This document shows positions 1 through 55,394 of a stretch of DNA of 55,394 bases, piece after piece (position 1 is the first letter of the stretch; every line of letters starts with the position of its first letter). The notes under the pieces were generated by a model that had not been told where the DNA came from, ran no database searches, and saw only the letters and a list, made by a program, of their open reading frames with translations. The translations under genes and the position numbers were made by a program. Source of the stretch: a virus (taxonomy: Duplodnaviria > Caudoviricetes); the IMG/VR virus record IMGVR_UViG_3300048813_000197, positions 1 through 55,394 of that record; one strand, written 5' to 3'.

Positions 1-274
1 TCTGTGTGTTCTTATGCCAATAAGCAAACCATGGCCATCGAATTATATCTTCGTAGCGATGAGCGCTTACCAGTGACCACTTACCCTGTGATAATGGCAC
101 CCAACGGTAAAGATTCTCATCTACCTCATACGGAATACTATCCTTGCCAGGCCGAATAAGCGGGCGATGTCCTCGAACGAAACGGCGAGGCTCGCCTTTT
201 ACATGCCCCCTGCCAGAATTATTCTGAGAGGCGATCTTCGTCGGTAATCCACATCCACACTCGCAGAGTTTCAT
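1..274 (-). CDS. HNH-AP2 homing endonuclease family protein, N-terminal part (runs off window edge)
   Basis: Not in ORF track. Hand translation MKLCECGCGLPTKIASQNNSGRGHVKGEPRRFVRGH...YRWVPLSQGKWSLVSAHRYEDIIRWPWFAYW matches the N-termini of the HNH-AP2 ORFs at 16092 and 49400 (CxCxC..T, F..GH, L..G). ATGA overlap with upstream ORF. Confidence 0.85.
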   Translation of the reverse strand, partial: MKLCECGCGLPTKIASQNNSGRGHVKGEPRRFVRGHRPLIRPGKDSIPYEVDENLYRWVPLSQGKWSLVSAHRYEDIIRWPWFAYWHKNTQ

Positions 275-408
275 GCCGCCTTCTTAACCTTTTCCCGATC
301 CCAAATCCGACTCTTGCAGGCCGGGCACGTCTTCGGCGTCCCGGCGATCCGCTGAAACCAATCAATTCCGCAGCGCTTGCAATGTCGGGGTGTACCAATC
401 TTCGCCAT
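271..408 (-). CDS. 45-aa Zn-ribbon protein
   Basis: Not in ORF track. MAKIGTPRHCKRCGIDWFQRIAGTPKTCPACKSRIWDREKVKKAA; two CxxC; starts 6 nt after a consensus-like promoter; resembles N-terminus of 52734..53132. Confidence 0.8.
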   Translation of the reverse strand: MAKIGTPRHCKRCGIDWFQRIAGTPKTCPACKSRIWDREKVKKAA

Positions 409-414
409 GCACAA

Positions 415-443
415 ACCTTACTTATCATCTGTTCACTTGTCAA
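415..443 (-). promoter_or_regulatory. sigma70-type promoter, leaderless transcript
   Basis: TTGACA-17 bp-TAAGGT, ATG 6 nt downstream. Confidence 0.75.
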
Positions 444-460
444 CTGCAAAATAAACCATC

Positions 461-490
461 TTGCAACACATCCTTGCAACCGTCTACAAT
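461..490 (+). promoter_or_regulatory. sigma70-type promoter, leaderless transcript
   Basis: TTGCAA-18 bp-TACAAT, ATG at 498; second CTTGCAAC in spacer. Confidence 0.65.
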
Positions 491-497
491 CTCCCTC

Positions 498-992
498 ATG
501 GAAACGAAACGCCGTGTAGGCAGGCCAACAAAAGCAGAAGCTCTCGCAAGAGAGCTAGCCGGGGAAGTCAGGAAAATCAAGAAAGTTAAGAAAGCCAAGA
601 AGATCATCGTCATCCCCGCAAGGACGAAACTCTCCCGAGGACGGCCAACCAAAGCGCAGGCTCTGGAAATAAAGCACGCCGAAGAAACCATTGCAAGGTT
701 CCGAGCTGAAGCCGAAGCTCGCAAACTGAAGACGCGCGCGCAAGCTGCCAAGAAAGGCCACAAGAAGCTCCGGGGTGTCAGGCGCGCAGATCCTGCTTTC
801 TTCGAGAAGATTGGCTCGCTCGGCGGTACGGCTACCGGCGATCGGATGGGCAGGCATAAAGCCGAGTTCTATCGCGCGATTTCCGTGCTGGCGCATCAGG
901 TGACGAGGGAAAAGCGGGCTGAGGCGAAGTTCCAGGCGGAGAAGGCGGAGCGTGAGGCGCGGAGAATTGCGCGGATGAAGGGGGAGGGATAG
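498..992 (+). CDS. basic DNA-binding protein with two AT-hook-like GRPTK motifs and a KGG-like repeat
   Basis: RRVGRPTKA, SRGRPTKA, FFEKIGSLGG...EFYRAIS; very K/R rich; start reassigned to ATG 498. Confidence 0.7.
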   Translation: METKRRVGRPTKAEALARELAGEVRKIKKVKKAKKIIVIPARTKLSRGRPTKAQALEIKHAEETIARFRAEAEARKLKTRAQAAKKGHKKLRGVRRADPAFFEKIGSLGGTATGDRMGRHKAEFYRAISVLAHQVTREKRAEAKFQAEKAEREARRIARMKGEG

Positions 993-993
993 T

Positions 994-1077
994 CTACCGC
1001 CGCGGCGAAAGCCGCCGGACTTTCTTCCGGGTCTTGGTGCCTTTGCGGAATGTCCAGCGGGTTTTCTTGCGGGCCAT
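994..1077 (-). CDS. putative 27-aa protamine-like peptide
   Basis: MARKKTRWTFRKGTKTRKKVRRLSPRR; TATAAA 7 nt upstream of ATG; below ORF-track cutoff. Confidence 0.45.
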   Translation of the reverse strand: MARKKTRWTFRKGTKTRKKVRRLSPRR

Positions 1078-1094
1078 GAATCCATTTATACAAC

Positions 1095-1127
1095 AGAAAA
1101 GCCCCAGCGGTTAAGCTGAGGCCTTCT
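1095..1127 (-). terminator. intrinsic terminator after 1152..1463
   Basis: Minus-strand hairpin AGGCCTCAGC-TTAACC-GCTGGGGCTT followed by TTCTGTT. Confidence 0.6.
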
Positions 1128-1151
1128 GACTTGCTCTCTTTTTGGGTTGTC

Positions 1152-1463
1152 TTAGGTCGTCTGCGCGATCGTGAACGAAGTGATGTCCGGCGAAGGCGGT
1201 GCGACGATGGTGAGACTGATGACGCCAGTCGCCACGGTGCCATCCGCATTGGTGTAACTGATGGTCAGCGTGAAACTGGTACCCACGACAGCCGAAATCG
1301 GCAGAGCAGCGGTGGCAACCAGACCAGTCGAATCGACAGTAATGGGTGCATTGACCGTATCCGAGCTAACCCAGGTAGGGGGAGTGGACGGGACCGAAGT
1401 CGAAGGTACCGGAGTCGCGGTGAAAACCGGCGAAAATCCGGGTGCAACAGGCAAAAGCGCCAT
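1152..1463 (-). CDS. small Ig-like beta-rich protein, possibly virion decoration
   Basis: T/S/V/P rich with TWVSSD and ITVDSTG motifs typical of bacterial Ig-like domains; RBS AAGGAG. Confidence 0.65.
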   Translation of the reverse strand: MALLPVAPGFSPVFTATPVPSTSVPSTPPTWVSSDTVNAPITVDSTGLVATAALPISAVVGTSFTLTISYTNADGTVATGVISLTIVAPPSPDITSFTIAQTT

Positions 1464-1473
1464 GGGAATCTCC

Positions 1474-1794
1474 TTATTGAGTTTGTGAGATCACGAATCT
1501 TTCAATCCGGTTAGAGGGTTGTTTTTCAAGATCGTGCTGAATCTTTCTGAGGATGCGCAAAACATGCTCTTCGTAGTGACCCGTCTTACCTTCCAGCCGT
1601 TCGATTGCAGCCTCGAATTTGAGGATTGACTGCGCGACGACGGTGTTCTCGTATCCGGCAGCGGAGCTCGTCCGAAGATACTCGACGGCATCCCTCAGAA
1701 AGCGGATATCGTCCTTGTTCTCCTGAAGGAGGCCGGTGATGCGGTCGATGTCTTTGTCTAATTGCTCGGCGAGTTTGGTATCGGGCACGCTCAT
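1474..1794 (-). CDS. hypothetical coiled-coil protein
   Basis: Heptad-like helical sequence, own leaderless promoter. Confidence 0.65.
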   Translation of the reverse strand: MSVPDTKLAEQLDKDIDRITGLLQENKDDIRFLRDAVEYLRTSSAAGYENTVVAQSILKFEAAIERLEGKTGHYEEHVLRILRKIQHDLEKQPSNRIERFVISQTQ

Positions 1795-1801
1795 AAGCTC
1801 A

Positions 1802-1829
1802 AATATAACTCTTGGATGCAGGGTTGCAA
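1802..1829 (-). promoter_or_regulatory. TTGCAA-class leaderless promoter
   Basis: TTGCAA-16 bp-TATATT-7 nt-ATG. Confidence 0.6.
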
Positions 1830-1846
1830 ACGGTATTTCGTGAAAA

Positions 1847-2053
1847 TTAACGGATGAACGGGTGACCGATTCCGCCGCCGGCCAAGGGGAGCAGCGCCGA
1901 CACCAACCAGATCAGAAGAATTACGGCAACGATAATCTGGAGCACGACCCGGGCGAAGGCCAGCGGAGGCGGAAATGGGATGACGCTGATGATCCACCAG
2001 GCGACGGATGCGATCAGGCAGATGATCAGCAGAGTAATCAGCAGAGAAATCAT
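1847..2053 (-). CDS. small two-TM membrane protein (possible holin)
   Basis: Two hydrophobic helices separated by a PFPPP turn. Confidence 0.7.
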   Translation of the reverse strand: MISLLITLLIICLIASVAWWIISVIPFPPPLAFARVVLQIIVAVILLIWLVSALLPLAGGGIGHPFIR

Positions 2054-2296
2054 GAGGCACCATCCGAATCCATTAGATGCGCCTTTCCTCCAACTGCGAT
2101 GGTCAATTTCGAACAGTCGGATTCCTCCGACTTATGTGGCCAGCGGCAACAGGTCAACTAGATTTGCAAGTGGGATAAAGCAGGGTGGGCGTACAACGAG
2201 GACAGTGAGGCGGGACTGGCTGATTGATGGCAAGCATACGCCGGCTACATATTGCTTGCAACTTTCCGATGCCGACCGTGCTTCACCGTAACAACC

Positions 2297-2506
2297 TTAC
2301 TTCTTCCACGTATGGTCAAAGTCTGGCGGTCGTACTGCGTTGTTACCATACAGAACAACGATCAGATCGATACCTTGCTTGGCAAATTCTGCTCTTATCT
2401 CTTCAACCATCTCCGGCGTGACAGCAGAGCGCGGCGAACGCATGATCGAAATGCGTTTTTCTAAAACTGAAGGTTGGCTTATTGGTGTAGCAGTTTCCTG
2501 TTCCAT
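2297..2506 (-). CDS. hypothetical protein
   Basis: RBS AAAGGAG; follows the giant ORF. Confidence 0.6.
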   Translation of the reverse strand: MEQETATPISQPSVLEKRISIMRSPRSAVTPEMVEEIRAEFAKQGIDLIVVLYGNNAVRPPDFDHTWKK

Positions 2507-2528
2507 AAAATCTCCTTTCTGTATTACT

Positions 2529-5500
2529 CTACATGACCCCGGCTAGTTTTCTGCGCCGTCCGTGACGGACCGGGACGACTTTGTGCGGGGTAACAGCGTA
2601 CCTCGACAGCGGCACTTCCTCATTCGCCAACTGCTCGGCGATCTTTGTCCGGCGCTCCTCCGGTGTCTCCTTGTGCGGGCCGGTGTCGTAGAAAGTGGAT
2701 TGGTAATCCTTCACCGCTTTCACCGCGTTGTACGCATCTCGCGCGGCCACGCCCACAAACATATCGGTCGCCGCATTGATCACCCGATTCTGTTGGACGA
2801 GCTTCTGCTTGTCCTTCGGGTCATGTGTCGCCACTTCGTTGAAGAACTGAGTCAGCACCTCGACACCCATTCCCATCGACACATCGGCCATCGCCGTGAA
2901 CAGCGCTTCTTTCGATGCCGGGTGCGCGGCCAGCCATTCCCTGCGCCGCTTCTCGATCTCGGCTTCAGACGAGCCAGACATCTGATGGCGAAGATGGAGC
3001 ATTTCCTGCAACGCCCAGCCCGCAATGCCGAAGTTTGCGCCGAATCTCGCAATCAACTGATATGGCGCCGGACTCTTCCAATCGGCATGGTAAAGCTCCT
3101 GCCACACAGTCCGATTGACGAGGTTTGCCGTCTTGAACATGAATCCATGCAGAGACTGTGAGATACGCAAGAGCGTGGTCAGGCGGTCATAGAGAGGCTC
3201 GCCAGACGTTCCGCGCAAAGCCGGTGGCAACTCTGACGGCCGCCCGCTGCCGGTTGTCCAGTTGGCGGCTCCTAGTTCGATCTTCTTGACAGTCGCCGGG
3301 CCGTATCCCTTCGCCGCCAGGTTATCGAGTTCCTCGTCCGTGAAGCCGTAGAGGTCGGTGAGTTTCCGGCGCAGCATCGGATTCTTGGGGTCTTTGGCGA
3401 GTTCCGGATACGCATACTTTTCGAGCCACAATCTGCCGGCTCCAGCGGCAATCGCCCGGCTGATGTACATCATCGCCGTGAAACCGTTGAAGTCGAGCAT
3501 CTTTTGATCGAGGCCGCCGGTACGCATACCATATTCGCGCATCCATGCCTGCCGCATGTAATTGGTCATGGCACCGCAGTCCACCGCATTGCGCCTTACT
3601 TCGACAGGAGAGATTGTGCCCTGCAGAATGGCTCTCGCCACACTCCGGGTATTGGTTGCGAGCGAGGTCTTTGCCAAATGGAACGGCAACTTTAGGACCG
3701 ACAGACTCATCTTGCTGAGAACCAGCCAGCGGTTTGCCTGCCGCAAGAAGAAGCGGTCGGAATCGTGGAGTCTCGCTGGCTTCAAATCGGAAGTAATGAT
3801 GCTGCTGACTAGCTTACGATCACGCTCATTGGGAAGATTGTCGATAAGCGGGTCCGTCTTCTGCCGGAACTGGCCGTGGACTTCGGTTGCCGCCAACTTC
3901 TCGGCTACTTCATTCACATACCGCTCGATCGCCTGCCGGTCGCGGCCATACATCGGAATGTCGAATTCCCGCGCGCGCTCGATGTTGCCAGCCAGACGAA
4001 TCCCGCTGCTGTTCCTGTCGAAGAACGCCTGGGCCTGAGATTTCGATATACCGCGCTGCTCCGCGATCTTGTCGATGAGCTTTTCCCGGCGCTCGCTCCC
4101 CTTAGGCATCTTCATGATGTCGCCCAAGGAGGTGACTTCCGGCTTCCCGCCCTCGCCCTTGACTACGAATTTCCGGTTCCAGTCGTACATTCTGGGCCAG
4201 TAATTTGGGTCTTCTTCGATCTTTGAGAACGGAACCTCCTTGCGCTTGCCGCCTTCGTAGATAACCACCGCCAAACCCGCATCCGCGAGTCTCTGTCGAA
4301 CGGTGGCAAAGAACTTGCGGTACTCGGCGACTGCCTTGTTGATGCGTGGGTCATCGGATGTCGTTTTGCCCTCGATGATCTTGGTGACGAGTTCATGCTC
4401 TGGCGGTCGCAGTTTATTCTCGAAAATGATTTTTGCGACCATGCCACCAAATTCGCCGCGGTAATTGCCTGATTTTAGATCGTAGTCGATCATCCGGCGC
4501 TTCAACTCTGCGCCCTCTTTGGGTAGTTTATTCTCGCGGAAAATCTTCTCGACGGCGCAATCCCCCGATGTGCCGAACATCCAGATATTAGACCTGACGA
4601 AGTAGGATGCGGCGCGCGCATTGTCCTTCATGTCGTCCATCCAGATCAGCGCCTCGTTCTCCATATCCCGCGTCTTGCGCTCGGTCGCCGCCTTCACCGG
4701 CTCACCGCTGCCCATGGCCCGACGCCCAGCCTCCGTCGCCTCCAGTTTGATGATGCCCTCGTTCGCTGTGATGGCGCGCGCGGCAGGGGCTGGCAATTCC
4801 TTCGTCCGGGTAAGTAGGTCGGCCCACGCCTCATGCGCCGCTTTCTGCCACGGGTCAAGGTCTTCTTCTCGCGGACCCTGGTAGAGTTTGCGACCCTGCC
4901 CCTTATACTTCATGCCCTTGTTTTTGGCATCCTTCGCCTTCGGCAATTCGAGGTCTTTGATGTGGGTATAACTCGCGCCCTCGCCATCCTGCTCCCATTC
5001 GGCGGATTGCGGTTTGACTTCCTCGCCTTGCTCGTATTGCAACATTTCTTCTGGAATGCCAACCGACTCGCGGAGGTTCTTCGAGAGCCTGGATTCGATC
5101 TTCTCGCCGAATACCGCAGCCTTCAGAGCTCGCATGCGCGGCAGAATTTTGGTTGCCAGAACCTTCATTTCCGGCAAAGTGTCAGATGTCAGAAACACGT
5201 TTGCCACATTTGACTTTGCACCATACCGCCAGGTTCTCCCGGTGCCCTGCTCGAACATGATCCCGCCCCAAGGCAGACCGAGAAAGACTCCCATGCGAGG
5301 CCGGTCGCCAACTTTGTCGTGCGCCGATGCACCGATTCCGCCGGCAGAGTATGTCATGTAGAGCGCATCCTTGGACCCCGCCATAAAGTCGTCCAATTGC
5401 TCCGCGCGTAGTTCGTTGTGCTCTCCGGCGAAGATACCCACTTTGTCGCCAAAAGCATCGCGCATCGCGCCGACAACATCCGGCAACGGCGGAAGCAGTT

Positions 5501-8500
5501 TGTTGATCTGAGCACCCATGTCGCCCGGCAGGTTATGGAAGAAATCCATGCCTTCATCAGCCGGCGAACGGTACTCCGAGAAAAACACGGGTTTCCAGCC
5601 ATCGGCAATCGCCTTTTTTCCGAGGTCAATCGCATCTTTAAGCCGTGCGCCCTCAATGAACCGCTTGAGGTAGATGGCTTCATGCCCGGCTGTCGGGGTC
5701 AGGTACTTGCTCATCCCGGCCTTTTTGAATCCCTCCATCGCCATGGAAAACGCCTTGCGGATATTGCGCACACCGGTTCGAACTTCCTCAGTCTGAGGTA
5801 CAAGAGCGACGTGCGCCTCGACGCCATCCATATCCTTGTGCAACGTTTGCCACTGCCCGCGCTCGACAAGTTGCTGCCTGAGCTTTTCCAGTTTCCCGGC
5901 GGATGCGCCACCGCTGTAGGTATTCGGTCCGACCTCCACCAAACCGAACTGCTTTGCCCATTCAGTGAATCCTCCCTTTGGCCAGAGTCCGAGCTTATGC
6001 ATATAGCCGAGTTCCATGACCGTCGAGTGCGGGGTGGCGCTGGAGTAGACTACCTTCTTTGCGGCGTGGCCCAGCATGACAACCGCTTTGCCCTGCTCGG
6101 AGTCTGTCCAGTTGCGCGCTTCGGCTGATTCGTCGAACAGAACGAAGTCCCAAGGTATAGAGAGGACACCCTTATTTCCGCGAATTGTGGCGTATGTGGC
6201 GGCGTACATTCCCGTCTGGAGGTCGCTCATTTTCGACGGAAGCATGTCTACATCCACACCTAACTTTCGAGCTGTCTCCCTGTATCCGTCATCGCCTTCA
6301 ATCAGGTTCTGGCTGCGAGTGACGATCAATCCAACCTTGTCGCCACCGGTTCCAAGCAGGTGATCGGCGATTGCGGACAGCATCCAGGTCTTGCCGGATC
6401 CTGTTGGGCCAGCCAAAATCGTTCCGTCGAACTGTTGCAAAGCGGAAAGCGCACCCTCGATAGCCTCTGATTGCCCCGGATAAATCATGAGTTGCCGCAC
6501 ATCAGGCGAAATTCGCACAGTCGGCGGCGGCGTGCCAGTCGGCAGCCCGAGCGCCTCCACATGCTCGCGCCACTTGGCGGGATCGACAACCGGCGTTCCA
6601 CGTGGAACCTCCGGCGCTTTGAGCTTGGCCGCCTTTACGCCTGCGAGGGGGTTGGAGTCGGGCTTGGCAATGGCAGTTCCCTTACCTTTTCCGGCTGCAG
6701 GTTCCCGGTCGGCCTCTCCTCGCTGTTCAGGAACTCGGTCAACTGCTTTTTGTCCATCTGTAGCAGGTCCATCAGGTACTCTTCCCGATTTGCCACGATC
6801 ACCTCCCAATGCTATTGCCGTTGGATCGCCATGCGCCTGTTGCGCGGTCACAGCCTGCGCCGGCGTCGTCGGCTCGTTCATCGTCGGACGTTCGCTGATT
6901 CCGTGAACCAACTGGATGACGCTGGTATCCTTCGGCTCTGAACTGCCGCCAATGATTCCTGTCGCGCCGCGGAGTTTGTCTTCGATGCCGTTCAATTGGC
7001 CGCGAAGCAGTGCCTGGCGACGGGGATCCTGCTCCCGCTTTAGTTGTGTTTCAAGGTCGCGCGCCTTCTTTGCCAGTTCGATGGTCTCGTTGAGGCTGGG
7101 CTGATAGAGTTTCTTGCCCTTCTTGGCGTCGGCCAGCATGTAGATGGTGTCTTTGCCTGGCTCTTTGTACATCCGCCACGCCTTGACACCATTCTTCTTG
7201 TCGCCGAGAAACTCGTCGGCTGCCTCTTTGTCTGTGAAGACGAACTTCTGCCCGTTACTACTCACCTCGCGCGGGCTGAAATCTATGCTCTTCAGATTAG
7301 CCGGCCACTCACCTTTCGCGCCTTCCGCCAGTTCATCAACATCGATCCGCGCCGTAATCGGCTTGCGCTCCGCCCGGGTCCAGTCATACCAATGGTCGAA
7401 CATCGCGGTGAGCGCAGGACTCCCCTTTGCCAACTTGAGATTGGTCGCCTGATTGTAGATAGACTGCATCGCGCGAGAGAGGACGGCGAACACCTTCTCC
7501 AACTTGCCGCGCCGAATGCCGCCGTCTACGTGATACCGCTCGTTCGCTTTCGAGAACATCTCCTCTTGCGCATCGGTCCATTCTTCGCCTGGCTTCGCCC
7601 CCACAAAGTCGTTTGCGATCTTTTGGAACTCCGGCTTCATGAACTTGCGGATGTAGTGGGTAACCTCGTGGATAAACGTCGAAATGTCCGCTGAATCCAG
7701 CAACCTGATTACGCCAGTCGCTTCGTCGATCATCTCCATGTAGCCGCGATAGTTCTCCTCTTTACCTCCAACAGCAAAGTTGAGACGGCGATTTCCCATC
7801 AACTCCTCGGCAGAAACTCCGAGAGCGCGGGGAAGGATGTGCTCCAGGTATTGCGTTGCGGCTTCGGCCTGCTCCGGCGTGAGATTCGGATGAGTCTCCA
7901 AAACCTTGCGTAGTTCCTGCAAGGTGCGCGGACCTTCGGGAATGACCTGGGTGACACTCTCCGGGTCCGGCGTCACATCGGCAATCGCAGTCTCTGCGTG
8001 GACTGCGGGTTCAACCGGCAGCGGACCACGGCCATCCTCGATCGCGGCTTTTACGACTTCCGGAAGAGGTGTGACTGCGCCCCATTCTTCGGGGATGACT
8101 TTGAGACCGTAACGGGAAGCGATCTCGTTGGTGAAAACATCGGCCGGGTGTTCCGCGCCGTAGAGTGTTCCCTGTGCCCCATTAGCTTTCTCTGCGAACC
8201 TTGCCATCATCGTCGCGTAGGCGCGCGGTGATTCTTCGAGCGCCATAGCCAGCGCTTCAACTGCCGGAAGAGGCGGTTTATGTGTCGGTTGATCGTCGAA
8301 GCCAAGCATTGTTTGAGTTAACCGGAAACGCTCCGGGTGTAGCATCCGCTCAATATGTGATTCGGTTTCTTCTGCGGCTGGTTTAGGTTCCAGACGCTGA
8401 AAATGCTCGAGGTAGGAAGATTGGTTGCGTGCGCGGTTCGCCAGACGCACAGCATCCGTGTTCATCGAAGCGAGATTCCAGTTCTCGCCCGCATTCTGCA

Positions 8501-11500
8501 TGCCGACAAAGAACAACCCGGCGCGGGTGAGCTTGTCCTTGACGGAATCGGATGCTTTATCCAACACTGCAGCATCTGTGACCGTCAACCCGGCCAGCAT
8601 GTTTTCGAAGAGGTCTTTGGCTTTCTCTTTGAGTTCGCCGTCCTTCGAGACGTACTCCTCAATCTTCGTCGGCGGGATGATCCTGGCATCCTGGAGCAGT
8701 TGCGAGATTTCCGCAGACCGCTCGCGCATCGCCTCTCTGACGGTCTTCGCCCCTTTTGAACTGAAGATATCCATGGAATTGACAATGCCGGATAACCGCT
8801 CCGTGAACTCTGGGGTGAGTAGGCGCTTCATGGCCTCGCCCTGTTCCTCGTCCGACATGCCACCTTCGGGGCCGCGATTCAATTCGGTGCCCAGGCGCGA
8901 CCATTCGATATCTGACTCAATCGGATTATCGAGTACCTTGACGAGAACAGGGTGTTCATATTTCAGAACCTCCGCCGGATCGATCCCAAAGAGCATTGCC
9001 CGGGCGTGGAGTTCTTTGACGTAGTTGGCGAATTTATCTGGCGACTTGCGAATAGCGGTAAGCAACCCAAGCGCACGCCGGTTGCCGGAGATCACATCCG
9101 CCTTTTGGTCGAGAATCGGCGGGCCGGTGGTAGCCGATACTCCATTGTCGAGTACCTGGTCGGGGTCCGGGTTCGTACCGATGGCTTCAACCCGGGCCTG
9201 CGCATTCTTGCTGGTCTTGTAGTTGCGCGGCTGGCCCTTCTGGTTATACCCCTCCCTCTCCTCATAAGTGAACGGCATGTGGGAAGTACGCACGTCGCTA
9301 GCTTCCATCAGCGCGTAATGCGCCTGAAGCTCAGCGCCGTTCCCGTGGGAGACAACTCTGGTTTCGCGGCCAACCGAAATCTTGCCAGCAAACTTCGGCT
9401 GCGGCGCCGGAGCCGGATTCTGCACAGACTCGGCACCCGCGACAACCGCATCCGCCTTCCGCGTATTGAGGTCCGCCGCCTGCTGCGCTGTATTCGCGGC
9501 TTGCGTCTGCCCCTGCGCGCGCAAGTCATCCGCCGCCTGCTGTAAATCGGCGGCCTGCGATGAAAAATGAACAACCTGCTTGACGGCCGATTCCCGCGTA
9601 CCCTCGGCGTCTTCCCTGAATTTTGCCGCAGTCGCCTCGGCCAGCGCCTTGAGAATGTGCTCCTCGGCCGCGAACCGCACCTGCCGCATCCGGGTCAGAA
9701 ACTCGTTGACCGCCGGCGTCCGGACTCTGGCCGGAAGGCTCTGCGCATCGCGCTCTATTTTGAATAAATCCTCAAAGTTATTGACCTGGCCGAAGCCCAT
9801 CTTCGACGCCTGCTCCGTCAATCCCTTGCTCACCCGGTAAAGCGCCTCGAGCGATGGCAATTTGCTCGACAGCGAATCGTAAAGCGCCTGGGTCATCTCC
9901 TTTTGGTGATCGGTCCGCTCCTCGGCAACCAGCCGGTCGGCAACATCCATGTCCATCGCCTGCCGGGTAGCGTCCCTTTGCGCCATGCGGAGCTCGCCGC
10001 GGTGCTGTGCCAGATTCTCGGCCCCCATGTTCGCGAGATCGATGTGCTGGCCAGACTGCATCCGCTCCCTGATGTCTGTCGTGACAAACGCATCGAGCTT
10101 CGCGGGTTTCGCGCGCAGGTATTCAGCCAGCGCCGAAATGCGCCGTTCCGTGTCCAACGAGTCAAACGATCGGCCAAAGAACTTCTCGGTGTGCTCATTG
10201 AGGTCTTTGCTCGTTGCCGGGTCGGCCTTGAGTGTGTTCTCGATATTCAGCCGCGAGATGATGAGTTTGGCGGTGCCGGCAAAGAGATCGGCACCCGGCG
10301 CGAGCTGCTCCTGATCCCCGGTTTCGGTGCGATCGAGGAATGGCTTGAGTGTGGCGTCTAGCCGGTCCGCATGCTTCGCGTCGACGACATGCTGCTCATA
10401 GGCCGGCGTCTGCTTGAAGGATTCCCATTGCTCGGGGTGACTCTTCTCGAGCCACTCGGCGGCCACCTTCTGCCGGTAGACGGGCAGCGACGAAAACGAC
10501 TGGCCCATTTGCTGCTCGGTCAGTTCCTGAACCTTGGCTTCGGCCGCAGTGACTTGTGCTGTGCGCTCCGCTGTCTCGCCCGCTGTCGCGCGGCGATCAA
10601 CTATCGGGACGCCACCCGCTTCCGGATGCTCGGGGTCATACCGCTGGCCCGATTCACGCTCCGTCGTCCAATGGGTGCCGCCTGGGGAGACGTTCTTCGA
10701 GGTGCGGCCTTCGACAACACCAAAGCCGCGCTCTTGTTCCGTGGATGGCTTTTCTTCCGCAGCCTTCCGCGCAGCGTATTCCGTCGCCTGCTTTCTGGAT
10801 TCCTCTTCCTGCTGGCGCTGAAGTTCTTCCTGCTGCTGGCGCGCTGCGGTTTCCCGGCGAAGCGCATCCTGCTTATAGGCCTCTTCCCTCGCCTGGCGCT
10901 CGACAATTTGGCGAGTGAGATTCTTGGCCGCCTGCAAACGCTGCTGGCGTACTTCTTCTGTAGTGGGTTCGGCTGCGGCTGCTCCGGCTTCTACCGCACG
11001 CGGGTCGATCGCTCCGACTCTCGACTTCTTTTCCTTGGCGCGGATCCTCGCGGCTTCCTGCGTCACCCGGGCCTTGAATCGAGGATTCGCGTCTTCGACC
11101 GCTTCGTAAAGGACCGACGCCTTCTGCTCTGAGGTCAGATCACTGAACTTCTTTTTGTAGGCGGACTGCGCCTTGTCATTGAGGATGGCGGTGTTGTCGC
11201 GCTCCTTGAAGTTCTCGATTGCGGTTCGCGCGCCGTGCTCCGCGTAGTGCATCCCGGCGATGACGGCGACATTGCCGAGAAGACTGCCCCATGCTTCCGG
11301 GGCATCGCCTTCCTTTGAATCGCTACTCACGCTCGCGGCAGTCGCGCCAGCTACACCCTCGACGCCGCTTGTGGCGAGATCGGCCTGAAAGCGCAACCCC
11401 ATCGGCGCGGCAATGCTTTCCGGCATTGTGTAAATCGATGCCAGAGAGTAAAGGTTGTCGATGCTGGTCATGCCTTCGACGGACTTGGTAAAGCCCGTCA

Positions 11501-12323
11501 CGGCGCGGGAGAAAGCATTCTTGCTGGTCGGATCGAAGATTTTCTGAAAGGTTTGCGAACCAGATACATTGGCGACCGGCGCTCCGAACGTCTTCGCTAT
11601 CTGCTGCTGGAATCCGACAGTTTGCAGAGCCTGAGCATCGCCTTGCGCCGCCCGATGCTCCAGCATCACCTGCGGGTCGAGTTCGGTTCCCTTGAACATC
11701 GCAGACATGCCGGGGGCGACTGGTATTCCCCCGAAAGAACCGCCGCTGCCAAACAGAACTTCGGCGGTACCACCAGCAATCTTCTTGGTTCTCCTCCACC
11801 ACGTCGGCTCATAAACCGGATCGGGAGGCTTCGTCGCTGGCTGCTGCGGAGCGGTCTGCAAATCCCATCGGTCATTTGCGTTGTATGCGGCATGCTTGGC
11901 CTGCTCGTCGGCGGCGTCGAGGTCTTTCAGATAACGGCGCTCGTCCGCTTCGTTCGCAAATGTCGTCGAGCCAATCGACATCATCGGCGCGATTGCGGCG
12001 ACGTGCGGGACTTTGGAGAACGGAACCTGCTTTACCTGGCCGTTGACCTTGATAGCATAAGTTCCCTCGCCCTTGCCGGTCTTGGGGTCTGGGGGATTGT
12101 CTTCGATCTTGGAAAGATTGTCGGCGGCGGGCGGGCGGGCGGGCTGCGCTGAGAACTTAGCGAGTTTTGAGTTGACGAGATCTGCGAACTTATCTTTGCG
12201 CCCACCTTCAATCTTCTTGAGCTTAGAGTTGACCAAATCCGCAAACGCATCTTTCCCGCCGCCGCTCGGAGGGGGAGCAACAGGGTTAGCCGTGGGTGAT
12301 GGAGCAGTGGCTTGGTCGGCCAT
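2529..12323 (-). CDS. giant internal virion/ejection polyvalent protein (ddrB-like ParB domain, HExxH zincin-like motif, Strawberry-notch-like SF2 helicase)
   Basis: 3264 aa; GPPILD..DVISGNRRA (ParB-like), TFIHEVTH, GPTGSGKT, FDESAE, YSSATP, GGIGASAHD, QGTGRTWRYG; last gene of the virion module. Confidence 0.85.
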   Translation of the reverse strand: MADQATAPSPTANPVAPPPSGGGKDAFADLVNSKLKKIEGGRKDKFADLVNSKLAKFSAQPARPPAADNLSKIEDNPPDPKTGKGEGTYAIKVNGQVKQVPFSKVPHVAAIAPMMSIGSTTFANEADERRYLKDLDAADEQAKHAAYNANDRWDLQTAPQQPATKPPDPVYEPTWWRRTKKIAGGTAEVLFGSGGSFGGIPVAPGMSAMFKGTELDPQVMLEHRAAQGDAQALQTVGFQQQIAKTFGAPVANVSGSQTFQKIFDPTSKNAFSRAVTGFTKSVEGMTSIDNLYSLASIYTMPESIAAPMGLRFQADLATSGVEGVAGATAASVSSDSKEGDAPEAWGSLLGNVAVIAGMHYAEHGARTAIENFKERDNTAILNDKAQSAYKKKFSDLTSEQKASVLYEAVEDANPRFKARVTQEAARIRAKEKKSRVGAIDPRAVEAGAAAAEPTTEEVRQQRLQAAKNLTRQIVERQAREEAYKQDALRRETAARQQQEELQRQQEEESRKQATEYAARKAAEEKPSTEQERGFGVVEGRTSKNVSPGGTHWTTERESGQRYDPEHPEAGGVPIVDRRATAGETAERTAQVTAAEAKVQELTEQQMGQSFSSLPVYRQKVAAEWLEKSHPEQWESFKQTPAYEQHVVDAKHADRLDATLKPFLDRTETGDQEQLAPGADLFAGTAKLIISRLNIENTLKADPATSKDLNEHTEKFFGRSFDSLDTERRISALAEYLRAKPAKLDAFVTTDIRERMQSGQHIDLANMGAENLAQHRGELRMAQRDATRQAMDMDVADRLVAEERTDHQKEMTQALYDSLSSKLPSLEALYRVSKGLTEQASKMGFGQVNNFEDLFKIERDAQSLPARVRTPAVNEFLTRMRQVRFAAEEHILKALAEATAAKFREDAEGTRESAVKQVVHFSSQAADLQQAADDLRAQGQTQAANTAQQAADLNTRKADAVVAGAESVQNPAPAPQPKFAGKISVGRETRVVSHGNGAELQAHYALMEASDVRTSHMPFTYEEREGYNQKGQPRNYKTSKNAQARVEAIGTNPDPDQVLDNGVSATTGPPILDQKADVISGNRRALGLLTAIRKSPDKFANYVKELHARAMLFGIDPAEVLKYEHPVLVKVLDNPIESDIEWSRLGTELNRGPEGGMSDEEQGEAMKRLLTPEFTERLSGIVNSMDIFSSKGAKTVREAMRERSAEISQLLQDARIIPPTKIEEYVSKDGELKEKAKDLFENMLAGLTVTDAAVLDKASDSVKDKLTRAGLFFVGMQNAGENWNLASMNTDAVRLANRARNQSSYLEHFQRLEPKPAAEETESHIERMLHPERFRLTQTMLGFDDQPTHKPPLPAVEALAMALEESPRAYATMMARFAEKANGAQGTLYGAEHPADVFTNEIASRYGLKVIPEEWGAVTPLPEVVKAAIEDGRGPLPVEPAVHAETAIADVTPDPESVTQVIPEGPRTLQELRKVLETHPNLTPEQAEAATQYLEHILPRALGVSAEELMGNRRLNFAVGGKEENYRGYMEMIDEATGVIRLLDSADISTFIHEVTHYIRKFMKPEFQKIANDFVGAKPGEEWTDAQEEMFSKANERYHVDGGIRRGKLEKVFAVLSRAMQSIYNQATNLKLAKGSPALTAMFDHWYDWTRAERKPITARIDVDELAEGAKGEWPANLKSIDFSPREVSSNGQKFVFTDKEAADEFLGDKKNGVKAWRMYKEPGKDTIYMLADAKKGKKLYQPSLNETIELAKKARDLETQLKREQDPRRQALLRGQLNGIEDKLRGATGIIGGSSEPKDTSVIQLVHGISERPTMNEPTTPAQAVTAQQAHGDPTAIALGGDRGKSGRVPDGPATDGQKAVDRVPEQRGEADREPAAGKGKGTAIAKPDSNPLAGVKAAKLKAPEVPRGTPVVDPAKWREHVEALGLPTGTPPPTVRISPDVRQLMIYPGQSEAIEGALSALQQFDGTILAGPTGSGKTWMLSAIADHLLGTGGDKVGLIVTRSQNLIEGDDGYRETARKLGVDVDMLPSKMSDLQTGMYAATYATIRGNKGVLSIPWDFVLFDESAEARNWTDSEQGKAVVMLGHAAKKVVYSSATPHSTVMELGYMHKLGLWPKGGFTEWAKQFGLVEVGPNTYSGGASAGKLEKLRQQLVERGQWQTLHKDMDGVEAHVALVPQTEEVRTGVRNIRKAFSMAMEGFKKAGMSKYLTPTAGHEAIYLKRFIEGARLKDAIDLGKKAIADGWKPVFFSEYRSPADEGMDFFHNLPGDMGAQINKLLPPLPDVVGAMRDAFGDKVGIFAGEHNELRAEQLDDFMAGSKDALYMTYSAGGIGASAHDKVGDRPRMGVFLGLPWGGIMFEQGTGRTWRYGAKSNVANVFLTSDTLPEMKVLATKILPRMRALKAAVFGEKIESRLSKNLRESVGIPEEMLQYEQGEEVKPQSAEWEQDGEGASYTHIKDLELPKAKDAKNKGMKYKGQGRKLYQGPREEDLDPWQKAAHEAWADLLTRTKELPAPAARAITANEGIIKLEATEAGRRAMGSGEPVKAATERKTRDMENEALIWMDDMKDNARAASYFVRSNIWMFGTSGDCAVEKIFRENKLPKEGAELKRRMIDYDLKSGNYRGEFGGMVAKIIFENKLRPPEHELVTKIIEGKTTSDDPRINKAVAEYRKFFATVRQRLADAGLAVVIYEGGKRKEVPFSKIEEDPNYWPRMYDWNRKFVVKGEGGKPEVTSLGDIMKMPKGSERREKLIDKIAEQRGISKSQAQAFFDRNSSGIRLAGNIERAREFDIPMYGRDRQAIERYVNEVAEKLAATEVHGQFRQKTDPLIDNLPNERDRKLVSSIITSDLKPARLHDSDRFFLRQANRWLVLSKMSLSVLKLPFHLAKTSLATNTRSVARAILQGTISPVEVRRNAVDCGAMTNYMRQAWMREYGMRTGGLDQKMLDFNGFTAMMYISRAIAAGAGRLWLEKYAYPELAKDPKNPMLRRKLTDLYGFTDEELDNLAAKGYGPATVKKIELGAANWTTGSGRPSELPPALRGTSGEPLYDRLTTLLRISQSLHGFMFKTANLVNRTVWQELYHADWKSPAPYQLIARFGANFGIAGWALQEMLHLRHQMSGSSEAEIEKRRREWLAAHPASKEALFTAMADVSMGMGVEVLTQFFNEVATHDPKDKQKLVQQNRVINAATDMFVGVAARDAYNAVKAVKDYQSTFYDTGPHKETPEERRTKIAEQLANEEVPLSRYAVTPHKVVPVRHGRRRKLAGVM

Positions 12324-14086
12324 TACTTGATACTACCGCCTTGCGCCTTGAATTCTGGATCATCGGCTAATTGTTTTGCCTCGGCATCCGTCAGAGTCAC
12401 CGTGCCATGAAACTGTCCGTGCTGGTATACCTTGCGGGGTTTCGGTTGATCGCCACCCGCCTGCCCCGGAGACGAGGCCGGGGCTGCGGGCGTAGCACCG
12501 GCCTGCGGCGATTCAGGCGTCTTGGTGCTTCCTGCTGGCGCTGCCGCCGGGCCAAACAGCGGCTGCATCCGACTCATGGCCGCGCGCCGGGCCTGGGGGG
12601 ATAGCGCCGTTTCCTTTGAGCCACTCATCACGGCTCGAATCTGTGTCTGGAGGTCGCGCTCCAGATTCTTCAATCCGGCTTCGTCCACGCCGCCAGAATA
12701 CTTACCGTCCGCGCCCGGCTTGCCGAGGTCGGACTTCGAGTGATACTGGTAGCCGTTGTCGCCCTGGCCCACGATATTCGCCAACGCATCGTCCAGCGTC
12801 TTCATGTCCTTGTACTGCGGCAGATTCCGCAGCCGGTCGATGGCCGCAGAGAGCACATCATTGTCGAATTGCTTCGGCTCGGCAATGGCGTCATGCGCGA
12901 TGGACCCGGACTGCTCCTGATTCGCGCCTTCGACTTTCCGCCGGACAAGGGCATCGCGCTCGTCGTCGGAAAGATTCGGAGAGTGTTCCTTGTAGTAGTC
13001 GTCCCACTTTTTGTAATTCTTATCCGCGCCCGATCCCGCTCCGCCACTTCTCCCGCGAGGCTCGTATGTAGCCTGCGACGGCCGCAAAATCTCCGGTGGT
13101 CCACCGTCTTCGGGAAACTGGATAATCTCACCAGTCCTCGTCACCTGGGTCTTGAGGTGCGGGTCAATCTTGTACCCGGCGCCGCGCAGCACTTCCTTAT
13201 CCTGATCGGTGAACTGATATTTTGGATCCGCTTCCGACTTCCGGATAATGGCGTCTGCCGCAACTTTAGCTTCGTCCCCCGGCTTACGCGGCTCGATCTG
13301 CTGTTGCGCCTGGTTGTACTGCTCCCACATGGCCGATGTCCACTGGCTCTGCGGGGTCTTGTTGAGGTCGTCGATTTTCTGCTGAGCGTCGAGTTGAGCT
13401 TGCTGATGAGTGAGTTGCTGGCCCTGCTGGCCGGCAGCCGTAACCTCGTTCTGCGCTCCTTGCGTCCGCGCTGTTCTCGCGGCCTGAGCTTCCGGCGTGT
13501 AAAACTGCTTCACCTGCCAGAGCACTGGCGGCCCAAGTTTCTTCTGAAGCGCGAGTCCTGCCGCAGCCTTAACCTTTGGATCTGGACTCTGCAAATCCTG
13601 CATCAACTGTTGCTGTTGTTGCTGCGGAGATGGCGGCGGCTGATCAGCCTGCTTCTTGTTCGACTTCTTTGGTTTTCCGCCATCTGGCCCATTGACTACC
13701 TTGTCGCGCCAGTCCTGCAGTGCACCCCATGATCCATTTACCGCCGATACAGCCGTCGTGTATTCGTCGCTATTCGGGTCAGTTCCCGATTGCGCCAGAC
13801 TGTAAAGTCGCTGCGCATCCTGCTCATAGGAGGCATGGAGGTTGTCGGTTTTTTCCTGGAACTGTTTTGTGACGTTCGCCGCATGCTGAGCCTTGCCCTG
13901 CATGTATCCGCGGAACACGTTGTCGAGAACTCCAGCAACATTTCCCAGTTTCGTATTTGGAGCGCCTGTGAATTGAAATGGCGGATTTTGTGGCGCTATT
14001 GGAGCCGGATTTGGTGCCGCAACCGGAGGTGCTTCGTATGGCTGATACGGTTGTTCCGCTGTCGGGTTGTAAGTGCTTGATGGCAT
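12323..14086 (-). CDS. internal virion (ejection) protein
   Basis: 587 aa Q/A/P-rich helical protein in ejection-gene position; TAATG coupling to the giant ORF. Confidence 0.7.
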   Translation of the reverse strand: MPSSTYNPTAEQPYQPYEAPPVAAPNPAPIAPQNPPFQFTGAPNTKLGNVAGVLDNVFRGYMQGKAQHAANVTKQFQEKTDNLHASYEQDAQRLYSLAQSGTDPNSDEYTTAVSAVNGSWGALQDWRDKVVNGPDGGKPKKSNKKQADQPPPSPQQQQQQLMQDLQSPDPKVKAAAGLALQKKLGPPVLWQVKQFYTPEAQAARTARTQGAQNEVTAAGQQGQQLTHQQAQLDAQQKIDDLNKTPQSQWTSAMWEQYNQAQQQIEPRKPGDEAKVAADAIIRKSEADPKYQFTDQDKEVLRGAGYKIDPHLKTQVTRTGEIIQFPEDGGPPEILRPSQATYEPRGRSGGAGSGADKNYKKWDDYYKEHSPNLSDDERDALVRRKVEGANQEQSGSIAHDAIAEPKQFDNDVLSAAIDRLRNLPQYKDMKTLDDALANIVGQGDNGYQYHSKSDLGKPGADGKYSGGVDEAGLKNLERDLQTQIRAVMSGSKETALSPQARRAAMSRMQPLFGPAAAPAGSTKTPESPQAGATPAAPASSPGQAGGDQPKPRKVYQHGQFHGTVTLTDAEAKQLADDPEFKAQGGSIK

Positions 14087-14094
14087 CTCGTCTC

Positions 14095-14703
14095 CTAAAG
14101 TGCGAACAGTGCGCCGAGGCTACCTGCCGACCCTGCAGCGCTGAAGATGTCGCCACCGAGGCTGCTCAGAGCCCCCAACTGCTGCCCTTTAGCCTGCTGT
14201 TGAACCTGATACTGCTGCATCTGAAGACCGCCAAGCGAAGTAAGGGCGCTATTCGCGGAATTCAATCCAGAGATACCAGTGCCAGCCGCTGAAATCGATT
14301 CGCCGGTTCCTTGACCCGCGAGAGATGCGAGTGCATTGTAGCTACCGCTAACCGCGCCAGATGAGACTTGTCCCACTTGAGCGCCCTGCGAAACATCCGC
14401 CTGCTCCAAAGCAAGATTCTTCTCACCGCCGGACGGAGCGTTATTCATGATGTTCTGCTTCGCGCCCGCTGTCGCTTGTGCAATCTGTTGGGTTTGCGGG
14501 GCTACTGCGCGCGCAATAGCATAGGGGTCGCCCGAGGCGAGCGTGCCGTAAAAGTTCTCCGCCGACTGAAATCCCGGGTTTGCCTCATTGAACAAAGTTT
14601 GCGAATTCTGGTTTTGAGATTGAGCGATTGAGACAAGCGCATCTTCGTTCTGCTGGAGTCCAGAGGTAACAGTAGGCGTAAGCCCAGCATTCGATTTTCC
14701 CAC
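14095..14703 (-). CDS. DNA transfer/pilot protein (P22 gp7-like composition)
   Basis: G/A/Q/S rich with glycine-rich hydrophobic C-terminus; position. Confidence 0.7.
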   Translation of the reverse strand: MGKSNAGLTPTVTSGLQQNEDALVSIAQSQNQNSQTLFNEANPGFQSAENFYGTLASGDPYAIARAVAPQTQQIAQATAGAKQNIMNNAPSGGEKNLALEQADVSQGAQVGQVSSGAVSGSYNALASLAGQGTGESISAAGTGISGLNSANSALTSLGGLQMQQYQVQQQAKGQQLGALSSLGGDIFSAAGSAGSLGALFAL

Positions 14704-14729
14704 GGCGCACCTCTACGCGCCCGATTATA
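14704..14729 (-). promoter_or_regulatory. -10 element and RBS-occluding hairpin for ejection genes
   Basis: Perfect TATAAT, then GGCGCG-TAGAGG-TGCGCC immediately before GTG. Confidence 0.5.
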
Positions 14730-14771
14730 GCGGGAAAGTCTGGGAACGGAAGGGGTTTGCGGGAGGGAAAT

Positions 14772-15245
14772 TCAGGCGCGCCCGATCATCCTCGCGAAGT
14801 GGTAGTCGTTTAACGGATCGTCCAGCACAAGCCGCGAAGCCCGGTACCAGCCATTGAATTCTCTCGCCAGATAGCGTTCATTGATGAGAACCACCTCGTC
14901 GGTAAGCGCATCATTCCCGAACCAGGTAGCCCCATTGAACAGGAATCCACAATTAAACTTGCTGCGGGAGCACTCTACTCTTACCCGCTGATTCCAAATA
15001 ATGTTCGCCCATACACGCCCGACCACCCGATATGGGGACATGATGAATCCCGGCCTCATATTGCCGTACCAGAGCGTTCCGTAAGCTCTGTGCGCAGTGG
15101 TGATGATCGCGTCGTTGTCGTCGAACTCTGTGAGGTGTTGACCAAAGAATTCGTGGTTGATTGCGGGCTTTGCTGCGGCTGCGGCTGGCAGCGCCAATGC
15201 TGCTCCGACCGCGACGAGCGACTTTCCGAAGTCTCTGCGATTCAT
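14772..15245 (-). CDS. Tat-signal peptide fused to a major-capsid A-domain-like fragment
   Basis: MNRRDFGKSLVAVGAALALPAAAAA; AYGTLWYGNMRPGFI...NQRV...FN...NERYL aligns with capsid residues ~188-272. Confidence 0.7.
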   Translation of the reverse strand: MNRRDFGKSLVAVGAALALPAAAAAKPAINHEFFGQHLTEFDDNDAIITTAHRAYGTLWYGNMRPGFIMSPYRVVGRVWANIIWNQRVRVECSRSKFNCGFLFNGATWFGNDALTDEVVLINERYLAREFNGWYRASRLVLDDPLNDYHFARMIGRA

Positions 15246-15252
15246 ACCCACC

Positions 15253-15993
15253 TCACATCCAATTCAACGGCAAATACGGCTGCTCTTCCTTTGCCGGCTC
15301 AACTTCCGTGATAGTCAACTTCTCTTCCGGTTCTGGCTCGAATGGCTTAGCCTTCCGCCACTCATTCACCAGGAACTCACTGACCACTTCCTCAAAATCC
15401 GCCCTCAACAGCGCCGAGACCACCATCGGAACCAGTTTAGTCCCGCGCAACTGGAAGCAGGGGATCTGGCCGCAGTCGTTGAAGCCGAACCGGGACATGA
15501 ACTTTGCGGTCAAGACGTTATCGATGTACCTATTTCCGATCACGCATTGAAGGTCAAACTCCTTGAACAGATAAGCCAACCCGAGCATGGTCAGAATCGC
15601 TTGGTCTTCCGAACCCCAGGCACTCGAAAAAAAGGCGTAGCCGCAGATGAGCGACTTCTCCGTATTCGGCCCACCCATTGAAACCGTCGAGAACGCGAAG
15701 CCGAGCTCGACAAACTCCTCGTCCACCCATTTGCCGAGAATCAACAGGACCGGCCGCGAAGCGAGATAGGTGACGACTGAATTGAAGTCCGAGGCTGGGT
15801 TGCCGCCGAACGTCGCGGAGAGAATTCCGTCTCCAGACCGTCTTTTGGATTCTCTGCATCGACGATACAGATGCGCAAGGAATTCTTCGTCGAACAAGTC
15901 GCGGCGGTTGCGATCATAACGTATGACCTGCAAATCACCCCATCTATACTCGTCTTCTTTTAAGGCGCCGAGAACATCAATTTCTTCACTCAC
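15253..15993 (-). CDS. GNAT (RimJ/RimL-like) acetyltransferase
   Basis: LGLAYLFKEFDLQCVIG...NVLTAKFMSRFGF..CG; GNAT genes commonly neighbour podovirus internal protein genes; start reassigned to GTG 15993. Confidence 0.7.
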   Translation of the reverse strand: MSEEIDVLGALKEDEYRWGDLQVIRYDRNRRDLFDEEFLAHLYRRCRESKRRSGDGILSATFGGNPASDFNSVVTYLASRPVLLILGKWVDEEFVELGFAFSTVSMGGPNTEKSLICGYAFFSSAWGSEDQAILTMLGLAYLFKEFDLQCVIGNRYIDNVLTAKFMSRFGFNDCGQIPCFQLRGTKLVPMVVSALLRADFEEVVSEFLVNEWRKAKPFEPEPEEKLTITEVEPAKEEQPYLPLNWM

Positions 15994-16038
15994 GCTTGCA
16001 AGTATACACTTCCAAATCATGCTTGCAAGGAGTAAAAT
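15994..16038. promoter_or_regulatory. overlapping divergent promoters with two CTTGCAAG palindromes
   Basis: Minus: TTGCAA-16-TATACT-7-GTG; plus: TTCCAA-17-TAAAAT. Confidence 0.6.
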
Positions 16039-16091
16039 AGAGGGGTCGGGTGTTGAAGCACCTGGCCTTATTGCTACTGGAGGTAGCGACC

Positions 16092-16796
16092 ATGACCCCT
16101 CACGAAATCAGTTTAGCACCATGCCGATGCGGTGATCCTAACTGCATAACCCCGTTCGGATATTGCCATTGCGGATGCAACCGGAAGACCATCGTCTCCA
16201 TAAGGAACAGCACAATCCACCGCAAGAAAAAGGGATTCCCGCTTTTCTTTATCAACGGGCATAACGGCGTAAAACCGCGCCCGGCGATAACACAACCGAG
16301 TGATCTATATATAAGACTTATTGCTTTGACTCGGGGCCAAGTGGCGCGTGTCGATACTGCCGAATACGAGCGCATCAATCAATACCATTGGCGGGCGCAA
16401 TGGAGTGAGGATATGCATTCATATTACGCAGTGCGGAGTGTGATCGTTAACGGTAAAGAATCTGTGATTATGATGCAGGGCGATGTTCTCCCTGCTCCGG
16501 ATGGATACGTCACAGATCATATCAGTCGAGACACACTGGATAACCGCAAGATCAATCTTCGTTATGCCACTAATTCCCAGAACGGTATGAATGCAAAGAA
16601 GCGATCAAATAACACCAGCGGGCATACGGGGGTTTCTAAAAATAAAAAAGATGGATTATGGTGGGCCTCAATACGATGCGAGGGGGAATTGATCCATCTT
16701 GGCCGATTCATTCTCATTGAAGATGCCATAGATGCGAGGCATAAAAAAGAAATCGAACTATTTGGGGAGTTTAGTCGCATCCATAGAGACCAGTAG
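16092..16796 (+). CDS. HNH-AP2 homing endonuclease
   Basis: TDHISRDTLDNRKINLR, NNTSGHTGV, WWASI..HLGRF...DA. Confidence 0.9.
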   Translation: MTPHEISLAPCRCGDPNCITPFGYCHCGCNRKTIVSIRNSTIHRKKKGFPLFFINGHNGVKPRPAITQPSDLYIRLIALTRGQVARVDTAEYERINQYHWRAQWSEDMHSYYAVRSVIVNGKESVIMMQGDVLPAPDGYVTDHISRDTLDNRKINLRYATNSQNGMNAKKRSNNTSGHTGVSKNKKDGLWWASIRCEGELIHLGRFILIEDAIDARHKKEIELFGEFSRIHRDQ

Positions 16797-17099
16797 ATTA
16801 GAGATACGGAGGAGTCCATACACCACCATCGCCTTCGGACCTTCCTTGACCAGGGCCGTGCAGGGCTTGACGCGCATCCACGGCAAAGGGTGTTCAATCG
16901 TCATTCGGTCCATACGGTCCATCTGCCATAGGATAGTCGCGCGCCATGAGTATTCGCGATCCCAGCCATAATTCGGCGTCCGCCACCTGCCAGTCCCGAA
17001 TTGAACCTGTCCGCCAACTTCCACCTTGTAGCTGCCATGCGGATAGAGCGCGGTCGGCGCTTGGAAGTATTCGCGGACTTCGACGAGTTCGGGGTTCAT
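16758..17099 (-). CDS. portal-fragment-like small protein
   Basis: VEVREYF..YPHGSYKVEVGGQV vs portal YPRGRFLIVAGGKV; ATGA coupling to upstream ORF. Confidence 0.55.
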   Translation of the reverse strand: MNPELVEVREYFQAPTALYPHGSYKVEVGGQVQFGTGRWRTPNYGWDREYSWRATILWQMDRMDRMTIEHPLPWMRVKPCTALVKEGPKAMVVYGLLRISNLLVSMDATKLPK

Positions 17100-17497
17100 C
17101 GGCTATGCACATCCATGCACATCGGCGTTCCAACTCCGCCGAGGAAATTCAGTAGCGTCAATGCCGGATCCTTTCTCTCCGCCGCACTGGGCCAGACTTC
17201 ATCAGTTACCCAGCATCGCGGACGGCCCACTACGCCGGTTTGCCTGCGGAGATAGCCTAAAGTCAGAATGACCGGCTGCTCGTCTTCGGGGTACAGATGT
17301 CGATACTTGTCCGCCGTAAGCGCCATCGTGTTGCTGTTACACACGACGATGTAGCAGAATCCCGAAGCGTACTCGTGCACGAACTCCAACAGCGCCGTCG
17401 TCTTGCCAGTCTGGCGGCCACGAGTGACAACCTTACCCTTGCCTAGTTCGGCTTTGATGGAGTCGATGGAGGTGCGCATGTCGGTTGTTGTGCTCAT
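17096..17497 (-). CDS. minimal terminase-like P-loop ATPase
   Basis: RGRQTGKTT (Walker A), CWVTDE (Walker B), VGTP (motif III) in 133 aa; ATGA overlaps at both ends. Confidence 0.7.
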   Translation of the reverse strand: MSTTTDMRTSIDSIKAELGKGKVVTRGRQTGKTTALLEFVHEYASGFCYIVVCNSNTMALTADKYRHLYPEDEQPVILTLGYLRRQTGVVGRPRCWVTDEVWPSAAERKDPALTLLNFLGGVGTPMCMDVHSR

Positions 17498-17697
17498 CGC
17501 GGCCACTTCCTCGCATCCCACACTGATTCATCGAACTTGGCAAAAGATCGAAAGTCGCAGCCTTGACAACTGACAACTTTTCTTATCTCTGCGGCTATCT
17601 CGAAGTCGCCATCTAGCCTCCATGAGACACCGCATAGATAGCAAACCGGGTGCTTGCGCAGATCTATCGGCTCGTGATTGTTGTGCGGTCTGCTCAT
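17494..17697 (-). CDS. small Zn-finger protein
   Basis: CYLC, CQGC; ATGA coupling. Confidence 0.65.
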   Translation of the reverse strand: MSRPHNNHEPIDLRKHPVCYLCGVSWRLDGDFEIAAEIRKVVSCQGCDFRSFAKFDESVWDARKWPR

Positions 17698-18119
17698 CTT
17701 GCAATCCCCGCCGCCGTCCAAACCGCCCCGCCAATCAGCAGAACGATCGACGAGAAGCCCAAGGCCAGCACCAGAGAGTATTTGCCGACGGTGTAGTTGG
17801 AGTTGCCCGGCGGAGTCGCCATGGAGACCATGAAGGCCTCGTAGAAGAACGCCAGAAAGCCGCAGAACAGCAGCGCATTGATCGCCGCCAACAGGAACAT
17901 CGCCGCAGGCCAGAGAGTCGGCGAGTAGTCATAGGCCCAGGTCGCGCCGAAGATGCCGAGCAGAACCTGAAAGTAGCCGAAAACTGAATAGCAGATCAGG
18001 TGAGGGAAGAAAGTCCCCTTGCCGCACGGGTCCATTCTGTAGGGACCGGCTGGCAGACCGAGGCGGAAGATGATCCAGAGGATTAGAGGCAGCGCGGTTG
18101 CTGCTTCGATGATGAGCAT
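17694..18119 (-). CDS. four-TM membrane protein
   Basis: Four hydrophobic segments; RBS AAGGA. Confidence 0.7.
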   Translation of the reverse strand: MLIIEAATALPLILWIIFRLGLPAGPYRMDPCGKGTFFPHLICYSVFGYFQVLLGIFGATWAYDYSPTLWPAAMFLLAAINALLFCGFLAFFYEAFMVSMATPPGNSNYTVGKYSLVLALGFSSIVLLIGGAVWTAAGIAR

Positions 18120-18325
18120 TTCAATTTCCTTTCCTTCATGGCAACCAGATCGCCGCCGGTCGCCAGCATGAGTTGTTCGTCGATGGTGCGATGCGCCTTG
18201 ACCGCCTCCTGATGAAGACTTCTCCAGAATTCCAAAGGTGCATCTGCGTATTCAGGAAATTCCAACTGGAGACGGGCAAGGTGCGAGATGCCAACGGTGC
18301 GTGGTTTGAGGATCAGCGATTCCAC
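18083..18325 (-). CDS. small protein with TerL Walker A-like N-terminus
   Basis: LILKPRTVGIS vs TerL IVLKPRQTGIS; TAGTG coupling. Confidence 0.55.
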   Translation of the reverse strand: MESLILKPRTVGISHLARLQLEFPEYADAPLEFWRSLHQEAVKAHRTIDEQLMLATGGDLVAMKERKLKCSSSKQQPRCL

Positions 18326-18630
18326 TACCGCCGTCCGACAACCTGGGGGCCACCCTGCGGAACGGCAAGACCGGCCGCGTTCGGTCCTTGCTCGAATTGG
18401 TCAGCGCTCGCCTTCAACTGGATGGACGCATTCAGCATGGCACCGAGCGGCGGATCGGCAATCGAATAACTCTCGTCGAGAATGAGTGCGCCGCCAACCC
18501 TGCCGAGGAACTTGTGAATATCCCTGAGCATATTGACGATCTGTGATTTGGTGGGGGCTTCGCTGAAAGAGATTGATGCGAGTTCAAGGTTCTTGACTTC
18601 CAATTTGTTCCCTCGTCTTAGCGTAGTCAC
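18325..18630 (-). CDS. hypothetical protein
   Basis: First gene after candidate promoter; coupled to next ORF. Confidence 0.6.
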   Translation of the reverse strand: MTTLRRGNKLEVKNLELASISFSEAPTKSQIVNMLRDIHKFLGRVGGALILDESYSIADPPLGAMLNASIQLKASADQFEQGPNAAGLAVPQGGPQVVGRR

Positions 18631-18671
18631 GCTTGCAACAAAGAATACGCTTGCAACCGCCGTTTCCGCAA
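18631..18671 (-). promoter_or_regulatory. candidate promoter with two GTTGCAAG boxes flanking the -10
   Basis: TTGCGG-18-TATTCT with GTTGCAAGCG on both sides of the -10. Confidence 0.5.
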
Positions 18672-18680
18672 CAGGAAATT

Positions 18681-18920
18681 TCAGGCACTCGCAACCCGCG
18701 CCGTCGCCGCCCGGCTGAGATCGTGGAAATCCTTGTCATTGTCTGACAATCGCACCACTCTACATTGGTCGATAAAGTGCGTCTCGAAATACTGCTCCGC
18801 GCACGAAAGGCAGAAGAGATGACCGTCTACTTTGAATACGGCTTTACTGTTCCTCGACCGGCAGTTTGACAGTTTCCGTTTACGCTCACGCGCGCGTTCA
18901 AGCCCTTCGCATTGCGCCAC
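18681..18920 (-). CDS. small Cys-containing protein
   Basis: GTG after GGAGG; FCLSC motif. Confidence 0.55.
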   Translation of the reverse strand: MAQCEGLERARERKRKLSNCRSRNSKAVFKVDGHLFCLSCAEQYFETHFIDQCRVVRLSDNDKDFHDLSRAATARVASA

Positions 18921-18931
18921 TGCTAGACCTC

Positions 18932-21900
18932 CTAGACTGGTACTTCTTTCAACTGATAACTGTGGCCCGCGCCGATTGGCTTCCAAAGAACGCGCACGGG
19001 AGTCCACAACTGAAACTGGTTTGGCGGGACTGGCGCGTTCTCGACCGCGATAAATCGCCATGTCCTGAAAGTGAATGCCGTGGTGCCGGGATTGACGTTG
19101 CCATGCCTGACGCGGACCACTATCCGGGTCGCGGATGCTGGGAGAGTAAAAGTAAAATAAGGGGTCGCATTGTTGTCTGCGTAGAGGTTAACCGTGATCG
19201 GAACGGTTGCGCTGTAATCATAGTACGATTCCTTCGCAAACTTACTTTCCTTGGTTCCGAACTCCACCCAATAGGAATCCGCACTGGCGCTATACTCGGC
19301 TAATTCCGCCGCGTAGATATTCTCCTGGTAGAGAGTGGGCGCAACCGTCACCGCCATCGTATGCAGAATCGAAGCACGATATGCTTGCTGGCCGGAACCA
19401 GCATTGACCAGCAATTCGACTTTTTGCCTATTCGTGCCCGTATTGATCGTCGCCAGGGGAACAGAAATTGCTCCATCTTCGAAAAGGAGGGTCGTATTCA
19501 AGACCTGATTCTCGGTGTTAACATCAGTCTCGATCTGGTTCCATTGCTTTGGGAAATGCGGCTTTCCCAAGTCGCGATACGGATGCTGGATGGTGATATT
19601 GATTGGCGTCTGGACGAGAGCGCCGGAAACCCAGCCGCCGTCATCATAGTCGCCTACCTGATCCTGCACCACAGCGTAATTGCCGCCACCCATCGACTTG
19701 CCGACGAGCAGCGTGTTGATGTCTTTCTCCCAGAGCATTGCGGTTGCGGGAACGTCGTCATTCCGGTAACGCTGATATTGAGTATCGTAGTCAAGCCGAT
19801 ACCGCTGGCCAGAGTTGAGCGTGCTCACGTAAGAGCAGTAGACCACGTTGTTGTAGTAAGCCAGGATCGACTGCGAGAAGTCCGCTTGGTTCGCTTGCGG
19901 CGGCAGGCATTCCGGATTGCCACGGAAGATCCACTCGACGGGAAGTGTCTTGTAAACGCCATCCGCGCCAGAGAATTCGCGCAGGCCGTCCGCAGCCTGA
20001 TACCAGATCGCGCCTTCGACCTCAATCCATCCCTGCTGCGCGACGATGCCATGGACAGAGCCTGTCGGCTGAGGATAAGGATTTGCGCCGCCGACGATAA
20101 TCCACCACGACTTCAATGTGCCGACAATCAATGTTCCACGCCAGTTGATGACGGCATTGATCGGATCATCAGGAGTTGAGACCGGGATGTAATTCTGAGG
20201 TCCAAAGTTCTCCGGCAGGCCCTTCTTCGAATAGTAGAGATAGTGCGGATTGTTTGGATCGCCGGCCAGCCACGCCTGGTTATAGGCGAACGCGCAGAGA
20301 TTGCAGGCTTGCCGCGGCACAGCATAGACGTTGACCGGCTCGCCGACGTTGTGCTGCAGGCGAATAACGGCCGAGAATGAATCGACTCCGCCCGCAATGA
20401 CTGAAACGATCTCGAGATTTGACGGATTACCGATCGCTACTAATTGATTGGGAAAGAAGTCTGCCGCCGGAGCAGAGACCGTAACAATCTGCGGACTGAA
20501 TAGCGAGTAAATCGACGATCCTGGTGGAGATGTTGCCACAGAGAGCGTCGTCTGAATCGGGTTGATGAGCGATGAAGTAACGGGTGGGTCGTTGTCGAGA
20601 ACCAGAATCTGCGCCTGCTCTATGAACGCATCCGCAATCACATCCTTGAACACCACCTGGCCAGTTCCTGTGATGTTCGGAATCTGTCCAACCTGCACCC
20701 AGTTCGCGCTGAGAGTTCCACCTCTCCGATAGAAGCGAACATGCGTCACCTGGGGGTCCGGCGAGTAGTAACCGACGCATTGCGCAGCTTGCCGCAGGAA
20801 GATGGGCGCCGAAGTCGAGGCTAGATATCCATAGTCCTCATTGAACTCTTGAGCAGGTGTTGGATTGGATTCAGTGCCGGTGTTGGCGTTGTAGTAGGTC
20901 TGCCGCCAGTCGTAGCCCACGCCGGCAAAAGACGACGGTCCGTACCCCCATTGCAGGTAGAGGCCGTTGACGGAGAACGATACGCCGCCGACATTTGCAT
21001 TTGCGGTGACGGTCAGAGTCCAGCCGGTGACGTTCGCCCAATCGAGGCCAGCCTGGCCAGCTTGTCCAACAGGAAGGAAGTTGCCGCGCGGGATATAGCA
21101 TGCCTGCCACGCGCTTGCCCCTGTCGAGATGTTCGATGGCTGCAATTGCGCCGAGGTCGTGCCCGGTGGTTGCCCGGTAATCAAGTTGAGGGTGTCAGCT
21201 AGAATCTGACTCTGCGTTGCCTGATAGGCGAGCGTGCTGCCACTCAAAGCCCCTTGGTAATAGGCTGGGGAGATGAATGCAGAATAGTAATTGCTTGGAT
21301 TGCTGGTATTGCTGTTGCCCACCCAGAACTGAAGTTGAATCTGCGATATGTTCGCCGGATTCGATGTCAGCAGGGTGATAACGATCAAGTCGCCGTCCGT
21401 CACCTGATTGTTTTGGCTAAGGTCAAGGGCGGGCGATGCGCTCACTGTTCCGCTGGTACTTGCCGCAACATTCCCGGCCCAGGCTGAGATTGGGAATGCG
21501 GTTGTCGTGGGCGGCACCCACTCATAGAATCCCCATGCGCTCATCTGCGATGGATATGGGGCGCTGTACTCGTCTGTCAAAACACAGGCATACGGCGCTG
21601 CCGCGCCGCCGGTCACATAGCCGCCAGCAGTCGCGCCAATCAGTGTGGCCGAGGTGAAGGCCACCGTCAGAGTGGTCGTGGTCGGCGCCGCAATAACTTC
21701 ATAGAATCCGTCCACAAGATCGGAAGATGACGCATATATCGCAATGAGCGCGCCGGCTGACAATCCGTGCGCCGTCGAAGTTCTGATCAGGAGTTGCGTA
21801 TAGAGTCCGCCAACGAGCGTTTGCGAGGCAACCGATGCAATCGGAATATTGACCGAAGTGTTGGTGTTTAACAGCGACAGCATCCCATTCGTCACGGGTC

Positions 21901-23032
21901 CAAACACGCCGGGATTGTTGACGGTCACGTAAGCGTTGGTGATGTTGGCAGTGGTGACAACTGTTGCGCCACCACTGGGTACGGCTGAAGAGGCTTGCGC
22001 CCGCACCTGAAGCAGGTTGATGTTTGGAACGGTGACTGAGATGTTAGATGTGATTGTCGGCGTGGTGACATTAGACCCAGAGGTTCCGGATGTTATCTGA
22101 AGCCAGGTTGTGCCTCCATCGGGGCTATATTGAATCACCCACCCGCCATAGCCGGACCCGCCGCTTACTGATATCGAAGCGTTCCAAGAGACAGTCATCG
22201 AAACCGCTTCGCCTGCGCTTGGGACAATCGAAGTAGGTTCCGTCTGCGCCGATGAGGTCTGCGTGTTATTGCCTGTGCCGGATTGTGTTGCCGTCACCGT
22301 GCCCGTCGTCGGCGAGAAATTGTAATTCGTTGTTCCGCCGCCCGCGGGTCCGACACCGTAAAACTGGGAGAAATCCGTGATCAGCGCGCCAGAATTCGCA
22401 TCCAGCGTCTCGATCGCTCCAAAGGACCATCCGGTTACACTCGCCGTCGTGTAAGTATTCGCCGTGGCGAAACTGTCGATCATGAGGAGCAATGGAGCGT
22501 AAGGCTGGACATTGAGCGTATAAGGGGATGGGTCGATGCCCCAGAGTTGCGGATTGCCAGTGCCGGCGTCTTTGATGCTGGCTGAGGCGTCCGCAATGAA
22601 GAGGTACGCCTGGCTCGTCTCAAAGCAGTTGGCGATGAGCGAGTCGAAAGGTTGGCCGGAGAGAACGATTTGGGTTCCGGTCCAGGTTGTCGGTAGAGTC
22701 AGTTGCGTGTATGCGCCTTGGGTGTTGCCTGCGCGGCGCTGGAGCGAGCCATTGCCGAGGCCAGCATAACGCCAAGCATTCGATTGATAATTGAGGCGGG
22801 AGAGGGATGTTACCGCAGCCGGAAAGTAATGATTGCTGGTTCCGCTGCCTTGCGCATCGCGGTTGATGATCTGCGTGCCGTAGCGCGAAGACATCGCGTT
22901 TTCGCTTCTGGCAAGCGTGTTCATTGCTTGCAAGTAAGTTCCGGGCGGGCACTGATCTTCGACATCACGGGCGATCAGGCCGTGATCAATATACACATAG
23001 GGGACTGGGGAATAACTAGTGTCAGTTGACAT
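18932..23032 (-). CDS. tail hub/nozzle (P22 gp10 / T7 gp12-like stabilization protein) with inserted beta domains
   Basis: LYYSKKGLPENF, HGIVAQ..IEVEGAIWYQAADGLREFSG, KQWNQI propeller-type motifs; RBS GGAG before ATG 23032. Confidence 0.7.
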   Translation of the reverse strand: MSTDTSYSPVPYVYIDHGLIARDVEDQCPPGTYLQAMNTLARSENAMSSRYGTQIINRDAQGSGTSNHYFPAAVTSLSRLNYQSNAWRYAGLGNGSLQRRAGNTQGAYTQLTLPTTWTGTQIVLSGQPFDSLIANCFETSQAYLFIADASASIKDAGTGNPQLWGIDPSPYTLNVQPYAPLLLMIDSFATANTYTTASVTGWSFGAIETLDANSGALITDFSQFYGVGPAGGGTTNYNFSPTTGTVTATQSGTGNNTQTSSAQTEPTSIVPSAGEAVSMTVSWNASISVSGGSGYGGWVIQYSPDGGTTWLQITSGTSGSNVTTPTITSNISVTVPNINLLQVRAQASSAVPSGGATVVTTANITNAYVTVNNPGVFGPVTNGMLSLLNTNTSVNIPIASVASQTLVGGLYTQLLIRTSTAHGLSAGALIAIYASSSDLVDGFYEVIAAPTTTTLTVAFTSATLIGATAGGYVTGGAAAPYACVLTDEYSAPYPSQMSAWGFYEWVPPTTTAFPISAWAGNVAASTSGTVSASPALDLSQNNQVTDGDLIVITLLTSNPANISQIQLQFWVGNSNTSNPSNYYSAFISPAYYQGALSGSTLAYQATQSQILADTLNLITGQPPGTTSAQLQPSNISTGASAWQACYIPRGNFLPVGQAGQAGLDWANVTGWTLTVTANANVGGVSFSVNGLYLQWGYGPSSFAGVGYDWRQTYYNANTGTESNPTPAQEFNEDYGYLASTSAPIFLRQAAQCVGYYSPDPQVTHVRFYRRGGTLSANWVQVGQIPNITGTGQVVFKDVIADAFIEQAQILVLDNDPPVTSSLINPIQTTLSVATSPPGSSIYSLFSPQIVTVSAPAADFFPNQLVAIGNPSNLEIVSVIAGGVDSFSAVIRLQHNVGEPVNVYAVPRQACNLCAFAYNQAWLAGDPNNPHYLYYSKKGLPENFGPQNYIPVSTPDDPINAVINWRGTLIVGTLKSWWIIVGGANPYPQPTGSVHGIVAQQGWIEVEGAIWYQAADGLREFSGADGVYKTLPVEWIFRGNPECLPPQANQADFSQSILAYYNNVVYCSYVSTLNSGQRYRLDYDTQYQRYRNDDVPATAMLWEKDINTLLVGKSMGGGNYAVVQDQVGDYDDGGWVSGALVQTPINITIQHPYRDLGKPHFPKQWNQIETDVNTENQVLNTTLLFEDGAISVPLATINTGTNRQKVELLVNAGSGQQAYRASILHTMAVTVAPTLYQENIYAAELAEYSASADSYWVEFGTKESKFAKESYYDYSATVPITVNLYADNNATPYFTFTLPASATRIVVRVRHGNVNPGTTAFTFRTWRFIAVENAPVPPNQFQLWTPVRVLWKPIGAGHSYQLKEVPV

Positions 23033-23081
23033 GTTATACTCTCCCCAGTGCGGTCCACCCCGCACTCACCGGAGGCAACCG

Positions 23082-23885
23082 ATGAGCACCCTGTTGGCAC
23101 AGGTGGCTGAACCGCGATTTCAGTCTACCAAGAAACCTAAAAATCCGTGGCAATATAACGCATGCCCATACTGTGGAATACAGAAAGTCCGCTATGCGAA
23201 GGCGTGCCGTGTCTGTATTATCCCTTTGAAAAAGAAACCAAAAAGGCGGGATATGTCCCGCCCCGAAATCGCTCAGCCGAGCAATCCCTTGATTAAACTT
23301 GTCCCACTTACCAAGGGGCAGGTTACAGAAATTGACGCCGTAGATTATGACCGAGTGATACGCATTAATTGGATGGCTGTAAAGGCAACCACTCGATGCG
23401 GGTTCACCGTTTCCACCGCAGGACTGGAGAGGGTCAATGGTAAGCAATCCTACACTAGACTGGCTAATTTCATTCTCGGGGTTCCTCGTGAAATAAGAGT
23501 TGATCACATCGACGGGAATGGACTCAATCATAAGCGCGATAATCTCCGACCAGCCACTCAAAAACAGAATAGCTGGAACCGCTCCCGTCTTACCACAAAT
23601 ACAAGCGGATATATGGGGGTGTCTCGTGTCCAATATCGAGCGCAGATCATGGTTGATGGAAGAAAGATTAATCTCGGAACATTTAATGACCCCATAGAAG
23701 CCGCCAAGGTACGCGACGTAGCCACGCTTCACTGCTTCGGCGAATTCGCTCGACTTAATTTTCCCGAGTTGATTGATGAATATCAAGCGATCCTCACTAA
23801 GTTGGAGCCACAACAGACACTATCAGCCCATTTTTTACGGTCATACTTCCGTTCGAGCCTCCGCCTGTTAACTTCGCAAGCGTAA
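23082..23885 (+). CDS. HNH-AP2 homing endonuclease with N-terminal CxxC..CxxC
   Basis: VDHIDGNGLNHKRDNLR, NTSGYMGV, GEFARLNFP. Confidence 0.9.
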   Translation: MSTLLAQVAEPRFQSTKKPKNPWQYNACPYCGIQKVRYAKACRVCIIPLKKKPKRRDMSRPEIAQPSNPLIKLVPLTKGQVTEIDAVDYDRVIRINWMAVKATTRCGFTVSTAGLERVNGKQSYTRLANFILGVPREIRVDHIDGNGLNHKRDNLRPATQKQNSWNRSRLTTNTSGYMGVSRVQYRAQIMVDGRKINLGTFNDPIEAAKVRDVATLHCFGEFARLNFPELIDEYQAILTKLEPQQTLSAHFLRSYFRSSLRLLTSQA

Positions 23886-24276
23886 CTGTCCCCGAGAACG
23901 CCTGAGTCATCTGGAGATAGATCGATGATAAGCCCGGCAGGGCATTGCTGCCGCCGATGTCTAATTGCGGCCCGACTGCGGTAGCGGAATAGTTACCGTT
24001 CGCATGCGCCAGCGAAACCGCATCTGTCGGCCCCTGCGGAGATCCAACGCCCGTCACCGTCTCGCCCTGCACGTCGAGTCCCGAGAACAGCGTCGTCCGC
24101 CCGCCGGAACCTTGCAGTGCCTGGACAGCCGTCGCATGCTGCGCCATCATCGCATTGACGCGGGCTACACCTGCATCTGTCGAGAAGTCTTCCTTGGTGA
24201 ACTGGAAGCGCTGAATCGGCGGCGGTTGCTGCTTGGGGGCGACGGGGCGAGACGGGTTGGATGGGGGTTTGGGCAT
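23797..24276 (-). CDS. small tail component (needle/short-fibre-like)
   Basis: VTGVGSPQGPTDAV stalk-like motif and MTVKNGLIV C-terminus; TAATG coupling. Confidence 0.6.
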   Translation of the reverse strand: MPKPPSNPSRPVAPKQQPPPIQRFQFTKEDFSTDAGVARVNAMMAQHATAVQALQGSGGRTTLFSGLDVQGETVTGVGSPQGPTDAVSLAHANGNYSATAVGPQLDIGGSNALPGLSSIYLQMTQAFSGTVTLAKLTGGGSNGSMTVKNGLIVSVVAPT

Positions 24277-24566
24277 TAGGCGTCCCAATCCGGCAAATCA
24301 ACAGTTTGCCCTTTGAGGATATGGAAGCAGTCGTCGAGGAATTGAATTTGGCCGTCGCGCACGAAACTGTGGCAACGATGCGGCGGATCATCGGCGTTGC
24401 AGTTGATCGACGGTGTGAAGGTTGGCTTGTCCATTGAACCATTCCAACCCCAGCTTGCACCTTGAGAATTTTGCCTTCCGTTGACGGTGACAGCGTGGCC
24501 GTACTGACAACCTGGGCAGTGGAAGGCGAGGTAATTCTCTTCGACCCGATGGAGTTTGTCGGCCAT
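24276..24566 (-). CDS. DUF6527-like Zn-binding protein
   Basis: FHCPGC..H, WNG...PTFTPSI, CHSFVRDGQIQFLDDCFH. Confidence 0.75.
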   Translation of the reverse strand: MADKLHRVEENYLAFHCPGCQYGHAVTVNGRQNSQGASWGWNGSMDKPTFTPSINCNADDPPHRCHSFVRDGQIQFLDDCFHILKGQTVDLPDWDA

Positions 24567-25624
24567 TACTTCGTCCCCATCTTCATCGCCTGGATGTACC
24601 GCTGGGTCGCCATCACCACTTGAGCATACCGCTTGAGCGCAAACTCCGCCATTTGTGGCTGTTGAGCTACGCCATCCTTCGACCATGCGTAATTCAGGAC
24701 GAGATACTTGAGCCCATGGATCACCACATCCGGCAAGAGGAACCCATCCAAGAATCCAAGGCTATCGGTATCTCTCACAGCACAGAGTAGTTCGCAAGGG
24801 AACGTCGATGACGGCAGCCCGCCCACTCCCCATTGATAAAGCCCGGCCCGATCCTCAAACCAGTTCTGCAAGGGTCCAACGTAACTCGACTGCCATGCCC
24901 GATTCTGCTGTACGAGCTCCTCTTGCGTCACCTCGTACAGTCTCAACATAGACTGGATACTGCCGCCGGTTGTCGATGCGTTGGCCGCAATCTGCCGGTA
25001 GGTGATCACGTTCGCGGACGGCGCGCTGATCACGGCAAAGACGCCATTGAAGGATGAGTCCGCTGCGCCGACCACGGAGAAGGTGTTGTACTGGACGAGA
25101 TTTGTGGCCTGGACCGCGGTGAGTGTGACGATGTTTCCAGACCTGACCATGGACGTGATGCCGATGTTGATGGCCGAAGCCGCAATGCGATCGATGAGAA
25201 TGGCTGTCGGAGGCGTTGCCTGGTAGATTTGCCCGAGGCTCACGTTCTGGAAGAATCGCTGGTAGAAGCAGGGTACGGCCGTCAGGAATTCGTTCTGCGC
25301 CCGCGACAGGTACTGCAGCATCTCGGACTGAGTGAAGATTGGGTCTGTGCCTTGCTGAGTGGGGAATGTTGGTCCCCAGGCGGGGACCGTTGCCAAATGA
25401 TTGTTGGCGAAATTGGCGGTGAAAGTGGTGGCGGAGGGGACGGTAAGAATGCTGACTACTTCCTGCGAGGTACTGCCCGGCTTTTCGATGATGAGCGATG
25501 CGCCTGGATAGAGATAGGTGGTCGATTGGATTGTGGCGGTGACGCCTGCGCCGGCGGTAATGGGATTGACGAGGGTGTCGTAGACGGCTGGTTGTGCCAA
25601 GTGGAATGCGACTTCCATCAGCAA
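24566..25624 (-). CDS. head-tail adaptor-like virion protein
   Basis: FTQSEMLQYLSRAQNEF helix, LPDVVIHGLKY..AWSKD C-terminus; start uncertain. Confidence 0.65.
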   Translation of the reverse strand: MLMEVAFHLAQPAVYDTLVNPITAGAGVTATIQSTTYLYPGASLIIEKPGSTSQEVVSILTVPSATTFTANFANNHLATVPAWGPTFPTQQGTDPIFTQSEMLQYLSRAQNEFLTAVPCFYQRFFQNVSLGQIYQATPPTAILIDRIAASAINIGITSMVRSGNIVTLTAVQATNLVQYNTFSVVGAADSSFNGVFAVISAPSANVITYRQIAANASTTGGSIQSMLRLYEVTQEELVQQNRAWQSSYVGPLQNWFEDRAGLYQWGVGGLPSSTFPCELLCAVRDTDSLGFLDGFLLPDVVIHGLKYLVLNYAWSKDGVAQQPQMAEFALKRYAQVVMATQRYIQAMKMGTK

Positions 25625-25678
25625 ATCGCCAGCCGTCCTGTATCCGAGCCCCGGGATTGAAATGACACACCCCCGCCC

Positions 25679-25996
25679 CTATGCTATCGCAGGAGTTGCC
25701 TCTTGTGGAGCAGGAATTGCTGCCGGATGTGTTTCTTCCCAATCTGCCGGCTTCGGGACGCCGTAGACGCCGGTTCCGCCACAAGGCGAACAGGTGGAGG
25801 CCATCATGCCCAGGCTCTTGTCTGTACCGTTGACGGGGACTTCGTTGCGGCCTTTGCCGCCGCATGCTTTGCATTCCGCCACGAAACCGCGCGCAAAGCA
25901 CTGGCGGCACGCTCGCTCGCCCTGCTTCTCGGGATGCTCGTAGAGGCCGCAGTCGCATGGTGATACTTCGCCGTGGTACTGAGAGATTCCTGACAT
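25679..25996 (-). CDS. DnaJ-type CxxCxGxG Zn-finger protein
   Basis: CRQCFARG, CKACGGKG, CSPCGGTG; RBS AAGGAG. Confidence 0.7.
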   Translation of the reverse strand: MSGISQYHGEVSPCDCGLYEHPEKQGERACRQCFARGFVAECKACGGKGRNEVPVNGTDKSLGMMASTCSPCGGTGVYGVPKPADWEETHPAAIPAPQEATPAIA

Positions 25997-26070
25997 TGGT
26001 GGTTCTCCTTGCCTGTATAATAGATCATAGTGCGGCTAGGCCCGCACAAAATCCATTCGAGGTGGATTCT

Positions 26071-26859
26071 ATGACAGACCTGTTTGAGCAGGTGGCCCAG
26101 CCACTCCTGCATTGTAAACCACCCGCTTACGCCCATAAACGCTGCGTTAACGTCTGCCCTAACTGCGGTGGACCAAAAGGGTTCTCTAACCCTCAATGCC
26201 AAGCGTGTCGCATCAAAAAGCACCGTCCCCCAGAACTCGCTGAAGTGTTTATTGTTGAAGGCGAGCGATGCCGAAAATTGCCGCTTACCAAGAAAATGTA
26301 CGGGTTGATTCCGGAAGATCGCTACGATGATGCAATGCTTTTTCGTTGGCATGTATACTCGGACGACAAGAATCGCCGTACCTACGCTGCCACCATTGGA
26401 GCCAAAAATTCTAGGACTACGCTTCATGAATTTATTGCCGGATACTCTCCATGTGATCACATCAATGGGGATGGACTCGACAATCGGCGGGGCAATCTAA
26501 GGCCATGTGACGCTAGTACGAATGGAGGAAATTCCCAACTATCACTACGCAATACAACGGGGTTCAAGGGCGTTAAAGAAGACAAGCGGCGGAATTCATT
26601 TTGCTCGCGGATTGTTTACCAATACGCCGAGTACCACTTGGGTTCATTCAAAACCAAAGAGGAGGCTGCAAGGCGGTACGACCTTGCTGCCGTGTACTTC
26701 TTCAAAGAATACGCGAGGTTGAACTTCCCAGAAGAGCGCGCGCAACGAGTGTTGGAGGCTGTTTTGTTTTCTATCACTCCGAGGCCTCCGCGACGCCCGG
26801 CCCTAACGGCGGCTACCGGGATTTATATTGTTGGCAGCACCGAATCCCATACTAAATAA
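26071..26859 (+). CDS. HNH-AP2 homing endonuclease with N-terminal CxxC..CxxC
   Basis: CDHINGDGLDNRRGNLR, NTTGFKGV, EAARRYD..EYARLNFP. Confidence 0.9.
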   Translation: MTDLFEQVAQPLLHCKPPAYAHKRCVNVCPNCGGPKGFSNPQCQACRIKKHRPPELAEVFIVEGERCRKLPLTKKMYGLIPEDRYDDAMLFRWHVYSDDKNRRTYAATIGAKNSRTTLHEFIAGYSPCDHINGDGLDNRRGNLRPCDASTNGGNSQLSLRNTTGFKGVKEDKRRNSFCSRIVYQYAEYHLGSFKTKEEAARRYDLAAVYFFKEYARLNFPEERAQRVLEAVLFSITPRPPRRPALTAATGIYIVGSTESHTK

Positions 26860-27498
26860 CAAAGGGTCTCTTTTATCCTCGATCTGCGTGAGGCGCTTGG
26901 CCATTTGAAAGTACTGCTCCATCAACTTGATTCCCTCTTGAGCCTCGCTCCCTAATTCCTTCAAGCGGCAATATGCCGCCGAGTACGTTTCGAGAGCGAC
27001 GAACATTTCGTCTTGGAATTGAATTGTTTCGTTGCCGGTATAGGGCCACACATCGGTCGTCGGGTAAGTGATTGCGGTGATGTTGACGGTTTGAGCGGTG
27101 GCGACTGCCGGGTGGACACAAAACAAATTGAAACCTGCGGGACACCACCGGTAAGCCGCGTTGTCCACATCTTGCGTCCATCCGCTATCCCACGAAGTTT
27201 GCAGGTAGTCGAGATCCCAAAGGTTGATCTTGTAGAGCGGCGAACTGAACCCCTGAATATCCGTGATGAGGAGTAGGCCTTTCGGAACCACCTGCCAAAC
27301 AGAATTCGGAACCAGCGTAAATGGAATGTTGACCGTTTGTGTTGGCCGGCCGACGAGCAGGAGCAGATCGTTCTGCGCCTCCATGATTGCGCTGTAAATC
27401 TCAAATTGAGCAGACCACCATGCGCCGCTACTCCCAGGCACCTCTTCTAAGCGCGACTGGGTGTTTTCTGCCAGTACTGAAATCGGCGTAGTTCCCAT
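26803..27498 (-). CDS. head-tail adaptor-like virion protein
   Basis: EIYSAIMEAQNDL helix, ALETYSAAYCRLKE; resembles 24566 ORF; start ATG 27498. Confidence 0.65.
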   Translation of the reverse strand: MGTTPISVLAENTQSRLEEVPGSSGAWWSAQFEIYSAIMEAQNDLLLLVGRPTQTVNIPFTLVPNSVWQVVPKGLLLITDIQGFSSPLYKINLWDLDYLQTSWDSGWTQDVDNAAYRWCPAGFNLFCVHPAVATAQTVNITAITYPTTDVWPYTGNETIQFQDEMFVALETYSAAYCRLKELGSEAQEGIKLMEQYFQMAKRLTQIEDKRDPLLFSMGFGAANNINPGSRR

Positions 27499-27601
27499 TA
27501 AATTCCTCTGGATTCCTTTTACTGGAGTCTCGGCGGTCCTGCAAAGCCCCTTGTGGGCTTGTTGGCTGTTCCCCAACTCCTATGTACTGGACTAGGCGAT
27601 G

Positions 27602-27865
27602 CTACTTCTTCGGCTGCGCGTCCTGAACGGCTTTCTGCGCCGCTTGCACAGCGGATTGCTCATCGGCACGACGTTTAGCAACGCCCATCGCCGCGTCATA
27701 CAGTGAAAGCTGAAACTGCGCTTCGTGGAGCTGCGCGGTCAGTGCCGCGATCTGCACGTTGGCTTGGGCAAGTTCGAGCTTCAACTCGGCTGGTGTGGGT
27801 TGCTTGGGAGCATCCTGCGCGAACGCTGGAATAACCAGTAATGCGAGTAGAATTAGTTTCCTCAT
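27602..27865 (-). CDS. Sec-signal-peptide coiled-coil protein (possible fibre chaperone or spanin-like)
   Basis: MRKLILLALLVIPAFA-Q signal, then helical heptads. Confidence 0.7.
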   Translation of the reverse strand: MRKLILLALLVIPAFAQDAPKQPTPAELKLELAQANVQIAALTAQLHEAQFQLSLYDAAMGVAKRRADEQSAVQAAQKAVQDAQPKK

Positions 27866-27875
27866 AGATCACCCG

Positions 27876-27887
27876 CCCCCCCCCCCC
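27876..27887. repeat. C12/G12 homopolymer tract
   Basis: 12 consecutive C, 10 nt upstream of the 27865 start codon. Confidence 0.85.
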
Positions 27888-27913
27888 AAAGATCGGGTTG
27901 AACTCATCAAACG

Positions 27914-28186
27914 TTAAGCCTCATTTACCGATGCCAGCCAATCGGCTTTCTGCGCCGCCGCGATAGGTAGAGCCGCTTGCTCTGCCGTTTGCGGTGTGTA
28001 TGGTACGGCGGGAATCACTGGAGTTATCACCGTGACTCCATCGTCTGCGTAAACTGCCGGTGTACCTGTGGGAGCGGGAACGTGCACATCGGTTTCACCC
28101 GTGATTCCGTTGCCGCCATCAAACAGGAAGCCGAAGTCGAAGCTCCCATCGGAATTGCTTTGCGTACTGATGATTTGATCTGCCAT
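27914..28186 (-). CDS. small acidic protein downstream of fibre
   Basis: RBS GGAGG; operon position. Confidence 0.7.
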   Translation of the reverse strand: MADQIISTQSNSDGSFDFGFLFDGGNGITGETDVHVPAPTGTPAVYADDGVTVITPVIPAVPYTPQTAEQAALPIAAAQKADWLASVNEA

Positions 28187-28197
28187 TTTAACGCCTC

Positions 28198-30276
28198 CTA
28201 GTTTCCGCCGCAGTGATAGAACAGATTGCCGGTCAGAGATGAAAAAGTGAAGGTCACTGCTGTTGCGCTCTGCGCTGTGTTGGCTACAGGGGTAGCTGCT
28301 TGGTTGTCAATGGCTGTACAGAAAGCCGCGTTTGTCCAGCCGGAGTTAGCGAAAGTGATCGTGACAGTTGTAGCGGAACTCAACCCGGTAATCTCACCAT
28401 CGGAGTTGGTTGAGGAAGCCGCAATCGAACCCGCTGAAGTGGTTGGCGCTGTGCCGATTACGTGTTGGGTGCCATATTTCCAGGTGCCAGTTATTGACGA
28501 ATTGCCGATGGTCGTTGTATTGCTTCCGTTTCCGACCGCTGCGTTGCCAATCACATTCTCGTTTGTGTCGCCGCTCGCCTTAGCTTCCGTGGCAAAGCCC
28601 AAATATACGCTGTTTGAGGAGGTTGCGTTGGCTGTCGAACCGTCGCTGATAAAGCGACCAGCCCCGTATCCCTGCGCAATGTTGCTGCCGCCTGTGGTAT
28701 TGAAGTAAAGAGCCTGAGTTCCCTGCGCGGTGTTGCTGTTGCCGGTTGTGTTGGAGTAAAGAGCCGCGTACCCCTGCACCGCATTGCCGCCGCCTGTTGT
28801 GTTGGAGAAGAGAGATTCGTACCCCTGCGCGGTGTTGATGGAGCCTGTTGTGTTGGAGTAAAGAGCCTGAGTTCCCTGCGCGGTGTTGCTGCCGCCTGTT
28901 GTGTTGAAGTAAAGAGCCTGACTTCCCTCCCCGGTGTTGCTGCCGCCTGTTGTGTTGAAGAAGAGAGCCCTGAACCCATACGCGGTGTTGATGGAGCCTG
29001 TTGTGTTGGAGTAAAGAGCCCTGAACCCATACGCAGAGTTGTAGTTACCTGTTGTGTTGTAAGAACCACCGCCGCCTGAATAAGAGCTATAGAGTGTGGC
29101 TAAACCCTGATACAACATGGTAGTCGATACCGCGCCGGTCGAATCTTTTCCCACATACGAAAAAGTTGTGATGGGCGAGATGAGCTTTGCACTGATAGCT
29201 ACGGTGCCGTTGAAGGATGAAGTCGGCGTATAAGTCAGCGAAGTCGCGTTAGCCTGTGGGCCGGTTACTAGCGAGGAACTGGAAGTCGATGCCGACGTTG
29301 TAGGCTGAGCGGTTCCAATAGCCACAGTGACAGTTCCCAGCCCCGTGTTGCCTGTGATTCCCGTCACGAGTTGGTAGTAACTGCCACTTGTGAAGCCTGT
29401 ACATGTGAGTGGTGCAGTTGTTCCCGGCGCAACATAGTTGGGATAAGTGCCAGTCCAGCCGGTTCCTGAGCAAGTTCCGCTGGTTGTCAATTCAGGTCCC
29501 AGAGGAGCTGAATCCGTAGCTGATGATGCAGCCGGAGAAGTGATTGTTGGCATCGTCTGATTGGCCGTAAACACATTGCTGGCCACAAGGCTTGCGGCAC
29601 CTAGAGCGGATACAGCCGCGGCTGCCGTCGTCGCGCCCGTCCCGCCATTCCCGATTGCGACCGTCCCCGTCACGTTGGCAGCGTTGCCGCTGGTATTCGC
29701 CGCGTTGTTCGGTATATCGCCGCTCACCAGCGCCCTGAACGTTGGCGTTGCTGCTGATCCTGTCGATGGACCTGCAAGAATTGTATTGGCCGTCTGAGTG
29801 GCAAGGGTCGGACCAAATGTACCAGAAGAAGTAATTGGCGAACCAGGGACCGAGGTATTGAAAAGAACTCCAGGCATCGTCATACCTACGCTGGTGACGG
29901 TGCCCCCTGTAGCCACAGTGAACGCCCACGCCGTGCCCGTCCAATTCAGATATCCCGTGGTCAGCGCGGGGAGAGCGTTACTCAGGATGCCGGTAACTTC
30001 ACAAGCTGGATACGTCCCGCTGGTGTCACCTCCGCACGCGCCACCGGGAATGAGATGTCCGCCGGAGTCGCACGCAAGAGGATAATAGGTTCCGCTATTA
30101 GCCCCATAAATGGCGACTGAAGTCGGTGGAATCGCTATCCCGGTTCCGGTCGAAGATGCAATCGGTATCCACGATCCGGAATACATGCAGTAGCCAAGAT
30201 TTGCCTGTGGATGGAATTGAGCGAATGCAGAAGTGGCGCATAAGGCCAGTAATATGAGTACTATCTTTCTCATCAT
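28198..30276 (-). CDS. tail fibre/adhesin-like protein with N-terminal signal peptide
   Basis: MRKIVLILLALCATSAFA-Q; GTVAIGNGGTGATTA and PTFRALVSGDIP fibre motifs; 17-aa repeats. Confidence 0.75.
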   Translation of the reverse strand: MMRKIVLILLALCATSAFAQFHPQANLGYCMYSGSWIPIASSTGTGIAIPPTSVAIYGANSGTYYPLACDSGGHLIPGGACGGDTSGTYPACEVTGILSNALPALTTGYLNWTGTAWAFTVATGGTVTSVGMTMPGVLFNTSVPGSPITSSGTFGPTLATQTANTILAGPSTGSAATPTFRALVSGDIPNNAANTSGNAANVTGTVAIGNGGTGATTAAAAVSALGAASLVASNVFTANQTMPTITSPAASSATDSAPLGPELTTSGTCSGTGWTGTYPNYVAPGTTAPLTCTGFTSGSYYQLVTGITGNTGLGTVTVAIGTAQPTTSASTSSSSLVTGPQANATSLTYTPTSSFNGTVAISAKLISPITTFSYVGKDSTGAVSTTMLYQGLATLYSSYSGGGGSYNTTGNYNSAYGFRALYSNTTGSINTAYGFRALFFNTTGGSNTGEGSQALYFNTTGGSNTAQGTQALYSNTTGSINTAQGYESLFSNTTGGGNAVQGYAALYSNTTGNSNTAQGTQALYFNTTGGSNIAQGYGAGRFISDGSTANATSSNSVYLGFATEAKASGDTNENVIGNAAVGNGSNTTTIGNSSITGTWKYGTQHVIGTAPTTSAGSIAASSTNSDGEITGLSSATTVTITFANSGWTNAAFCTAIDNQAATPVANTAQSATAVTFTFSSLTGNLFYHCGGN
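28660..29060 (-). repeat. eight 51-bp (17-aa) tandem repeats NTTGxxNxAxGxxALyx
   Basis: Visible in DNA and protein; boundaries approximate. Confidence 0.9.
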
Positions 30277-30283
30277 CCCGCTC

Positions 30284-30853
30284 CTATACCTGCTTGAATG
30301 CGGCCACGAATGAGTCCGCGCTCGTTCCGTAACCCCAGTATGCCGAGGTTTGGTCGGATTGTGTTGTGCCGATACTCGTTGTGTCGAATAGATTGCCGGG
30401 GGCCAGAACCTCGATTACCGAGGAATCAGTTGCGGAAACGGTGCTCGCCACGCCAATGTAAAGCACGTTGCTACCAAGGAAGCGGATGCGCACCTCACCG
30501 GCATCCTCATTCAGCACGCACCATTCACCGGTTGCGGCATGCGCTTGCTTGAGGCCCTGGACGACCATGACGGTCGCGGAGGTGATAGACTTCACCGTGC
30601 CCTGATCGGGAATCGACCCAGCGGCAACGATGCCCGGATTGAAGGCCGCAGTCAGGCCGACGGCCACTCGATCGCCAGGCAGGAATCCCTTGGTTGAGGT
30701 AACCGTCAGCGAGCACTGGGTCTCGTTTGAGCCAGGGCCGAGTTGATTGCTGAATGGATCCGGCGGCGGCGTGACGGCCGCGGTGACGGCAGACCCAAAA
30801 ACTGGCTGCGCGGAACCTGTGACTAATTGCACCCCAAAGAAAGGTCGAAGCAT
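30284..30853 (-). CDS. putative virion structural protein
   Basis: Beta-rich, LTVTSTKGFLPGDRV motif; structural operon. Confidence 0.65.
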   Translation of the reverse strand: MLRPFFGVQLVTGSAQPVFGSAVTAAVTPPPDPFSNQLGPGSNETQCSLTVTSTKGFLPGDRVAVGLTAAFNPGIVAAGSIPDQGTVKSITSATVMVVQGLKQAHAATGEWCVLNEDAGEVRIRFLGSNVLYIGVASTVSATDSSVIEVLAPGNLFDTTSIGTTQSDQTSAYWGYGTSADSFVAAFKQV

Positions 30854-30856
30854 AAA

Positions 30857-31216
30857 TCAGTCCCCCTTCGTTCTGGTAAGCGGATTGCGCGCGCTGCTTC
30901 CGTATATCGACGGGCAGCATGGCGATTCCGTGCAGGTCGGTTCCGCCGGCTCGTGAACGTTCTTGTAACTCGAGCGCGCTCCAATCCCGCCCATGGCGCC
31001 GCGAACGTTGTCCATGATCGAATTGGGTTTGAGGACGTACTTCCCTTTACCGCCCCAATCATTCGCCACTTCCGGGTCAAACTCATCGTGAACACCCAGC
31101 CGCGAGCGGTCGATGTGAAAGTTGTCGGTTGCAGATTTGGTGTTCTGCGGCGCTTCGATCTTGCCGTAGTTGCGATTGCGGAAAGTGTCGTGGACACGGT
31201 TACTGGGAATGGTCAT
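30857..31216 (-). CDS. hypothetical protein
   Basis: Start reassigned to ATG 31216; fills the operon gap. Confidence 0.6.
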   Translation of the reverse strand: MTIPSNRVHDTFRNRNYGKIEAPQNTKSATDNFHIDRSRLGVHDEFDPEVANDWGGKGKYVLKPNSIMDNVRGAMGGIGARSSYKNVHEPAEPTCTESPCCPSIYGSSARNPLTRTKGD

Positions 31217-31412
31217 AGAAAGCCCCCGAAATAAAGAGGTTTGGATGCGGGAAGTTGAATGTTGCCTGGGCATAGGCGTCCTGCAACATCTTGAGCGTGA
31301 TCGGACAGTTGCCTTCAGGATAGAATTCCGGCTCGGCTACCAAGGTAGATGGAGCAATTGCCGCCGTCGCCGCAACCGCCAACACTGTCTTTCCAAACTC
31401 TCGCCTGTTCAT
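31200..31412 (-). CDS. Tat-signal peptide fused to a major-capsid peptide
   Basis: MNRREFGKTVLAVAATAAIA; PITLKMLQDAYAQATFNFPHPNL vs capsid PITVTALQKAYGQATFGNRQPNL; RBS GGAGG, ATGA coupling. Confidence 0.75.
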   Translation of the reverse strand: MNRREFGKTVLAVAATAAIAPSTLVAEPEFYPEGNCPITLKMLQDAYAQATFNFPHPNLFISGAFYDHSQ

Positions 31413-31777
31413 GCGAACCTCCGTCTGTAGCTTTCCCTGCTGCCGTACTTGAATCGGTGGATGTCGGCGACTTCGATCTTCCGCTGTTGAGGCGGGTCAT
31501 CAAAGTTCTGCGCGTCGGAGTTGAGGACGACGCTCTGGAAACCGTAACGCTTCTCCGCGGCCGAAAGCTGGCGGAGATTTTCGACGTGGAGTTTCTGGCC
31601 AAATTCATCCGCCACATGATCGAGCGTGAGGCAAAAGCTATTCGTCTGAGCTTTCTTGATGACAGCCACTCGCTTGCATCCGCAGTCTACGCCTAGACCG
31701 ACGAATTTGCCTTCCGCGTTCGTCTCGTACACTTTGCGATAAACAGATACGCCACAGGATTCACAGGTTTGACTCAT
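31409..31777 (-). CDS. Cys-containing hypothetical protein
   Basis: CESC..DCGC; RBS GAGGA before ATG 31777. Confidence 0.65.
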   Translation of the reverse strand: MSQTCESCGVSVYRKVYETNAEGKFVGLGVDCGCKRVAVIKKAQTNSFCLTLDHVADEFGQKLHVENLRQLSAAEKRYGFQSVVLNSDAQNFDDPPQQRKIEVADIHRFKYGSRESYRRRFA

Positions 31778-31784
31778 ATCGTCC

Positions 31785-32825
31785 TCAGTCCCAAAAGTCT
31801 CCGCCACCACTTCCAGCAGATACGGCATGTTGCGCGTTCCACGTAGCTCCCCCAGGAGTCCAATATGGAAGGTCTTCGCCTGCTATTGTAGCGCTTGTTC
31901 GGTATAAATTTTCATCCGCATTCGCCATATCAAGCAAAAGGGCAAGATATTCCTGATGGAACGTATTTGCGAGCGACAAGGCAGTTTGAGGATCGTAGCC
32001 TGGATTCTCCTTCGGTTTGAACCGTAAAGCCCAACACATCGCCTCCTTCACCACCACATCGCAACGGATGTAGGGAGGCAGGCAATCTGTATCGAGTACG
32101 AGATTCGGAGGCTGAATATACGCATTCCAAGGAAGCACCTGTTGCGTCCATGGGGCGGGCCATAGTTCGACCATGTAGTTGCCATTCGGATCGGCCGGAT
32201 AAGGAGCCACTCCAATCGGATAGTTGGTGGTGATACGCCACGCATCGAAGGTATTCATGAAGTCCTGCGTCAGATTCAACCGCAGACGGAATCCCATTTG
32301 GAAATTCACCATTTGCTTGATGTACTTGATATTCGGCCCGAGGTTGTAATACATCTGCACGATGTAGTACCCGCCGGTCTGTATCGTCACATTTGGCGGG
32401 AATGGCGCGCCGAAGGGTAAGGCTAAAGTCAGGGTCTGCGCAAACGGATCAACATTCGTGATCGTGTATGGCGGGCAGGTTAAGCCGAGGCGAAACTGGC
32501 GACCAATGAGCGTCTGATCCCATCCGGTATAGCTACCCTGAATGGTGTTGTTGCCTTGGACGATATTTGAGCCAAGAGTACAGGTAGCGGTGCCGACCGA
32601 TACTGCTTGCGGAGTGATGGTTTGCCCAGCAGTATATAGACCGTACCACTGCTTCATATCATAAATTTGGCGGACGATCTGATTTACCCATCCGGGCATC
32701 TGAGCGACAGAGTTAGGGTTCCAGGCGGTCGCAGATCCCTGAATTTGGCCGAAGTTCATCTGCGAGGTGTATGGTTGCACACCTTGATTCGGCAAAATTT
32801 GATTGGCTATCTGTACCGGCGGCAA
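31785..32825 (-). CDS. head-tail adaptor-like virion protein
   Basis: WVNQIVRQIY..W, VELWPAP..Y..D.LP motifs; follows capsid genes. Confidence 0.65.
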   Translation of the reverse strand: MPPVQIANQILPNQGVQPYTSQMNFGQIQGSATAWNPNSVAQMPGWVNQIVRQIYDMKQWYGLYTAGQTITPQAVSVGTATCTLGSNIVQGNNTIQGSYTGWDQTLIGRQFRLGLTCPPYTITNVDPFAQTLTLALPFGAPFPPNVTIQTGGYYIVQMYYNLGPNIKYIKQMVNFQMGFRLRLNLTQDFMNTFDAWRITTNYPIGVAPYPADPNGNYMVELWPAPWTQQVLPWNAYIQPPNLVLDTDCLPPYIRCDVVVKEAMCWALRFKPKENPGYDPQTALSLANTFHQEYLALLLDMANADENLYRTSATIAGEDLPYWTPGGATWNAQHAVSAGSGGGDFWD

Positions 32826-32903
32826 GATCGGAATCGGGATACCCTCCTTGAGGTGGAGGGGAGGGGCGCGGAACTGTTTTGAACCCCGCCCCTCTTTTGA
32901 GCC

Positions 32904-34133
32904 TTATTCTCCGCTGGTCAGGAACTGAACGAACCAGGAGCATCCGCTCAGATCGGTACCGGGCGAAACCTGCGGTGTCGAAGTCGGCACACCGGTCACA
33001 AGCAGCGCGGCCGAGCCAGAATCCGCGGCAGTCGTGAATCCAGCATTCGGATAGTTGGCCGTGAATATCTTGTCGGTGAGCGATGCGGAGCTTAGCACGG
33101 TCAGAACATCGCCGTTGACCCCAGCGCCATTCGTCAGACCGCGAACCAGAACCATATTGCCGGGCACGAAGTTCTGAAGAGCGGTCAGCGTGACGAGACC
33201 GGCGGTGCCGGCGCTCGATGCTGTTGCCAGCGAGTTGGTAATCGAAGCGGCGAGAGTTGTGGTGATGGGAGCGCCACCTGCGGTGACCAGCAATTTGGCG
33301 GTGCCGGTGTCGGCGGCGGTGGTAAATGAAGTGCCGGTCCAGGTCGCGGTGAACTGCGTGCTGCTCGCTGTGAGAATCTGCGCGATGACGCCGTTGGCAG
33401 TCGCACCGTTTGTCAGCCCGCCGATGATGACGAACTGGCCAGGCGTGAAGGTATTCGCGCAGGTCATCGTCAAGAGGCTCGACGTGGACAACGAGTTGGT
33501 GATGGCCGCCGAAGTTCCGGTGGTCAGAAGATTTCCGGTTCCAGCCTGCACCAACTGATAGGTGATGGTGATATCGGCGGTTGCCGCGGTGATGTTGGCT
33601 GTCGGGAAGACCGCTGTCCACTGAGTCGCGCTCGCGCTCGCCACCTGCAGAATCGCTCCGGCAAATGCGGCACCCGCCCCCGTGCTCTGGTAATAGACGA
33701 ACTGGCCCGCCTTCAGGGAATTCGGCTGTGTGACGGTGATGAGATCAGATGTCACGCCAACGGTGGTCGAAGCAGCGGCTGACACCGGACCTAGGCCCAA
33801 TGGCGTTCCGGCCGTAACCGCCGGCAGGGAAACGATCATCGTAAGAGTTGTTGACGGAGCGGGCGTGGTGCCGAATGAACCCGATGCTGGAACAAAATCG
33901 ACATTATACGCCGCTGCCGCCGCGTTGGCCGCAAGAGGTATTGCCCCGTATGCGAACTCACCCTCGAATGATCCGGTGACGTTGACGTTGGCGCCAACTC
34001 CGAGACCATTGGGAATCACGTATCCGCCGAGGGGGTAGTCGGACGCGCCGGGCTGCAACTGAGCGCCTCTCGCGAACTGAGAGAAGCCGAGTTGCGCCTT
34101 GCAATCAGGAATGCCTGTAATCGTCAAAGCCAT
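32904..34133 (-). CDS. capsid decoration / minor virion protein with three internal repeats
   Basis: DYPLGGY N-terminus; repeated N.f..G..V.i.GLTNG...NG modules; RBS AGGAG. Confidence 0.65.
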   Translation of the reverse strand: MALTITGIPDCKAQLGFSQFARGAQLQPGASDYPLGGYVIPNGLGVGANVNVTGSFEGEFAYGAIPLAANAAAAAYNVDFVPASGSFGTTPAPSTTLTMIVSLPAVTAGTPLGLGPVSAAASTTVGVTSDLITVTQPNSLKAGQFVYYQSTGAGAAFAGAILQVASASATQWTAVFPTANITAATADITITYQLVQAGTGNLLTTGTSAAITNSLSTSSLLTMTCANTFTPGQFVIIGGLTNGATANGVIAQILTASSTQFTATWTGTSFTTAADTGTAKLLVTAGGAPITTTLAASITNSLATASSAGTAGLVTLTALQNFVPGNMVLVRGLTNGAGVNGDVLTVLSSASLTDKIFTANYPNAGFTTAADSGSAALLVTGVPTSTPQVSPGTDLSGCSWFVQFLTSGE

Positions 34134-34150
34134 GGTGCAGCTCCTTGAGC

Positions 34151-34807
34151 TTAATAGGTCCAGTCAGTGTCAACGAGAACATCGGCGTTGCCGCTCGAGA
34201 TCGCGGTGAGTGCCTGAAGAATGCGCTTTGAGATCGGCGCGGTGCCGGATGCGGTGCGGGTGAGCGTGAAGTTGCCGGAACTCATGGTCAGCGAATCGCC
34301 AATCGCGGTCGATCCCGGCACATAAGCACCCTTCACGAAGCCAGATGTGGCGATCCACACATAGTTGCCGTTGAGCGCCGTGGCGAGTTGCGCGCCAGTC
34401 AGCGACCCAGGGTAAATGGTGGTGTTGACCAGCAAGAGTCCGGCGAAACTGTTGAGGTTGCCGGTCGCGGCCGGGTTGCCCTCGGAGAAGGTTCCGGTGA
34501 CAGTCGTGAATGTCTCATCGGTCCACGCCACGGGCGCGGGATACGCAAGGCAGTTCGCGTTGGTCGTCGAGTTATAGCGCACGTAACGCAGCACGAGCGG
34601 CGCACCCTGACCGTTGACAGTTGAGAGCAGGCCGGGAATGACAGGCGAGAGATACGCCTGACCAAGCAGGTTGTAGGCGCCGTTCGGGTACGGCGGCTGG
34701 TTCGACTGAATCACCTGCTGCGTGGACGACGCACTGGCGATGTATGGGTCGATATTGGTGTACGGATTTCCCGAGTTGATTACCGCAAAATCCAAGCCTG
34801 CGCTCAT
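34151..34807 (-). CDS. capsid cement/decoration protein
   Basis: LRYVRY, NYVWIATSG, GDSL motifs; directly after major capsid. Confidence 0.65.
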   Translation of the reverse strand: MSAGLDFAVINSGNPYTNIDPYIASASSTQQVIQSNQPPYPNGAYNLLGQAYLSPVIPGLLSTVNGQGAPLVLRYVRYNSTTNANCLAYPAPVAWTDETFTTVTGTFSEGNPAATGNLNSFAGLLLVNTTIYPGSLTGAQLATALNGNYVWIATSGFVKGAYVPGSTAIGDSLTMSSGNFTLTRTASGTAPISKRILQALTAISSGNADVLVDTDWTY

Positions 34808-34865
34808 CGTAAAACTCCCGGCGCCAGTTGCGCCTTGTTACTGCAAAATCTTTGTTTACAAAAGC

Positions 34866-35840
34866 CTAACCAGTCACCCCGGACAAGATAAAGCCCAACC
34901 GCGGCGCGCTCACCACGATGTCGCCACCGAAGCAAAGCTGGCCGGCGCTGTCCACCGAGTTCGGCAGTTCCTTGAACCCGGTAAAGCCGAAGCCGAAGAG
35001 CTCGTGATCGGAGATGTGGACATTCAGGAAGTCGGTGTTCATGCCGAAGACATAGCCGGTCGGCACATACTGATCGACAACAAGGCGCTGGTTGTTGAAC
35101 CGGATGGCGGTGAAGCCAATGTTCTGCGCCTGGTCGATCATGATGTTGTCGTTGACACGCTGCGCCGGAACCAACTTGTTGTAGAGCTGGTTGTAGATCG
35201 ACTGCGTGGTGGCGATGAGGTTTGGCTGCCGGTTTCCGAAGGTGGCCTGGCCATAAGCCTTCTGCAGAGCGGTGACCGTGATAGGTCCGGCCACATTCTG
35301 ATAGTAGCCGTTGATGCCGGTCGAGGCGCCGGTACCGATGGCCGCGCGGGGAAGCCCGCCGTAGGTCGGATAGTTGGTGCCGTCGTCGTACCCGGCGAGC
35401 AACCCGTCGAGGGCGATCTGTGAGGAGACGGTGCCCTGGCCGTCATTGTAGATGTCGATGGCGAGCGCCTGGGCCAGAGCCTGCGAGCCGTTGATCATCT
35501 TCTCTTCGACGAAGCTCATCACCGCGTTCGTGCCCATGTTGATGGGAAGCTGAGTCCCCTGGATGGTCACGTTGGCGTAATAGAACTTCACCGCAAAGGT
35601 CATCGCCGTGTCCGTCTGGACATAGCTGATGTCGAAGGTGGACCCAGGCGCGAACGGACCAGCCTTCAGAGGCGCGTACTGGATGGGCTGCTGGATGTAG
35701 AGGCCGCCCGGGAAGGGCTTGACTGTCTCACCCTTGAAGATCAGAACGAAGACGGGAGATACCTTGTAATATTCGTCCACGATCTCGGGGACGATCTCCT
35801 GTTTCGTTACGGCCGAAATATCATTGATTGTCAGCGCCAT
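34866..35840 (-). CDS. major capsid protein (HK97 fold)
   Basis: 324 aa after scaffold; IYNDG...LDGL, TYGGLPR, PNLIATT, GFTAIRFN..LVVD, PRLG.L.G motifs. Confidence 0.9.
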   Translation of the reverse strand: MALTINDISAVTKQEIVPEIVDEYYKVSPVFVLIFKGETVKPFPGGLYIQQPIQYAPLKAGPFAPGSTFDISYVQTDTAMTFAVKFYYANVTIQGTQLPINMGTNAVMSFVEEKMINGSQALAQALAIDIYNDGQGTVSSQIALDGLLAGYDDGTNYPTYGGLPRAAIGTGASTGINGYYQNVAGPITVTALQKAYGQATFGNRQPNLIATTQSIYNQLYNKLVPAQRVNDNIMIDQAQNIGFTAIRFNNQRLVVDQYVPTGYVFGMNTDFLNVHISDHELFGFGFTGFKELPNSVDSAGQLCFGGDIVVSAPRLGFILSGVTG

Positions 35841-35866
35841 CTCTGGCCTCCGTTATTTGAATTTGC

Positions 35867-36595
35867 CTAGCTCGCCATTTCGTCGCGGCGAGCCATGATC
35901 CTGTCAAGTTGCGCGGCTGCACGGCCCGCGCCGGTTGTTTCTGATGCTGCGCCCGTCGCCGTGCGCCGTTGGAAAGTAAGGATTGCCTTGTTGGTGGACG
36001 GACCAGGCGTGGTGCCGGGGACATGCTGGCCGGACTGAGCAGAAGTCGCAGCCTTGACCCCTTCGGCAACCTTTGTGGCGATGGTCCGCTCAGTGACTAC
36101 TGGAGCAACAAAAGCCTCATAAGCAGCGGTGATCGAAGGATATCGTGCCGCTTTTCCTGCGGGGGACTCCAAGAAATCGTTGAACTTTGCGGAGTCGAAT
36201 GGCGCACCGGTTTCCTTCTCGGCGCGATAGTAGATGCGATTCAACTCATCGGCGCGCTGGATGGAAATCTTCACCGCGTTGTTGACCAGTTCGTCGCCGC
36301 GCGTCTTGACGGCATCGGCAATTTTGGTCTCAATGGTGGTGTTGATCGTGCCGAGTCTTGCGTCGAGCACCCGCTCAAAAGCACTGAGGTCGAATTGTCC
36401 CGGAGGCGGCGGAGTTCCTTGCCGCGCTGCCGGAGGAGTAACGACGGCTGGCGGCGTTTCTACTTCGTCGTTATCGTAGTAACTGCGAAGCTCGTCACCG
36501 CGAGACAAACGGGTCGCCAGATCCGTCCTTGCCTCCAGTTTCGCGTATTCTGCCGGGCTTAGAATGCCCTTCAAATCTTCGAGGATCGATGCCAT
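35867..36595 (-). CDS. capsid scaffolding protein
   Basis: Helical, P/A-rich linkers, ITAAYEAF motif; immediately upstream of capsid. Confidence 0.7.
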   Translation of the reverse strand: MASILEDLKGILSPAEYAKLEARTDLATRLSRGDELRSYYDNDEVETPPAVVTPPAARQGTPPPPGQFDLSAFERVLDARLGTINTTIETKIADAVKTRGDELVNNAVKISIQRADELNRIYYRAEKETGAPFDSAKFNDFLESPAGKAARYPSITAAYEAFVAPVVTERTIATKVAEGVKAATSAQSGQHVPGTTPGPSTNKAILTFQRRTATGAASETTGAGRAAAQLDRIMARRDEMAS

Positions 36596-36614
36596 GAGTA
36601 TTTACCTCTCTCGT

Positions 36615-36998
36615 CTAGGCTGCATGTGAATCGTCTGATTGCGATGGTGGTGGTGCCGGAGGTCCGCCGGCTGGCGGTGCTGCATCGGGCGGAGGAGCAT
36701 CGGCAGGCTTATCGTCTCCCGAGTCCAGATCCTTCGGGTCTTTCTTCAACCCCTGCACAACCAGTTCCTTGATGCCTTCCTTCAACTTGTCGATGCCAGG
36801 CTTCAAGTCTTTCTTCAACTTCGTCATCTTCGAAAGGACGCGGTATACCCCCGTCAATCCCTTCATCAATTCTTCGTCCACATCCGAGTCCGCACCTTTT
36901 TTCCCGCCAGGAGGAGGACCACCGGAAGCGGCATCCCCGCCAGCAGGCAGGTTGTCGTAGAACGAAGGCGGCGCGGCAGTGGGTGCGGGAAGTGGCAT
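36615..36998 (-). CDS. hypothetical head-module protein
   Basis: Pro-rich ends with a helical core. Confidence 0.7.
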   Translation of the reverse strand: MPLPAPTAAPPSFYDNLPAGGDAASGGPPPGGKKGADSDVDEELMKGLTGVYRVLSKMTKLKKDLKPGIDKLKEGIKELVVQGLKKDPKDLDSGDDKPADAPPPDAAPPAGGPPAPPPSQSDDSHAA

Positions 36999-37001
36999 GG
37001 G

Positions 37002-37175
37002 TTATTTGGGGTTCTTTACCGGATGGCCGGTCTTCACGTTCGGGCTGAATCCGCGGTCGGGGATCACACGGTCGTTGATCATGTGGCCGAAAAGAGCAAT
37101 CTTCCCGCCAGTGATCTTGGGCGATGTAACCGGCCCGCCGAACGTCTCTTCGCTTACGCGCTCATTCTTTGCCAT
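37002..37175 (-). CDS. 57-aa hypothetical head-module protein
   Basis: Not in ORF track. MAKNERVSEETFGGPVTSPKITGGKIALFGHMINDRVIPDRGFSPNVKTGHPVKNPK; RBS GAGGT. Confidence 0.7.
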   Translation of the reverse strand: MAKNERVSEETFGGPVTSPKITGGKIALFGHMINDRVIPDRGFSPNVKTGHPVKNPK

Positions 37176-37195
37176 GGGAGTTTACCTCTTGGGTT

Positions 37196-37220
37196 GAGGA
37201 GGCCGGTTGCCCGGCCCCTC
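37196..37220 (-). other. GC-rich intergenic hairpin
   Basis: GAGGGGCCGG-GCAA-CCGGCCTCCTC with GNRA loop, no U tract. Confidence 0.6.
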
Positions 37221-37252
37221 GGTTGTGGTTGGGCTACCTGACAGCGTGAAAT

Positions 37253-37321
37253 CTACTTTTCACGCTTCGACTTACGGCCACCGTGACGCTTGTGACCTTT
37301 CCGCTTATGGCCCTTACGCAT
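37253..37321 (-). CDS. 22-aa protamine-like peptide
   Basis: MRKGHKRKGHKRHGGRKSKREK, RBS AAAGGAG 6 nt upstream. Confidence 0.7.
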   Translation of the reverse strand: MRKGHKRKGHKRHGGRKSKREK

Positions 37322-37350
37322 GTGGAACTCCTTTCGGATCGGTTTTTTTA

Positions 37351-37395
37351 CGAGGCCTTCACCTCGGTCAGGTCTGACGTTTCCGTCACGCCTCG
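37351..37395 (-). ncRNA. candidate three-way-junction leader RNA
   Basis: CGAGGC/GCCUCG enclosing UGACG-GAAA-CGUCA and ACCU-GACCG-AGGU. Confidence 0.4.
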
Positions 37396-37493
37396 AAGCA
37401 AATATCAACCATACTTTTGCGGATTTGTCATAGATGCGGGAGAACTGAAAAAGGAGGTTGGAGTTTGACGGCGATTGTAGGATAATGATGGAT

Positions 37494-37676
37494 ATGAGCC
37501 AAACAAAAAATGCTCCGATGTCCCCCGCGCAAGTAGCTGAGTATCTTCAACTGAATGTGAAAACTATCTATCGACACCTCAAGGCTGGAACTTTGCATGG
37601 TATGCGACTCAGCGACAAGTGCTGGCGGATAGCGGCAAGCGATGTTTACGTCTTTATGCAGAGGGGTCGGCGATGA
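37494..37676 (+). CDS. excisionase-like HTH (HTH_17-type) DNA-binding protein
   Basis: MSPAQVAEYLQLNVKTIYRHLKAGTLHGMRL...WRI; TTGGAG-17-GATAAT-7 nt-ATG upstream. Confidence 0.85.
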   Translation: MSQTKNAPMSPAQVAEYLQLNVKTIYRHLKAGTLHGMRLSDKCWRIAASDVYVFMQRGRR

Positions 37677-38299
37677 ATCACGGTAAGCCGCGACCAGTGC
37701 TGATTCAGCCAGAAGATACCTCTATCCGCCTCATCGCGCTCACTCGGGGTTTTGTTGTCAAAGTTGATGTCTCCGATTATGAAGACTTGATGTGTAATTT
37801 ATGGGGGGTGATGAAGTGCAGGGATAAGTGGTACGCCTACAGAACCCATATAATCAACGGCCAGAAAACTTCGCTCTTACTGCATCGCTACCTGTTGGGC
37901 TTAACGCCTGGTGATGGCATCGTTGTCGATCACGACAACGGAGATGGGCTTGATTGCCGGAGAGATAATCTCCGTAAGGGAGGTACCGCAGAAAACGGGC
38001 AGAATCGCGGCATTCAGGCCAATAACACGTCTGGCTTCAAGGGTGTCACGCCGTACCGTTACAACCCGGAGTTCTGGGTCGCCCAGATAAAAGCATTTGG
38101 AAAGCATAAGCACCTCGGATTATTTAGAGAGAAAGAGAAAGCCGCCCGCGCCTACGATGAGGCTGCTATTCGATTGCATGGAAGATATGCGCGGCTCAAC
38201 TTCCCTGAAGAGCATCCTACTTCTTCCCATGCCCGGCCGCGTGCTGCCCAGCCCCCGCCAACTGCGCCAATTGAATCTTCTCCAGCGCTTCGGCTTTAA
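37673..38299 (+). CDS. HNH-AP2 homing endonuclease
   Basis: VDHDNGDGLDCRRDNLR, NNTSGFKGV, AARAYDEAA..HGRYARLNFP; ATGA coupling. Confidence 0.9.
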   Translation: MNHGKPRPVLIQPEDTSIRLIALTRGFVVKVDVSDYEDLMCNLWGVMKCRDKWYAYRTHIINGQKTSLLLHRYLLGLTPGDGIVVDHDNGDGLDCRRDNLRKGGTAENGQNRGIQANNTSGFKGVTPYRYNPEFWVAQIKAFGKHKHLGLFREKEKAARAYDEAAIRLHGRYARLNFPEEHPTSSHARPRAAQPPPTAPIESSPALRL

Positions 38300-40019
38300 G
38301 TTCGGCTTCGATCCTCTCTTGTTCTGCGATTGGGATTCCGAGTTTCCGGTAAAGAGCTTTTCTGCTTAGGACTCCCATTTTAAGCATCGAAAACGCGATC
38401 TGCACTTCCTCATTCTTCTCGATGGCGAGCAAGCTGCCCTTGCGGATAGAGAACACCGCCTGGCGCACGAACTGCTCCGGCTCCATACCCTTCGCCATCG
38501 AAAACCACTGGCCGAAGGGCTGCTCAAAGTCGGCGTCCGTCAGACCCTTGGTGCCGAATTTAGCGATCCGGCTCTTCGAGGTAGAGAATTGCATGATGTT
38601 CGAGGCGACCTGGGTGCCGGTATCGGTGAGGAATGAGTAGAGGCCCCGGCCCATGAAGCGCACGGGGATCGATCTGGAATTCAGGATCATCTCCAAAGAG
38701 TCGCCGCCCGGCACCTGCTTTTTCTGGAGAGATTGATTGATGGCCGACGCGCCAGAGGTCATTTCCTGCTCTTTCTCGACACCCTCCTTCATCTGGAGAA
38801 CGTAGGCCGGCAACTCGGCGGGCTTGGGGAAAGACGGTTCCCGCGGCGTGTTGTTGTTGTACATCATCTTCGAACCGGGCGCGCCGGGATCCATCGAATC
38901 CCAGACGGACTGCGCGAATGCCGCCTTCGGCGCCACGATCCTCGGCTCGATCACGGCGCGAATCATGTCCATCAGTCCGCCGTTGATCCGGTTTACGATG
39001 TCGGACATTTGGGCAATGGGTTCCAAAGGGCTAACTCCCTGCGAAGACCACGGAACCCGAATCAGCCGGAGTTTGGCGAAAGGAAACATGCCATGCCAAT
39101 AGGGATTGCATTGGTCCTGGAGAACCTTGCCGCCGGCGACAATCAGGAATCGGCCGCGCGGATACCACGGCTCTCCCGGTTCGACAAGATACGACCAGTT
39201 GTACCGCTCGTCGCCTACGCGCTTCGTCTCGGAACCCTCGTTGATCGAAGCGTCCTTGAACCAGAACTGTTTGAGCATCGCCTTCGGATAGCGGCTGCGC
39301 TTGCCGTCCAACTGCCGCTTGCCGAGCATCTTCTTCAACTGCGGATTCAGCCGGACCCATGACGCCTGCGACATCTTGCCTGGCCGCGACACTTCACCAG
39401 TTGGCTCGTTGGTCTCGAGGTCGGCTTGCACATCGTTCGCCAGCTCGCCAAACGTCCGCTTGAGAGTTTCGATCGTCACCGGCCAGCGGCCAATGACGCA
39501 TTCGTCATCCTGCAGCTTCTTCCCCGCGCCGATACTCATCACATTCAGCGGTCCAAGGGGCATGAACTCGTTGTCCCCCATCCCGTTGTTCATCGCTCCG
39601 TTCCACTGGATTTTGGCGAATCCCGTGTGGAGCAGCGCCCACATGACGGACTGGGTGAGCTCCGCTTCGAAGTCCGTCACCTGCGCCCACATCGTAATCA
39701 TCTCGTTGAGCAGGGTCTGGAGAGCGGTGAATTGCTCGTCTTCGTTGTGGAATTTGACCTGGAAGTCCGGCTCGATGTCGGTAAGAATGCCCGCCATTTC
39801 CATGAACTGCCGGAAGAGGCGATTGACGGTTGGCCGGCTGCGGCCGTAGCGGGATTTGGCATTCCACTGCTGGCCGGAGATGTAGTCGATGAGCCGGGAT
39901 GTCAGCCGAATTTCGCGGGAGTCGGCCAGTTCCCGCTCCGCTTCGTCGTAAACGGAGTCCGACCAGGCGAGAACTTCCCGCTCCAGCGCTGCTTCCGGTC
40001 TCTCTGTCGAATCGGCCAT
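38217..40019 (-). CDS. portal protein (P22-like)
   Basis: 600 aa between terminase and scaffold; YISGQQW, PTVNRL, GFAKIQW, NPY..FPF motifs. Confidence 0.9.
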   Translation of the reverse strand: MADSTERPEAALEREVLAWSDSVYDEAERELADSREIRLTSRLIDYISGQQWNAKSRYGRSRPTVNRLFRQFMEMAGILTDIEPDFQVKFHNEDEQFTALQTLLNEMITMWAQVTDFEAELTQSVMWALLHTGFAKIQWNGAMNNGMGDNEFMPLGPLNVMSIGAGKKLQDDECVIGRWPVTIETLKRTFGELANDVQADLETNEPTGEVSRPGKMSQASWVRLNPQLKKMLGKRQLDGKRSRYPKAMLKQFWFKDASINEGSETKRVGDERYNWSYLVEPGEPWYPRGRFLIVAGGKVLQDQCNPYWHGMFPFAKLRLIRVPWSSQGVSPLEPIAQMSDIVNRINGGLMDMIRAVIEPRIVAPKAAFAQSVWDSMDPGAPGSKMMYNNNTPREPSFPKPAELPAYVLQMKEGVEKEQEMTSGASAINQSLQKKQVPGGDSLEMILNSRSIPVRFMGRGLYSFLTDTGTQVASNIMQFSTSKSRIAKFGTKGLTDADFEQPFGQWFSMAKGMEPEQFVRQAVFSIRKGSLLAIEKNEEVQIAFSMLKMGVLSRKALYRKLGIPIAEQERIEAELKAEALEKIQLAQLAGAGQHAAGHGKK

Positions 40020-40080
40020 CGCGTTGGAGTTTACCTGAATCTTTGAGGTTTAGAGGGGGGATGCGGGAGAAAACTTGGAA

Positions 40081-40581
40081 TCAGGCGCCGGACATCGCCT
40101 TGCTGAATCTCTCCTCCCATTCATTCAACTTCGCGACCAGATTCTCGTTTTGGCCGGAAAGCTCCTTGACCTGCTCGGCTGTCGCAATCATTTCCGCGCC
40201 GTTTTTCACTCCGAGTTTCCGCAGTTTCTCCGCCTGCTGCCCATCAATGAGAACCGGCGCGCCGGCCATACAGGCTCGGATGATCGACCCGATGGTGGGA
40301 TGGAAGCGCTCGCCGAGGGCATCCTTGGCTTTCATCAGGCATTCCTGGTTGACCCAGATTTCAACCTTCACATCACCGGGTCCGGGTGCAAATCTGACTT
40401 CGGTCTTGATCATGTCGGGGTTCATGGCCCAGAACTGCGCGTGGGAAAGCCGATGACCCATCAGGCAGAAAGCGTTTGCATTGTCGCGCATCGCTTCGAC
40501 TGTGGGTGAGCCCTGGTTACGGCACATTGGGCAATAAGCCCCGGTTACGTTATCGCCTACAAACTTTGGTAGAACAGGCAT
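40081..40581 (-). CDS. hypothetical protein (Zn-binding N-terminus, coiled C-terminus)
   Basis: CPMC..CLMGH; RBS AGGAG before ATG 40581. Confidence 0.7.
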   Translation of the reverse strand: MPVLPKFVGDNVTGAYCPMCRNQGSPTVEAMRDNANAFCLMGHRLSHAQFWAMNPDMIKTEVRFAPGPGDVKVEIWVNQECLMKAKDALGERFHPTIGSIIRACMAGAPVLIDGQQAEKLRKLGVKNGAEMIATAEQVKELSGQNENLVAKLNEWEERFSKAMSGA

Positions 40582-40589
40582 CTCGTCTC

Positions 40590-40802
40590 CTATCTCACTT
40601 CTTTGATTTCGCCGATGTAAAACGAATTTTGCAGGTAAGTCTTCCCGCTTGCGCCGCGCTTGTAAAACTCCCACGATCTTCCATCCGCGCTCGACCAATA
40701 GAAATGCATCCGACCCATCCGGTTCCGTTTCTTGCACAGGCGATTGCCGGGGATTGCAGCCATCGCCAGAGATACGAGCAAGCAGTTGCCGGGAAATTTC
40801 AT
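40590..40802 (-). CDS. hypothetical protein
   Basis: Abuts terL stop and fills the operon gap. Confidence 0.6.
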   Translation of the reverse strand: MKFPGNCLLVSLAMAAIPGNRLCKKRNRMGRMHFYWSSADGRSWEFYKRGASGKTYLQNSFYIGEIKEVR

Positions 40803-42941
40803 TTACCAATCCTCGCCGTAGTCATCGCCCATCTTCGGACCCGCAGCAGCCATCGCACTCTTATAAGCCCATATTACATCCGGAGTGATCTCCGTTGAGT
40901 GTAAACCGTGCCGCAGGTGAAGGTCTTTTTCCACACCCATAGCGTCGAAGATCGGGCTAAAAAGCGTGTTCGCGTTGCAAACAAGAATCGGCCGGACACT
41001 CCAGCCCGCTTTACCGAGAATCACCTTGTCCGCTTCCGCCTGGGTGTTGTATTGACCGCGCTGGCGCATGATGTTGTCGTAGACGCCGTAGATGTGCAGC
41101 TCGCCCGTGGAGCGGACTTTTTCCGTTGAGGCCGAAGTCTTCAGGTGCTTCGTCGTCTCGCGCAGGCAATAGAGGCCGATCATGCCCGACATCACGGAAT
41201 CGTCATTGTTGCCTTGCCCCTCAGACCTGCCATCCGTTTCCATCGCCGCGAAGTCGATCATCTCGTCGAGCATGTCAGCGTCTCGAATGACAACCGTATG
41301 GTCGAGCAGCGCCTCATTCATGCAGCCAATGATCTCGTCGCGGGTCTTCGAGTTGGTCAGCCAGTGGAGGTAATTTGTCGCCTGGTTGGTGATCTTGTCT
41401 TTGAATTGCGGCCGGTAGAGGTTCGGATAGTCGAGGTCACGCAGCTCGTTGCCGGTCGTGATACCGTCTTTCATATACTCGACGGCGATCTCCGCGTTGT
41501 TATAGAAAATTCCGATGGCGGCGCCAACGTGTGCGAACTTCTTTGGCGGGATCCATCCCCACCATGTTGCCGCAATCGAATCCGGCTCCATGCCCTGCCC
41601 GGCCCGCCACACGGTCGCCATCGAGTAGTCGCCACCGTTGCCGAGCGCCACGTCCATCGAGACATAGTAGGTTTCGTTTGCTTCCGGCATCTCCCAGATG
41701 AACAGCCGTTTTCCGCCCCTGCCGGACTTGCGCTTCGGTAAGTCGTGTTTGTCCTTCACCGCGGCGATGTCGTCGGTGTTGATGCGCGGCGGCTCCATCG
41801 AGACGAGTGTGATTTCGCCGGCAAACAGTGGATCGCATACCTTGTTCATCTCCTGCCATTCGAGCGAGTCGCGGTCGAAGGCGCAGAGACCCGATGATTG
41901 GAATGCTTCGTTCGGGGTCAGCGGATACGACTCGAGGAAGCCGGCCTTCTTCCCTTTGCGCTTGGCAGCCCGCATGCGGTTGCGGCGGAAGTCCCAGAAC
42001 GTATCTGGAATCTCGAAGTCCTCTTCTTTCAGTATCCGCGCATTGAAGGTGATTTCGTCGTCGGCGAGCTCAAACGTCTCCGGCATGTTCTCCGGCAACG
42101 TGTAATACTTTTTGACTTTGTAAACCGGAATCCAGACGGCGCGCATGTCGCTATCGCCATCGACCGCCGCGCACCATTCGTCGTAGAACAGACCCTGGCG
42201 ACCGTAGCCGGTAGATTCGAAAACTTGGTAGGTGTCGCGCGCGTTCATCGACGGTTTGATGTCACCCTCATACACCTCGTCATTCGGCCAGCGGCTAACC
42301 TCTGAAGCGTGGAGAGCTCGAATCGATCGACCAATGGCAACGCCGGAAGTTTTCGTCGCGGCCGACACCTGGAGTCCTGATCCAAGGCCCGGGTCCACCA
42401 TGCGCTCTTTTTCGTCGCTGCGCTGGAACTCGATGCCGCCGTTCTTTGTTTTGTACATCCATTCCGGCTTCATCCACCACGGCAGATTCGCGTAGGCGTT
42501 CAAGCTCATCTGGTAGATGTACTCGGAGGTGTCGTCATTCTGCGCGACGATCATGGTGAAGCAGTGGGGTGTGAACATGGTGTGGTGGAGCATGGAGGCC
42601 GCCGTCCACACACTGATGCCGGTCTGGCGGGGTTTGAGGACGATGATCTTGCAATAGCCGTGCTCGGTCCACTCTTCCTGAATCGCCTCGTACAAAATTT
42701 CCTGATGGTCCCAGAACGGAAAGAGGGTCTTCAGTTGGCCATGCTCTGTCTTGATGATGTGGTAGTTCTCGAGGTAGTAGCGCAGGTCTAAGGCTTTTCC
42801 AACTTCATTTTCAATGAACTGCAATCCGCCGGAAGGCAACTCTGCCCAGGCTCGCGCGATGTCCTGTCCGCAGCGCAGGTAGTGGTCCTGCAGAACTTCG
42901 ATTTCATCGTTGAGACCGGGATTTCTACGAGGTACTCTCAT
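40803..42941 (-). CDS. terL: terminase large subunit
   Basis: LKPRQTGIS Walker A, LHASEV Walker B, FESTG, nuclease YYVSMDVALG / AVE / NDDSVMS; RBS GGAGG before ATG 42941. Confidence 0.95.
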   Translation of the reverse strand: MRVPRRNPGLNDEIEVLQDHYLRCGQDIARAWAELPSGGLQFIENEVGKALDLRYYLENYHIIKTEHGQLKTLFPFWDHQEILYEAIQEEWTEHGYCKIIVLKPRQTGISVWTAASMLHHTMFTPHCFTMIVAQNDDTSEYIYQMSLNAYANLPWWMKPEWMYKTKNGGIEFQRSDEKERMVDPGLGSGLQVSAATKTSGVAIGRSIRALHASEVSRWPNDEVYEGDIKPSMNARDTYQVFESTGYGRQGLFYDEWCAAVDGDSDMRAVWIPVYKVKKYYTLPENMPETFELADDEITFNARILKEEDFEIPDTFWDFRRNRMRAAKRKGKKAGFLESYPLTPNEAFQSSGLCAFDRDSLEWQEMNKVCDPLFAGEITLVSMEPPRINTDDIAAVKDKHDLPKRKSGRGGKRLFIWEMPEANETYYVSMDVALGNGGDYSMATVWRAGQGMEPDSIAATWWGWIPPKKFAHVGAAIGIFYNNAEIAVEYMKDGITTGNELRDLDYPNLYRPQFKDKITNQATNYLHWLTNSKTRDEIIGCMNEALLDHTVVIRDADMLDEMIDFAAMETDGRSEGQGNNDDSVMSGMIGLYCLRETTKHLKTSASTEKVRSTGELHIYGVYDNIMRQRGQYNTQAEADKVILGKAGWSVRPILVCNANTLFSPIFDAMGVEKDLHLRHGLHSTEITPDVIWAYKSAMAAAGPKMGDDYGEDW

Positions 42942-43284
42942 TTTTGACCTCCTCGATTTTCTCTTGCTCAACCGGATACGCGCTCTCCAACAACTTAGAC
43001 ATCGCCTCTTCGATAGCGCACGCCATCGCTAAAGCGCCGTTGTTGTAATCGGTATCTGGCCTATAGGATCGGTCAAGGTTTGGTTTGAAGGGTATTGGTT
43101 TTATTGGCTCCGCTATCCACTCGCCGGTATACCGCTCAGCAACAACCATTCCTTGCTTGCCGCTGTAAGGGTTAAAACAGATTTTCACTCGGGAAAATCT
43201 CTTGTTGAGATCGAAGTACCCCTCAACCGCACGTTTTGGTTTTATCGCTTGACTCGTCTTTCGCAGAATCGATTCAAAACTCAT
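42925..43284 (-). CDS. hypothetical protein starting with a TerS-like peptide
   Basis: ATGA coupling to terS; MSFESILRK. Confidence 0.65.
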   Translation of the reverse strand: MSFESILRKTSQAIKPKRAVEGYFDLNKRFSRVKICFNPYSGKQGMVVAERYTGEWIAEPIKPIPFKPNLDRSYRPDTDYNNGALAMACAIEEAMSKLLESAYPVEQEKIEEVKNESTS

Positions 43285-43952
43285 TCGCCTTCCTCCTCGT
43301 CTTCGTTGTCGTCATCATCGCCCGATCCACCGAAGTCCTTAAACTCATCCGCAATCGACTCTTCATGCGTCAACTCGGCTTCGATCAACTGCGCTTCCTG
43401 TGAATTAATGAGACCCTTCTCCTCGCGCTTCTTCCGGAGAATAGCCTCGAAGCTCATTCCGCCGCCGTTGCCGCCGCCGGGCGAACCGAAATTGTTTTGT
43501 TGGTTGTTTTGAATGAGCGGACCTTTGGGATGAATGGTTTCGATTGCCGAGCGGATCTCGGTCGCGGTCTTCAACTGCATCGCCATATCCGGCTTCGAGG
43601 TAATCTTGCCGGTTTCTCTATCGATGTGAACGACCTTTGTTGCCTTCATGCCGCGCTGGTAAACAAGCGCTACATCATCCAACTGATCTGTGATTATTTC
43701 AATAAACTTGGTGTCGAGAAATGCGGATGAGTTGCGAAATTTCCACTCTTTAACGTACTCGAGTGAGGCTTGTACGATAGGCACGCTGGTATTTTCTCGT
43801 TTTGCGATCTGCTCCTCAGTAAGACCTAAACTGTCGTGCATGTACCAACGGCGCAGGTCGGTGTCCCCTGGACTCGGCATAGCCTTCCGTGGAGCTTTTA
43901 AGCGGTTAATGATGGATAGGGATGTTTCCTTTTTTTTCCTAGCGACCGGCAT
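43281..43952 (-). CDS. terS: probable terminase small subunit
   Basis: N-terminal HTH (GLTEEQIAKRENTS), helical core, QNNQQNN linker, acidic tail; upstream of terL. Confidence 0.65.
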   Translation of the reverse strand: MPVARKKKETSLSIINRLKAPRKAMPSPGDTDLRRWYMHDSLGLTEEQIAKRENTSVPIVQASLEYVKEWKFRNSSAFLDTKFIEIITDQLDDVALVYQRGMKATKVVHIDRETGKITSKPDMAMQLKTATEIRSAIETIHPKGPLIQNNQQNNFGSPGGGNGGGMSFEAILRKKREEKGLINSQEAQLIEAELTHEESIADEFKDFGGSGDDDDNEDEEEGE

Positions 43953-43954
43953 AG

Positions 43955-44584
43955 TTAGACCTCGGCTGGCGATTCGGTGAATTGTGAGGCTTGCTCGACC
44001 ATATCGGCTTCCTGATCCATGCGCGCTGTCGGACTCACAGAGTATGCGGAAGGCGGCCCGGCGAACTGACTATCTTCGGGCGCAAATGCTTCATCCGGAA
44101 GATCGGACGGCCCGGGATTTCCTGCGCTCAAAATCAACTCTTGGAAGACACTGATAGCTTTCTCCGCGCGAATCGAAACATTGGTCAGCCGCACAGCCAC
44201 AGTCTGCAAGGCGTCGGCATTGATCTTGGAGATAGCCACGCCAATGTCTGCTTTGAATTGGTCAAGGGTCGCTCGCAGTTCTTTGGTTTGCGTCTCGGTC
44301 GCCGCTTTCCAAGCGCCTTGCTGTCCTTCGAGCGAGGTCTTCACCTCGTTGCGGATTGCGCCGAAACTCGACTTCGCGGATTCGATGGATGTCCGACTCT
44401 CTGCCTGGTGGGATTGCAGGAGTTTTTGAGTCTCTGCGTAGACTGCCGCCGCTTGCTGCTGAGCTGCCGTGAGGTCTTTTCTCAGCCGCATGGCGAGCCA
44501 GATAAGCACGGCCAGACCCGCGAGGAGTGTGAAGAGAAATAAGGCTGCGAGGACGGAAATGGCCACAATCCCAATAAGACTCAT
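43955..44584 (-). CDS. N-terminally membrane-anchored coiled-coil protein
   Basis: About 30-aa hydrophobic N-terminus then long heptads. Confidence 0.75.
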   Translation of the reverse strand: MSLIGIVAISVLAALFLFTLLAGLAVLIWLAMRLRKDLTAAQQQAAAVYAETQKLLQSHQAESRTSIESAKSSFGAIRNEVKTSLEGQQGAWKAATETQTKELRATLDQFKADIGVAISKINADALQTVAVRLTNVSIRAEKAISVFQELILSAGNPGPSDLPDEAFAPEDSQFAGPPSAYSVSPTARMDQEADMVEQASQFTESPAEV

Positions 44585-44641
44585 GGATTGAATTTACACT
44601 CACTGGTTTCGCTTGCAAAGAGATTTTTGGGATGGTAGTCT
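44585..44641. promoter_or_regulatory. divergent promoters sharing one palindromic TTGCAA -35
   Basis: Minus: TTGCAA-16-TAAATT-6-ATG; plus: TTGCAA-17-TAGTCT. Confidence 0.6.
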
Positions 44642-44758
44642 ATTTTCGTCCTGCCTGCCGGGCTTGGACATCAGGTGCTTGGGGTCGCTCCCTGAGCCGA
44701 CAAAGTGGTGGGGAGGGGGTCTCGACTCTTCCCCGCCAGCCTCTTCGAGAGGGAGATA

Positions 44759-45319
44759 ATGGCTCTATCAAAGTCTTTGCGTTTTGAAGTTTTCGCCCGA
44801 GATTCTTTCACTTGCCAATACTGCGGTCGCCGCCCGCCAGAGGTTGTGTTGGAGTGCGACCATATCCACCCACAGTCGAAGGGGGGATGTGACGACCCAA
44901 TAAATCTCATCACATCTTGCTCTGATTGCAATCGCGGCAAACGAGACAGAATTATTTCTGAAATCGCTCCACGTCCCGATGCTGATCTAATGTATCTGCA
45001 TGTCCAACAAGAAATCGCTGAAGCAGAGCGATATTTAGCAGCAAAGAAAAGGCGAGATAAAGCGCAAGCTAAACTCCGCAAAGCCCTGATTGAATTATGG
45101 AATCAACAACTCGATTCCGCCCCTCCGTTTATTCCTATTTGGGATTCATGGATTACAAAATACGGCTGCGAAGAAGTTGAGATAGCCATCAATAAAACCG
45201 GCGCTAGGGCACGATTTGGGGATCTGAAAGTTAGCGGAGAATCAAGTAAACAAGAGCGATATGGGCGATATGTAAGCGCGATTTTGCGCGACCGCTGGGA
45301 GGCGAAGGATAAAAAATGA
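44759..45319 (+). CDS. HNH endonuclease (McrA-like Zn-HNH) with helical C-terminus
   Basis: RFEVFARDSFTCQYCG, ECDHIHPQSKGG...NLITSCSDCNRGK. Confidence 0.9.
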   Translation: MALSKSLRFEVFARDSFTCQYCGRRPPEVVLECDHIHPQSKGGCDDPINLITSCSDCNRGKRDRIISEIAPRPDADLMYLHVQQEIAEAERYLAAKKRRDKAQAKLRKALIELWNQQLDSAPPFIPIWDSWITKYGCEEVEIAINKTGARARFGDLKVSGESSKQERYGRYVSAILRDRWEAKDKK

Positions 45320-45690
45320 AATCCTCTCCAGCTTTCCAATTTTACGCCGCCGAATATCTTGCCGACGAGAATGTTGCCCTGATGTCCCTCGAAGAAGAGG
45401 GAGCTTACATCCGCGCCATCGCCTATTGTTGGCGAGAAGGTAGTATCCCCGCTAACGAAACCAAACTTCAACGACTCCTGAAAAATGCTTCAACCACCGT
45501 TATAAGGGTGGTTACAAATTGCTTCAACCAACATCCAACCGACTCAGAAAGACTGGTCCATCCGCGACTTGAGCAAGAGCGCGAGAAGCAGCGTCTCTGG
45601 AAGGAAAAATCATCGCAAGGTGGGAAGAAATCGGCTGATGTGAAGAAAACAAACAAGATACATGATATTGGAGAATTTAAGGGTGGTTGA
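45316..45690 (+). CDS. DUF1376/YdaU-family replication initiator, short or truncated
   Basis: PAFQFYAAEYL...MSLEEEGAYI...W..GSIP...LVHPRLEQER...S.GGKKS. Confidence 0.8.
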   Translation: MKSSPAFQFYAAEYLADENVALMSLEEEGAYIRAIAYCWREGSIPANETKLQRLLKNASTTVIRVVTNCFNQHPTDSERLVHPRLEQEREKQRLWKEKSSQGGKKSADVKKTNKIHDIGEFKGG

Positions 45691-45710
45691 ACCACCGTTG
45701 TAAGGGTGGT
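45492..45710. repeat. iteron-like inverted/direct repeats, candidate origin
   Basis: AACCACCGTT at 45492 and 45690; AAGGGTGGT at 45504, 45679, 45702. Confidence 0.6.
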
Positions 45711-45832
45711 AGTACACTTCTTCTTCAATCTTCATATTGCGTTTGTCTGGCTTTCGTGCCTCTTATCAGCAGTATTCTTCTAACCCACTATTGGTGGCAA
45801 AACATCGATTTTTAGGCCTGAAAGGAAAGTGA

Positions 45833-47104
45833 ATGACGCCTTACTTTGAAGACGGTCCAGTGATGGTTTACCAGGGTCACGTGCTTGACGTGCTGCGGCA
45901 GATGCCGGATGAGAGTGTGAATTGCGTGGTGACCTCGCCGCCGTATTGGGGGTTGCGGGATTACGGAACCGCAGAATGGCAAGGTGGTTCTGAAGATTGC
46001 GATCACTTAAAGCCAGCGGCGCATGGCTACAACCCAATTAAAACATCCACTCTCGGTCCCAACCGCGACGGAATTTCTACCGACAACTCAGCGCACGCAA
46101 ACGAGGCTAAACGGCAGCAGTACACTTGTGCTTGCGGTAAATGCGGAGCGACCCGTATCGATCACCAGATCGGGCTGGAGAAAACTCCGCAGGAATATAT
46201 CGCGAAGATGGTCGAGGTGTTTCGCGAGGTGCGACGAGTGTTGACTGATGAAGGCGCGCTCTGGGTGAATATCGGCGATTCTTACGCTAGCGGTAAGGGA
46301 ACCTGCTACAACCCCGGCGGCGGCGAAACCTCACTTGGTAAAGACCGCAAAGATGAAGGGGTGCACCCGCTTGACCGTGGCAATAAGTCTACGCTCGCGG
46401 CTGTTGGTCTTAAACCTAAAGACTTGGTCGGGATACCGTGGATGCTGGCCTTTGCCCTGCGCGCCGATGGATGGTATTTGAGACAAGAGATAATTTGGGA
46501 AAAGCCAAATCCGATGCCCGAGAGCGTAACTGATCGCTGCACTAAAGCTCACGAGCAGATTTTCCTACTTACAAAAAACTCCCGATATTACTTCGACCAA
46601 GAGGCGATTCTCGAAGATGTTTCGCCAGGCACTCATGCGCGGCTATCACAAAATGTCGAAGCACAGATCGGTTCCGAGCGCGCCAATGGCGGCCAGAAGA
46701 CCAATGGAAATATGAAGGCGGTTGGACGAAAACTCGCCGAGGCCGGCAGTGGCACCAAAAACAACACAAGTTTCGATGCGGCAATGGCGGTAATGCCAGA
46801 CAAGCGCAATAAGCGCAGCGTCTGGACTGTGGCGACTGAAGCATTTTCTGAGGCCCACTTCGCCACGTTTCCGCAAGAGTTGATCAAACCCTGTATCCTC
46901 GCCGGATGCCCAGCGGGCGGAGTCGTCCTCGATCCTTTCGCCGGCTCGTTGACCACGATGCAGGTCGCGTCAAAGCTCAACTGCAAATCGATCGGCATCG
47001 AACTAAATTCTGACTACATCGACATCGGAATTCGCTGCCGTCTCAAACAATCCGTACTAGACTTTACCCAGGAGGAAACATGCCCACCAACCCACAATTC
47101 CTGA
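45833..47104 (+). CDS. N4/N6 DNA methyltransferase (beta class)
   Basis: TSPPYW, IIWEKPNPMPESVTDR, HFATFP, VLDPFAGS. Confidence 0.92.
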   Translation: MTPYFEDGPVMVYQGHVLDVLRQMPDESVNCVVTSPPYWGLRDYGTAEWQGGSEDCDHLKPAAHGYNPIKTSTLGPNRDGISTDNSAHANEAKRQQYTCACGKCGATRIDHQIGLEKTPQEYIAKMVEVFREVRRVLTDEGALWVNIGDSYASGKGTCYNPGGGETSLGKDRKDEGVHPLDRGNKSTLAAVGLKPKDLVGIPWMLAFALRADGWYLRQEIIWEKPNPMPESVTDRCTKAHEQIFLLTKNSRYYFDQEAILEDVSPGTHARLSQNVEAQIGSERANGGQKTNGNMKAVGRKLAEAGSGTKNNTSFDAAMAVMPDKRNKRSVWTVATEAFSEAHFATFPQELIKPCILAGCPAGGVVLDPFAGSLTTMQVASKLNCKSIGIELNSDYIDIGIRCRLKQSVLDFTQEETCPPTHNS

Positions 47105-47706
47105 TCGCCGCCCGCACGATGATCGACCAACTGCTTGCCAGAGGTCAGCGCCCGCTGGTGTTCCTGATGAATCCGACAACCGCAGGAGTCATCGCCGCGG
47201 ATATGGCTGAGTTCCACTTCAACCAGAAGTCCGCCTTCGCTCGCTTCTGGCATCTGGTGCGGCATGGGAAGACTGTGCCGAAACTGGAGACACTGCACGG
47301 CGTCCCGGTGCAGGAGATGGCCTCTTTGCCGGATGGAGCGATGCATCTGCAGTGCGTGGCGAATATCTCACCGCAGGCGATTGGAGAGGCGATGAAGGCC
47401 CAGGCTGCGCAGAACCAGCAGCGAGGTCAGGAGTTCTGGGAGAAGCAGCGTGTCGAGCCGCCGGCTGCCGCTGAGGGAGATGTAGCGCCGACTCTGAATG
47501 ACCTGGCGAGTGGGAGTGGGGATCGACCGAGTTGTAGCGATGTGTTGATGAAAGCGATGGAGCGCGCGGACGAGTTGTCTGGCGTGGTGGTGATTCGTGT
47601 CTATCCAAACAACCGGCTGGATATGTCTCTCAATGTTGACCACTATGCCGCAACCGGGATTTTACAGAAGGCGATGATTTATCTCGCTCACGGTGATCAA
47701 GTATGA
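47080..47706 (+). CDS. two-domain protein, N-terminal HK97 capsid A-domain-like
   Basis: RPLVFLMNPTT...TLHGVPVQEMASLPDG; C-terminus resembles 51795..52031. Confidence 0.55.
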   Translation: MPTNPQFLIAARTMIDQLLARGQRPLVFLMNPTTAGVIAADMAEFHFNQKSAFARFWHLVRHGKTVPKLETLHGVPVQEMASLPDGAMHLQCVANISPQAIGEAMKAQAAQNQQRGQEFWEKQRVEPPAAAEGDVAPTLNDLASGSGDRPSCSDVLMKAMERADELSGVVVIRVYPNNRLDMSLNVDHYAATGILQKAMIYLAHGDQV

Positions 47707-47903
47707 GCTACCACGACCTCAGTGAATGCACTCTAACCGATGACGAGCGCAGAGCGGAGGCGACCCGTATCTGCATCATGATCGTTGATGTCAATGGAAA
47801 GACTCAGCGCGAAGTTGACTTCATCAGGCAGATTAGCCAGTCCGGCCCAGTGAGCGTCAAACAACTGTTCTGGCTACGCGATATAAAAGATCGGCTTCTA
47901 TGA
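47703..47903 (+). CDS. hypothetical protein
   Basis: REVDFI..I....SVKQLFWL.DI; ATGA coupling. Confidence 0.65.
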   Translation: MSYHDLSECTLTDDERRAEATRICIMIVDVNGKTQREVDFIRQISQSGPVSVKQLFWLRDIKDRLL

Positions 47904-48134
47904 TTTCGCGACCAGGAACCAACAATCGCGGTGGACAAACTCTTTCCCCTTCGGTGCAAGGTAGGCGAGAACCTGATCGTTGCCGACATTCCGTTTGCCA
48001 AGATAGATGTCGCTCAGCATCTGAAACGAAATCCCAATCTCTTTGGCGAAGGCGATCTGACTTAGACCGCCTTGCCTACTCTTCAAAAGGTCGATGAGTT
48101 CGGTTGAGGTGTAGGGGGTTTCAGGTTTACCCAT
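47898..48134 (-). CDS. XRE-family HTH regulator
   Basis: SQIAFAKEIGISFQMLSDIYLGKR. Confidence 0.8.
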   Translation of the reverse strand: MGKPETPYTSTELIDLLKSRQGGLSQIAFAKEIGISFQMLSDIYLGKRNVGNDQVLAYLAPKGKEFVHRDCWFLVAKS

Positions 48135-48990
48135 CGTCTTCATCGTCCTTCGGAAGAGGAGTTTCAGCCATAGCGCTTTCGAGTACCGCAACCTGCTTCT
48201 TGATCACCTCTTGGAGACTCTCGGCTTCGCGTAAGTTATATTTGGCGGTGCCCAGCAATTTCTTCAATGGCGCATCTCCATCCAGGATGAGTTTGACGAT
48301 GGAGCCAACCTTGTCCGGCTTAGGCCAGCCGTACTGGATGTTGAGTCCCGACGCTTTTTCGAACAGCTCGATTTTCTCGTGAAGCTCCTTGTATTGATTT
48401 TCGTAGTAGTCAGCGTTCGTCCGCGATATGCCTTGCTTATATCCTTCATCTCTCGCCGCATTTAGGGCCACAGTGTCTATCTTCGACTGGCGATTTGCAA
48501 CCGCGTAGACCAGCGCCGTCAGCATTGTCATCGACATTGGTATCGGATCCAATTTTGGGCATGGAACTACGCACTTCAAACGGTTTTTCTGCGCGACATA
48601 CATGCCCCAGGTTGGAGGCAATTCCCCGGGCTTCACAATGTTTTTATTTGGGACGACCAACGCCCAATAGTTGCAGTAGCGCATGATCGACTCGGCTTTC
48701 TCTGGCTGCTTTAGTTCGTGAAGCCAGTCAGAGCGCGACACCTTCATTTCGAAACCCCAAACAGCCTTACCCCTTGAGCGATAGAGGCTGATGGCAATAG
48801 CGTCCGCAGTGCGGTTCCCGTCAAACCCTGTGGCATCTCTCACTTCTTCCAGGGTGATGTAGGCGGGGGGCGTGAACGTTCCTTGCAGGCGCAGGAATAA
48901 ATCGTGGGCCGCTAACTTGATTCCCGCTTCTAATTCTTCATCCGCGACCGCCTCGGGTCCAACTAACTCCTCATAGGTAGGTTCACTCAT
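48127..48990 (-). CDS. MmcB-like PD-(D/E)XK nuclease-fold protein
   Basis: EEV...RTADAIA...GFEMKVSRSDWLHEL..PEK..YCNYW...ELPPTWG. Confidence 0.75.
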   Translation of the reverse strand: MSEPTYEELVGPEAVADEELEAGIKLAAHDLFLRLQGTFTPPAYITLEEVRDATGFDGNRTADAIAISLYRSRGKAVWGFEMKVSRSDWLHELKQPEKAESIMRYCNYWALVVPNKNIVKPGELPPTWGMYVAQKNRLKCVVPCPKLDPIPMSMTMLTALVYAVANRQSKIDTVALNAARDEGYKQGISRTNADYYENQYKELHEKIELFEKASGLNIQYGWPKPDKVGSIVKLILDGDAPLKKLLGTAKYNLREAESLQEVIKKQVAVLESAMAETPLPKDDEDDG

Positions 48991-49400
48991 GCTGGCTTTC
49001 CCCACGCCGATGCGAGATGTAATCCGAAAGGAAGACTCCAGGTACTCGGTAGAATCCAGAGCACACGCAGGTTGGCCGCGCTTTTCCATTCGTGCTCAAT
49101 CGCGGGGTAGACTTCGACGGCGACGACTTCCGGACCAAACAAGTCATGCACGATCCGCTGTAGTTCCTCCCACGAAATACGCTCGATGTCACCGTGCCGG
49201 ATTGCGCCAATTTGCCATACGCCGCCGATAGGAGTCTCGCAGACGAAGGCCTGGACCTCGTAACGTTGATTTGCCCAGATGTGTTTGCAGTGCATGAGGT
49301 GCGGGAAGTCGCTCCGCATTTTGTCCGTCACTTCGGTTTGCCGCCAGACTCCCCATTCTCTAGCGAACGATTTAAGAATTGCTGTCTTTCTCGCTTTCAT
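48987..49400 (-). CDS. conserved phage hypothetical protein
   Basis: SWEELQRI..LFG...AVEVYP...N.R.LW; coupled on both sides. Confidence 0.7.
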   Translation of the reverse strand: MKARKTAILKSFAREWGVWRQTEVTDKMRSDFPHLMHCKHIWANQRYEVQAFVCETPIGGVWQIGAIRHGDIERISWEELQRIVHDLFGPEVVAVEVYPAIEHEWKSAANLRVLWILPSTWSLPFGLHLASAWGKPA

Positions 49401-50101
49401 TAGTTAAACCTCGCAAATTCTTTGTGGTATTTTGCCGCCGCCACGCAGTAAGCTGCATGTGCCAGTTCTGGAGTAGCAAACAAACCCAACGAAAACTTAT
49501 TTCCGTCAACCATGATTTGTGCTCTCCACTTTCCGGTTTGTGGATGAAAAGTTACGCCTTTATACCCAGACTTGTTATCTCGGTGTTTTCTTTTATTGCG
49601 CTGATTTTCTGCTTCAGATGCTACCCTCAATACATCCCGCCGATTATCGAGTGTATTTCCAAATTCATGATCAACGTCGATCCCATCTGGAGCATTGGTG
49701 ATGAGGCGATGCATTCTTATCCAAGTGTCAACCCCGTCAATACGAATTGATCGGGCGGCGTAATGATAGCCTCCCTCTTGGCGGATGGATGTCCACTTCC
49801 ACTGCATCAGCCACTCGTAATCAGATTCCCAAACAATCGTCCACTGGCCTTGGGTGAGTGGGATAAGCCGGCAGTAAACGCCGTCAATTTTAAATGGCTC
49901 AGCCTTATCGATGACTGGGAATATACGCCTGTGTCCATTTAGGAACCTCTTCGGCCTCCTTATCTGCCACCCATACTGTTCGCTATTTTGTTTTGCTATG
50001 CTTGTTTTTTGACCGCATTTGCAGTGACAAAAACCATAAGGAACGTCACACTGTGAGTCGCCGCAGATACAGAGTGGTAGACTGGTTTCAAGAGGGGTCA
50101 T
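49400..50101 (-). CDS. HNH-AP2 homing endonuclease
   Basis: VDHEFGNTLDNRRDVLR, NKSGYKGV, KWRAQI..LGLF.TPELAHAAY. Confidence 0.9.
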   Translation of the reverse strand: MTPLETSLPLCICGDSQCDVPYGFCHCKCGQKTSIAKQNSEQYGWQIRRPKRFLNGHRRIFPVIDKAEPFKIDGVYCRLIPLTQGQWTIVWESDYEWLMQWKWTSIRQEGGYHYAARSIRIDGVDTWIRMHRLITNAPDGIDVDHEFGNTLDNRRDVLRVASEAENQRNKRKHRDNKSGYKGVTFHPQTGKWRAQIMVDGNKFSLGLFATPELAHAAYCVAAAKYHKEFARFN

Positions 50102-50157
50102 GATCGCTCCTTGGGCGATTAGGCTTGCCGGTGCTATCAACACCTGACTCCTCAATT

Positions 50158-50322
50158 TTACTCCATATCGATTGGGTTTTGACCCAACAGTTCAAGTAGT
50201 TTGTTGACGCTGCGCTGCACGGTCGCCACTGACTCCTTGCGATATTCGGCAATGAGAGTTACAGACCAGCCAGACCTGTATAACTCGATGCGCTTGCGCT
50301 CGTCTTCATTCCATGCGCTCAT
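50158..50322 (-). CDS. small HTH protein
   Basis: LYRSGWSVTLIAEYRKESVATVQR. Confidence 0.6.
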   Translation of the reverse strand: MSAWNEDERKRIELYRSGWSVTLIAEYRKESVATVQRSVNKLLELLGQNPIDME

Positions 50323-50588
50323 TGGCTGGACCTGTGAAAATAATAATCCGGATCCCGATAGATTTCGGGACCGCACCAGCACGCACAATGAATCAAATGT
50401 GGCAGTCCGAAGGTTGGCAGCATGTGGACAGTCGATTCCCAGTCTGGCGACCCATCCTCAAGCCTGCGCTCGGTGAAGACAATGACCTTGCCGCGCGCTC
50501 TGTCTTCTGGAGTCGGCGTGTATTGCTCGATGACGCTGCAATCAGGCTGCGCTTCGAGCTCGGCGATGGATTTCTGGTAGAGCATCAT
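50319..50588 (-). CDS. His/Cys metal-binding small protein
   Basis: VHMLP...H...CWCGP...H. Confidence 0.65.
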   Translation of the reverse strand: MMLYQKSIAELEAQPDCSVIEQYTPTPEDRARGKVIVFTERRLEDGSPDWESTVHMLPTFGLPHLIHCACWCGPEIYRDPDYYFHRSSQ

Positions 50589-50878
50589 TGAATCGTCTCC
50601 GGCGGTTTTGTTTTCTCGTGCTCCCGTGAACCTGGATGATCGGCATCGTGGTGGTCCCACATCGTCCACCGCTTCAGTTTGCCGTTCTCATCCTTCTCGC
50701 CTTCGATCGCAGTCAAATCGCCGCACTCCTGTAACTCTGGATGACATGGGCAGGCATCGCTCATTTCGTGCGCTGCGGAGACTACCGACTCGCCATCAAT
50801 CTGGATCATCGGCATAATGTGATAGGTGACAAATTTTCCATTATCGTCTCGCTCTTCGATCACTCCCCAGTTGCTCAT
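50585..50878 (-). CDS. His/Cys metal-binding small protein
   Basis: YHIMP...H...CPCHP...HH. Confidence 0.65.
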   Translation of the reverse strand: MSNWGVIEERDDNGKFVTYHIMPMIQIDGESVVSAAHEMSDACPCHPELQECGDLTAIEGEKDENGKLKRWTMWDHHDADHPGSREHEKTKPPETIQ

Positions 50879-51114
50879 CCTTCGACTCTCACTTTCCCGT
50901 TACCGTCACACTTCTGGCAGCGGTCTGAGTATGGAACTGGCAGATCCGCCATGTTCAATTTGAAGATTCCAGATCCATCGCACTGGTTGCATTTAGCAAC
51001 CCATCCCGATCCGCGGCAAATCTGGCACTTTGACTTGCCGACGATCTTGTAATCCCGGGTGCCATCTTCGTTGTTGCGATAGGCGGTTGCGGCGCAGACA
51101 CATTGTTGTTTCAT
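50875..51114 (-). CDS. DnaJ-type Zn-finger protein
   Basis: CQICRGSG, CNQCDGSG, CQKCDGNG. Confidence 0.7.
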   Translation of the reverse strand: MKQQCVCAATAYRNNEDGTRDYKIVGKSKCQICRGSGWVAKCNQCDGSGIFKLNMADLPVPYSDRCQKCDGNGKVRVEG

Positions 51115-51554
51115 CGGTTACCAACTCTTTCGACTGCTTTCCATAGTCGATCATCCATCGCCAATGAATTAACTCGCCGAACAGGTTTCTTCTGAGCATA
51201 ACTACTACGATCTTTACCCTCGAGAGTTTTGTATTCAGGTAAAGATAGCGGTGGGTCTCGTTCTAACTTTACCGCCCGAATCTCGCGTGCGACTTCCTTA
51301 CGCTCGCGGAATTCCCGCCTGATTCCCAGTATCGAAATGCGCGTCTGCGCAATCAATCGACTCATGGTGTTTCGGTGAATCCCTAACTCGCGCGCAGCGG
51401 CACCCGAGTCACCTCTATGCGTTCGCAGAACACGTAAAAGCAGTGCTCTCTTAAACTCCCACATTGCATCCGAATATGCGCTCACAGGTACTCTCCACAG
51501 TCCCGGCAACTCCATCTGCCGATACAGAACATCTTCCGGTAGTGGCCGCAGCAT
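51111..51554 (-). CDS. Fis-like HTH protein
   Basis: FKRALLLRVLRTHRGDSGAAARELGIHRNTMSR. Confidence 0.75.
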   Translation of the reverse strand: MLRPLPEDVLYRQMELPGLWRVPVSAYSDAMWEFKRALLLRVLRTHRGDSGAAARELGIHRNTMSRLIAQTRISILGIRREFRERKEVAREIRAVKLERDPPLSLPEYKTLEGKDRSSYAQKKPVRRVNSLAMDDRLWKAVERVGNR

Positions 51555-51805
51555 TCAGGCGCGCGGTGATAGCCAGCCCTGCGCTTGGCGAGGTCCAGGT
51601 TCTCCGTCCGATAGCGCGGCAGTGGCGTGTCTGGTGAGAGGACTTCGCCTTCAACCGGATACATTGACTGCATAACATCTCGGACGGCGAAGTTGAGGCG
51701 CTTATATGAATCGTTGACGATTGCCGCGAGAAAAGGGTCCATCTTTTCCGGCGCCAATACCTCGCCTTCGATCGCCTGCGGTCGGATTGTGATGTCAGTG
51801 GTCAT
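51482..51805 (-). CDS. hypothetical protein with C-terminal Cys motif
   Basis: ECCG...WSCRDCG; RBS upstream. Confidence 0.6.
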   Translation of the reverse strand: MTTDITIRPQAIEGEVLAPEKMDPFLAAIVNDSYKRLNFAVRDVMQSMYPVEGEVLSPDTPLPRYRTENLDLAKRRAGYHRAPECCGHYRKMFCIGRWSCRDCGEYL

Positions 51806-52031
51806 TCTTCTTCAGCAACCCCATTGCCCCGGCCTGCAGCCAGAATTTGAATCCATCAACCAGCCATGCACTTTCAGAGAGCGTCAAACCATTGTCCAGC
51901 GATCCCTGAAAGTCGTCTTGCCCTTCGACCTGTTTAGTGCGGTAGAGAATCAGCACCTGGTCGTATTGGTCGGCGCGTGAAGCCAGAGTTGCGGCGAGGT
52001 CCACTATGCTTTCTATCTGCTCGTTGTTCAA
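51795..52031 (-). CDS. hypothetical protein
   Basis: TTG start after GGAGG with TTGA overlap; ADQYDQVLILYR. Confidence 0.65.
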   Translation of the reverse strand: MNNEQIESIVDLAATLASRADQYDQVLILYRTKQVEGQDDFQGSLDNGLTLSESAWLVDGFKFWLQAGAMGLLKKNDH

Positions 52032-52513
52032 GAGTAAGCCTCCAGTTTCGTCGTATACGCCAGCATAAGCGGATGCCGCGGGGAGCGGTCGCCATTCCGT
52101 CCCCAGCAGTACAAGTTGAGAATCTCCTTCGCGATGCGATCTGCCCGATGCCGCCCGCGCCAGGAAGCTACACACGGCTTGCCCCAGGCCGCGACAATCC
52201 GGTGGCAGCTGAAATGGTTGATGTATTGTTTCAGGTGCTCGACGGTATTCTCCGGCCCAAATGGATCCGCCGCCGCTTTCCACTCCTTTGGGTCCGTTGC
52301 GCGGTAGGCGCCGACATTCAGCATTAGTACGCCGCCGTAGCCCATCCGCTGCGCGAAGCCAATTACCTTGCGAATGGTGGGATCGTCCTCCTTCTCGTCA
52401 GCCTTCGACGGGTTGCAGCCGATGACGCAGAGAAGCGGAAGTGACGCATCCCAAACCCGCAGGAGCCAGTAGCGATATTTTCGGTCTTCGGATAGGTAGG
52501 CTGTCGTGAACAA
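52028..52513 (-). CDS. DUF1643 domain protein
   Basis: YRYWLLRVWD, IGCNPSKAD...DDPTIRK, RATDP, VAAWG, PRHPL. Confidence 0.88.
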   Translation of the reverse strand: MFTTAYLSEDRKYRYWLLRVWDASLPLLCVIGCNPSKADEKEDDPTIRKVIGFAQRMGYGGVLMLNVGAYRATDPKEWKAAADPFGPENTVEHLKQYINHFSCHRIVAAWGKPCVASWRGRHRADRIAKEILNLYCWGRNGDRSPRHPLMLAYTTKLEAYS

Positions 52514-52684
52514 TTACGCCGCCTTCCTCAACACAGCGGAAAACGCCTCAGCATTGCCGGCGGTTCCGCAATTCTGACAAACGATGCACTTCACATTCTG
52601 CGGCCGGACATCGACCAGACAGCGCGGGCAGCGGAAGTGGAAAGGCTCGCGATGGACTACGGGGAAATTGGCTATGGTGAGCAT
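52514..52684 (-). CDS. small Zn-ribbon protein
   Basis: CPRC, CQNCG; RBS AAGGAG. Confidence 0.65.
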   Translation of the reverse strand: MLTIANFPVVHREPFHFRCPRCLVDVRPQNVKCIVCQNCGTAGNAEAFSAVLRKAA

Positions 52685-52733
52685 GGGGACTCCTTTTGAT
52701 CTTCGATCATTTGGATGCGTTGGCCGATCCAGT

Positions 52734-53132
52734 TCACGACGTTTTCGGCGGCCGACACGAAAGACACCCGCAGTTAGCCGCATGCGCTGGCTTTTGGTAG
52801 ATAGATCGTGGCGGCAATATCTCCGCCGCGGTACGAACTTCGGGGACGGAAGCCATGATTCGGGCCAGGCGAGATGGTTTTTCCATTTCATCCCGAATGT
52901 GCTCGTCAAACCGGCCATTCAACTCCGCCATCCGCTTTTCGTCCTGCGCGTTGAGTTTGCCGCTTGATTTGCGCGCGGGAGCGGAAACCTCGACCACCTC
53001 TTCCGAGCCCGGCGTATGCCAGCGCCGGCACCGGCAACCAGCGCATTTCTCCGGCGGCTCATCACCCTTCGCCAGCCAGATCCAGCCGCAGTCCTCGTAC
53101 TCACACTTCCAGCAGTCGCGGTTGACGCGCAT
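52734..53132 (-). CDS. Zn-ribbon protein
   Basis: CEYEDCGWIW..PEKCAGC..RW and HAANCGCLSC; RBS AAGGAG. Confidence 0.7.
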   Translation of the reverse strand: MRVNRDCWKCEYEDCGWIWLAKGDEPPEKCAGCRCRRWHTPGSEEVVEVSAPARKSSGKLNAQDEKRMAELNGRFDEHIRDEMEKPSRLARIMASVPEVRTAAEILPPRSIYQKPAHAANCGCLSCRPPKTS

Positions 53133-53143
53133 CAGTGAACTCC

Positions 53144-53602
53144 TTACGCCGCAAAGGTGTCTTTTTCGATGACTTCGTAAACGAAGACGTGCTCGTTTTT
53201 ATGGCTGAGCGCCATCGGGATGATCCAGGTGAGATTCGGCACGACGACCGGCAACTCATCCAAATGCCAGACCATCACCGCTTCGGATTCTATTGTCCGC
53301 ACCTTCGCCAGTTTTTCCGAGTCGAATGCATGGAAGAAATCCACCTGCCACTCCGGATTCTCTCCGCGCGCCCGCAGAATCAAGAACGGTTCCCAGTTCT
53401 GCACATCAACTCCCGCCTCCTCAAAAAACTCACGCCACATCGCCGCTGGCGCACTTTCTGTCTGCCCAGCGCTCATCGTGCTCCGTTTTCCGCCAATCCC
53501 ATTCCACTTCCCGACTACCGCCGCTGGACCGTGGTTCTTCAAAATCAAAGCCACCTTATTGCGATCCTCGTCGAACAACAATCCCGCCACATACTTAATC
53601 AT
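53144..53602 (-). CDS. Nudix hydrolase
   Basis: GKWNGIGGK...ESAPAAMWREFFEEAG Nudix box. Confidence 0.88.
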   Translation of the reverse strand: MIKYVAGLLFDEDRNKVALILKNHGPAAVVGKWNGIGGKRSTMSAGQTESAPAAMWREFFEEAGVDVQNWEPFLILRARGENPEWQVDFFHAFDSEKLAKVRTIESEAVMVWHLDELPVVVPNLTWIIPMALSHKNEHVFVYEVIEKDTFAA

Positions 53603-53615
53603 CGCTTTCCTCTCT

Positions 53616-53670
53616 TCCGGTATTCCGTACCACTCCGGTATAACGTACCGGAACAGCGTACCGGAGTCAA
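53616..53670 (-). promoter_or_regulatory. promoter of leftward accessory operon with TCCGGTA/TACCGGA operator-like repeats
   Basis: TTGACT-17-TACGTT; four heptamer copies. Confidence 0.65.
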
Positions 53671-54305
53671 GAGAATTCCGCGAACTAGCGGATTTGGGAA
53701 TTGGGATTTGGGAAAATTGGATATATTCAGTTGGTCGCCGTGAGGCGACGTGCGGGCGATGCCCACCCCTTCCGCGCGAGTTCCCGGGGGAAGCGAGTCG
53801 CCGAGCGCCGGCCAGGTCGAGCCGGGGGCGCAGGGTGGGCGCGTCGAGGGGGCGCGGCCGGTCCCGAAAATGGGGCGCTGTCCGCTCTCATCGCCATCCG
53901 AAGATGTTCTCCGCCTTAATCTCCGCAAGTCCAACCATCTAATAGACTTGGACGCCGACAGACTGCGCCATGTGTTGAGGCTATACACAAGGGATGCGCG
54001 AGAAGAACAATAAACGGCGCGAAGTGGGAACAACTCAGGGAACAGTTACAGCGATGGATGCGTAAGGCCCACCGGCAAGTGGAGGAAGGCGCGAGGCTTG
54101 CGGCTGGCTGGCGATCCCGGTCGATGGCTGGGCGCATCAGCTCGGCAAGCTGCCACCATATAAGGATGCACTGCTCGCCTGCGCGGTGCGAATGGGTGGG
54201 TCTGGATCAGGATTGCGGCAGGAGATGACCGGCAAGCTGTCTATATATGGGAATTATCCCTTTAACTCCCGTGTGAAAACAGTTCGTAAATCTCTCACTT
54301 TCCGC

Positions 54306-54333
54306 TTGACACATTACACGGTTGTGCTAACCT
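54306..54333 (+). promoter_or_regulatory. strong early sigma70-type promoter
   Basis: TTGACA-16 bp-TAACCT with extended TG. Confidence 0.7.
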
Positions 54334-54372
54334 TAATACATCAGAGGCAACCAGCCTCCTGGAGAATGAAAA

Positions 54373-54723
54373 ATGACGATCCGCGAACAGCTTTACGACG
54401 CAGTTTCCGATCAATCCGCACAGGCTTGCATCAACCAACACACCCGCAACATCCACACCCTTTACGCAATGCCCGATGGTCGCGTGTACTGGGGCCAAGA
54501 AACCTCTACAAACTCTTGGGATGTGTTGGCTGGAACCGTTGATCCGGTTGCTGTGATCTACCAGACCGGAACCGGCTCCTGTGGCTGCAATTGTGATGCT
54601 TGCATGGCTGGCGATGATCCGGCGGAATGGGCAGGAGATGATGCCAACGAGTTGCTGGACGAGTTGATTGCCAAAGTCGATGCTATCGAAGTTGGCTACT
54701 TTGACGATGAGCAAGAGGCATAA
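54373..54723 (+). CDS. acidic early protein with CGCNCDAC motif
   Basis: RBS GGAG; first gene after promoter. Confidence 0.75.
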   Translation: MTIREQLYDAVSDQSAQACINQHTRNIHTLYAMPDGRVYWGQETSTNSWDVLAGTVDPVAVIYQTGTGSCGCNCDACMAGDDPAEWAGDDANELLDELIAKVDAIEVGYFDDEQEA

Positions 54724-55124
54724 TCTCCGCCGCGCCGCATCCAGCGTAATCCGTGCAATATCACACTAAACCGCCCACGGAGATGTGGGGCAGGAGATCA
54801 GCAAATGAAGGCCATCAGGACTCGCTACCTACCTTGCACCGATACCTACAGTCTGACCTACTCGCCTGCTTTCGGGGCAAATGATGGTTTGATCGACACC
54901 GACGCTCCCGACCACGACCTTGACGCAATGGCCCCACGCTATCTCGTCTACACGGCAGACGGCACAGAAGTAGGAGATTACGAGAGCGAACGCGATGCAG
55001 AGTGGGCGGCAGAATCGCGTGACAAGAAATTAAATCACTCCGCAGAGAACGGCGATCTCTGCCGCGTCGAACTCTTTTCGATAGCCGAGCAAATTTCGCT
55101 CTGATCTCCGCCGCGCCGCATCCA
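54723..55124 (+). repeat. 21-bp direct repeat ATCTCCGCCGCGCCGCATCCA
   Basis: Exact copies at 54723-54743 and 55104-55124, each starting at a stop codon. Confidence 0.9.
54805..55104 (+). CDS. acidic early hypothetical protein
   Basis: RBS AGGAG. Confidence 0.7.
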   Translation: MKAIRTRYLPCTDTYSLTYSPAFGANDGLIDTDAPDHDLDAMAPRYLVYTADGTEVGDYESERDAEWAAESRDKKLNHSAENGDLCRVELFSIAEQISL

Positions 55125-55185
55125 CGGTAAGTGGAGCGTGAGGTTGGTAACCTCGGGCGGTACGTAACCCGCCAGAAAGACTCCA

Positions 55186-55389
55186 ATGGAATACTCGCCT
55201 AATTGGGACCTCTCGACGATTCCGCGCGATCTCCTGCGCGCAGAATACGCCAAGAGCATCAAACCGCCCGCGCCCCGCGCTCGCGTCGAACTGCCTTGCG
55301 TCCAATGTGCTCATCCTCTCAGTGCCCGTGAGCGCCGCAAACCGTGCCCTAAATGCGGCTCCCGCCAGCCACGAGAGTCAAGTACGTAA
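55186..55389 (+). CDS. Zn-ribbon protein
   Basis: CVQC, CPKCG. Confidence 0.65.
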   Translation: MEYSPNWDLSTIPRDLLRAEYAKSIKPPAPRARVELPCVQCAHPLSARERRKPCPKCGSRQPRESST

Positions 55390-55394
55390 ATCCC

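Follow-up and report, generated by a model that had tools for sequence, protein, structure and literature searches.

The satellite SaPIbov5 is described as encoding Ccm, which is homologous to the capsid protein of its helper phage and redirects capsid shape (PMC8569155), and encapsulins as being cellular compartments of the HK97 fold (PMC8346489). The family that we report here, referred to as the mini-capsid family, resembles Ccm in being an extra capsid-protein homologue on a mobile element with a purpose other than the main shell, and encapsulins in that a capsid-protein ancestry was recruited to a new role. On the other hand, Ccm redirects capsid assembly in the cytoplasm and encapsulins retain the whole fold and form shells, whereas the mini-capsid proteins are fragment-sized, phage-encoded, keep part of the fold and carry a Tat-like leader in half of the members. 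Ocr of T7, a cytoplasmic decoy that mimics DNA (PMC12409349), represents the type of function that the initial annotation of this locus had proposed; unlike Ocr, the two proteins of the window bear Tat-like export leaders. A capsid-protein decoy is not mentioned in the available portion of that paper on phage decoy mimics.

[quoted passage not shown] The two are homologous over ~83 columns, and one member, P0013, retains a copy of the next invariant MCP motif beyond the aligned region. However, the mini-capsid proteins have at most half the MCP length, are often leader-bearing and are encoded outside the head module, in an accessory island. Since they are without the N-terminal half of the MCP, they cannot be shell subunits.

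The window analysed here, 55,394 nucleotides in length, is the complete 55.4 kb record of an uncultured phage from peat or permafrost; the four whole records closest to it are designated G001-G004. The initial annotation had claimed that seven small ORFs of the window carry pieces of hallmark phage proteins. All seven are present (Table 1), and only two of them, ORF 14772 and ORF 31200, turned out to carry such a piece. Considering all the results below, we think it probable that the window encodes one real mini-capsid family, MCP-derived, Tat-led and periplasmic, alongside a number of coincidences, and no coordinated seven-part mimic system.

Table 1. Position of the mini-capsid gene, its neighbours and the head genes in the window
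Feature	Coordinates	Strand	Remarks
Mini-capsid gene ORF 14772, 157 aa	14772..15245	-	Tat-like leader and MCP-derived domain; ATG at 15245
MCP-homologous core of ORF 14772, residues 45-128 of 157	14862..15113	-	hhalign
Tat-like leader of ORF 14772, ~27 residues	15165..15245	-	RR-x-F-G-K, hydrophobic stretch, then A-x-A site
Conserved island gene, 255 aa	15253..16020	-	Directly upstream of ORF 14772
HNH homing-endonuclease-like gene	16050..16796	+	Pfam HNH_3 E 4.2e-7; inserted in island, opposite strand
ORF 16758, 113 aa	16758..17099	-	Small gene, conserved C-terminal motif; not portal-like
ORF 17096, 141 aa	17096..17521	-	Small conserved P-loop NTPase; probable start ATG near 17497
Conserved hydrophobic island gene, 141 aa	17694..18119	-	Homologues in G001, G003, G004, G026; dN/dS 0.42
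ORF 18083, 80 aa	18083..18325	-	Conserved small gene
Conserved island gene, 101 aa	18325..18630	-	Strong constraint
ORF 31200, 70 aa	31200..31412	-	Tat-like leader and ~32-43 residue segment like MCP 166-210
MCP, 324 aa	34866..35840	-	phrog_9953 major head protein, E 4.6e-24
MCP gene part (residues 186-274) matched by mini-capsid family	35019..35285	-	hhalign and reverse HMM search
Portal protein	38217..40019	-	phrog_156, E 9e-9
Large terminase (TerL)	40803..42941	-	phrog_2, E 5.6e-17; true start ATG 42941, set by comparison with G001
ORF 42925, 119 aa	42925..43284	-	Inserted exactly between TerS-like gene and TerL
TerS-like gene, 223 aa	43281..43952	-	Named by position only; directly upstream of TerL; 13-member family
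ORF 47080, 208 aa	47080..47706	+	Conserved two-domain protein, downstream of DNA methyltransferase

The mini-capsid family and the major capsid protein

We built profiles from 59 MCP, 52 portal, 33 TerL and 13 TerS-like sequences of relatives (80 of 135 MCP relatives in IMG/VR had been kept) and used them to search the 487 window ORFs with a length of 40 aa or more. The MCP profile had ORF 31200 (E 3.8e-5) and ORF 14772 (E 4.1e-5) as its only non-MCP matches, the next-best ORF reaching E 4.9, and none of 2000 shuffles of either ORF attained its Smith-Waterman score. Profile-profile comparison with hhalign, in which all 22 cross-controls remained at or below 3.1%, gave 94% for the ORF 14772 family against the MCP in a first comparison, and 98.1% (E 8e-14, 83 columns, MCP ~186-274) when a wider family alignment (A4) was compared with MCP alignment A2. 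In the reverse search of 11,897 ORFs, the family HMM found MCP genes of related loci at E 7e-13 to 1.6e-3; all matches at E <= 0.0016 were family members, MCP genes, or ORF 31200 and its G001 homologue, and the first match beyond those groups appeared at E 4.7.

Among 1.84 billion proteins the family comprises 27 cluster representatives (E <= 1e-3), mostly of 93-197 aa, and it forms a single clade separate from the MCPs (support 100/99). Seven full-length homologues of ORF 14772 share 59-71% identity and 57 invariant columns, and additional members with different N-termini are located in the same island of G004, G006 and G026. The ESM Atlas returned capsid fragment clusters and viral proteins of 322-336 aa for ORF 14772 (TM by query 0.58-0.66, residues 26-157), from a poor model (pLDDT 0.51) and with a feature score of 0.76 that is under the tool's level for more than a lead. 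The matched MCP region should, by its position, be the A-domain of the HK97-type fold; we infer this placement only, because the solved-structure sequences gave no profile match for either the mini-capsid family or the MCP.

The gene itself shares its strand with the tail and ejection genes. Its coupling to the upstream neighbour is close, with a 7-nt GGTGGGT spacer, including the Shine-Dalgarno-like GGTGGG, preceding the ATG. Identical contigs from another study's DNA run span the whole gene and both junctions; most of the island is also found in RNA-library contigs, although such contigs are no proof of transcription.

For ORF 31200, BLASTP against the phage's own MCP gave 42% identity over 43 aa (pairwise E 7e-7) and hhalign 90%. 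Its leader matches that of the ORF 14772 family (hhalign 96.3%), while its mature part scores 64-75 in Smith-Waterman alignments against true MCPs and 44 or less against any family member. ORF 31200 may represent a copy that is young or in decay. Altogether, the two window ORFs really are shortened, export-tagged relatives of the phage's own MCP, and the family descends from its C-terminal part, residues ~186-274.

One might instead regard both MCP-like ORFs as functionless leftovers from partial duplications, possibly dispersed together with homing endonucleases. HNH genes are indeed multi-copy in the clade, one of them near a G002 ORF with a short MCP-like motif, and ORF 31200 would fit such an origin: its occurrence is limited to the window and the closest relative, its length is insufficient for the whole domain, and comparison with G001 shows 4 synonymous and 10 non-synonymous changes (14 in total; dN/dS 0.75). 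However, ORF 31200 and the MCP gene showed no likeness at the DNA level, and the conserved full-length homologues of ORF 14772, together with a deep family that is one clade apart from the MCPs, make gene debris a very unlikely explanation. ORF 14772 is an intact, conserved family member. The initial annotation, which had argued against simple debris, was thus right for this ORF; ORF 31200 is without clear purifying selection.

The twin-arginine leader

The leader of ORF 14772 resembles those of Tat-exported proteins (Pfam PF10518, TAT_signal) in its N-terminal RR-x-F-x-K motif, hydrophobic stretch and A-x-A site. It differs from them in that the window scores, 14.2 and 13.5 bits, are below the curated 22.7-bit cut-off, and a capsid-derived phage passenger would be unusual; we found no such Tat-exported passenger in print. 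Within the family, TAT_signal was matched at E <= 1 in 5 of 25 members (best 5.4e-5), and 14 of 25 aligned members, both window ORFs included, have RR-x-F/L close to the N-terminus with a hydrophobic stretch after it. A leader with the RR-x-F motif, hydrophobic stretch and A-x-A site is kept down to 27-40% identity, which implies that it is in use. It is absent from 11 of the 25 aligned members and from those of G004, G006 and G026, and its absence in half of the family suggests that the domain has, or once had, a cytoplasmic function as well.

This distribution raises the possibility that the capsid-like ORFs act in the cytoplasm, where they would serve as decoys, poisons or modulators of assembly by binding an MCP (their own phage's or a rival's) or a sensor of MCPs; the RR leader would be unused or would export the bound partner. 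The leaderless half of the family would agree with this, as would the retained MCP region, which by its position may sit at capsomer centres. CapRel contacts the P- and A-domains of an MCP, including an A-domain loop (bioRxiv 10.1101/2022.05.30.493996), and many related phages were found together in the same habitats, so that rivalry is plausible. Nevertheless, the conservation of the leader implies its use, and we consider this explanation unlikely. For the window's two proteins the putative Tat leaders speak against a role in the cytoplasm: such a leader points to the periplasm, and the decoy and dominant-negative readings, both of which need a cytoplasmic protein, are disfavoured.

The other five ORFs and the accessory island

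The remaining five ORFs are ordinary small phage genes whose likenesses to head proteins are at chance level or, for a TerS motif, unproven. In Pfam, PHROGs and NCBIfam, none of the seven ORFs was assigned to a capsid, portal or terminase family. ORF 47080, named as a third capsid piece, reached only E 12 with the MCP profile (855 of 2000 shuffles; hhalign 0.3%) and had no capsid match in solved-structure sequences or the Atlas; its homologues in G001-G004 are 39-63% identical (dN/dS 0.38). The supposed portal piece, ORF 16758, fell outside the 14 best portal-profile matches (hhalign 2.9%; 274 of 2000 shuffles). Its N- and C-terminal motifs are common to 71-76 aa ORFs of G001 and G003, and its 3' end is altered beside the HNH gene, several copies of which occur in relatives (3 in G001).

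Neither of the two ORFs assigned to TerL fared better, profile contact being limited in both to the Walker A box. ORF 17096, taken for the terminase ATPase, gave a TerL profile E of 6.5 and an hhalign value of 6.1% over 12 columns (152 of 2000 shuffles). It belongs to a six-member family with Walker A, Walker B and a GGVGTPMCMD motif; its best solved relative is F1 ATPase alpha (Walker A only, E 0.09), and Pfam AAA_14 was under cut-off. ORF 18083 matches the TerL Walker A at 7 of 11 residues (E 0.36; profile E 4.6; hhalign 7.2%; 62 of 2000 shuffles). The G004 homologue aligns from residue 17 and that of G026 from residue 39, so this 11-residue stretch is not conserved.

The proposed TerS peptide in ORF 42925 is borderline. 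A motif of 9-10 residues at its N-terminus is shared with the TerS-like protein, where it belongs to the C-terminal module. The latter protein has a conserved SFE-x-ILRKK motif after a Gly-rich linker and no match in Pfam, PHROGs or NCBIfam. The TerS-like profile reached E 1.9 and 48 of 2000 shuffles attained the score; hhalign gave 35%, and 55% with family profiles (E 1.2e-4, 10 columns). Three homologues (68-94% identity, 70 invariant columns) are known, and none was found in G001-G004 or IMG/VR.

As for the other island genes, the 255 aa gene has homologues in G001, G003 and G004 (56-77% identity) and also in G006 and G026, with a dN/dS of 0.22. The hydrophobic 141 aa product reads as a putative membrane protein. 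The 101 aa gene is 99%, 69% and 61% identical in G001, G003 and G004, with 8 synonymous and 0 non-synonymous changes relative to G001. In one complete relative, the accessory island that contains the mini-capsid gene also has, beside that gene, the TerL nuclease domain as a stand-alone copy, and G002 encodes, near an HNH gene, a 152-aa ORF with another short MCP-like motif.

The translational coupling noted earlier was confirmed, most of the seven ORFs overlapping or abutting neighbours, with four ATGA or GTGA start/stop overlaps (17096-17099, 18325, 31409-31412 and 43281-43284) and the one 7-nt spacer. As for the TTGCAA boxes, the window as a whole is not enriched (21 observed, 17.35 expected); five of them lie within 15996-18656, and only one full -35/-10-like site, at 16028-16001, occurs in the island.

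The initial annotation had interpreted the seven ORFs as coordinated decoys for immune proteins that sense capsid, portal or terminase, or as dominant-negative poisons of rival assembly. Two of them are truly MCP-derived and MCP-sensing defences are known (CapRel, as above; Avs7 and Dsr1, bioRxiv 10.64898/2026.01.04.697583); moreover, the TerS-like motif of ORF 42925 and the extra TerL nuclease domain of the relative leave some room for a wider theme. However, the likeness is at chance level in four of the seven, the Walker-A-like peptide is unconserved, both capsid-like ORFs have export leaders, and none of the ORFs matched a PADLOC family at E <= 0.001. Nor are the parts found together in relatives, ORF 14772 and ORF 42925 being missing from G001-G004 and ORF 31200 present in only one of these four. 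A coordinated set therefore seems to us extremely improbable.

Proposed role of the mini-capsid proteins

The mini-capsid family seems to be undescribed so far, and we found no precedent in the literature for a capsid-derived domain with a periplasmic role. According to the model that we favour, a folded domain of ~130 residues would cross the inner membrane via the host Tat system, the leader would be cleaved, and the mature domain would then act in the periplasm. We infer that it may serve there as a binding module in an envelope-level conflict, for example in the exclusion of a second phage.

Proposed hallmark likeness of the seven small ORFs

[quoted passage not shown] All seven are present at these positions, and their translational coupling was borne out by start/stop overlaps of 1-4 bases at the junctions 16758/17096, 18083/18325, 31200/upstream gene and 42925/TerS-like gene. 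ORF 14772, read from the ATG at 15245, begins seven bases past the stop of ORF 15253, behind GGTGGG. The TTGCAA boxes suggested as promoters of the island, the accessory region between the tail and ejection genes, are not enriched window-wide (21 sites vs 17.35 expected); five sites lie in 15996-18656, and the island holds a single promoter-like pair.

The window is an entire virus record of 55,394 bases, and most of its genes, including the hallmark genes, are carried by the minus strand (see table). The TerS-like gene had zero family matches in Pfam, PHROGs and NCBIfam, and the giant 3264-aa ORF resembles a polyvalent, injected anti-restriction-type protein. By megablast the island matched none of 50,697 phage records, and the closest MCPs of cultured phages, those of Tunturiibacter phages, are 27% identical. 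In IMG/VR we confirmed 135 relatives and kept 80, with MCP identities from 99% down to 41%; five whole related records (G001-G004 and G006) were compared. Of the sequencing runs that contain the island, all bear a peat or permafrost metagenome label except one freshwater run (share 0.10); for runs with small shares, these labels alone were used for habitat.

Features of the window and of related records (G-numbers) and loci (L-numbers)
Feature	Record	Coordinates	Strand	Basis or remark
MCP	window	34866-35840	(-)	PHROGs
Portal	window	38217-40019	(-)	PHROGs
TerL	window	40803-42971 by ORF call; true start ATG 42941, not TTG 42971	(-)	PHROGs and comparison with a relative
TerS-like gene, 223 aa	window	43281-43952	(-)	Named from position upstream of TerL only
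3264-aa ORF	window	2529-12323	(-)	ddrB-ParB, AAA_34 and ResIII (helicase) domains
DNA methyltransferase	window	45833-47104	(+)	phrog_67, E 1.4e-73; immediately upstream of ORF 47080, with overlap
HNH_3 homing-endonuclease-like gene	window	16050-16796	(+)	Opposite strand, inside the island; overlaps 3' end of ORF 16758
P-loop family member (ORF 17096)	window	17096-17521	(-)
P-loop family member	G001	40710-41279
P-loop family members	L108-L111
Island gene, 101 aa	window	18325-18630	(-)	8 synonymous, 0 non-synonymous changes vs G001; 61-69% identity to G003/G004
ORF 15253 homologue	G003	36009-37196
ORF 15253 homologue	G004	34065-35339
ORF 15253 homologue	L120	0-1007
TerL nuclease-half copy, 214 aa	G006	50861-51505 (L117:10861-11505)	(+)	Stand-alone
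Full TerL	G006	18579-20372
152-aa ORF	G002	58832-59290	(-)	Near HNH gene
130-aa ORF	L040	2116-2508	(+)	Middle of 6.3 kb contig

No capsid, portal or terminase family was found for any of the seven ORFs in Pfam, PHROGs or NCBIfam, and PADLOC returned nothing at a significant level on the small ORFs. Family profiles were therefore built from related loci (59 MCP, 52 portal, 33 TerL and 13 TerS-like sequences) and scored on the window's 487 ORFs with a length of 40 aa or more. Apart from the MCP itself, the MCP profile matched only ORF 31200 (E 3.8e-5) and ORF 14772 (E 4.1e-5), the next match standing at E 4.9. The same two ORFs stood out by BLASTP against the window's own MCP (ORF 31200 residues 17-59 with MCP 166-208, 42% identity, pairwise E 7e-7; ORF 14772 residues 50-90 with MCP 189-229, pairwise E 5e-5), and none of 2000 shuffles each reached their Smith-Waterman scores. 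Moreover, profile-profile comparison with the MCP gave 94% for the ORF 14772 family and 90% for ORF 31200 (E 1.4e-6, 32 columns), all 22 cross-controls staying at or below 3.1%. Thus the capsid claim holds for ORFs 14772 and 31200 but fails for ORF 47080, whose MCP profile match (E 12), shuffles (855/2000 reaching the observed score) and hhalign result (0.3%) are at the level of chance.

For the other five ORFs, BLASTP matches to the phage's own proteins spanned only 9-36 residues, with E values between 0.36 and 15. ORF 47080 carried no capsid signal by MCP profile, hhalign, shuffles or Atlas search, and its family profile matched solved-structure sequences only at E ≥ 0.1; it is a conserved two-domain protein downstream of the DNA methyltransferase, 39-63% identical to its homologues in G001-G004 (dN/dS 0.38).

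The portal assignment of ORF 16758 found no backing: the best non-self portal match among the 487 ORFs had E 2.1, the ORF lay outside the 14 best matches, hhalign gave 2.9% over 15 columns, and 274/2000 shuffles reached its score. ORF 16758 is nevertheless a real small gene, with N- and C-terminal motifs common to 71-76-aa ORFs of G001 and G003; its 3' end is altered in the window, beside the opposite-strand HNH endonuclease gene. Kin of this HNH_3 gene are scattered among the relatives, with three copies in G001.

For the two putative terminase pieces, the likeness to TerL goes no further than the P-loop, both profile matches falling at the Walker A box (ORF 17096: TerL profile E 6.5, hhalign 6.1% over 12 columns, 152/2000 shuffles; ORF 18083: E 4.6, 7.2% over 11 columns, 62/2000). 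ORF 17096 belongs to a family of conserved tiny P-loop proteins (~140-190 aa), which share the invariant motif GGVGTPMCMD besides Walker A and Walker B. Outside the family its likeness is only to generic P-loops: among solved-structure sequences the F1 ATPase alpha Walker A came closest (E 0.09), Pfam AAA_14 stays under its cut-off, and no terminase family was matched. ORF 18083 is conserved (96% in G001, dN/dS 0.19), and its 11-residue Walker A likeness falls outside the part common to its G004 and G026 homologues.

ORF 42925 is the borderline case. It shares eight of nine residues with the window's own TerS-like protein, and its invariant N-terminal motif resembles the TerS-like family motif after the glycine-rich linker (55%, E 1.2e-4, 10 columns, with family profiles); the TerS-like profile scored it at E 1.9, hhalign at 35%, and 48/2000 shuffles reached its score. 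The ORF forms an exact ~340-base insertion that separates the TerS-like stop from the start of TerL and is bordered on each side by ATGAG. G001-G004 lack it, a related-locus search of IMG/VR found none, and its three homologues (68-94% identity) give 70 invariant columns. With four of the seven likenesses at chance level and one borderline, short peptide likenesses spotted by eye in raw sequence prove to be mostly chance.

Ancestry and leader of the mini-capsid family

In a collection of 5.8 billion proteins, seven full-length homologues of ORF 14772 were found (147-163 aa, 59-71% identity, some on contigs of 42-71 kb), and 57 columns of their alignment are invariant. This close alignment, used as query in IMG/VR, found no related locus. 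A family profile search of 1.84 billion cluster representatives returned 27 proteins at E ≤ 1e-3, mostly of 93-197 aa; we call this family of small MCP-derived proteins the mini-capsid family. When the wider alignment of 25 members was compared with that of 17 MCPs, hhalign gave 98.1% (E 8e-14) over 83 columns, family positions 45-128 corresponding to MCP positions 186-274. The reverse search, with the family HMM on 11,897 ORFs from the window, the related loci and four whole relatives, matched at E ≤ 0.0016 only ORF 14772, a 151-aa ORF of G004 (present twice under different names, and once more in clipped form at the edge of a locus), MCP genes, and ORF 31200 with its G001 homologue; the next match had E 4.7. 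Furthermore, the sequence of one database member, P0013, runs on past the aligned region and reproduces the invariant MCP motif that follows there, so that the family is linked to this MCP lineage. A tree built from 28 members and six MCP segments placed the MCPs in a single clade (100/99) and the small proteins on the other side. Taken together, these comparisons establish, at the level of sequence, that the mini-capsid family descends from the MCP.

In the ESM Atlas, clusters of capsid fragments are the feature neighbours of the ORF 14772 protein (score 0.76), which is no more than a lead, and residues 26-157 of the low-confidence Atlas model (pLDDT 0.51) reached TM scores by query of 0.58-0.66 to viral proteins of 322-336 aa and to SU10_MCP-bearing clusters. 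The family and MCP profiles gave 0 matches each against solved-structure sequences. Judging from its position in the protein, the matched MCP region probably corresponds to the A-domain of the HK97-type fold. With the aligned span limited to MCP 186-274, and window proteins of 70 and 157 aa against an MCP of 324 aa, the whole fold is absent.

Three longer proteins (P0032, P0033 and P0034, 695-1340 aa) also match the family profile, in 7-10 short separate stretches (query 42-100), perhaps as repeat proteins that have a YGN-type motif in common.

In 14 of the 25 aligned members, both window proteins among them, RR-x-F/L occurs in the first 15 residues, and after it come a hydrophobic stretch, a proline and a cleavage site of A-x-A type. 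The alignments display the elements of a Tat substrate (RR-x-F-x-K, hydrophobic stretch, A-x-A site), and the RR motif is retained even in members just 27-40% identical to the window protein. Five of the 25 members match the Pfam TAT_signal family (PF10518) at E ≤ 1 (best 5.4e-5); the window protein scored 14.2 and 13.5 bits, under the 22.7-bit cut-off, and had no NCBIfam match. The remaining members have no leader, one of them (G026) bearing a 200-residue N-terminal region, and at least two gains or losses of the leader are required on the tree.

The island and partial hallmark copies in related phages

In the relatives, the island (between the homologues of 14095 and 18932) keeps ORFs 15253, 17694, 18325 and usually 18083, and the rest varies. 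ORF 14772 is absent from G001-G004, which match it only at their MCP genes. G004 has a leaderless mini-capsid member on the opposite side of ORF 15253, G006 has one directly upstream of its ORF 15253 homologue, and in G026 the mini-capsid domain forms the end of a 329-aa protein. Applied to 25 further records, the family profile matched the MCP gene only in 22 and the MCP plus one extra protein in G026; two records, both found through the P-loop gene, gave no match. Given this patchy presence among relatives, we regard the mini-capsid family as a patchy accessory gene of the island.

The arrangement in the window was also recovered elsewhere: a 1372-base contig from another study's DNA run matches the entire ORF 14772 gene and its two junctions without a difference. 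Contigs from an RNA library, likewise identical, covered 28 of the 30 bins in 13500-19500, which is not proof of transcription, the uncovered parts being uninformative.

Two neighbouring island genes deserve mention. The 101-aa gene at 18325 is under strong constraint and had no family match. The ORF 15253 homologues of G003, G004 and L120 have C-termini 80-170 residues longer than those of the window and G001; the extensions in G003 and G004, considered as hidden mini-capsid members, gave no match to the family HMM.

ORF 31200 differs from ORF 14772 in the affinities of its two parts. Its leader is closest to those of the ORF 14772 subfamily (hhalign 96.3%; Smith-Waterman 52-65), whereas its mature part scores 64-75 with true MCPs and at most 44 with any family member. 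A recent duplication of the window's own MCP gene was rejected as its source, the two sharing DNA words of at most 10 bases. The ORF was found only in the window and G001, with 89% identity over 65 residues, differing C-terminal ends and a dN/dS of 0.75 (4 synonymous, 10 non-synonymous changes); PHROGs gave no match for its ten neighbours. Since its mature part comprises only ~44 residues, ORF 31200 cannot hold the whole domain, and we take it to be either a chimera of recent origin or a copy in decay.

A partial copy of another hallmark protein occurs in G006, a 97 kb record with direct terminal repeats rated 100% complete. In addition to a full TerL, it encodes a stand-alone copy of the TerL nuclease half, which aligns with positions 400-599 of the TerL profile (E 1e-31 to 1e-33) and keeps the acidic residues at the aligned conserved positions. 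This mini-TerL belongs to the same island, where ~600 bases separate it from the mini-capsid gene downstream, and has at least 16 homologues (195-253 aa, 52-72% identity). The TerL profile found no such stand-alone nuclease gene among the 487 window ORFs scored, and kinship of ORF 17096 with the mini-TerL was rejected (hhalign 0.3%).

Two further ORFs of relatives resemble parts of hallmark proteins. The 152-aa ORF of G002 contains a ~19-residue motif like MCP 284-302; a clipped copy gave E 6.4e-4, and the full ORF was not among the matches at 1e-3. The 130-aa ORF of L040 matches portal profile positions 12-106 only and could stem from a portal gene that is split or has been interrupted.

Possible roles and relation to known capsid reuse

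ORF 14772 is conserved, carries the leader motif and lies in the island. We propose that it would be made along with the late genes, and that its domain would fold in the cytoplasm before export by the Tat pathway and trimming of the leader. Once exported, the domain may act as a periplasmic binding module; our best guess, weakly held, is that it could serve to exclude other phages at the envelope.

The initial annotation had instead suggested decoys for host immune sensors or dominant-negative poisons of competing phage assembly. Bacterial immune sensors do read capsid and terminase proteins, so phage genes copying parts of these are obvious candidates for counter-measures. CapRel reportedly touches the P- as well as the A-domain of an MCP (bioRxiv 10.1101/2022.05.30.493996), and Avs7 and Dsr1 reportedly sense MCPs (bioRxiv 10.64898/2026.01.04.697583). 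The Tat-like leader argues against cytoplasmic decoy or poison roles for the two window proteins; the leaderless members in relatives could play such roles.

A broader reading, which we consider improbable, is that the island of these peat phages has taken up, more than once and as separate genes, domain-sized pieces cut from hallmark proteins of the same phage, for conflicts over hallmark recognition, with the Tat forms extending these to the envelope. The capsid A-domain region (window, G004, G006 and G026) and the terminase nuclease domain (G006) would be examples on this doubtful account, which would further have the N-termini swapped (a Tat leader, none, or a 200-aa domain). The offcuts would then blunt host sensors of capsid or terminase, or sabotage co-infecting relatives.

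Extra copies of capsid proteins occur as whole proteins, among them vertex paralogues, satellite Ccm and encapsulins; the T4 vertex protein keeps the whole fold. Ccm of SaPIbov5 (PMC8569155) is a reused capsid protein that keeps the whole fold, whereas the mini-capsid family is fragment-sized, and encapsulins (PMC8346489) likewise keep the whole fold of their capsid ancestry, of which the family keeps only part. A full-text search of the accessible literature turned up no account of a phage protein that derives from the capsid and is truncated, fragment-sized or exported. If a phage itself carries such a fragment-sized capsid derivative, conserved and often bearing a Tat tag, this would be a new reuse of a hallmark fold.

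Follow-up and report, generated by a model that had tools for sequence, protein, structure and literature searches.

The short open reading frame that lies between a P-loop gene and a homing-endonuclease gene of the window (here, the whole 55,394-nt stretch of viral DNA that we analysed) is a real gene. It encodes a member of a rare, undescribed family of small proteins from uncultured podophage-like contigs. We put at about 45% the probability that these proteins form a real modular late-operon family whose N-terminal part derives from, or mimics, residues ~286-324 of the phage portal protein. According to this reading, the small gene would truly belong to the late operon of an uncultured virus resembling podophages, and the N-terminal segment of the family would most likely come from or imitate that portal stretch. 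Several alleles would be collinear with it, while the window copy would keep only a faint trace. The window protein itself, with its ~95 conserved residues, may descend from the portal or mimic it, but neither is proven. The features discussed are listed in Table 1.

Table 1. Positions of the small gene, its parts and the other features discussed, numbered along the window.
Feature	Position	Strand	Basis or remark
Downstream gene, 255 aa, weakly acyltransferase-like	15253..16020	-	Alignment of 7 loci
HNH homing-endonuclease cassette, 833 bp	15981..16813	+	Junction contig of run X5
Free-standing HNH(-AP2-like) homing endonuclease gene	16050-16796	+	HNH_3, phrog_99
Small ORF	16758-17099	-	113 aa including foreign tail; ATG overlaps stop of upstream P-loop ORF (ATGA)
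Foreign 18-codon tail and stop	16758..16814	-	From right end of HNH cassette
Invariant C-terminal hairpin ALVKEGPKAMVVYG, residues 82-95	16815..16856	-	Family alignment
Conserved core, residues 1-95	16815..17099	-	Homologues and three alignments
Residues 19-32 YPHGSYKVEVGGQV, hairpin earlier matched to portal 286-299	17004..17045	-	6/14 identities, chance level
P-loop NTPase gene, 133 aa	17096..17497 (ORF 17096-17521)	-	Walker A GRQTGKT, Walker B-like VTDEV
Portal residues 279-324, stretch aligned by family members	39048..39185	-	Alignments; invariant columns
Portal gene	38217-40019	-	Portal of same phage

The small gene is tightly translationally coupled to both of its neighbours. As the first-pass annotation had stated, it lies directly downstream of the P-loop ORF and is coupled to it by an ATGA overlap; the P-loop gene in turn is coupled on both of its sides by such overlaps. 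On the other side, the ancestral start of the 255-aa gene is an ATG within the Tyr-Gly codons of the small gene (16819-16817), and the form of the lineage that is free of the HNH cassette has an 11-nt stop/start overlap between the two genes. The next ORF likewise starts at an ATG inside Tyr/His-Gly codons in five other loci (L002, L003, L004, L006 and L007), and the small gene and the 255-aa gene overlap directly in L002 and L012. In 7 of the 11 loci examined, a membrane protein gene, the small gene and the 255-aa gene follow one another in this order, with inserts that vary. Inserted ORFs split the small gene from the 255-aa gene in the window, L003, L004, L006 and L007, and the small gene occurs in other contexts in L008 and in L010/L011, the latter two having the same small protein. 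In five of the seven same-order loci (L002, L004, L006, L007, L012) no P-loop gene precedes the small gene. Promoter-like and terminator-like sites occur at background frequency only. A contig from an RNA library spans 16629-16989, for which DNA carry-over is possible.

Conservation of the protein ends at residue 95. The last 18 codons of the ORF (16761-16814) fall outside the conserved protein, and the tail runs into the 3′ end of the HNH gene, which is convergent with it. Relatives mostly stop 1-5 residues past the YG; the ancestral small protein was ~97 aa long. A DNA contig of run X5 joins position 15980 to 16814, skipping exactly 833 bases and having 4 other letters in their place, and the junction between the HNH gene and the small gene is bridged with 0 differences by contigs of runs X2 and X3. 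The gene on this presence/absence-polymorphic cassette is an HNH homing endonuclease (HNH_3 at 29.9 bits, cut-off 24.8; phrog_99 at E 6.5e-36). The cassette was inserted exactly at the old stop/start overlap of the small gene and the next gene. It gave the small protein its 18-residue foreign tail, and the first 13 codons of the 255-aa gene (15981-16020) are cassette-derived as well.

The window protein has 10 homologues, which are 78-119 aa long. Among 1.84 billion proteins, a profile search returned 15 representatives, each of 53-107 aa, and no long or fused relative, which bears out the earlier description of the protein as stand-alone. The family has three parts: an N-terminal beta segment, made of a strand of the form hVEVRExF followed by a G-G hairpin, an exchangeable middle, and the invariant C-terminal hairpin ALVKEGPKAMVVYG. 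Members are marked by a K-E-G-P-K hairpin near the C-terminus, identical in 30 of 30 family sequences, by a W a few residues upstream of it and by the N-terminal strand, which is conserved across the family. The window copy has all three marks, and its sole departure is the cassette-derived tail. A scan for the KEGPKAM pattern gave 16 stretches, of which 1 is a new member (L028), 3 lie in known contigs and 12 in unrelated proteins.

Other resources had little to say about the family. NCBIfam had no match for the small protein or for eight neighbours. In a phage collection, a DNA search with positions 14000-20000 and a search with the portal at E 1e-10 both found no match, and tblastn with the small protein reached at best an E of about 1, to tail genes of Bacillus phages. 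The ESM Atlas offered nothing usable for the window copy and, for its closest homologue, sub-threshold Kelch-like rows with scores up to 0.79. The KEGPKAMV hairpin resembles the K-S-G-G-P-x-M-T-V hairpin of DUF2158/YodC; we dropped this kinship, the Pfam model being matched by 0 of 30 family members.

The middle part of the protein is swapped wholesale between otherwise near-identical phages. For example, the portal of the L003 contig is 97% identical to that of the window, yet the two small genes share only a 47-nt island (16816-16862), which is 100% identical between them and has unrelated flanks. In run X5 this island reaches a depth of 320 with many different flanks. One could take these observations to mean that the conserved thing is mainly a DNA or RNA element (a translation-initiation region, a recombination junction or an HNH homing site) and that the small ORF matters little as a protein. 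The ATG of the next gene, which lies inside the island in five loci and in the HNH-less form, would fit such an element, as would the HNH cassettes, of which the one in the window abuts the island and the one in L004 is about 150 nt away. We nevertheless find this account improbable. Across 11 loci, 8 of the 10 LVKEGPKAMV codons have synonymous variants while the sole residue change is L to M (L010/L011), members from protein databases show conservative replacements (for example V/L, M/I and A/S), the N-terminal strand is conserved too, and no Rfam match comes near significance. The C-terminal hairpin is conserved at the peptide level by selection.

The portal likeness of the N-terminal part is clearest in sister alleles. 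In the portal family, P306, Y307, W308, P313, F314, P323 and W324 are invariant within residues 279-324, and the motif of the portal clade reads YPRGR-hairpin-GGKV, then NPYWHG..PF..PW. The L003 allele aligns with portal residues 305-324 at 29.6 bits (E 5e-6, 9/20 identities, z 8.2). Eight of its nine identities fall on invariant or near-invariant portal columns (P306, Y307, W308, H309, P313, F314, P323 and W324); the ninth, G310, lies outside that list. The L011 allele matches the same portal region at E 7e-4, and a third, P0024, matches portal residues 290-324 at E 0.004, bridging the hairpin matched in the first-pass annotation and the downstream motif. Scores as good were reached by 0, 2 and 1 of 300 shuffles for L003, L011 and P0024, respectively. 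When an HMM of the portal segment was run against 1513 ORFs, the L003 allele ranked next below the two portals themselves (E 4e-5 as open frame, 7e-5 as called protein). The best local alignment pairs the N-terminal part with portal residues 278-324 in 14 of 30 family members, and the best site of both subfamily profiles is portal 279-306. The significant matches between siblings and portal are short (20-57 residues).

The window copy is a different case. The two strings on which the earlier portal match was based are indeed there: ORF residues 19-32 read YPHGSYKVEVGGQV and portal residues 286-299 read YPRGRFLIVAGGKV, with 6 of 14 positions identical. This degree of identity is at chance level, as 152 of 200 shuffled versions of the ORF find a portal segment that they match at 6/14 or better. 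The flanking segments that had been cited alongside are out of register, the ORF segments starting at residues 6, 19 and 70 and the portal segments at 247, 286 and 310. In a single BLASTP comparison with its own portal the window ORF scores 18.9 bits (E 0.08), and by Smith-Waterman z is 1.4, a score that 36 of 300 shuffles equal or exceed. The 45 best portal-segment HMM matches listed, which end at an E of 17, do not include the window copy, nor does the list of the full portal HMM up to E 50. When the family profile was compared with single sequences, the portal ranked 13th among the 155 window ORFs of at least 100 aa. The weak match of the window copy does fall in the same register as the portal matches of the sister alleles, and the copy shows a G-G hairpin in the portal register. 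Since the N-terminal modules of L003 and L011 cannot be aligned to that of the window, its link to the portal runs only through P0024 and this shared register. Further portal echoes in the middle module of some alleles, PKAM (portal 245-248) and PKA..F..WD (364-374), were discarded as not significant (for example L009, z 0.3).

Profile comparisons, which had been proposed as a check and whose failure to find a portal was to count as refutation, give no portal for the window copy or for the family as a whole. With hhalign, the alignment of 30 family sequences meets that of 24 portal sequences over 20 columns at a probability of 2% (P 0.024), and shuffling the columns gave as high a score in 2 of 100 trials. 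P is 0.053 and 0.26 for the subfamilies and 0.08 for P0024 against the portal profile. Pfam portal models are matched by 0 of 30 members at E up to 10, PHROG yields 9 weak matches among the 30 members, none of them named portal, and a PDB profile search finds no portal. Fold searches gave nothing significant either. The structure model of the window protein has a pLDDT of 65.7 overall and about 55 in the C-terminal half, whereas the region of residues 19-32 (predicted strands 23-28 and 31-35) reaches about 80; an earlier model built from 11 sequences was unusable (pLDDT 47.6). Foldseek against the PDB gave a best E of 0.9 and VIA-align maximum Z values of 2.8 and 3.1, in both cases with no portal among the matches listed. 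In a viral fold library a portal comes first, with scores of only E 0.21, TM 0.28 and rmsd 15 A. Together, the sister-allele matches, the common register and this top fold match lend support to a portal-like segment in the family; the narrower proposal that the window ORF is a fragment of the portal wing is unproven.

The failure of every profile test against the portal is also what one would expect if the small protein had nothing to do with the portal. It could then be a beta-rich accessory of the late operon that works with its 255-aa neighbour (e.g. as a regulator, chaperone or adaptor of it), its portal-like stretches being convergent or a common motif. The portal-like motif is also present in an unrelated 340-aa HTH protein (L016) and may accordingly be a general structural motif. 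A scan with back-translated SPYWHGLPP found four stretches: one in the L003 contig, one in the L016 protein and two that lack protein context, of which one is a 19-residue frame and the other a frame with no further likeness. A partnership with the 255-aa protein would likewise agree with the ancestral 11-nt overlap, the direct overlaps in L002 and L012 and the gene order shared by 7 of the 11 loci. Nonetheless we regard this reading as somewhat unlikely: the L003 allele, at E 5e-6, places eight of nine identities on invariant or near-invariant portal positions, and three alleles are collinear on one portal stretch. The partnership is further loosened by the ORFs inserted between the two genes in the window and four other loci and by the other contexts of L008 and L010/L011, and the acyltransferase assignment is itself weak, at E 0.057 to phrog_4470 and E 0.98 to a GNAT chain in the PDB. 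The 255-aa protein has no Pfam or NCBIfam match. An uncontrolled complex prediction of the family with residues 1-215 of the 255-aa protein scored 0.12 and 0.00 (mark 0.32), which weighs neither way. As a small gene here overlaps an acyltransferase-like gene downstream of it, we also considered a GNAT toxin with a small antitoxin and rejected the pair, since the 255-aa protein is not a recognisable GNAT and the small protein matches no antitoxin family.

We next turn to the P-loop ORF, which had been described as a mini-terminase, mirroring the order of terL and portal. That description finds no support, as the ORF has no significant similarity to terL: BLASTP gives E 0.07 outside the Walker region, Smith-Waterman a best z of 2.1, and the hhalign match (P 0.047) is confined to the Walker A stretch, where RQTG is common to both. 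As a terminase large subunit it was rejected, having no significant match to a terminase model and being, at 133 aa, too short for a nuclease domain. Its 38 relatives (125-224 aa) have no Pfam domain on record; AAA_14 is weakly matched in 16 of 25 and Terminase_6N in 1 of 25, at E 0.13. No relative was found in the PDB. It is only a generic small P-loop protein.

Two readings would give the portal and Walker A likenesses a role in conflict with host defence, and we give little credence to either. In the first, the small protein, perhaps together with the P-loop protein, would be a decoy or inhibitor of portal and terminase sensing by Avs-type STAND proteins. A decoy would be expected to retain precisely the portal-invariant residues, as the L003 allele does. 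The swapping of N-terminal modules among phages with 97% identical portals is what one expects of conflict genes, and the best terL site of the P-loop protein is Walker A. Against a decoy, the window copy does not resemble the portal significantly, five of seven same-order loci have no P-loop gene ahead of the small gene, and the small gene is part of the late structural operon, while the anti-defence genes of phages are usually early ones. In the second and equally improbable reading, the family would be a set of interchangeable portal-surface mimics that titrate or blind a recogniser of the packaging machinery, sometimes with a P-loop protein that imitates the Walker A region of terminase. 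The N-terminal modules, as alternatives carried by a constant C-terminal hairpin, would then reproduce successive invariant segments of the portal (within residues of about 279-324), the targets might be host defence of the Avs kind or a portal-binding factor of a competitor or satellite, and module swapping among phages with near-identical portals would be the trace of an arms race.

In the part of the source available to us (10.1101/2025.06.06.658234), Avs proteins are said to be sensors of portals and terminases, which counts in favour of a decoy. The same portion describes two anti-Avs proteins of phage DruSM1, ORF55 (a DNA ligase) and ORF83, that is, an enzyme or nucleotide-binding protein. 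As described there, neither is a mimic, which speaks against a decoy. If the decoy reading were true, they would share a target pathway with the small protein; they have no sequence relation to its family (no PHROG or Pfam match).

Returning to the preferred reading of a late-operon family with a portal-derived or portal-mimicking N-terminal part, we compared the family with portals of the SU10/N4 type (PF23899; N4 gp59, PDB 9lbz and 9yf4). The portal of the window phage matches PF23899 SU10_portal below the Pfam cut-off, its nearest solved relative is the N4 portal, and the NPY..G..PF motif of N4 portal chain 9lbz_A is common to the portal family of the window. With these portals the sibling alleles share the collinear stretch 286-324, including PYWHG..PF..PW. 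The differences are large: SU10/N4 portals have about 600 aa (portals in general about 500-750 aa), whereas the small proteins have 53-107 aa and lack the remaining portal, and their family-specific C-terminal hairpin has no significant match there. With a core of 95 aa, the small proteins do not have the full-length architecture of a portal, a dodecameric ring of subunits of about 500-750 aa.

A more specific role as a docking or mimic protein of the late operon we infer with considerable doubt. The constant hairpin would bind one unchanging partner through strand addition, and the portal-like, fast-swapping N-terminal part would show a portal surface to the usual contacts of the portal. Candidate targets would be the portal, a partner of it in packaging or assembly, or a sensor of the host. 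Downstream of the small gene are ORFs of 202, 587 and 3264 aa, which are taken as ejection-protein genes by position alone; the 3264-aa ORF and a 1377-aa ORF have no meaningful sequence match in the PDB. In the portion of the N4 structural study available to us, fragments of ~16 residues of ejection proteins (modelled gp52 1-16) were seen within the tail tube where portal and tail meet, and gp51 is located next to the portal wingtip (PMC13434306). By analogy only with what is described there, a short invariant segment of 14-16 residues in a late-operon protein would be the common element. The small protein has no sequence similarity to the N4 ejection proteins described in that portion, and the giant 3264-aa ORF has no detectable match among solved chains.

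If the portal likeness is true, this would, to our knowledge, be the first stand-alone protein family whose building material is a short, invariant segment of a phage portal. It would offer a testable handle on the portal surface that is contacted by assembly partners or immune sensors. It would also differ from the way the anti-Avs proteins work, as far as these are described in the available part of their source (10.1101/2025.06.06.658234). If the likeness is false, what is left is one more ORFan family, of an ordinary kind, in a phage clade about which little is known. Independently of function, the locus illustrates the way in which accessory genes thread into a tightly coupled late operon, with each insert keeping an ATGA-type overlap and the 14-residue hairpin serving as a fixed joint for module exchange.

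The locus further shows a homing-endonuclease cassette rewriting the ends of both neighbours while leaving the genes unbroken. Free-standing HNH homing endonuclease cassettes of phages are intergenic and presence/absence polymorphic. The cassette of the window resembles them in being cleanly missing in a contig of another metagenome and in adjoining the most conserved DNA of the region; the parallel concerns the neighbour of the small protein, not the small protein. An HNH cassette is also present in L004, about 150 nt from the conserved island, and the window carries a second HNH-AP2 gene at 49400-50155.

The ORF of 113 aa that the first-pass annotation described as a stand-alone fragment is a real gene and a member of a new small family. 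Ten relatives of 78-119 aa were found among 5.8 billion proteins with a word-indexed search, and 15, each of only 53-107 aa, among 1.84 billion representatives with a full HMMER profile search; the family is therefore without fused or long forms, in agreement with the "stand-alone" description. Loci L002-L004, L006-L012 and L028 were added by scans of viral and metagenome contigs. No model for the protein exists in Pfam, PHROGs or NCBIfam, and it is encoded once in the record.

In an alignment of 30 sequences, the C-terminal hairpin ALVKEGPKAMVVYG contains an invariant K-E-G-P-K, preceded at a distance of a few residues by a W that is almost invariant. Also conserved is the N-terminal strand hVEVRExF, after which comes a hairpin containing G, and the middle part is completely different between subgroups. 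Across 11 loci, the third positions of the ten LVKEGPKAMV codons vary in 8 codons with one amino-acid change (L to M), so that conservation acts on the peptide and not only on the DNA.

The order of genes is itself recurrent (table). In 7 of 11 examined loci we found a four-helix membrane protein, optional inserts, the small gene, further optional inserts and a conserved protein of about 255 aa, followed by a Q/N/G-rich protein of about 200 aa and then, where the contig is long enough, by a homologue of the 587-aa protein. Upstream inserts are zinc-ribbon and P-loop ORFs; downstream ones are ORFs of 60-123 aa and HNH genes. Upstream junctions are ATGA or GTGA overlaps. In L002, L003, L004, L006 and L007 the ORF that follows the small gene starts at an ATG lying within the hairpin's Tyr/His-Gly codons. 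Elsewhere the neighbours differ: the small gene lies beside a tail-protein gene in L008, and beside methyltransferase- and glycosyltransferase-like genes, called by reading translations, in L010 and L011, two loci with the same small protein. In these two metagenome contigs (L010:1382-2226, L011:236-1714) the allele has a portal-like N-terminus and a 15-residue tail past the hairpin, and does not adjoin the 255-aa gene. In the window, ATGA-type overlaps chain the membrane protein, the zinc-ribbon-like ORF, the P-loop ORF and the small gene (17494-18119, - strand), and the optional inserts of relatives each retain overlaps of this type.

Features of the window, with profile matches
Feature	Coordinates	Strand	Remarks
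Giant ORF	2529-12323	-	3264 aa; comes after low-complexity ORFs of 202 aa and 587 aa
HNH gene	16050-16796	+	HNH_3, 29.9 bits (cut-off 24.8); phrog_99, E 6.5e-36
Small gene	16758-17099	-	ORF, 113 aa
Zinc-ribbon-like ORF	start probably ATG at 17697	-	about 67 aa
Four-helix membrane protein	17694-18119	-	
Major head protein	34866-35840	-	
Portal	38217-40019	-	phrog_156, E 9e-9; SU10_portal, 26.6 bits (under the cut-off of 30)
Terminase large subunit (terL)	40803-42971	-	phrog_2, E 5.6e-17
DNA methyltransferase	45833-47104	+	N6_N4_Mtase, E 2.1e-46

The small gene begins with an ATG that overlaps, as ATGA, the stop codon of the ORF before it (17096-17521), which has a Walker A motif; this overlap couples the two translationally. 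The start of the preceding ORF is most probably the ATG at 17497 (133 aa), in another ATGA overlap with the gene ahead of it, and its product is a small P-loop NTPase. Its earlier name, "mini-terminase", is not supported: the ORF has RQTG in common with terL (hhalign P 0.047 across 42 columns of the Walker A stretch), and a terminase origin is no more than possible. Terminase_6N matched 1 of 25 relatives (E 0.13) and AAA_14 weakly matched 16 of 25; all 38 relatives (125-224 aa) lack a recorded Pfam domain. Against terL, BLASTP gave E 0.07 outside the Walker region and Smith-Waterman a z of 2.1 at most, and the best sequence match in the PDB was a herpesvirus origin-binding helicase (E 0.49). 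The P-loop ORF precedes the small gene here and in L003, and is absent from that place in L002, L004, L006, L007 and L012; P0012/P0149 and P0009/P0179 are two further candidate pairs, the members of each coming from contigs that agree in length and source. The terL protein is long (722 aa), with a deviant Walker A (KPRQTGIS) without GK[ST], and its PHROG matches fall in two parts (residues 62-232 and 338-610).

Relatives of the small protein mostly end 1-5 residues past YG. The window frame continues for 18 codons into the antisense of the convergent HNH gene, and this run-on accounts for a length of 113 aa instead of about 97 aa. Contigs of four public sequencing runs were aligned to window positions 15900-17600, and a DNA contig of run X5 joins 15980 directly to 16814, skipping 833 bases with four other letters between. 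Read on the minus strand with the window sequence, this HNH-less form has the small gene stop two codons past Tyr-Gly and the 255-aa gene begin at the ATG within the Tyr-Gly codons, as in L002. Accordingly, 15981-16813 is a mobile HNH cassette inserted precisely at the stop/start overlap. The new tail of the small protein comes from the right end of the cassette, and a new start and 13 codons of the 255-aa gene come from its left end. The HNH-bearing form is no assembly artefact: the junction is spanned without a single difference by contigs from run X2, an RNA library, and from run X3. The small gene has thus been re-tailed by a homing-endonuclease cassette.

Two other HNH genes were seen. 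An HNH-AP2 endonuclease gene at 49400-50155 (-) of the window (phrog_99, E 1.3e-37; AP2, 38.7 bits) resembles the 5' end of the cassette HNH gene over only about 95 nt (75% identity). The other, near the small gene of L004 (6197-6976, -), overlaps a 98-aa ORF and looks frameshifted or decaying, its C-terminal third no longer resembling the window HNH protein.

The small gene also differs sharply between close relatives. The L003 portal is 97% identical to that of the window and the genes flanking the small gene share 77-95% DNA identity, while the small genes have in common only a 47-nt island (16862-16816, 100% identical) with unrelated sequence on either side. In run X5 this island reaches a depth of 320, with many different sequences adjoining it.

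Some sister alleles are far more portal-like than the window copy, at adjoining portal residues. The N-terminal 20 residues of the L003 allele align ungapped to portal 305-324 (29.6 bits, E 5e-6, 9/20 identical), a score matched in none of 300 shuffles (z 8.2). Eight of the nine identities fall on invariant or near-invariant portal columns (P306, Y307, W308, H309, P313, F314, P323 and W324); the ninth, G310, is outside that list. With an HMM of portal 272-330 against the 1513 ORFs of all loci, this allele came next after the two portals (E 4e-5 as open frame, 7e-5 as called protein), and the full portal HMM matched it at E 0.0023. The L003 stretch is no recent copy of the portal: in DNA the two agree at 35 of 60 bases and at no more than 8 of their 20 third positions. 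In an unrelated context, the L011 allele matches portal 305-361 (E 7e-4; 2/300 shuffles equally good), and P0024, a database protein with the common N-terminal type, matches portal 290-324 (E 0.004, 14/37 identities, 1/300 shuffles; E 0.25 with the 272-330 HMM), thereby spanning the second strand of the hairpin singled out by the first-pass annotation and the downstream KLRL...PW. For 14 of the 30 family members the best local alignment pairs the N-terminal part with portal 278-324; being akin to one another, they do not represent 14 independent events.

As a caution, a 340-aa protein of a 112-kb viral contig (L016:6633-7655, +), with an N-terminal XRE-type helix-turn-helix and unrelated to the family, carries in mid-protein, after a Cys-rich stretch, 20 residues (about 7101-7160) closely resembling portal 305-324 (11/20 identical; full portal HMM, E 0.0063). 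As it was found by a motif-derived pattern, only residues outside that pattern count as evidence.

For the window copy, the strings quoted in support of a portal wing-like fragment are in place and 6 of 14 residues are identical. Nevertheless, the proposed flanking matches are out of register (string starts 6, 19 and 70 in the ORF against 247, 286 and 310 in the portal), and the core match is at chance level: 152 of 200 ORF shuffles found some portal site with 6/14 identities or more. Direct comparison gave E 0.08 with BLASTP (single comparison) and a z of 1.4 with Smith-Waterman (36/300 shuffles equally good). The window copy is absent from the 45 best matches listed for the 272-330 HMM (last at E 17), and its N-terminal module cannot be aligned to that of the L003 and L011 alleles. 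Among 155 window ORFs of at least 100 aa, the family profile ranked the portal 13th, below several surely non-coding frames.

Profile-profile comparison of the family (30 sequences) with the portal family (24) failed to establish homology (probability 2.0%, P 0.024), its 20 columns lying at the site originally proposed; the score was equalled in 2 of 100 column shuffles. Subfamily profiles gave P 0.053 and 0.26, both with portal 279-306 as best site. None of the 30 members matched a portal model, nor did the PDB profile search return one. The significant sister-allele matches are short and not strengthened by profiles, which is unusual for true remote homology.

No fold search reached significance. 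The better of two AlphaFold models has a pLDDT of 65.7 (about 80 over residues 1-40, which form three strands, and about 55 beyond); Foldseek found nothing under E 0.9 in the PDB, and VIA-align over 48,161 chains gave Z of 2.8 or less (3.1 in a second look), with no portal among the matches listed. In a viral fold library the top row is a portal, A0A6J5NCQ6 (E 0.21, probability 0.41, TM 0.28, rmsd 15 A, 26% identity, 76 columns), and rank 31 a podovirus connector (E 1.1); this portal match is suggestive but far from significant. The portal interpretation is partly supported, at the level of the family only. We put at roughly 60% the probability that the N-terminal segment of the family derives from, or mimics, the portal stretch; that the hairpin of the window copy belongs to this relationship seems somewhat short of an even chance.

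Our analysis shows a small, mostly beta protein, co-translated with late-operon neighbours; its hairpin is constant, and its N-terminal modules, of which some are portal-like, are exchangeable. By strand addition the hairpin may bind a partner that is constant, and a portal-like surface would be presented by the N-terminal part. An analogy, and no more, is offered by the N4 virion (PMC13434306), in which pieces of about 16 residues, assigned to one ejection protein, lie at the portal-tail interface and another ejection protein is beside the portal wingtip. The small protein may, at low probability, be a decoy, as suggested earlier; the anti-Avs proteins described in passages of 10.1101/2025.06.06.658234 are a ligase and a protein that binds nucleotides, neither of them a mimic. 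Portal mimicry, if true, would make the family of high interest; if not, it is an ordinary one.

The record itself (55.4 kb) has an estimated completeness of 61%. Neither a DNA-level relative nor a match to its portal at E 1e-10 was found in the phage collection, and among solved structures the portal has a single relative in sequence, the N4 portal chain 9lbz_A (E 1.2e-4). Further along the same minus strand lie big ORFs of 692, 1377, 587 and 3264 aa, and the succession of 202-aa, 587-aa and 3264-aa ORFs recalls, in layout, the N4 ejection cassette. The 3264-aa ORF matched no solved chain; in PHROGs it matches only phrog_5143 (E 3.3e-23), whose function is unknown, and, over residues 1944-2107, resembles a helicase. 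In the DNA methyltransferase, a 221-position profile is spread over residues 29-398, which points to an insertion of about 150 residues.
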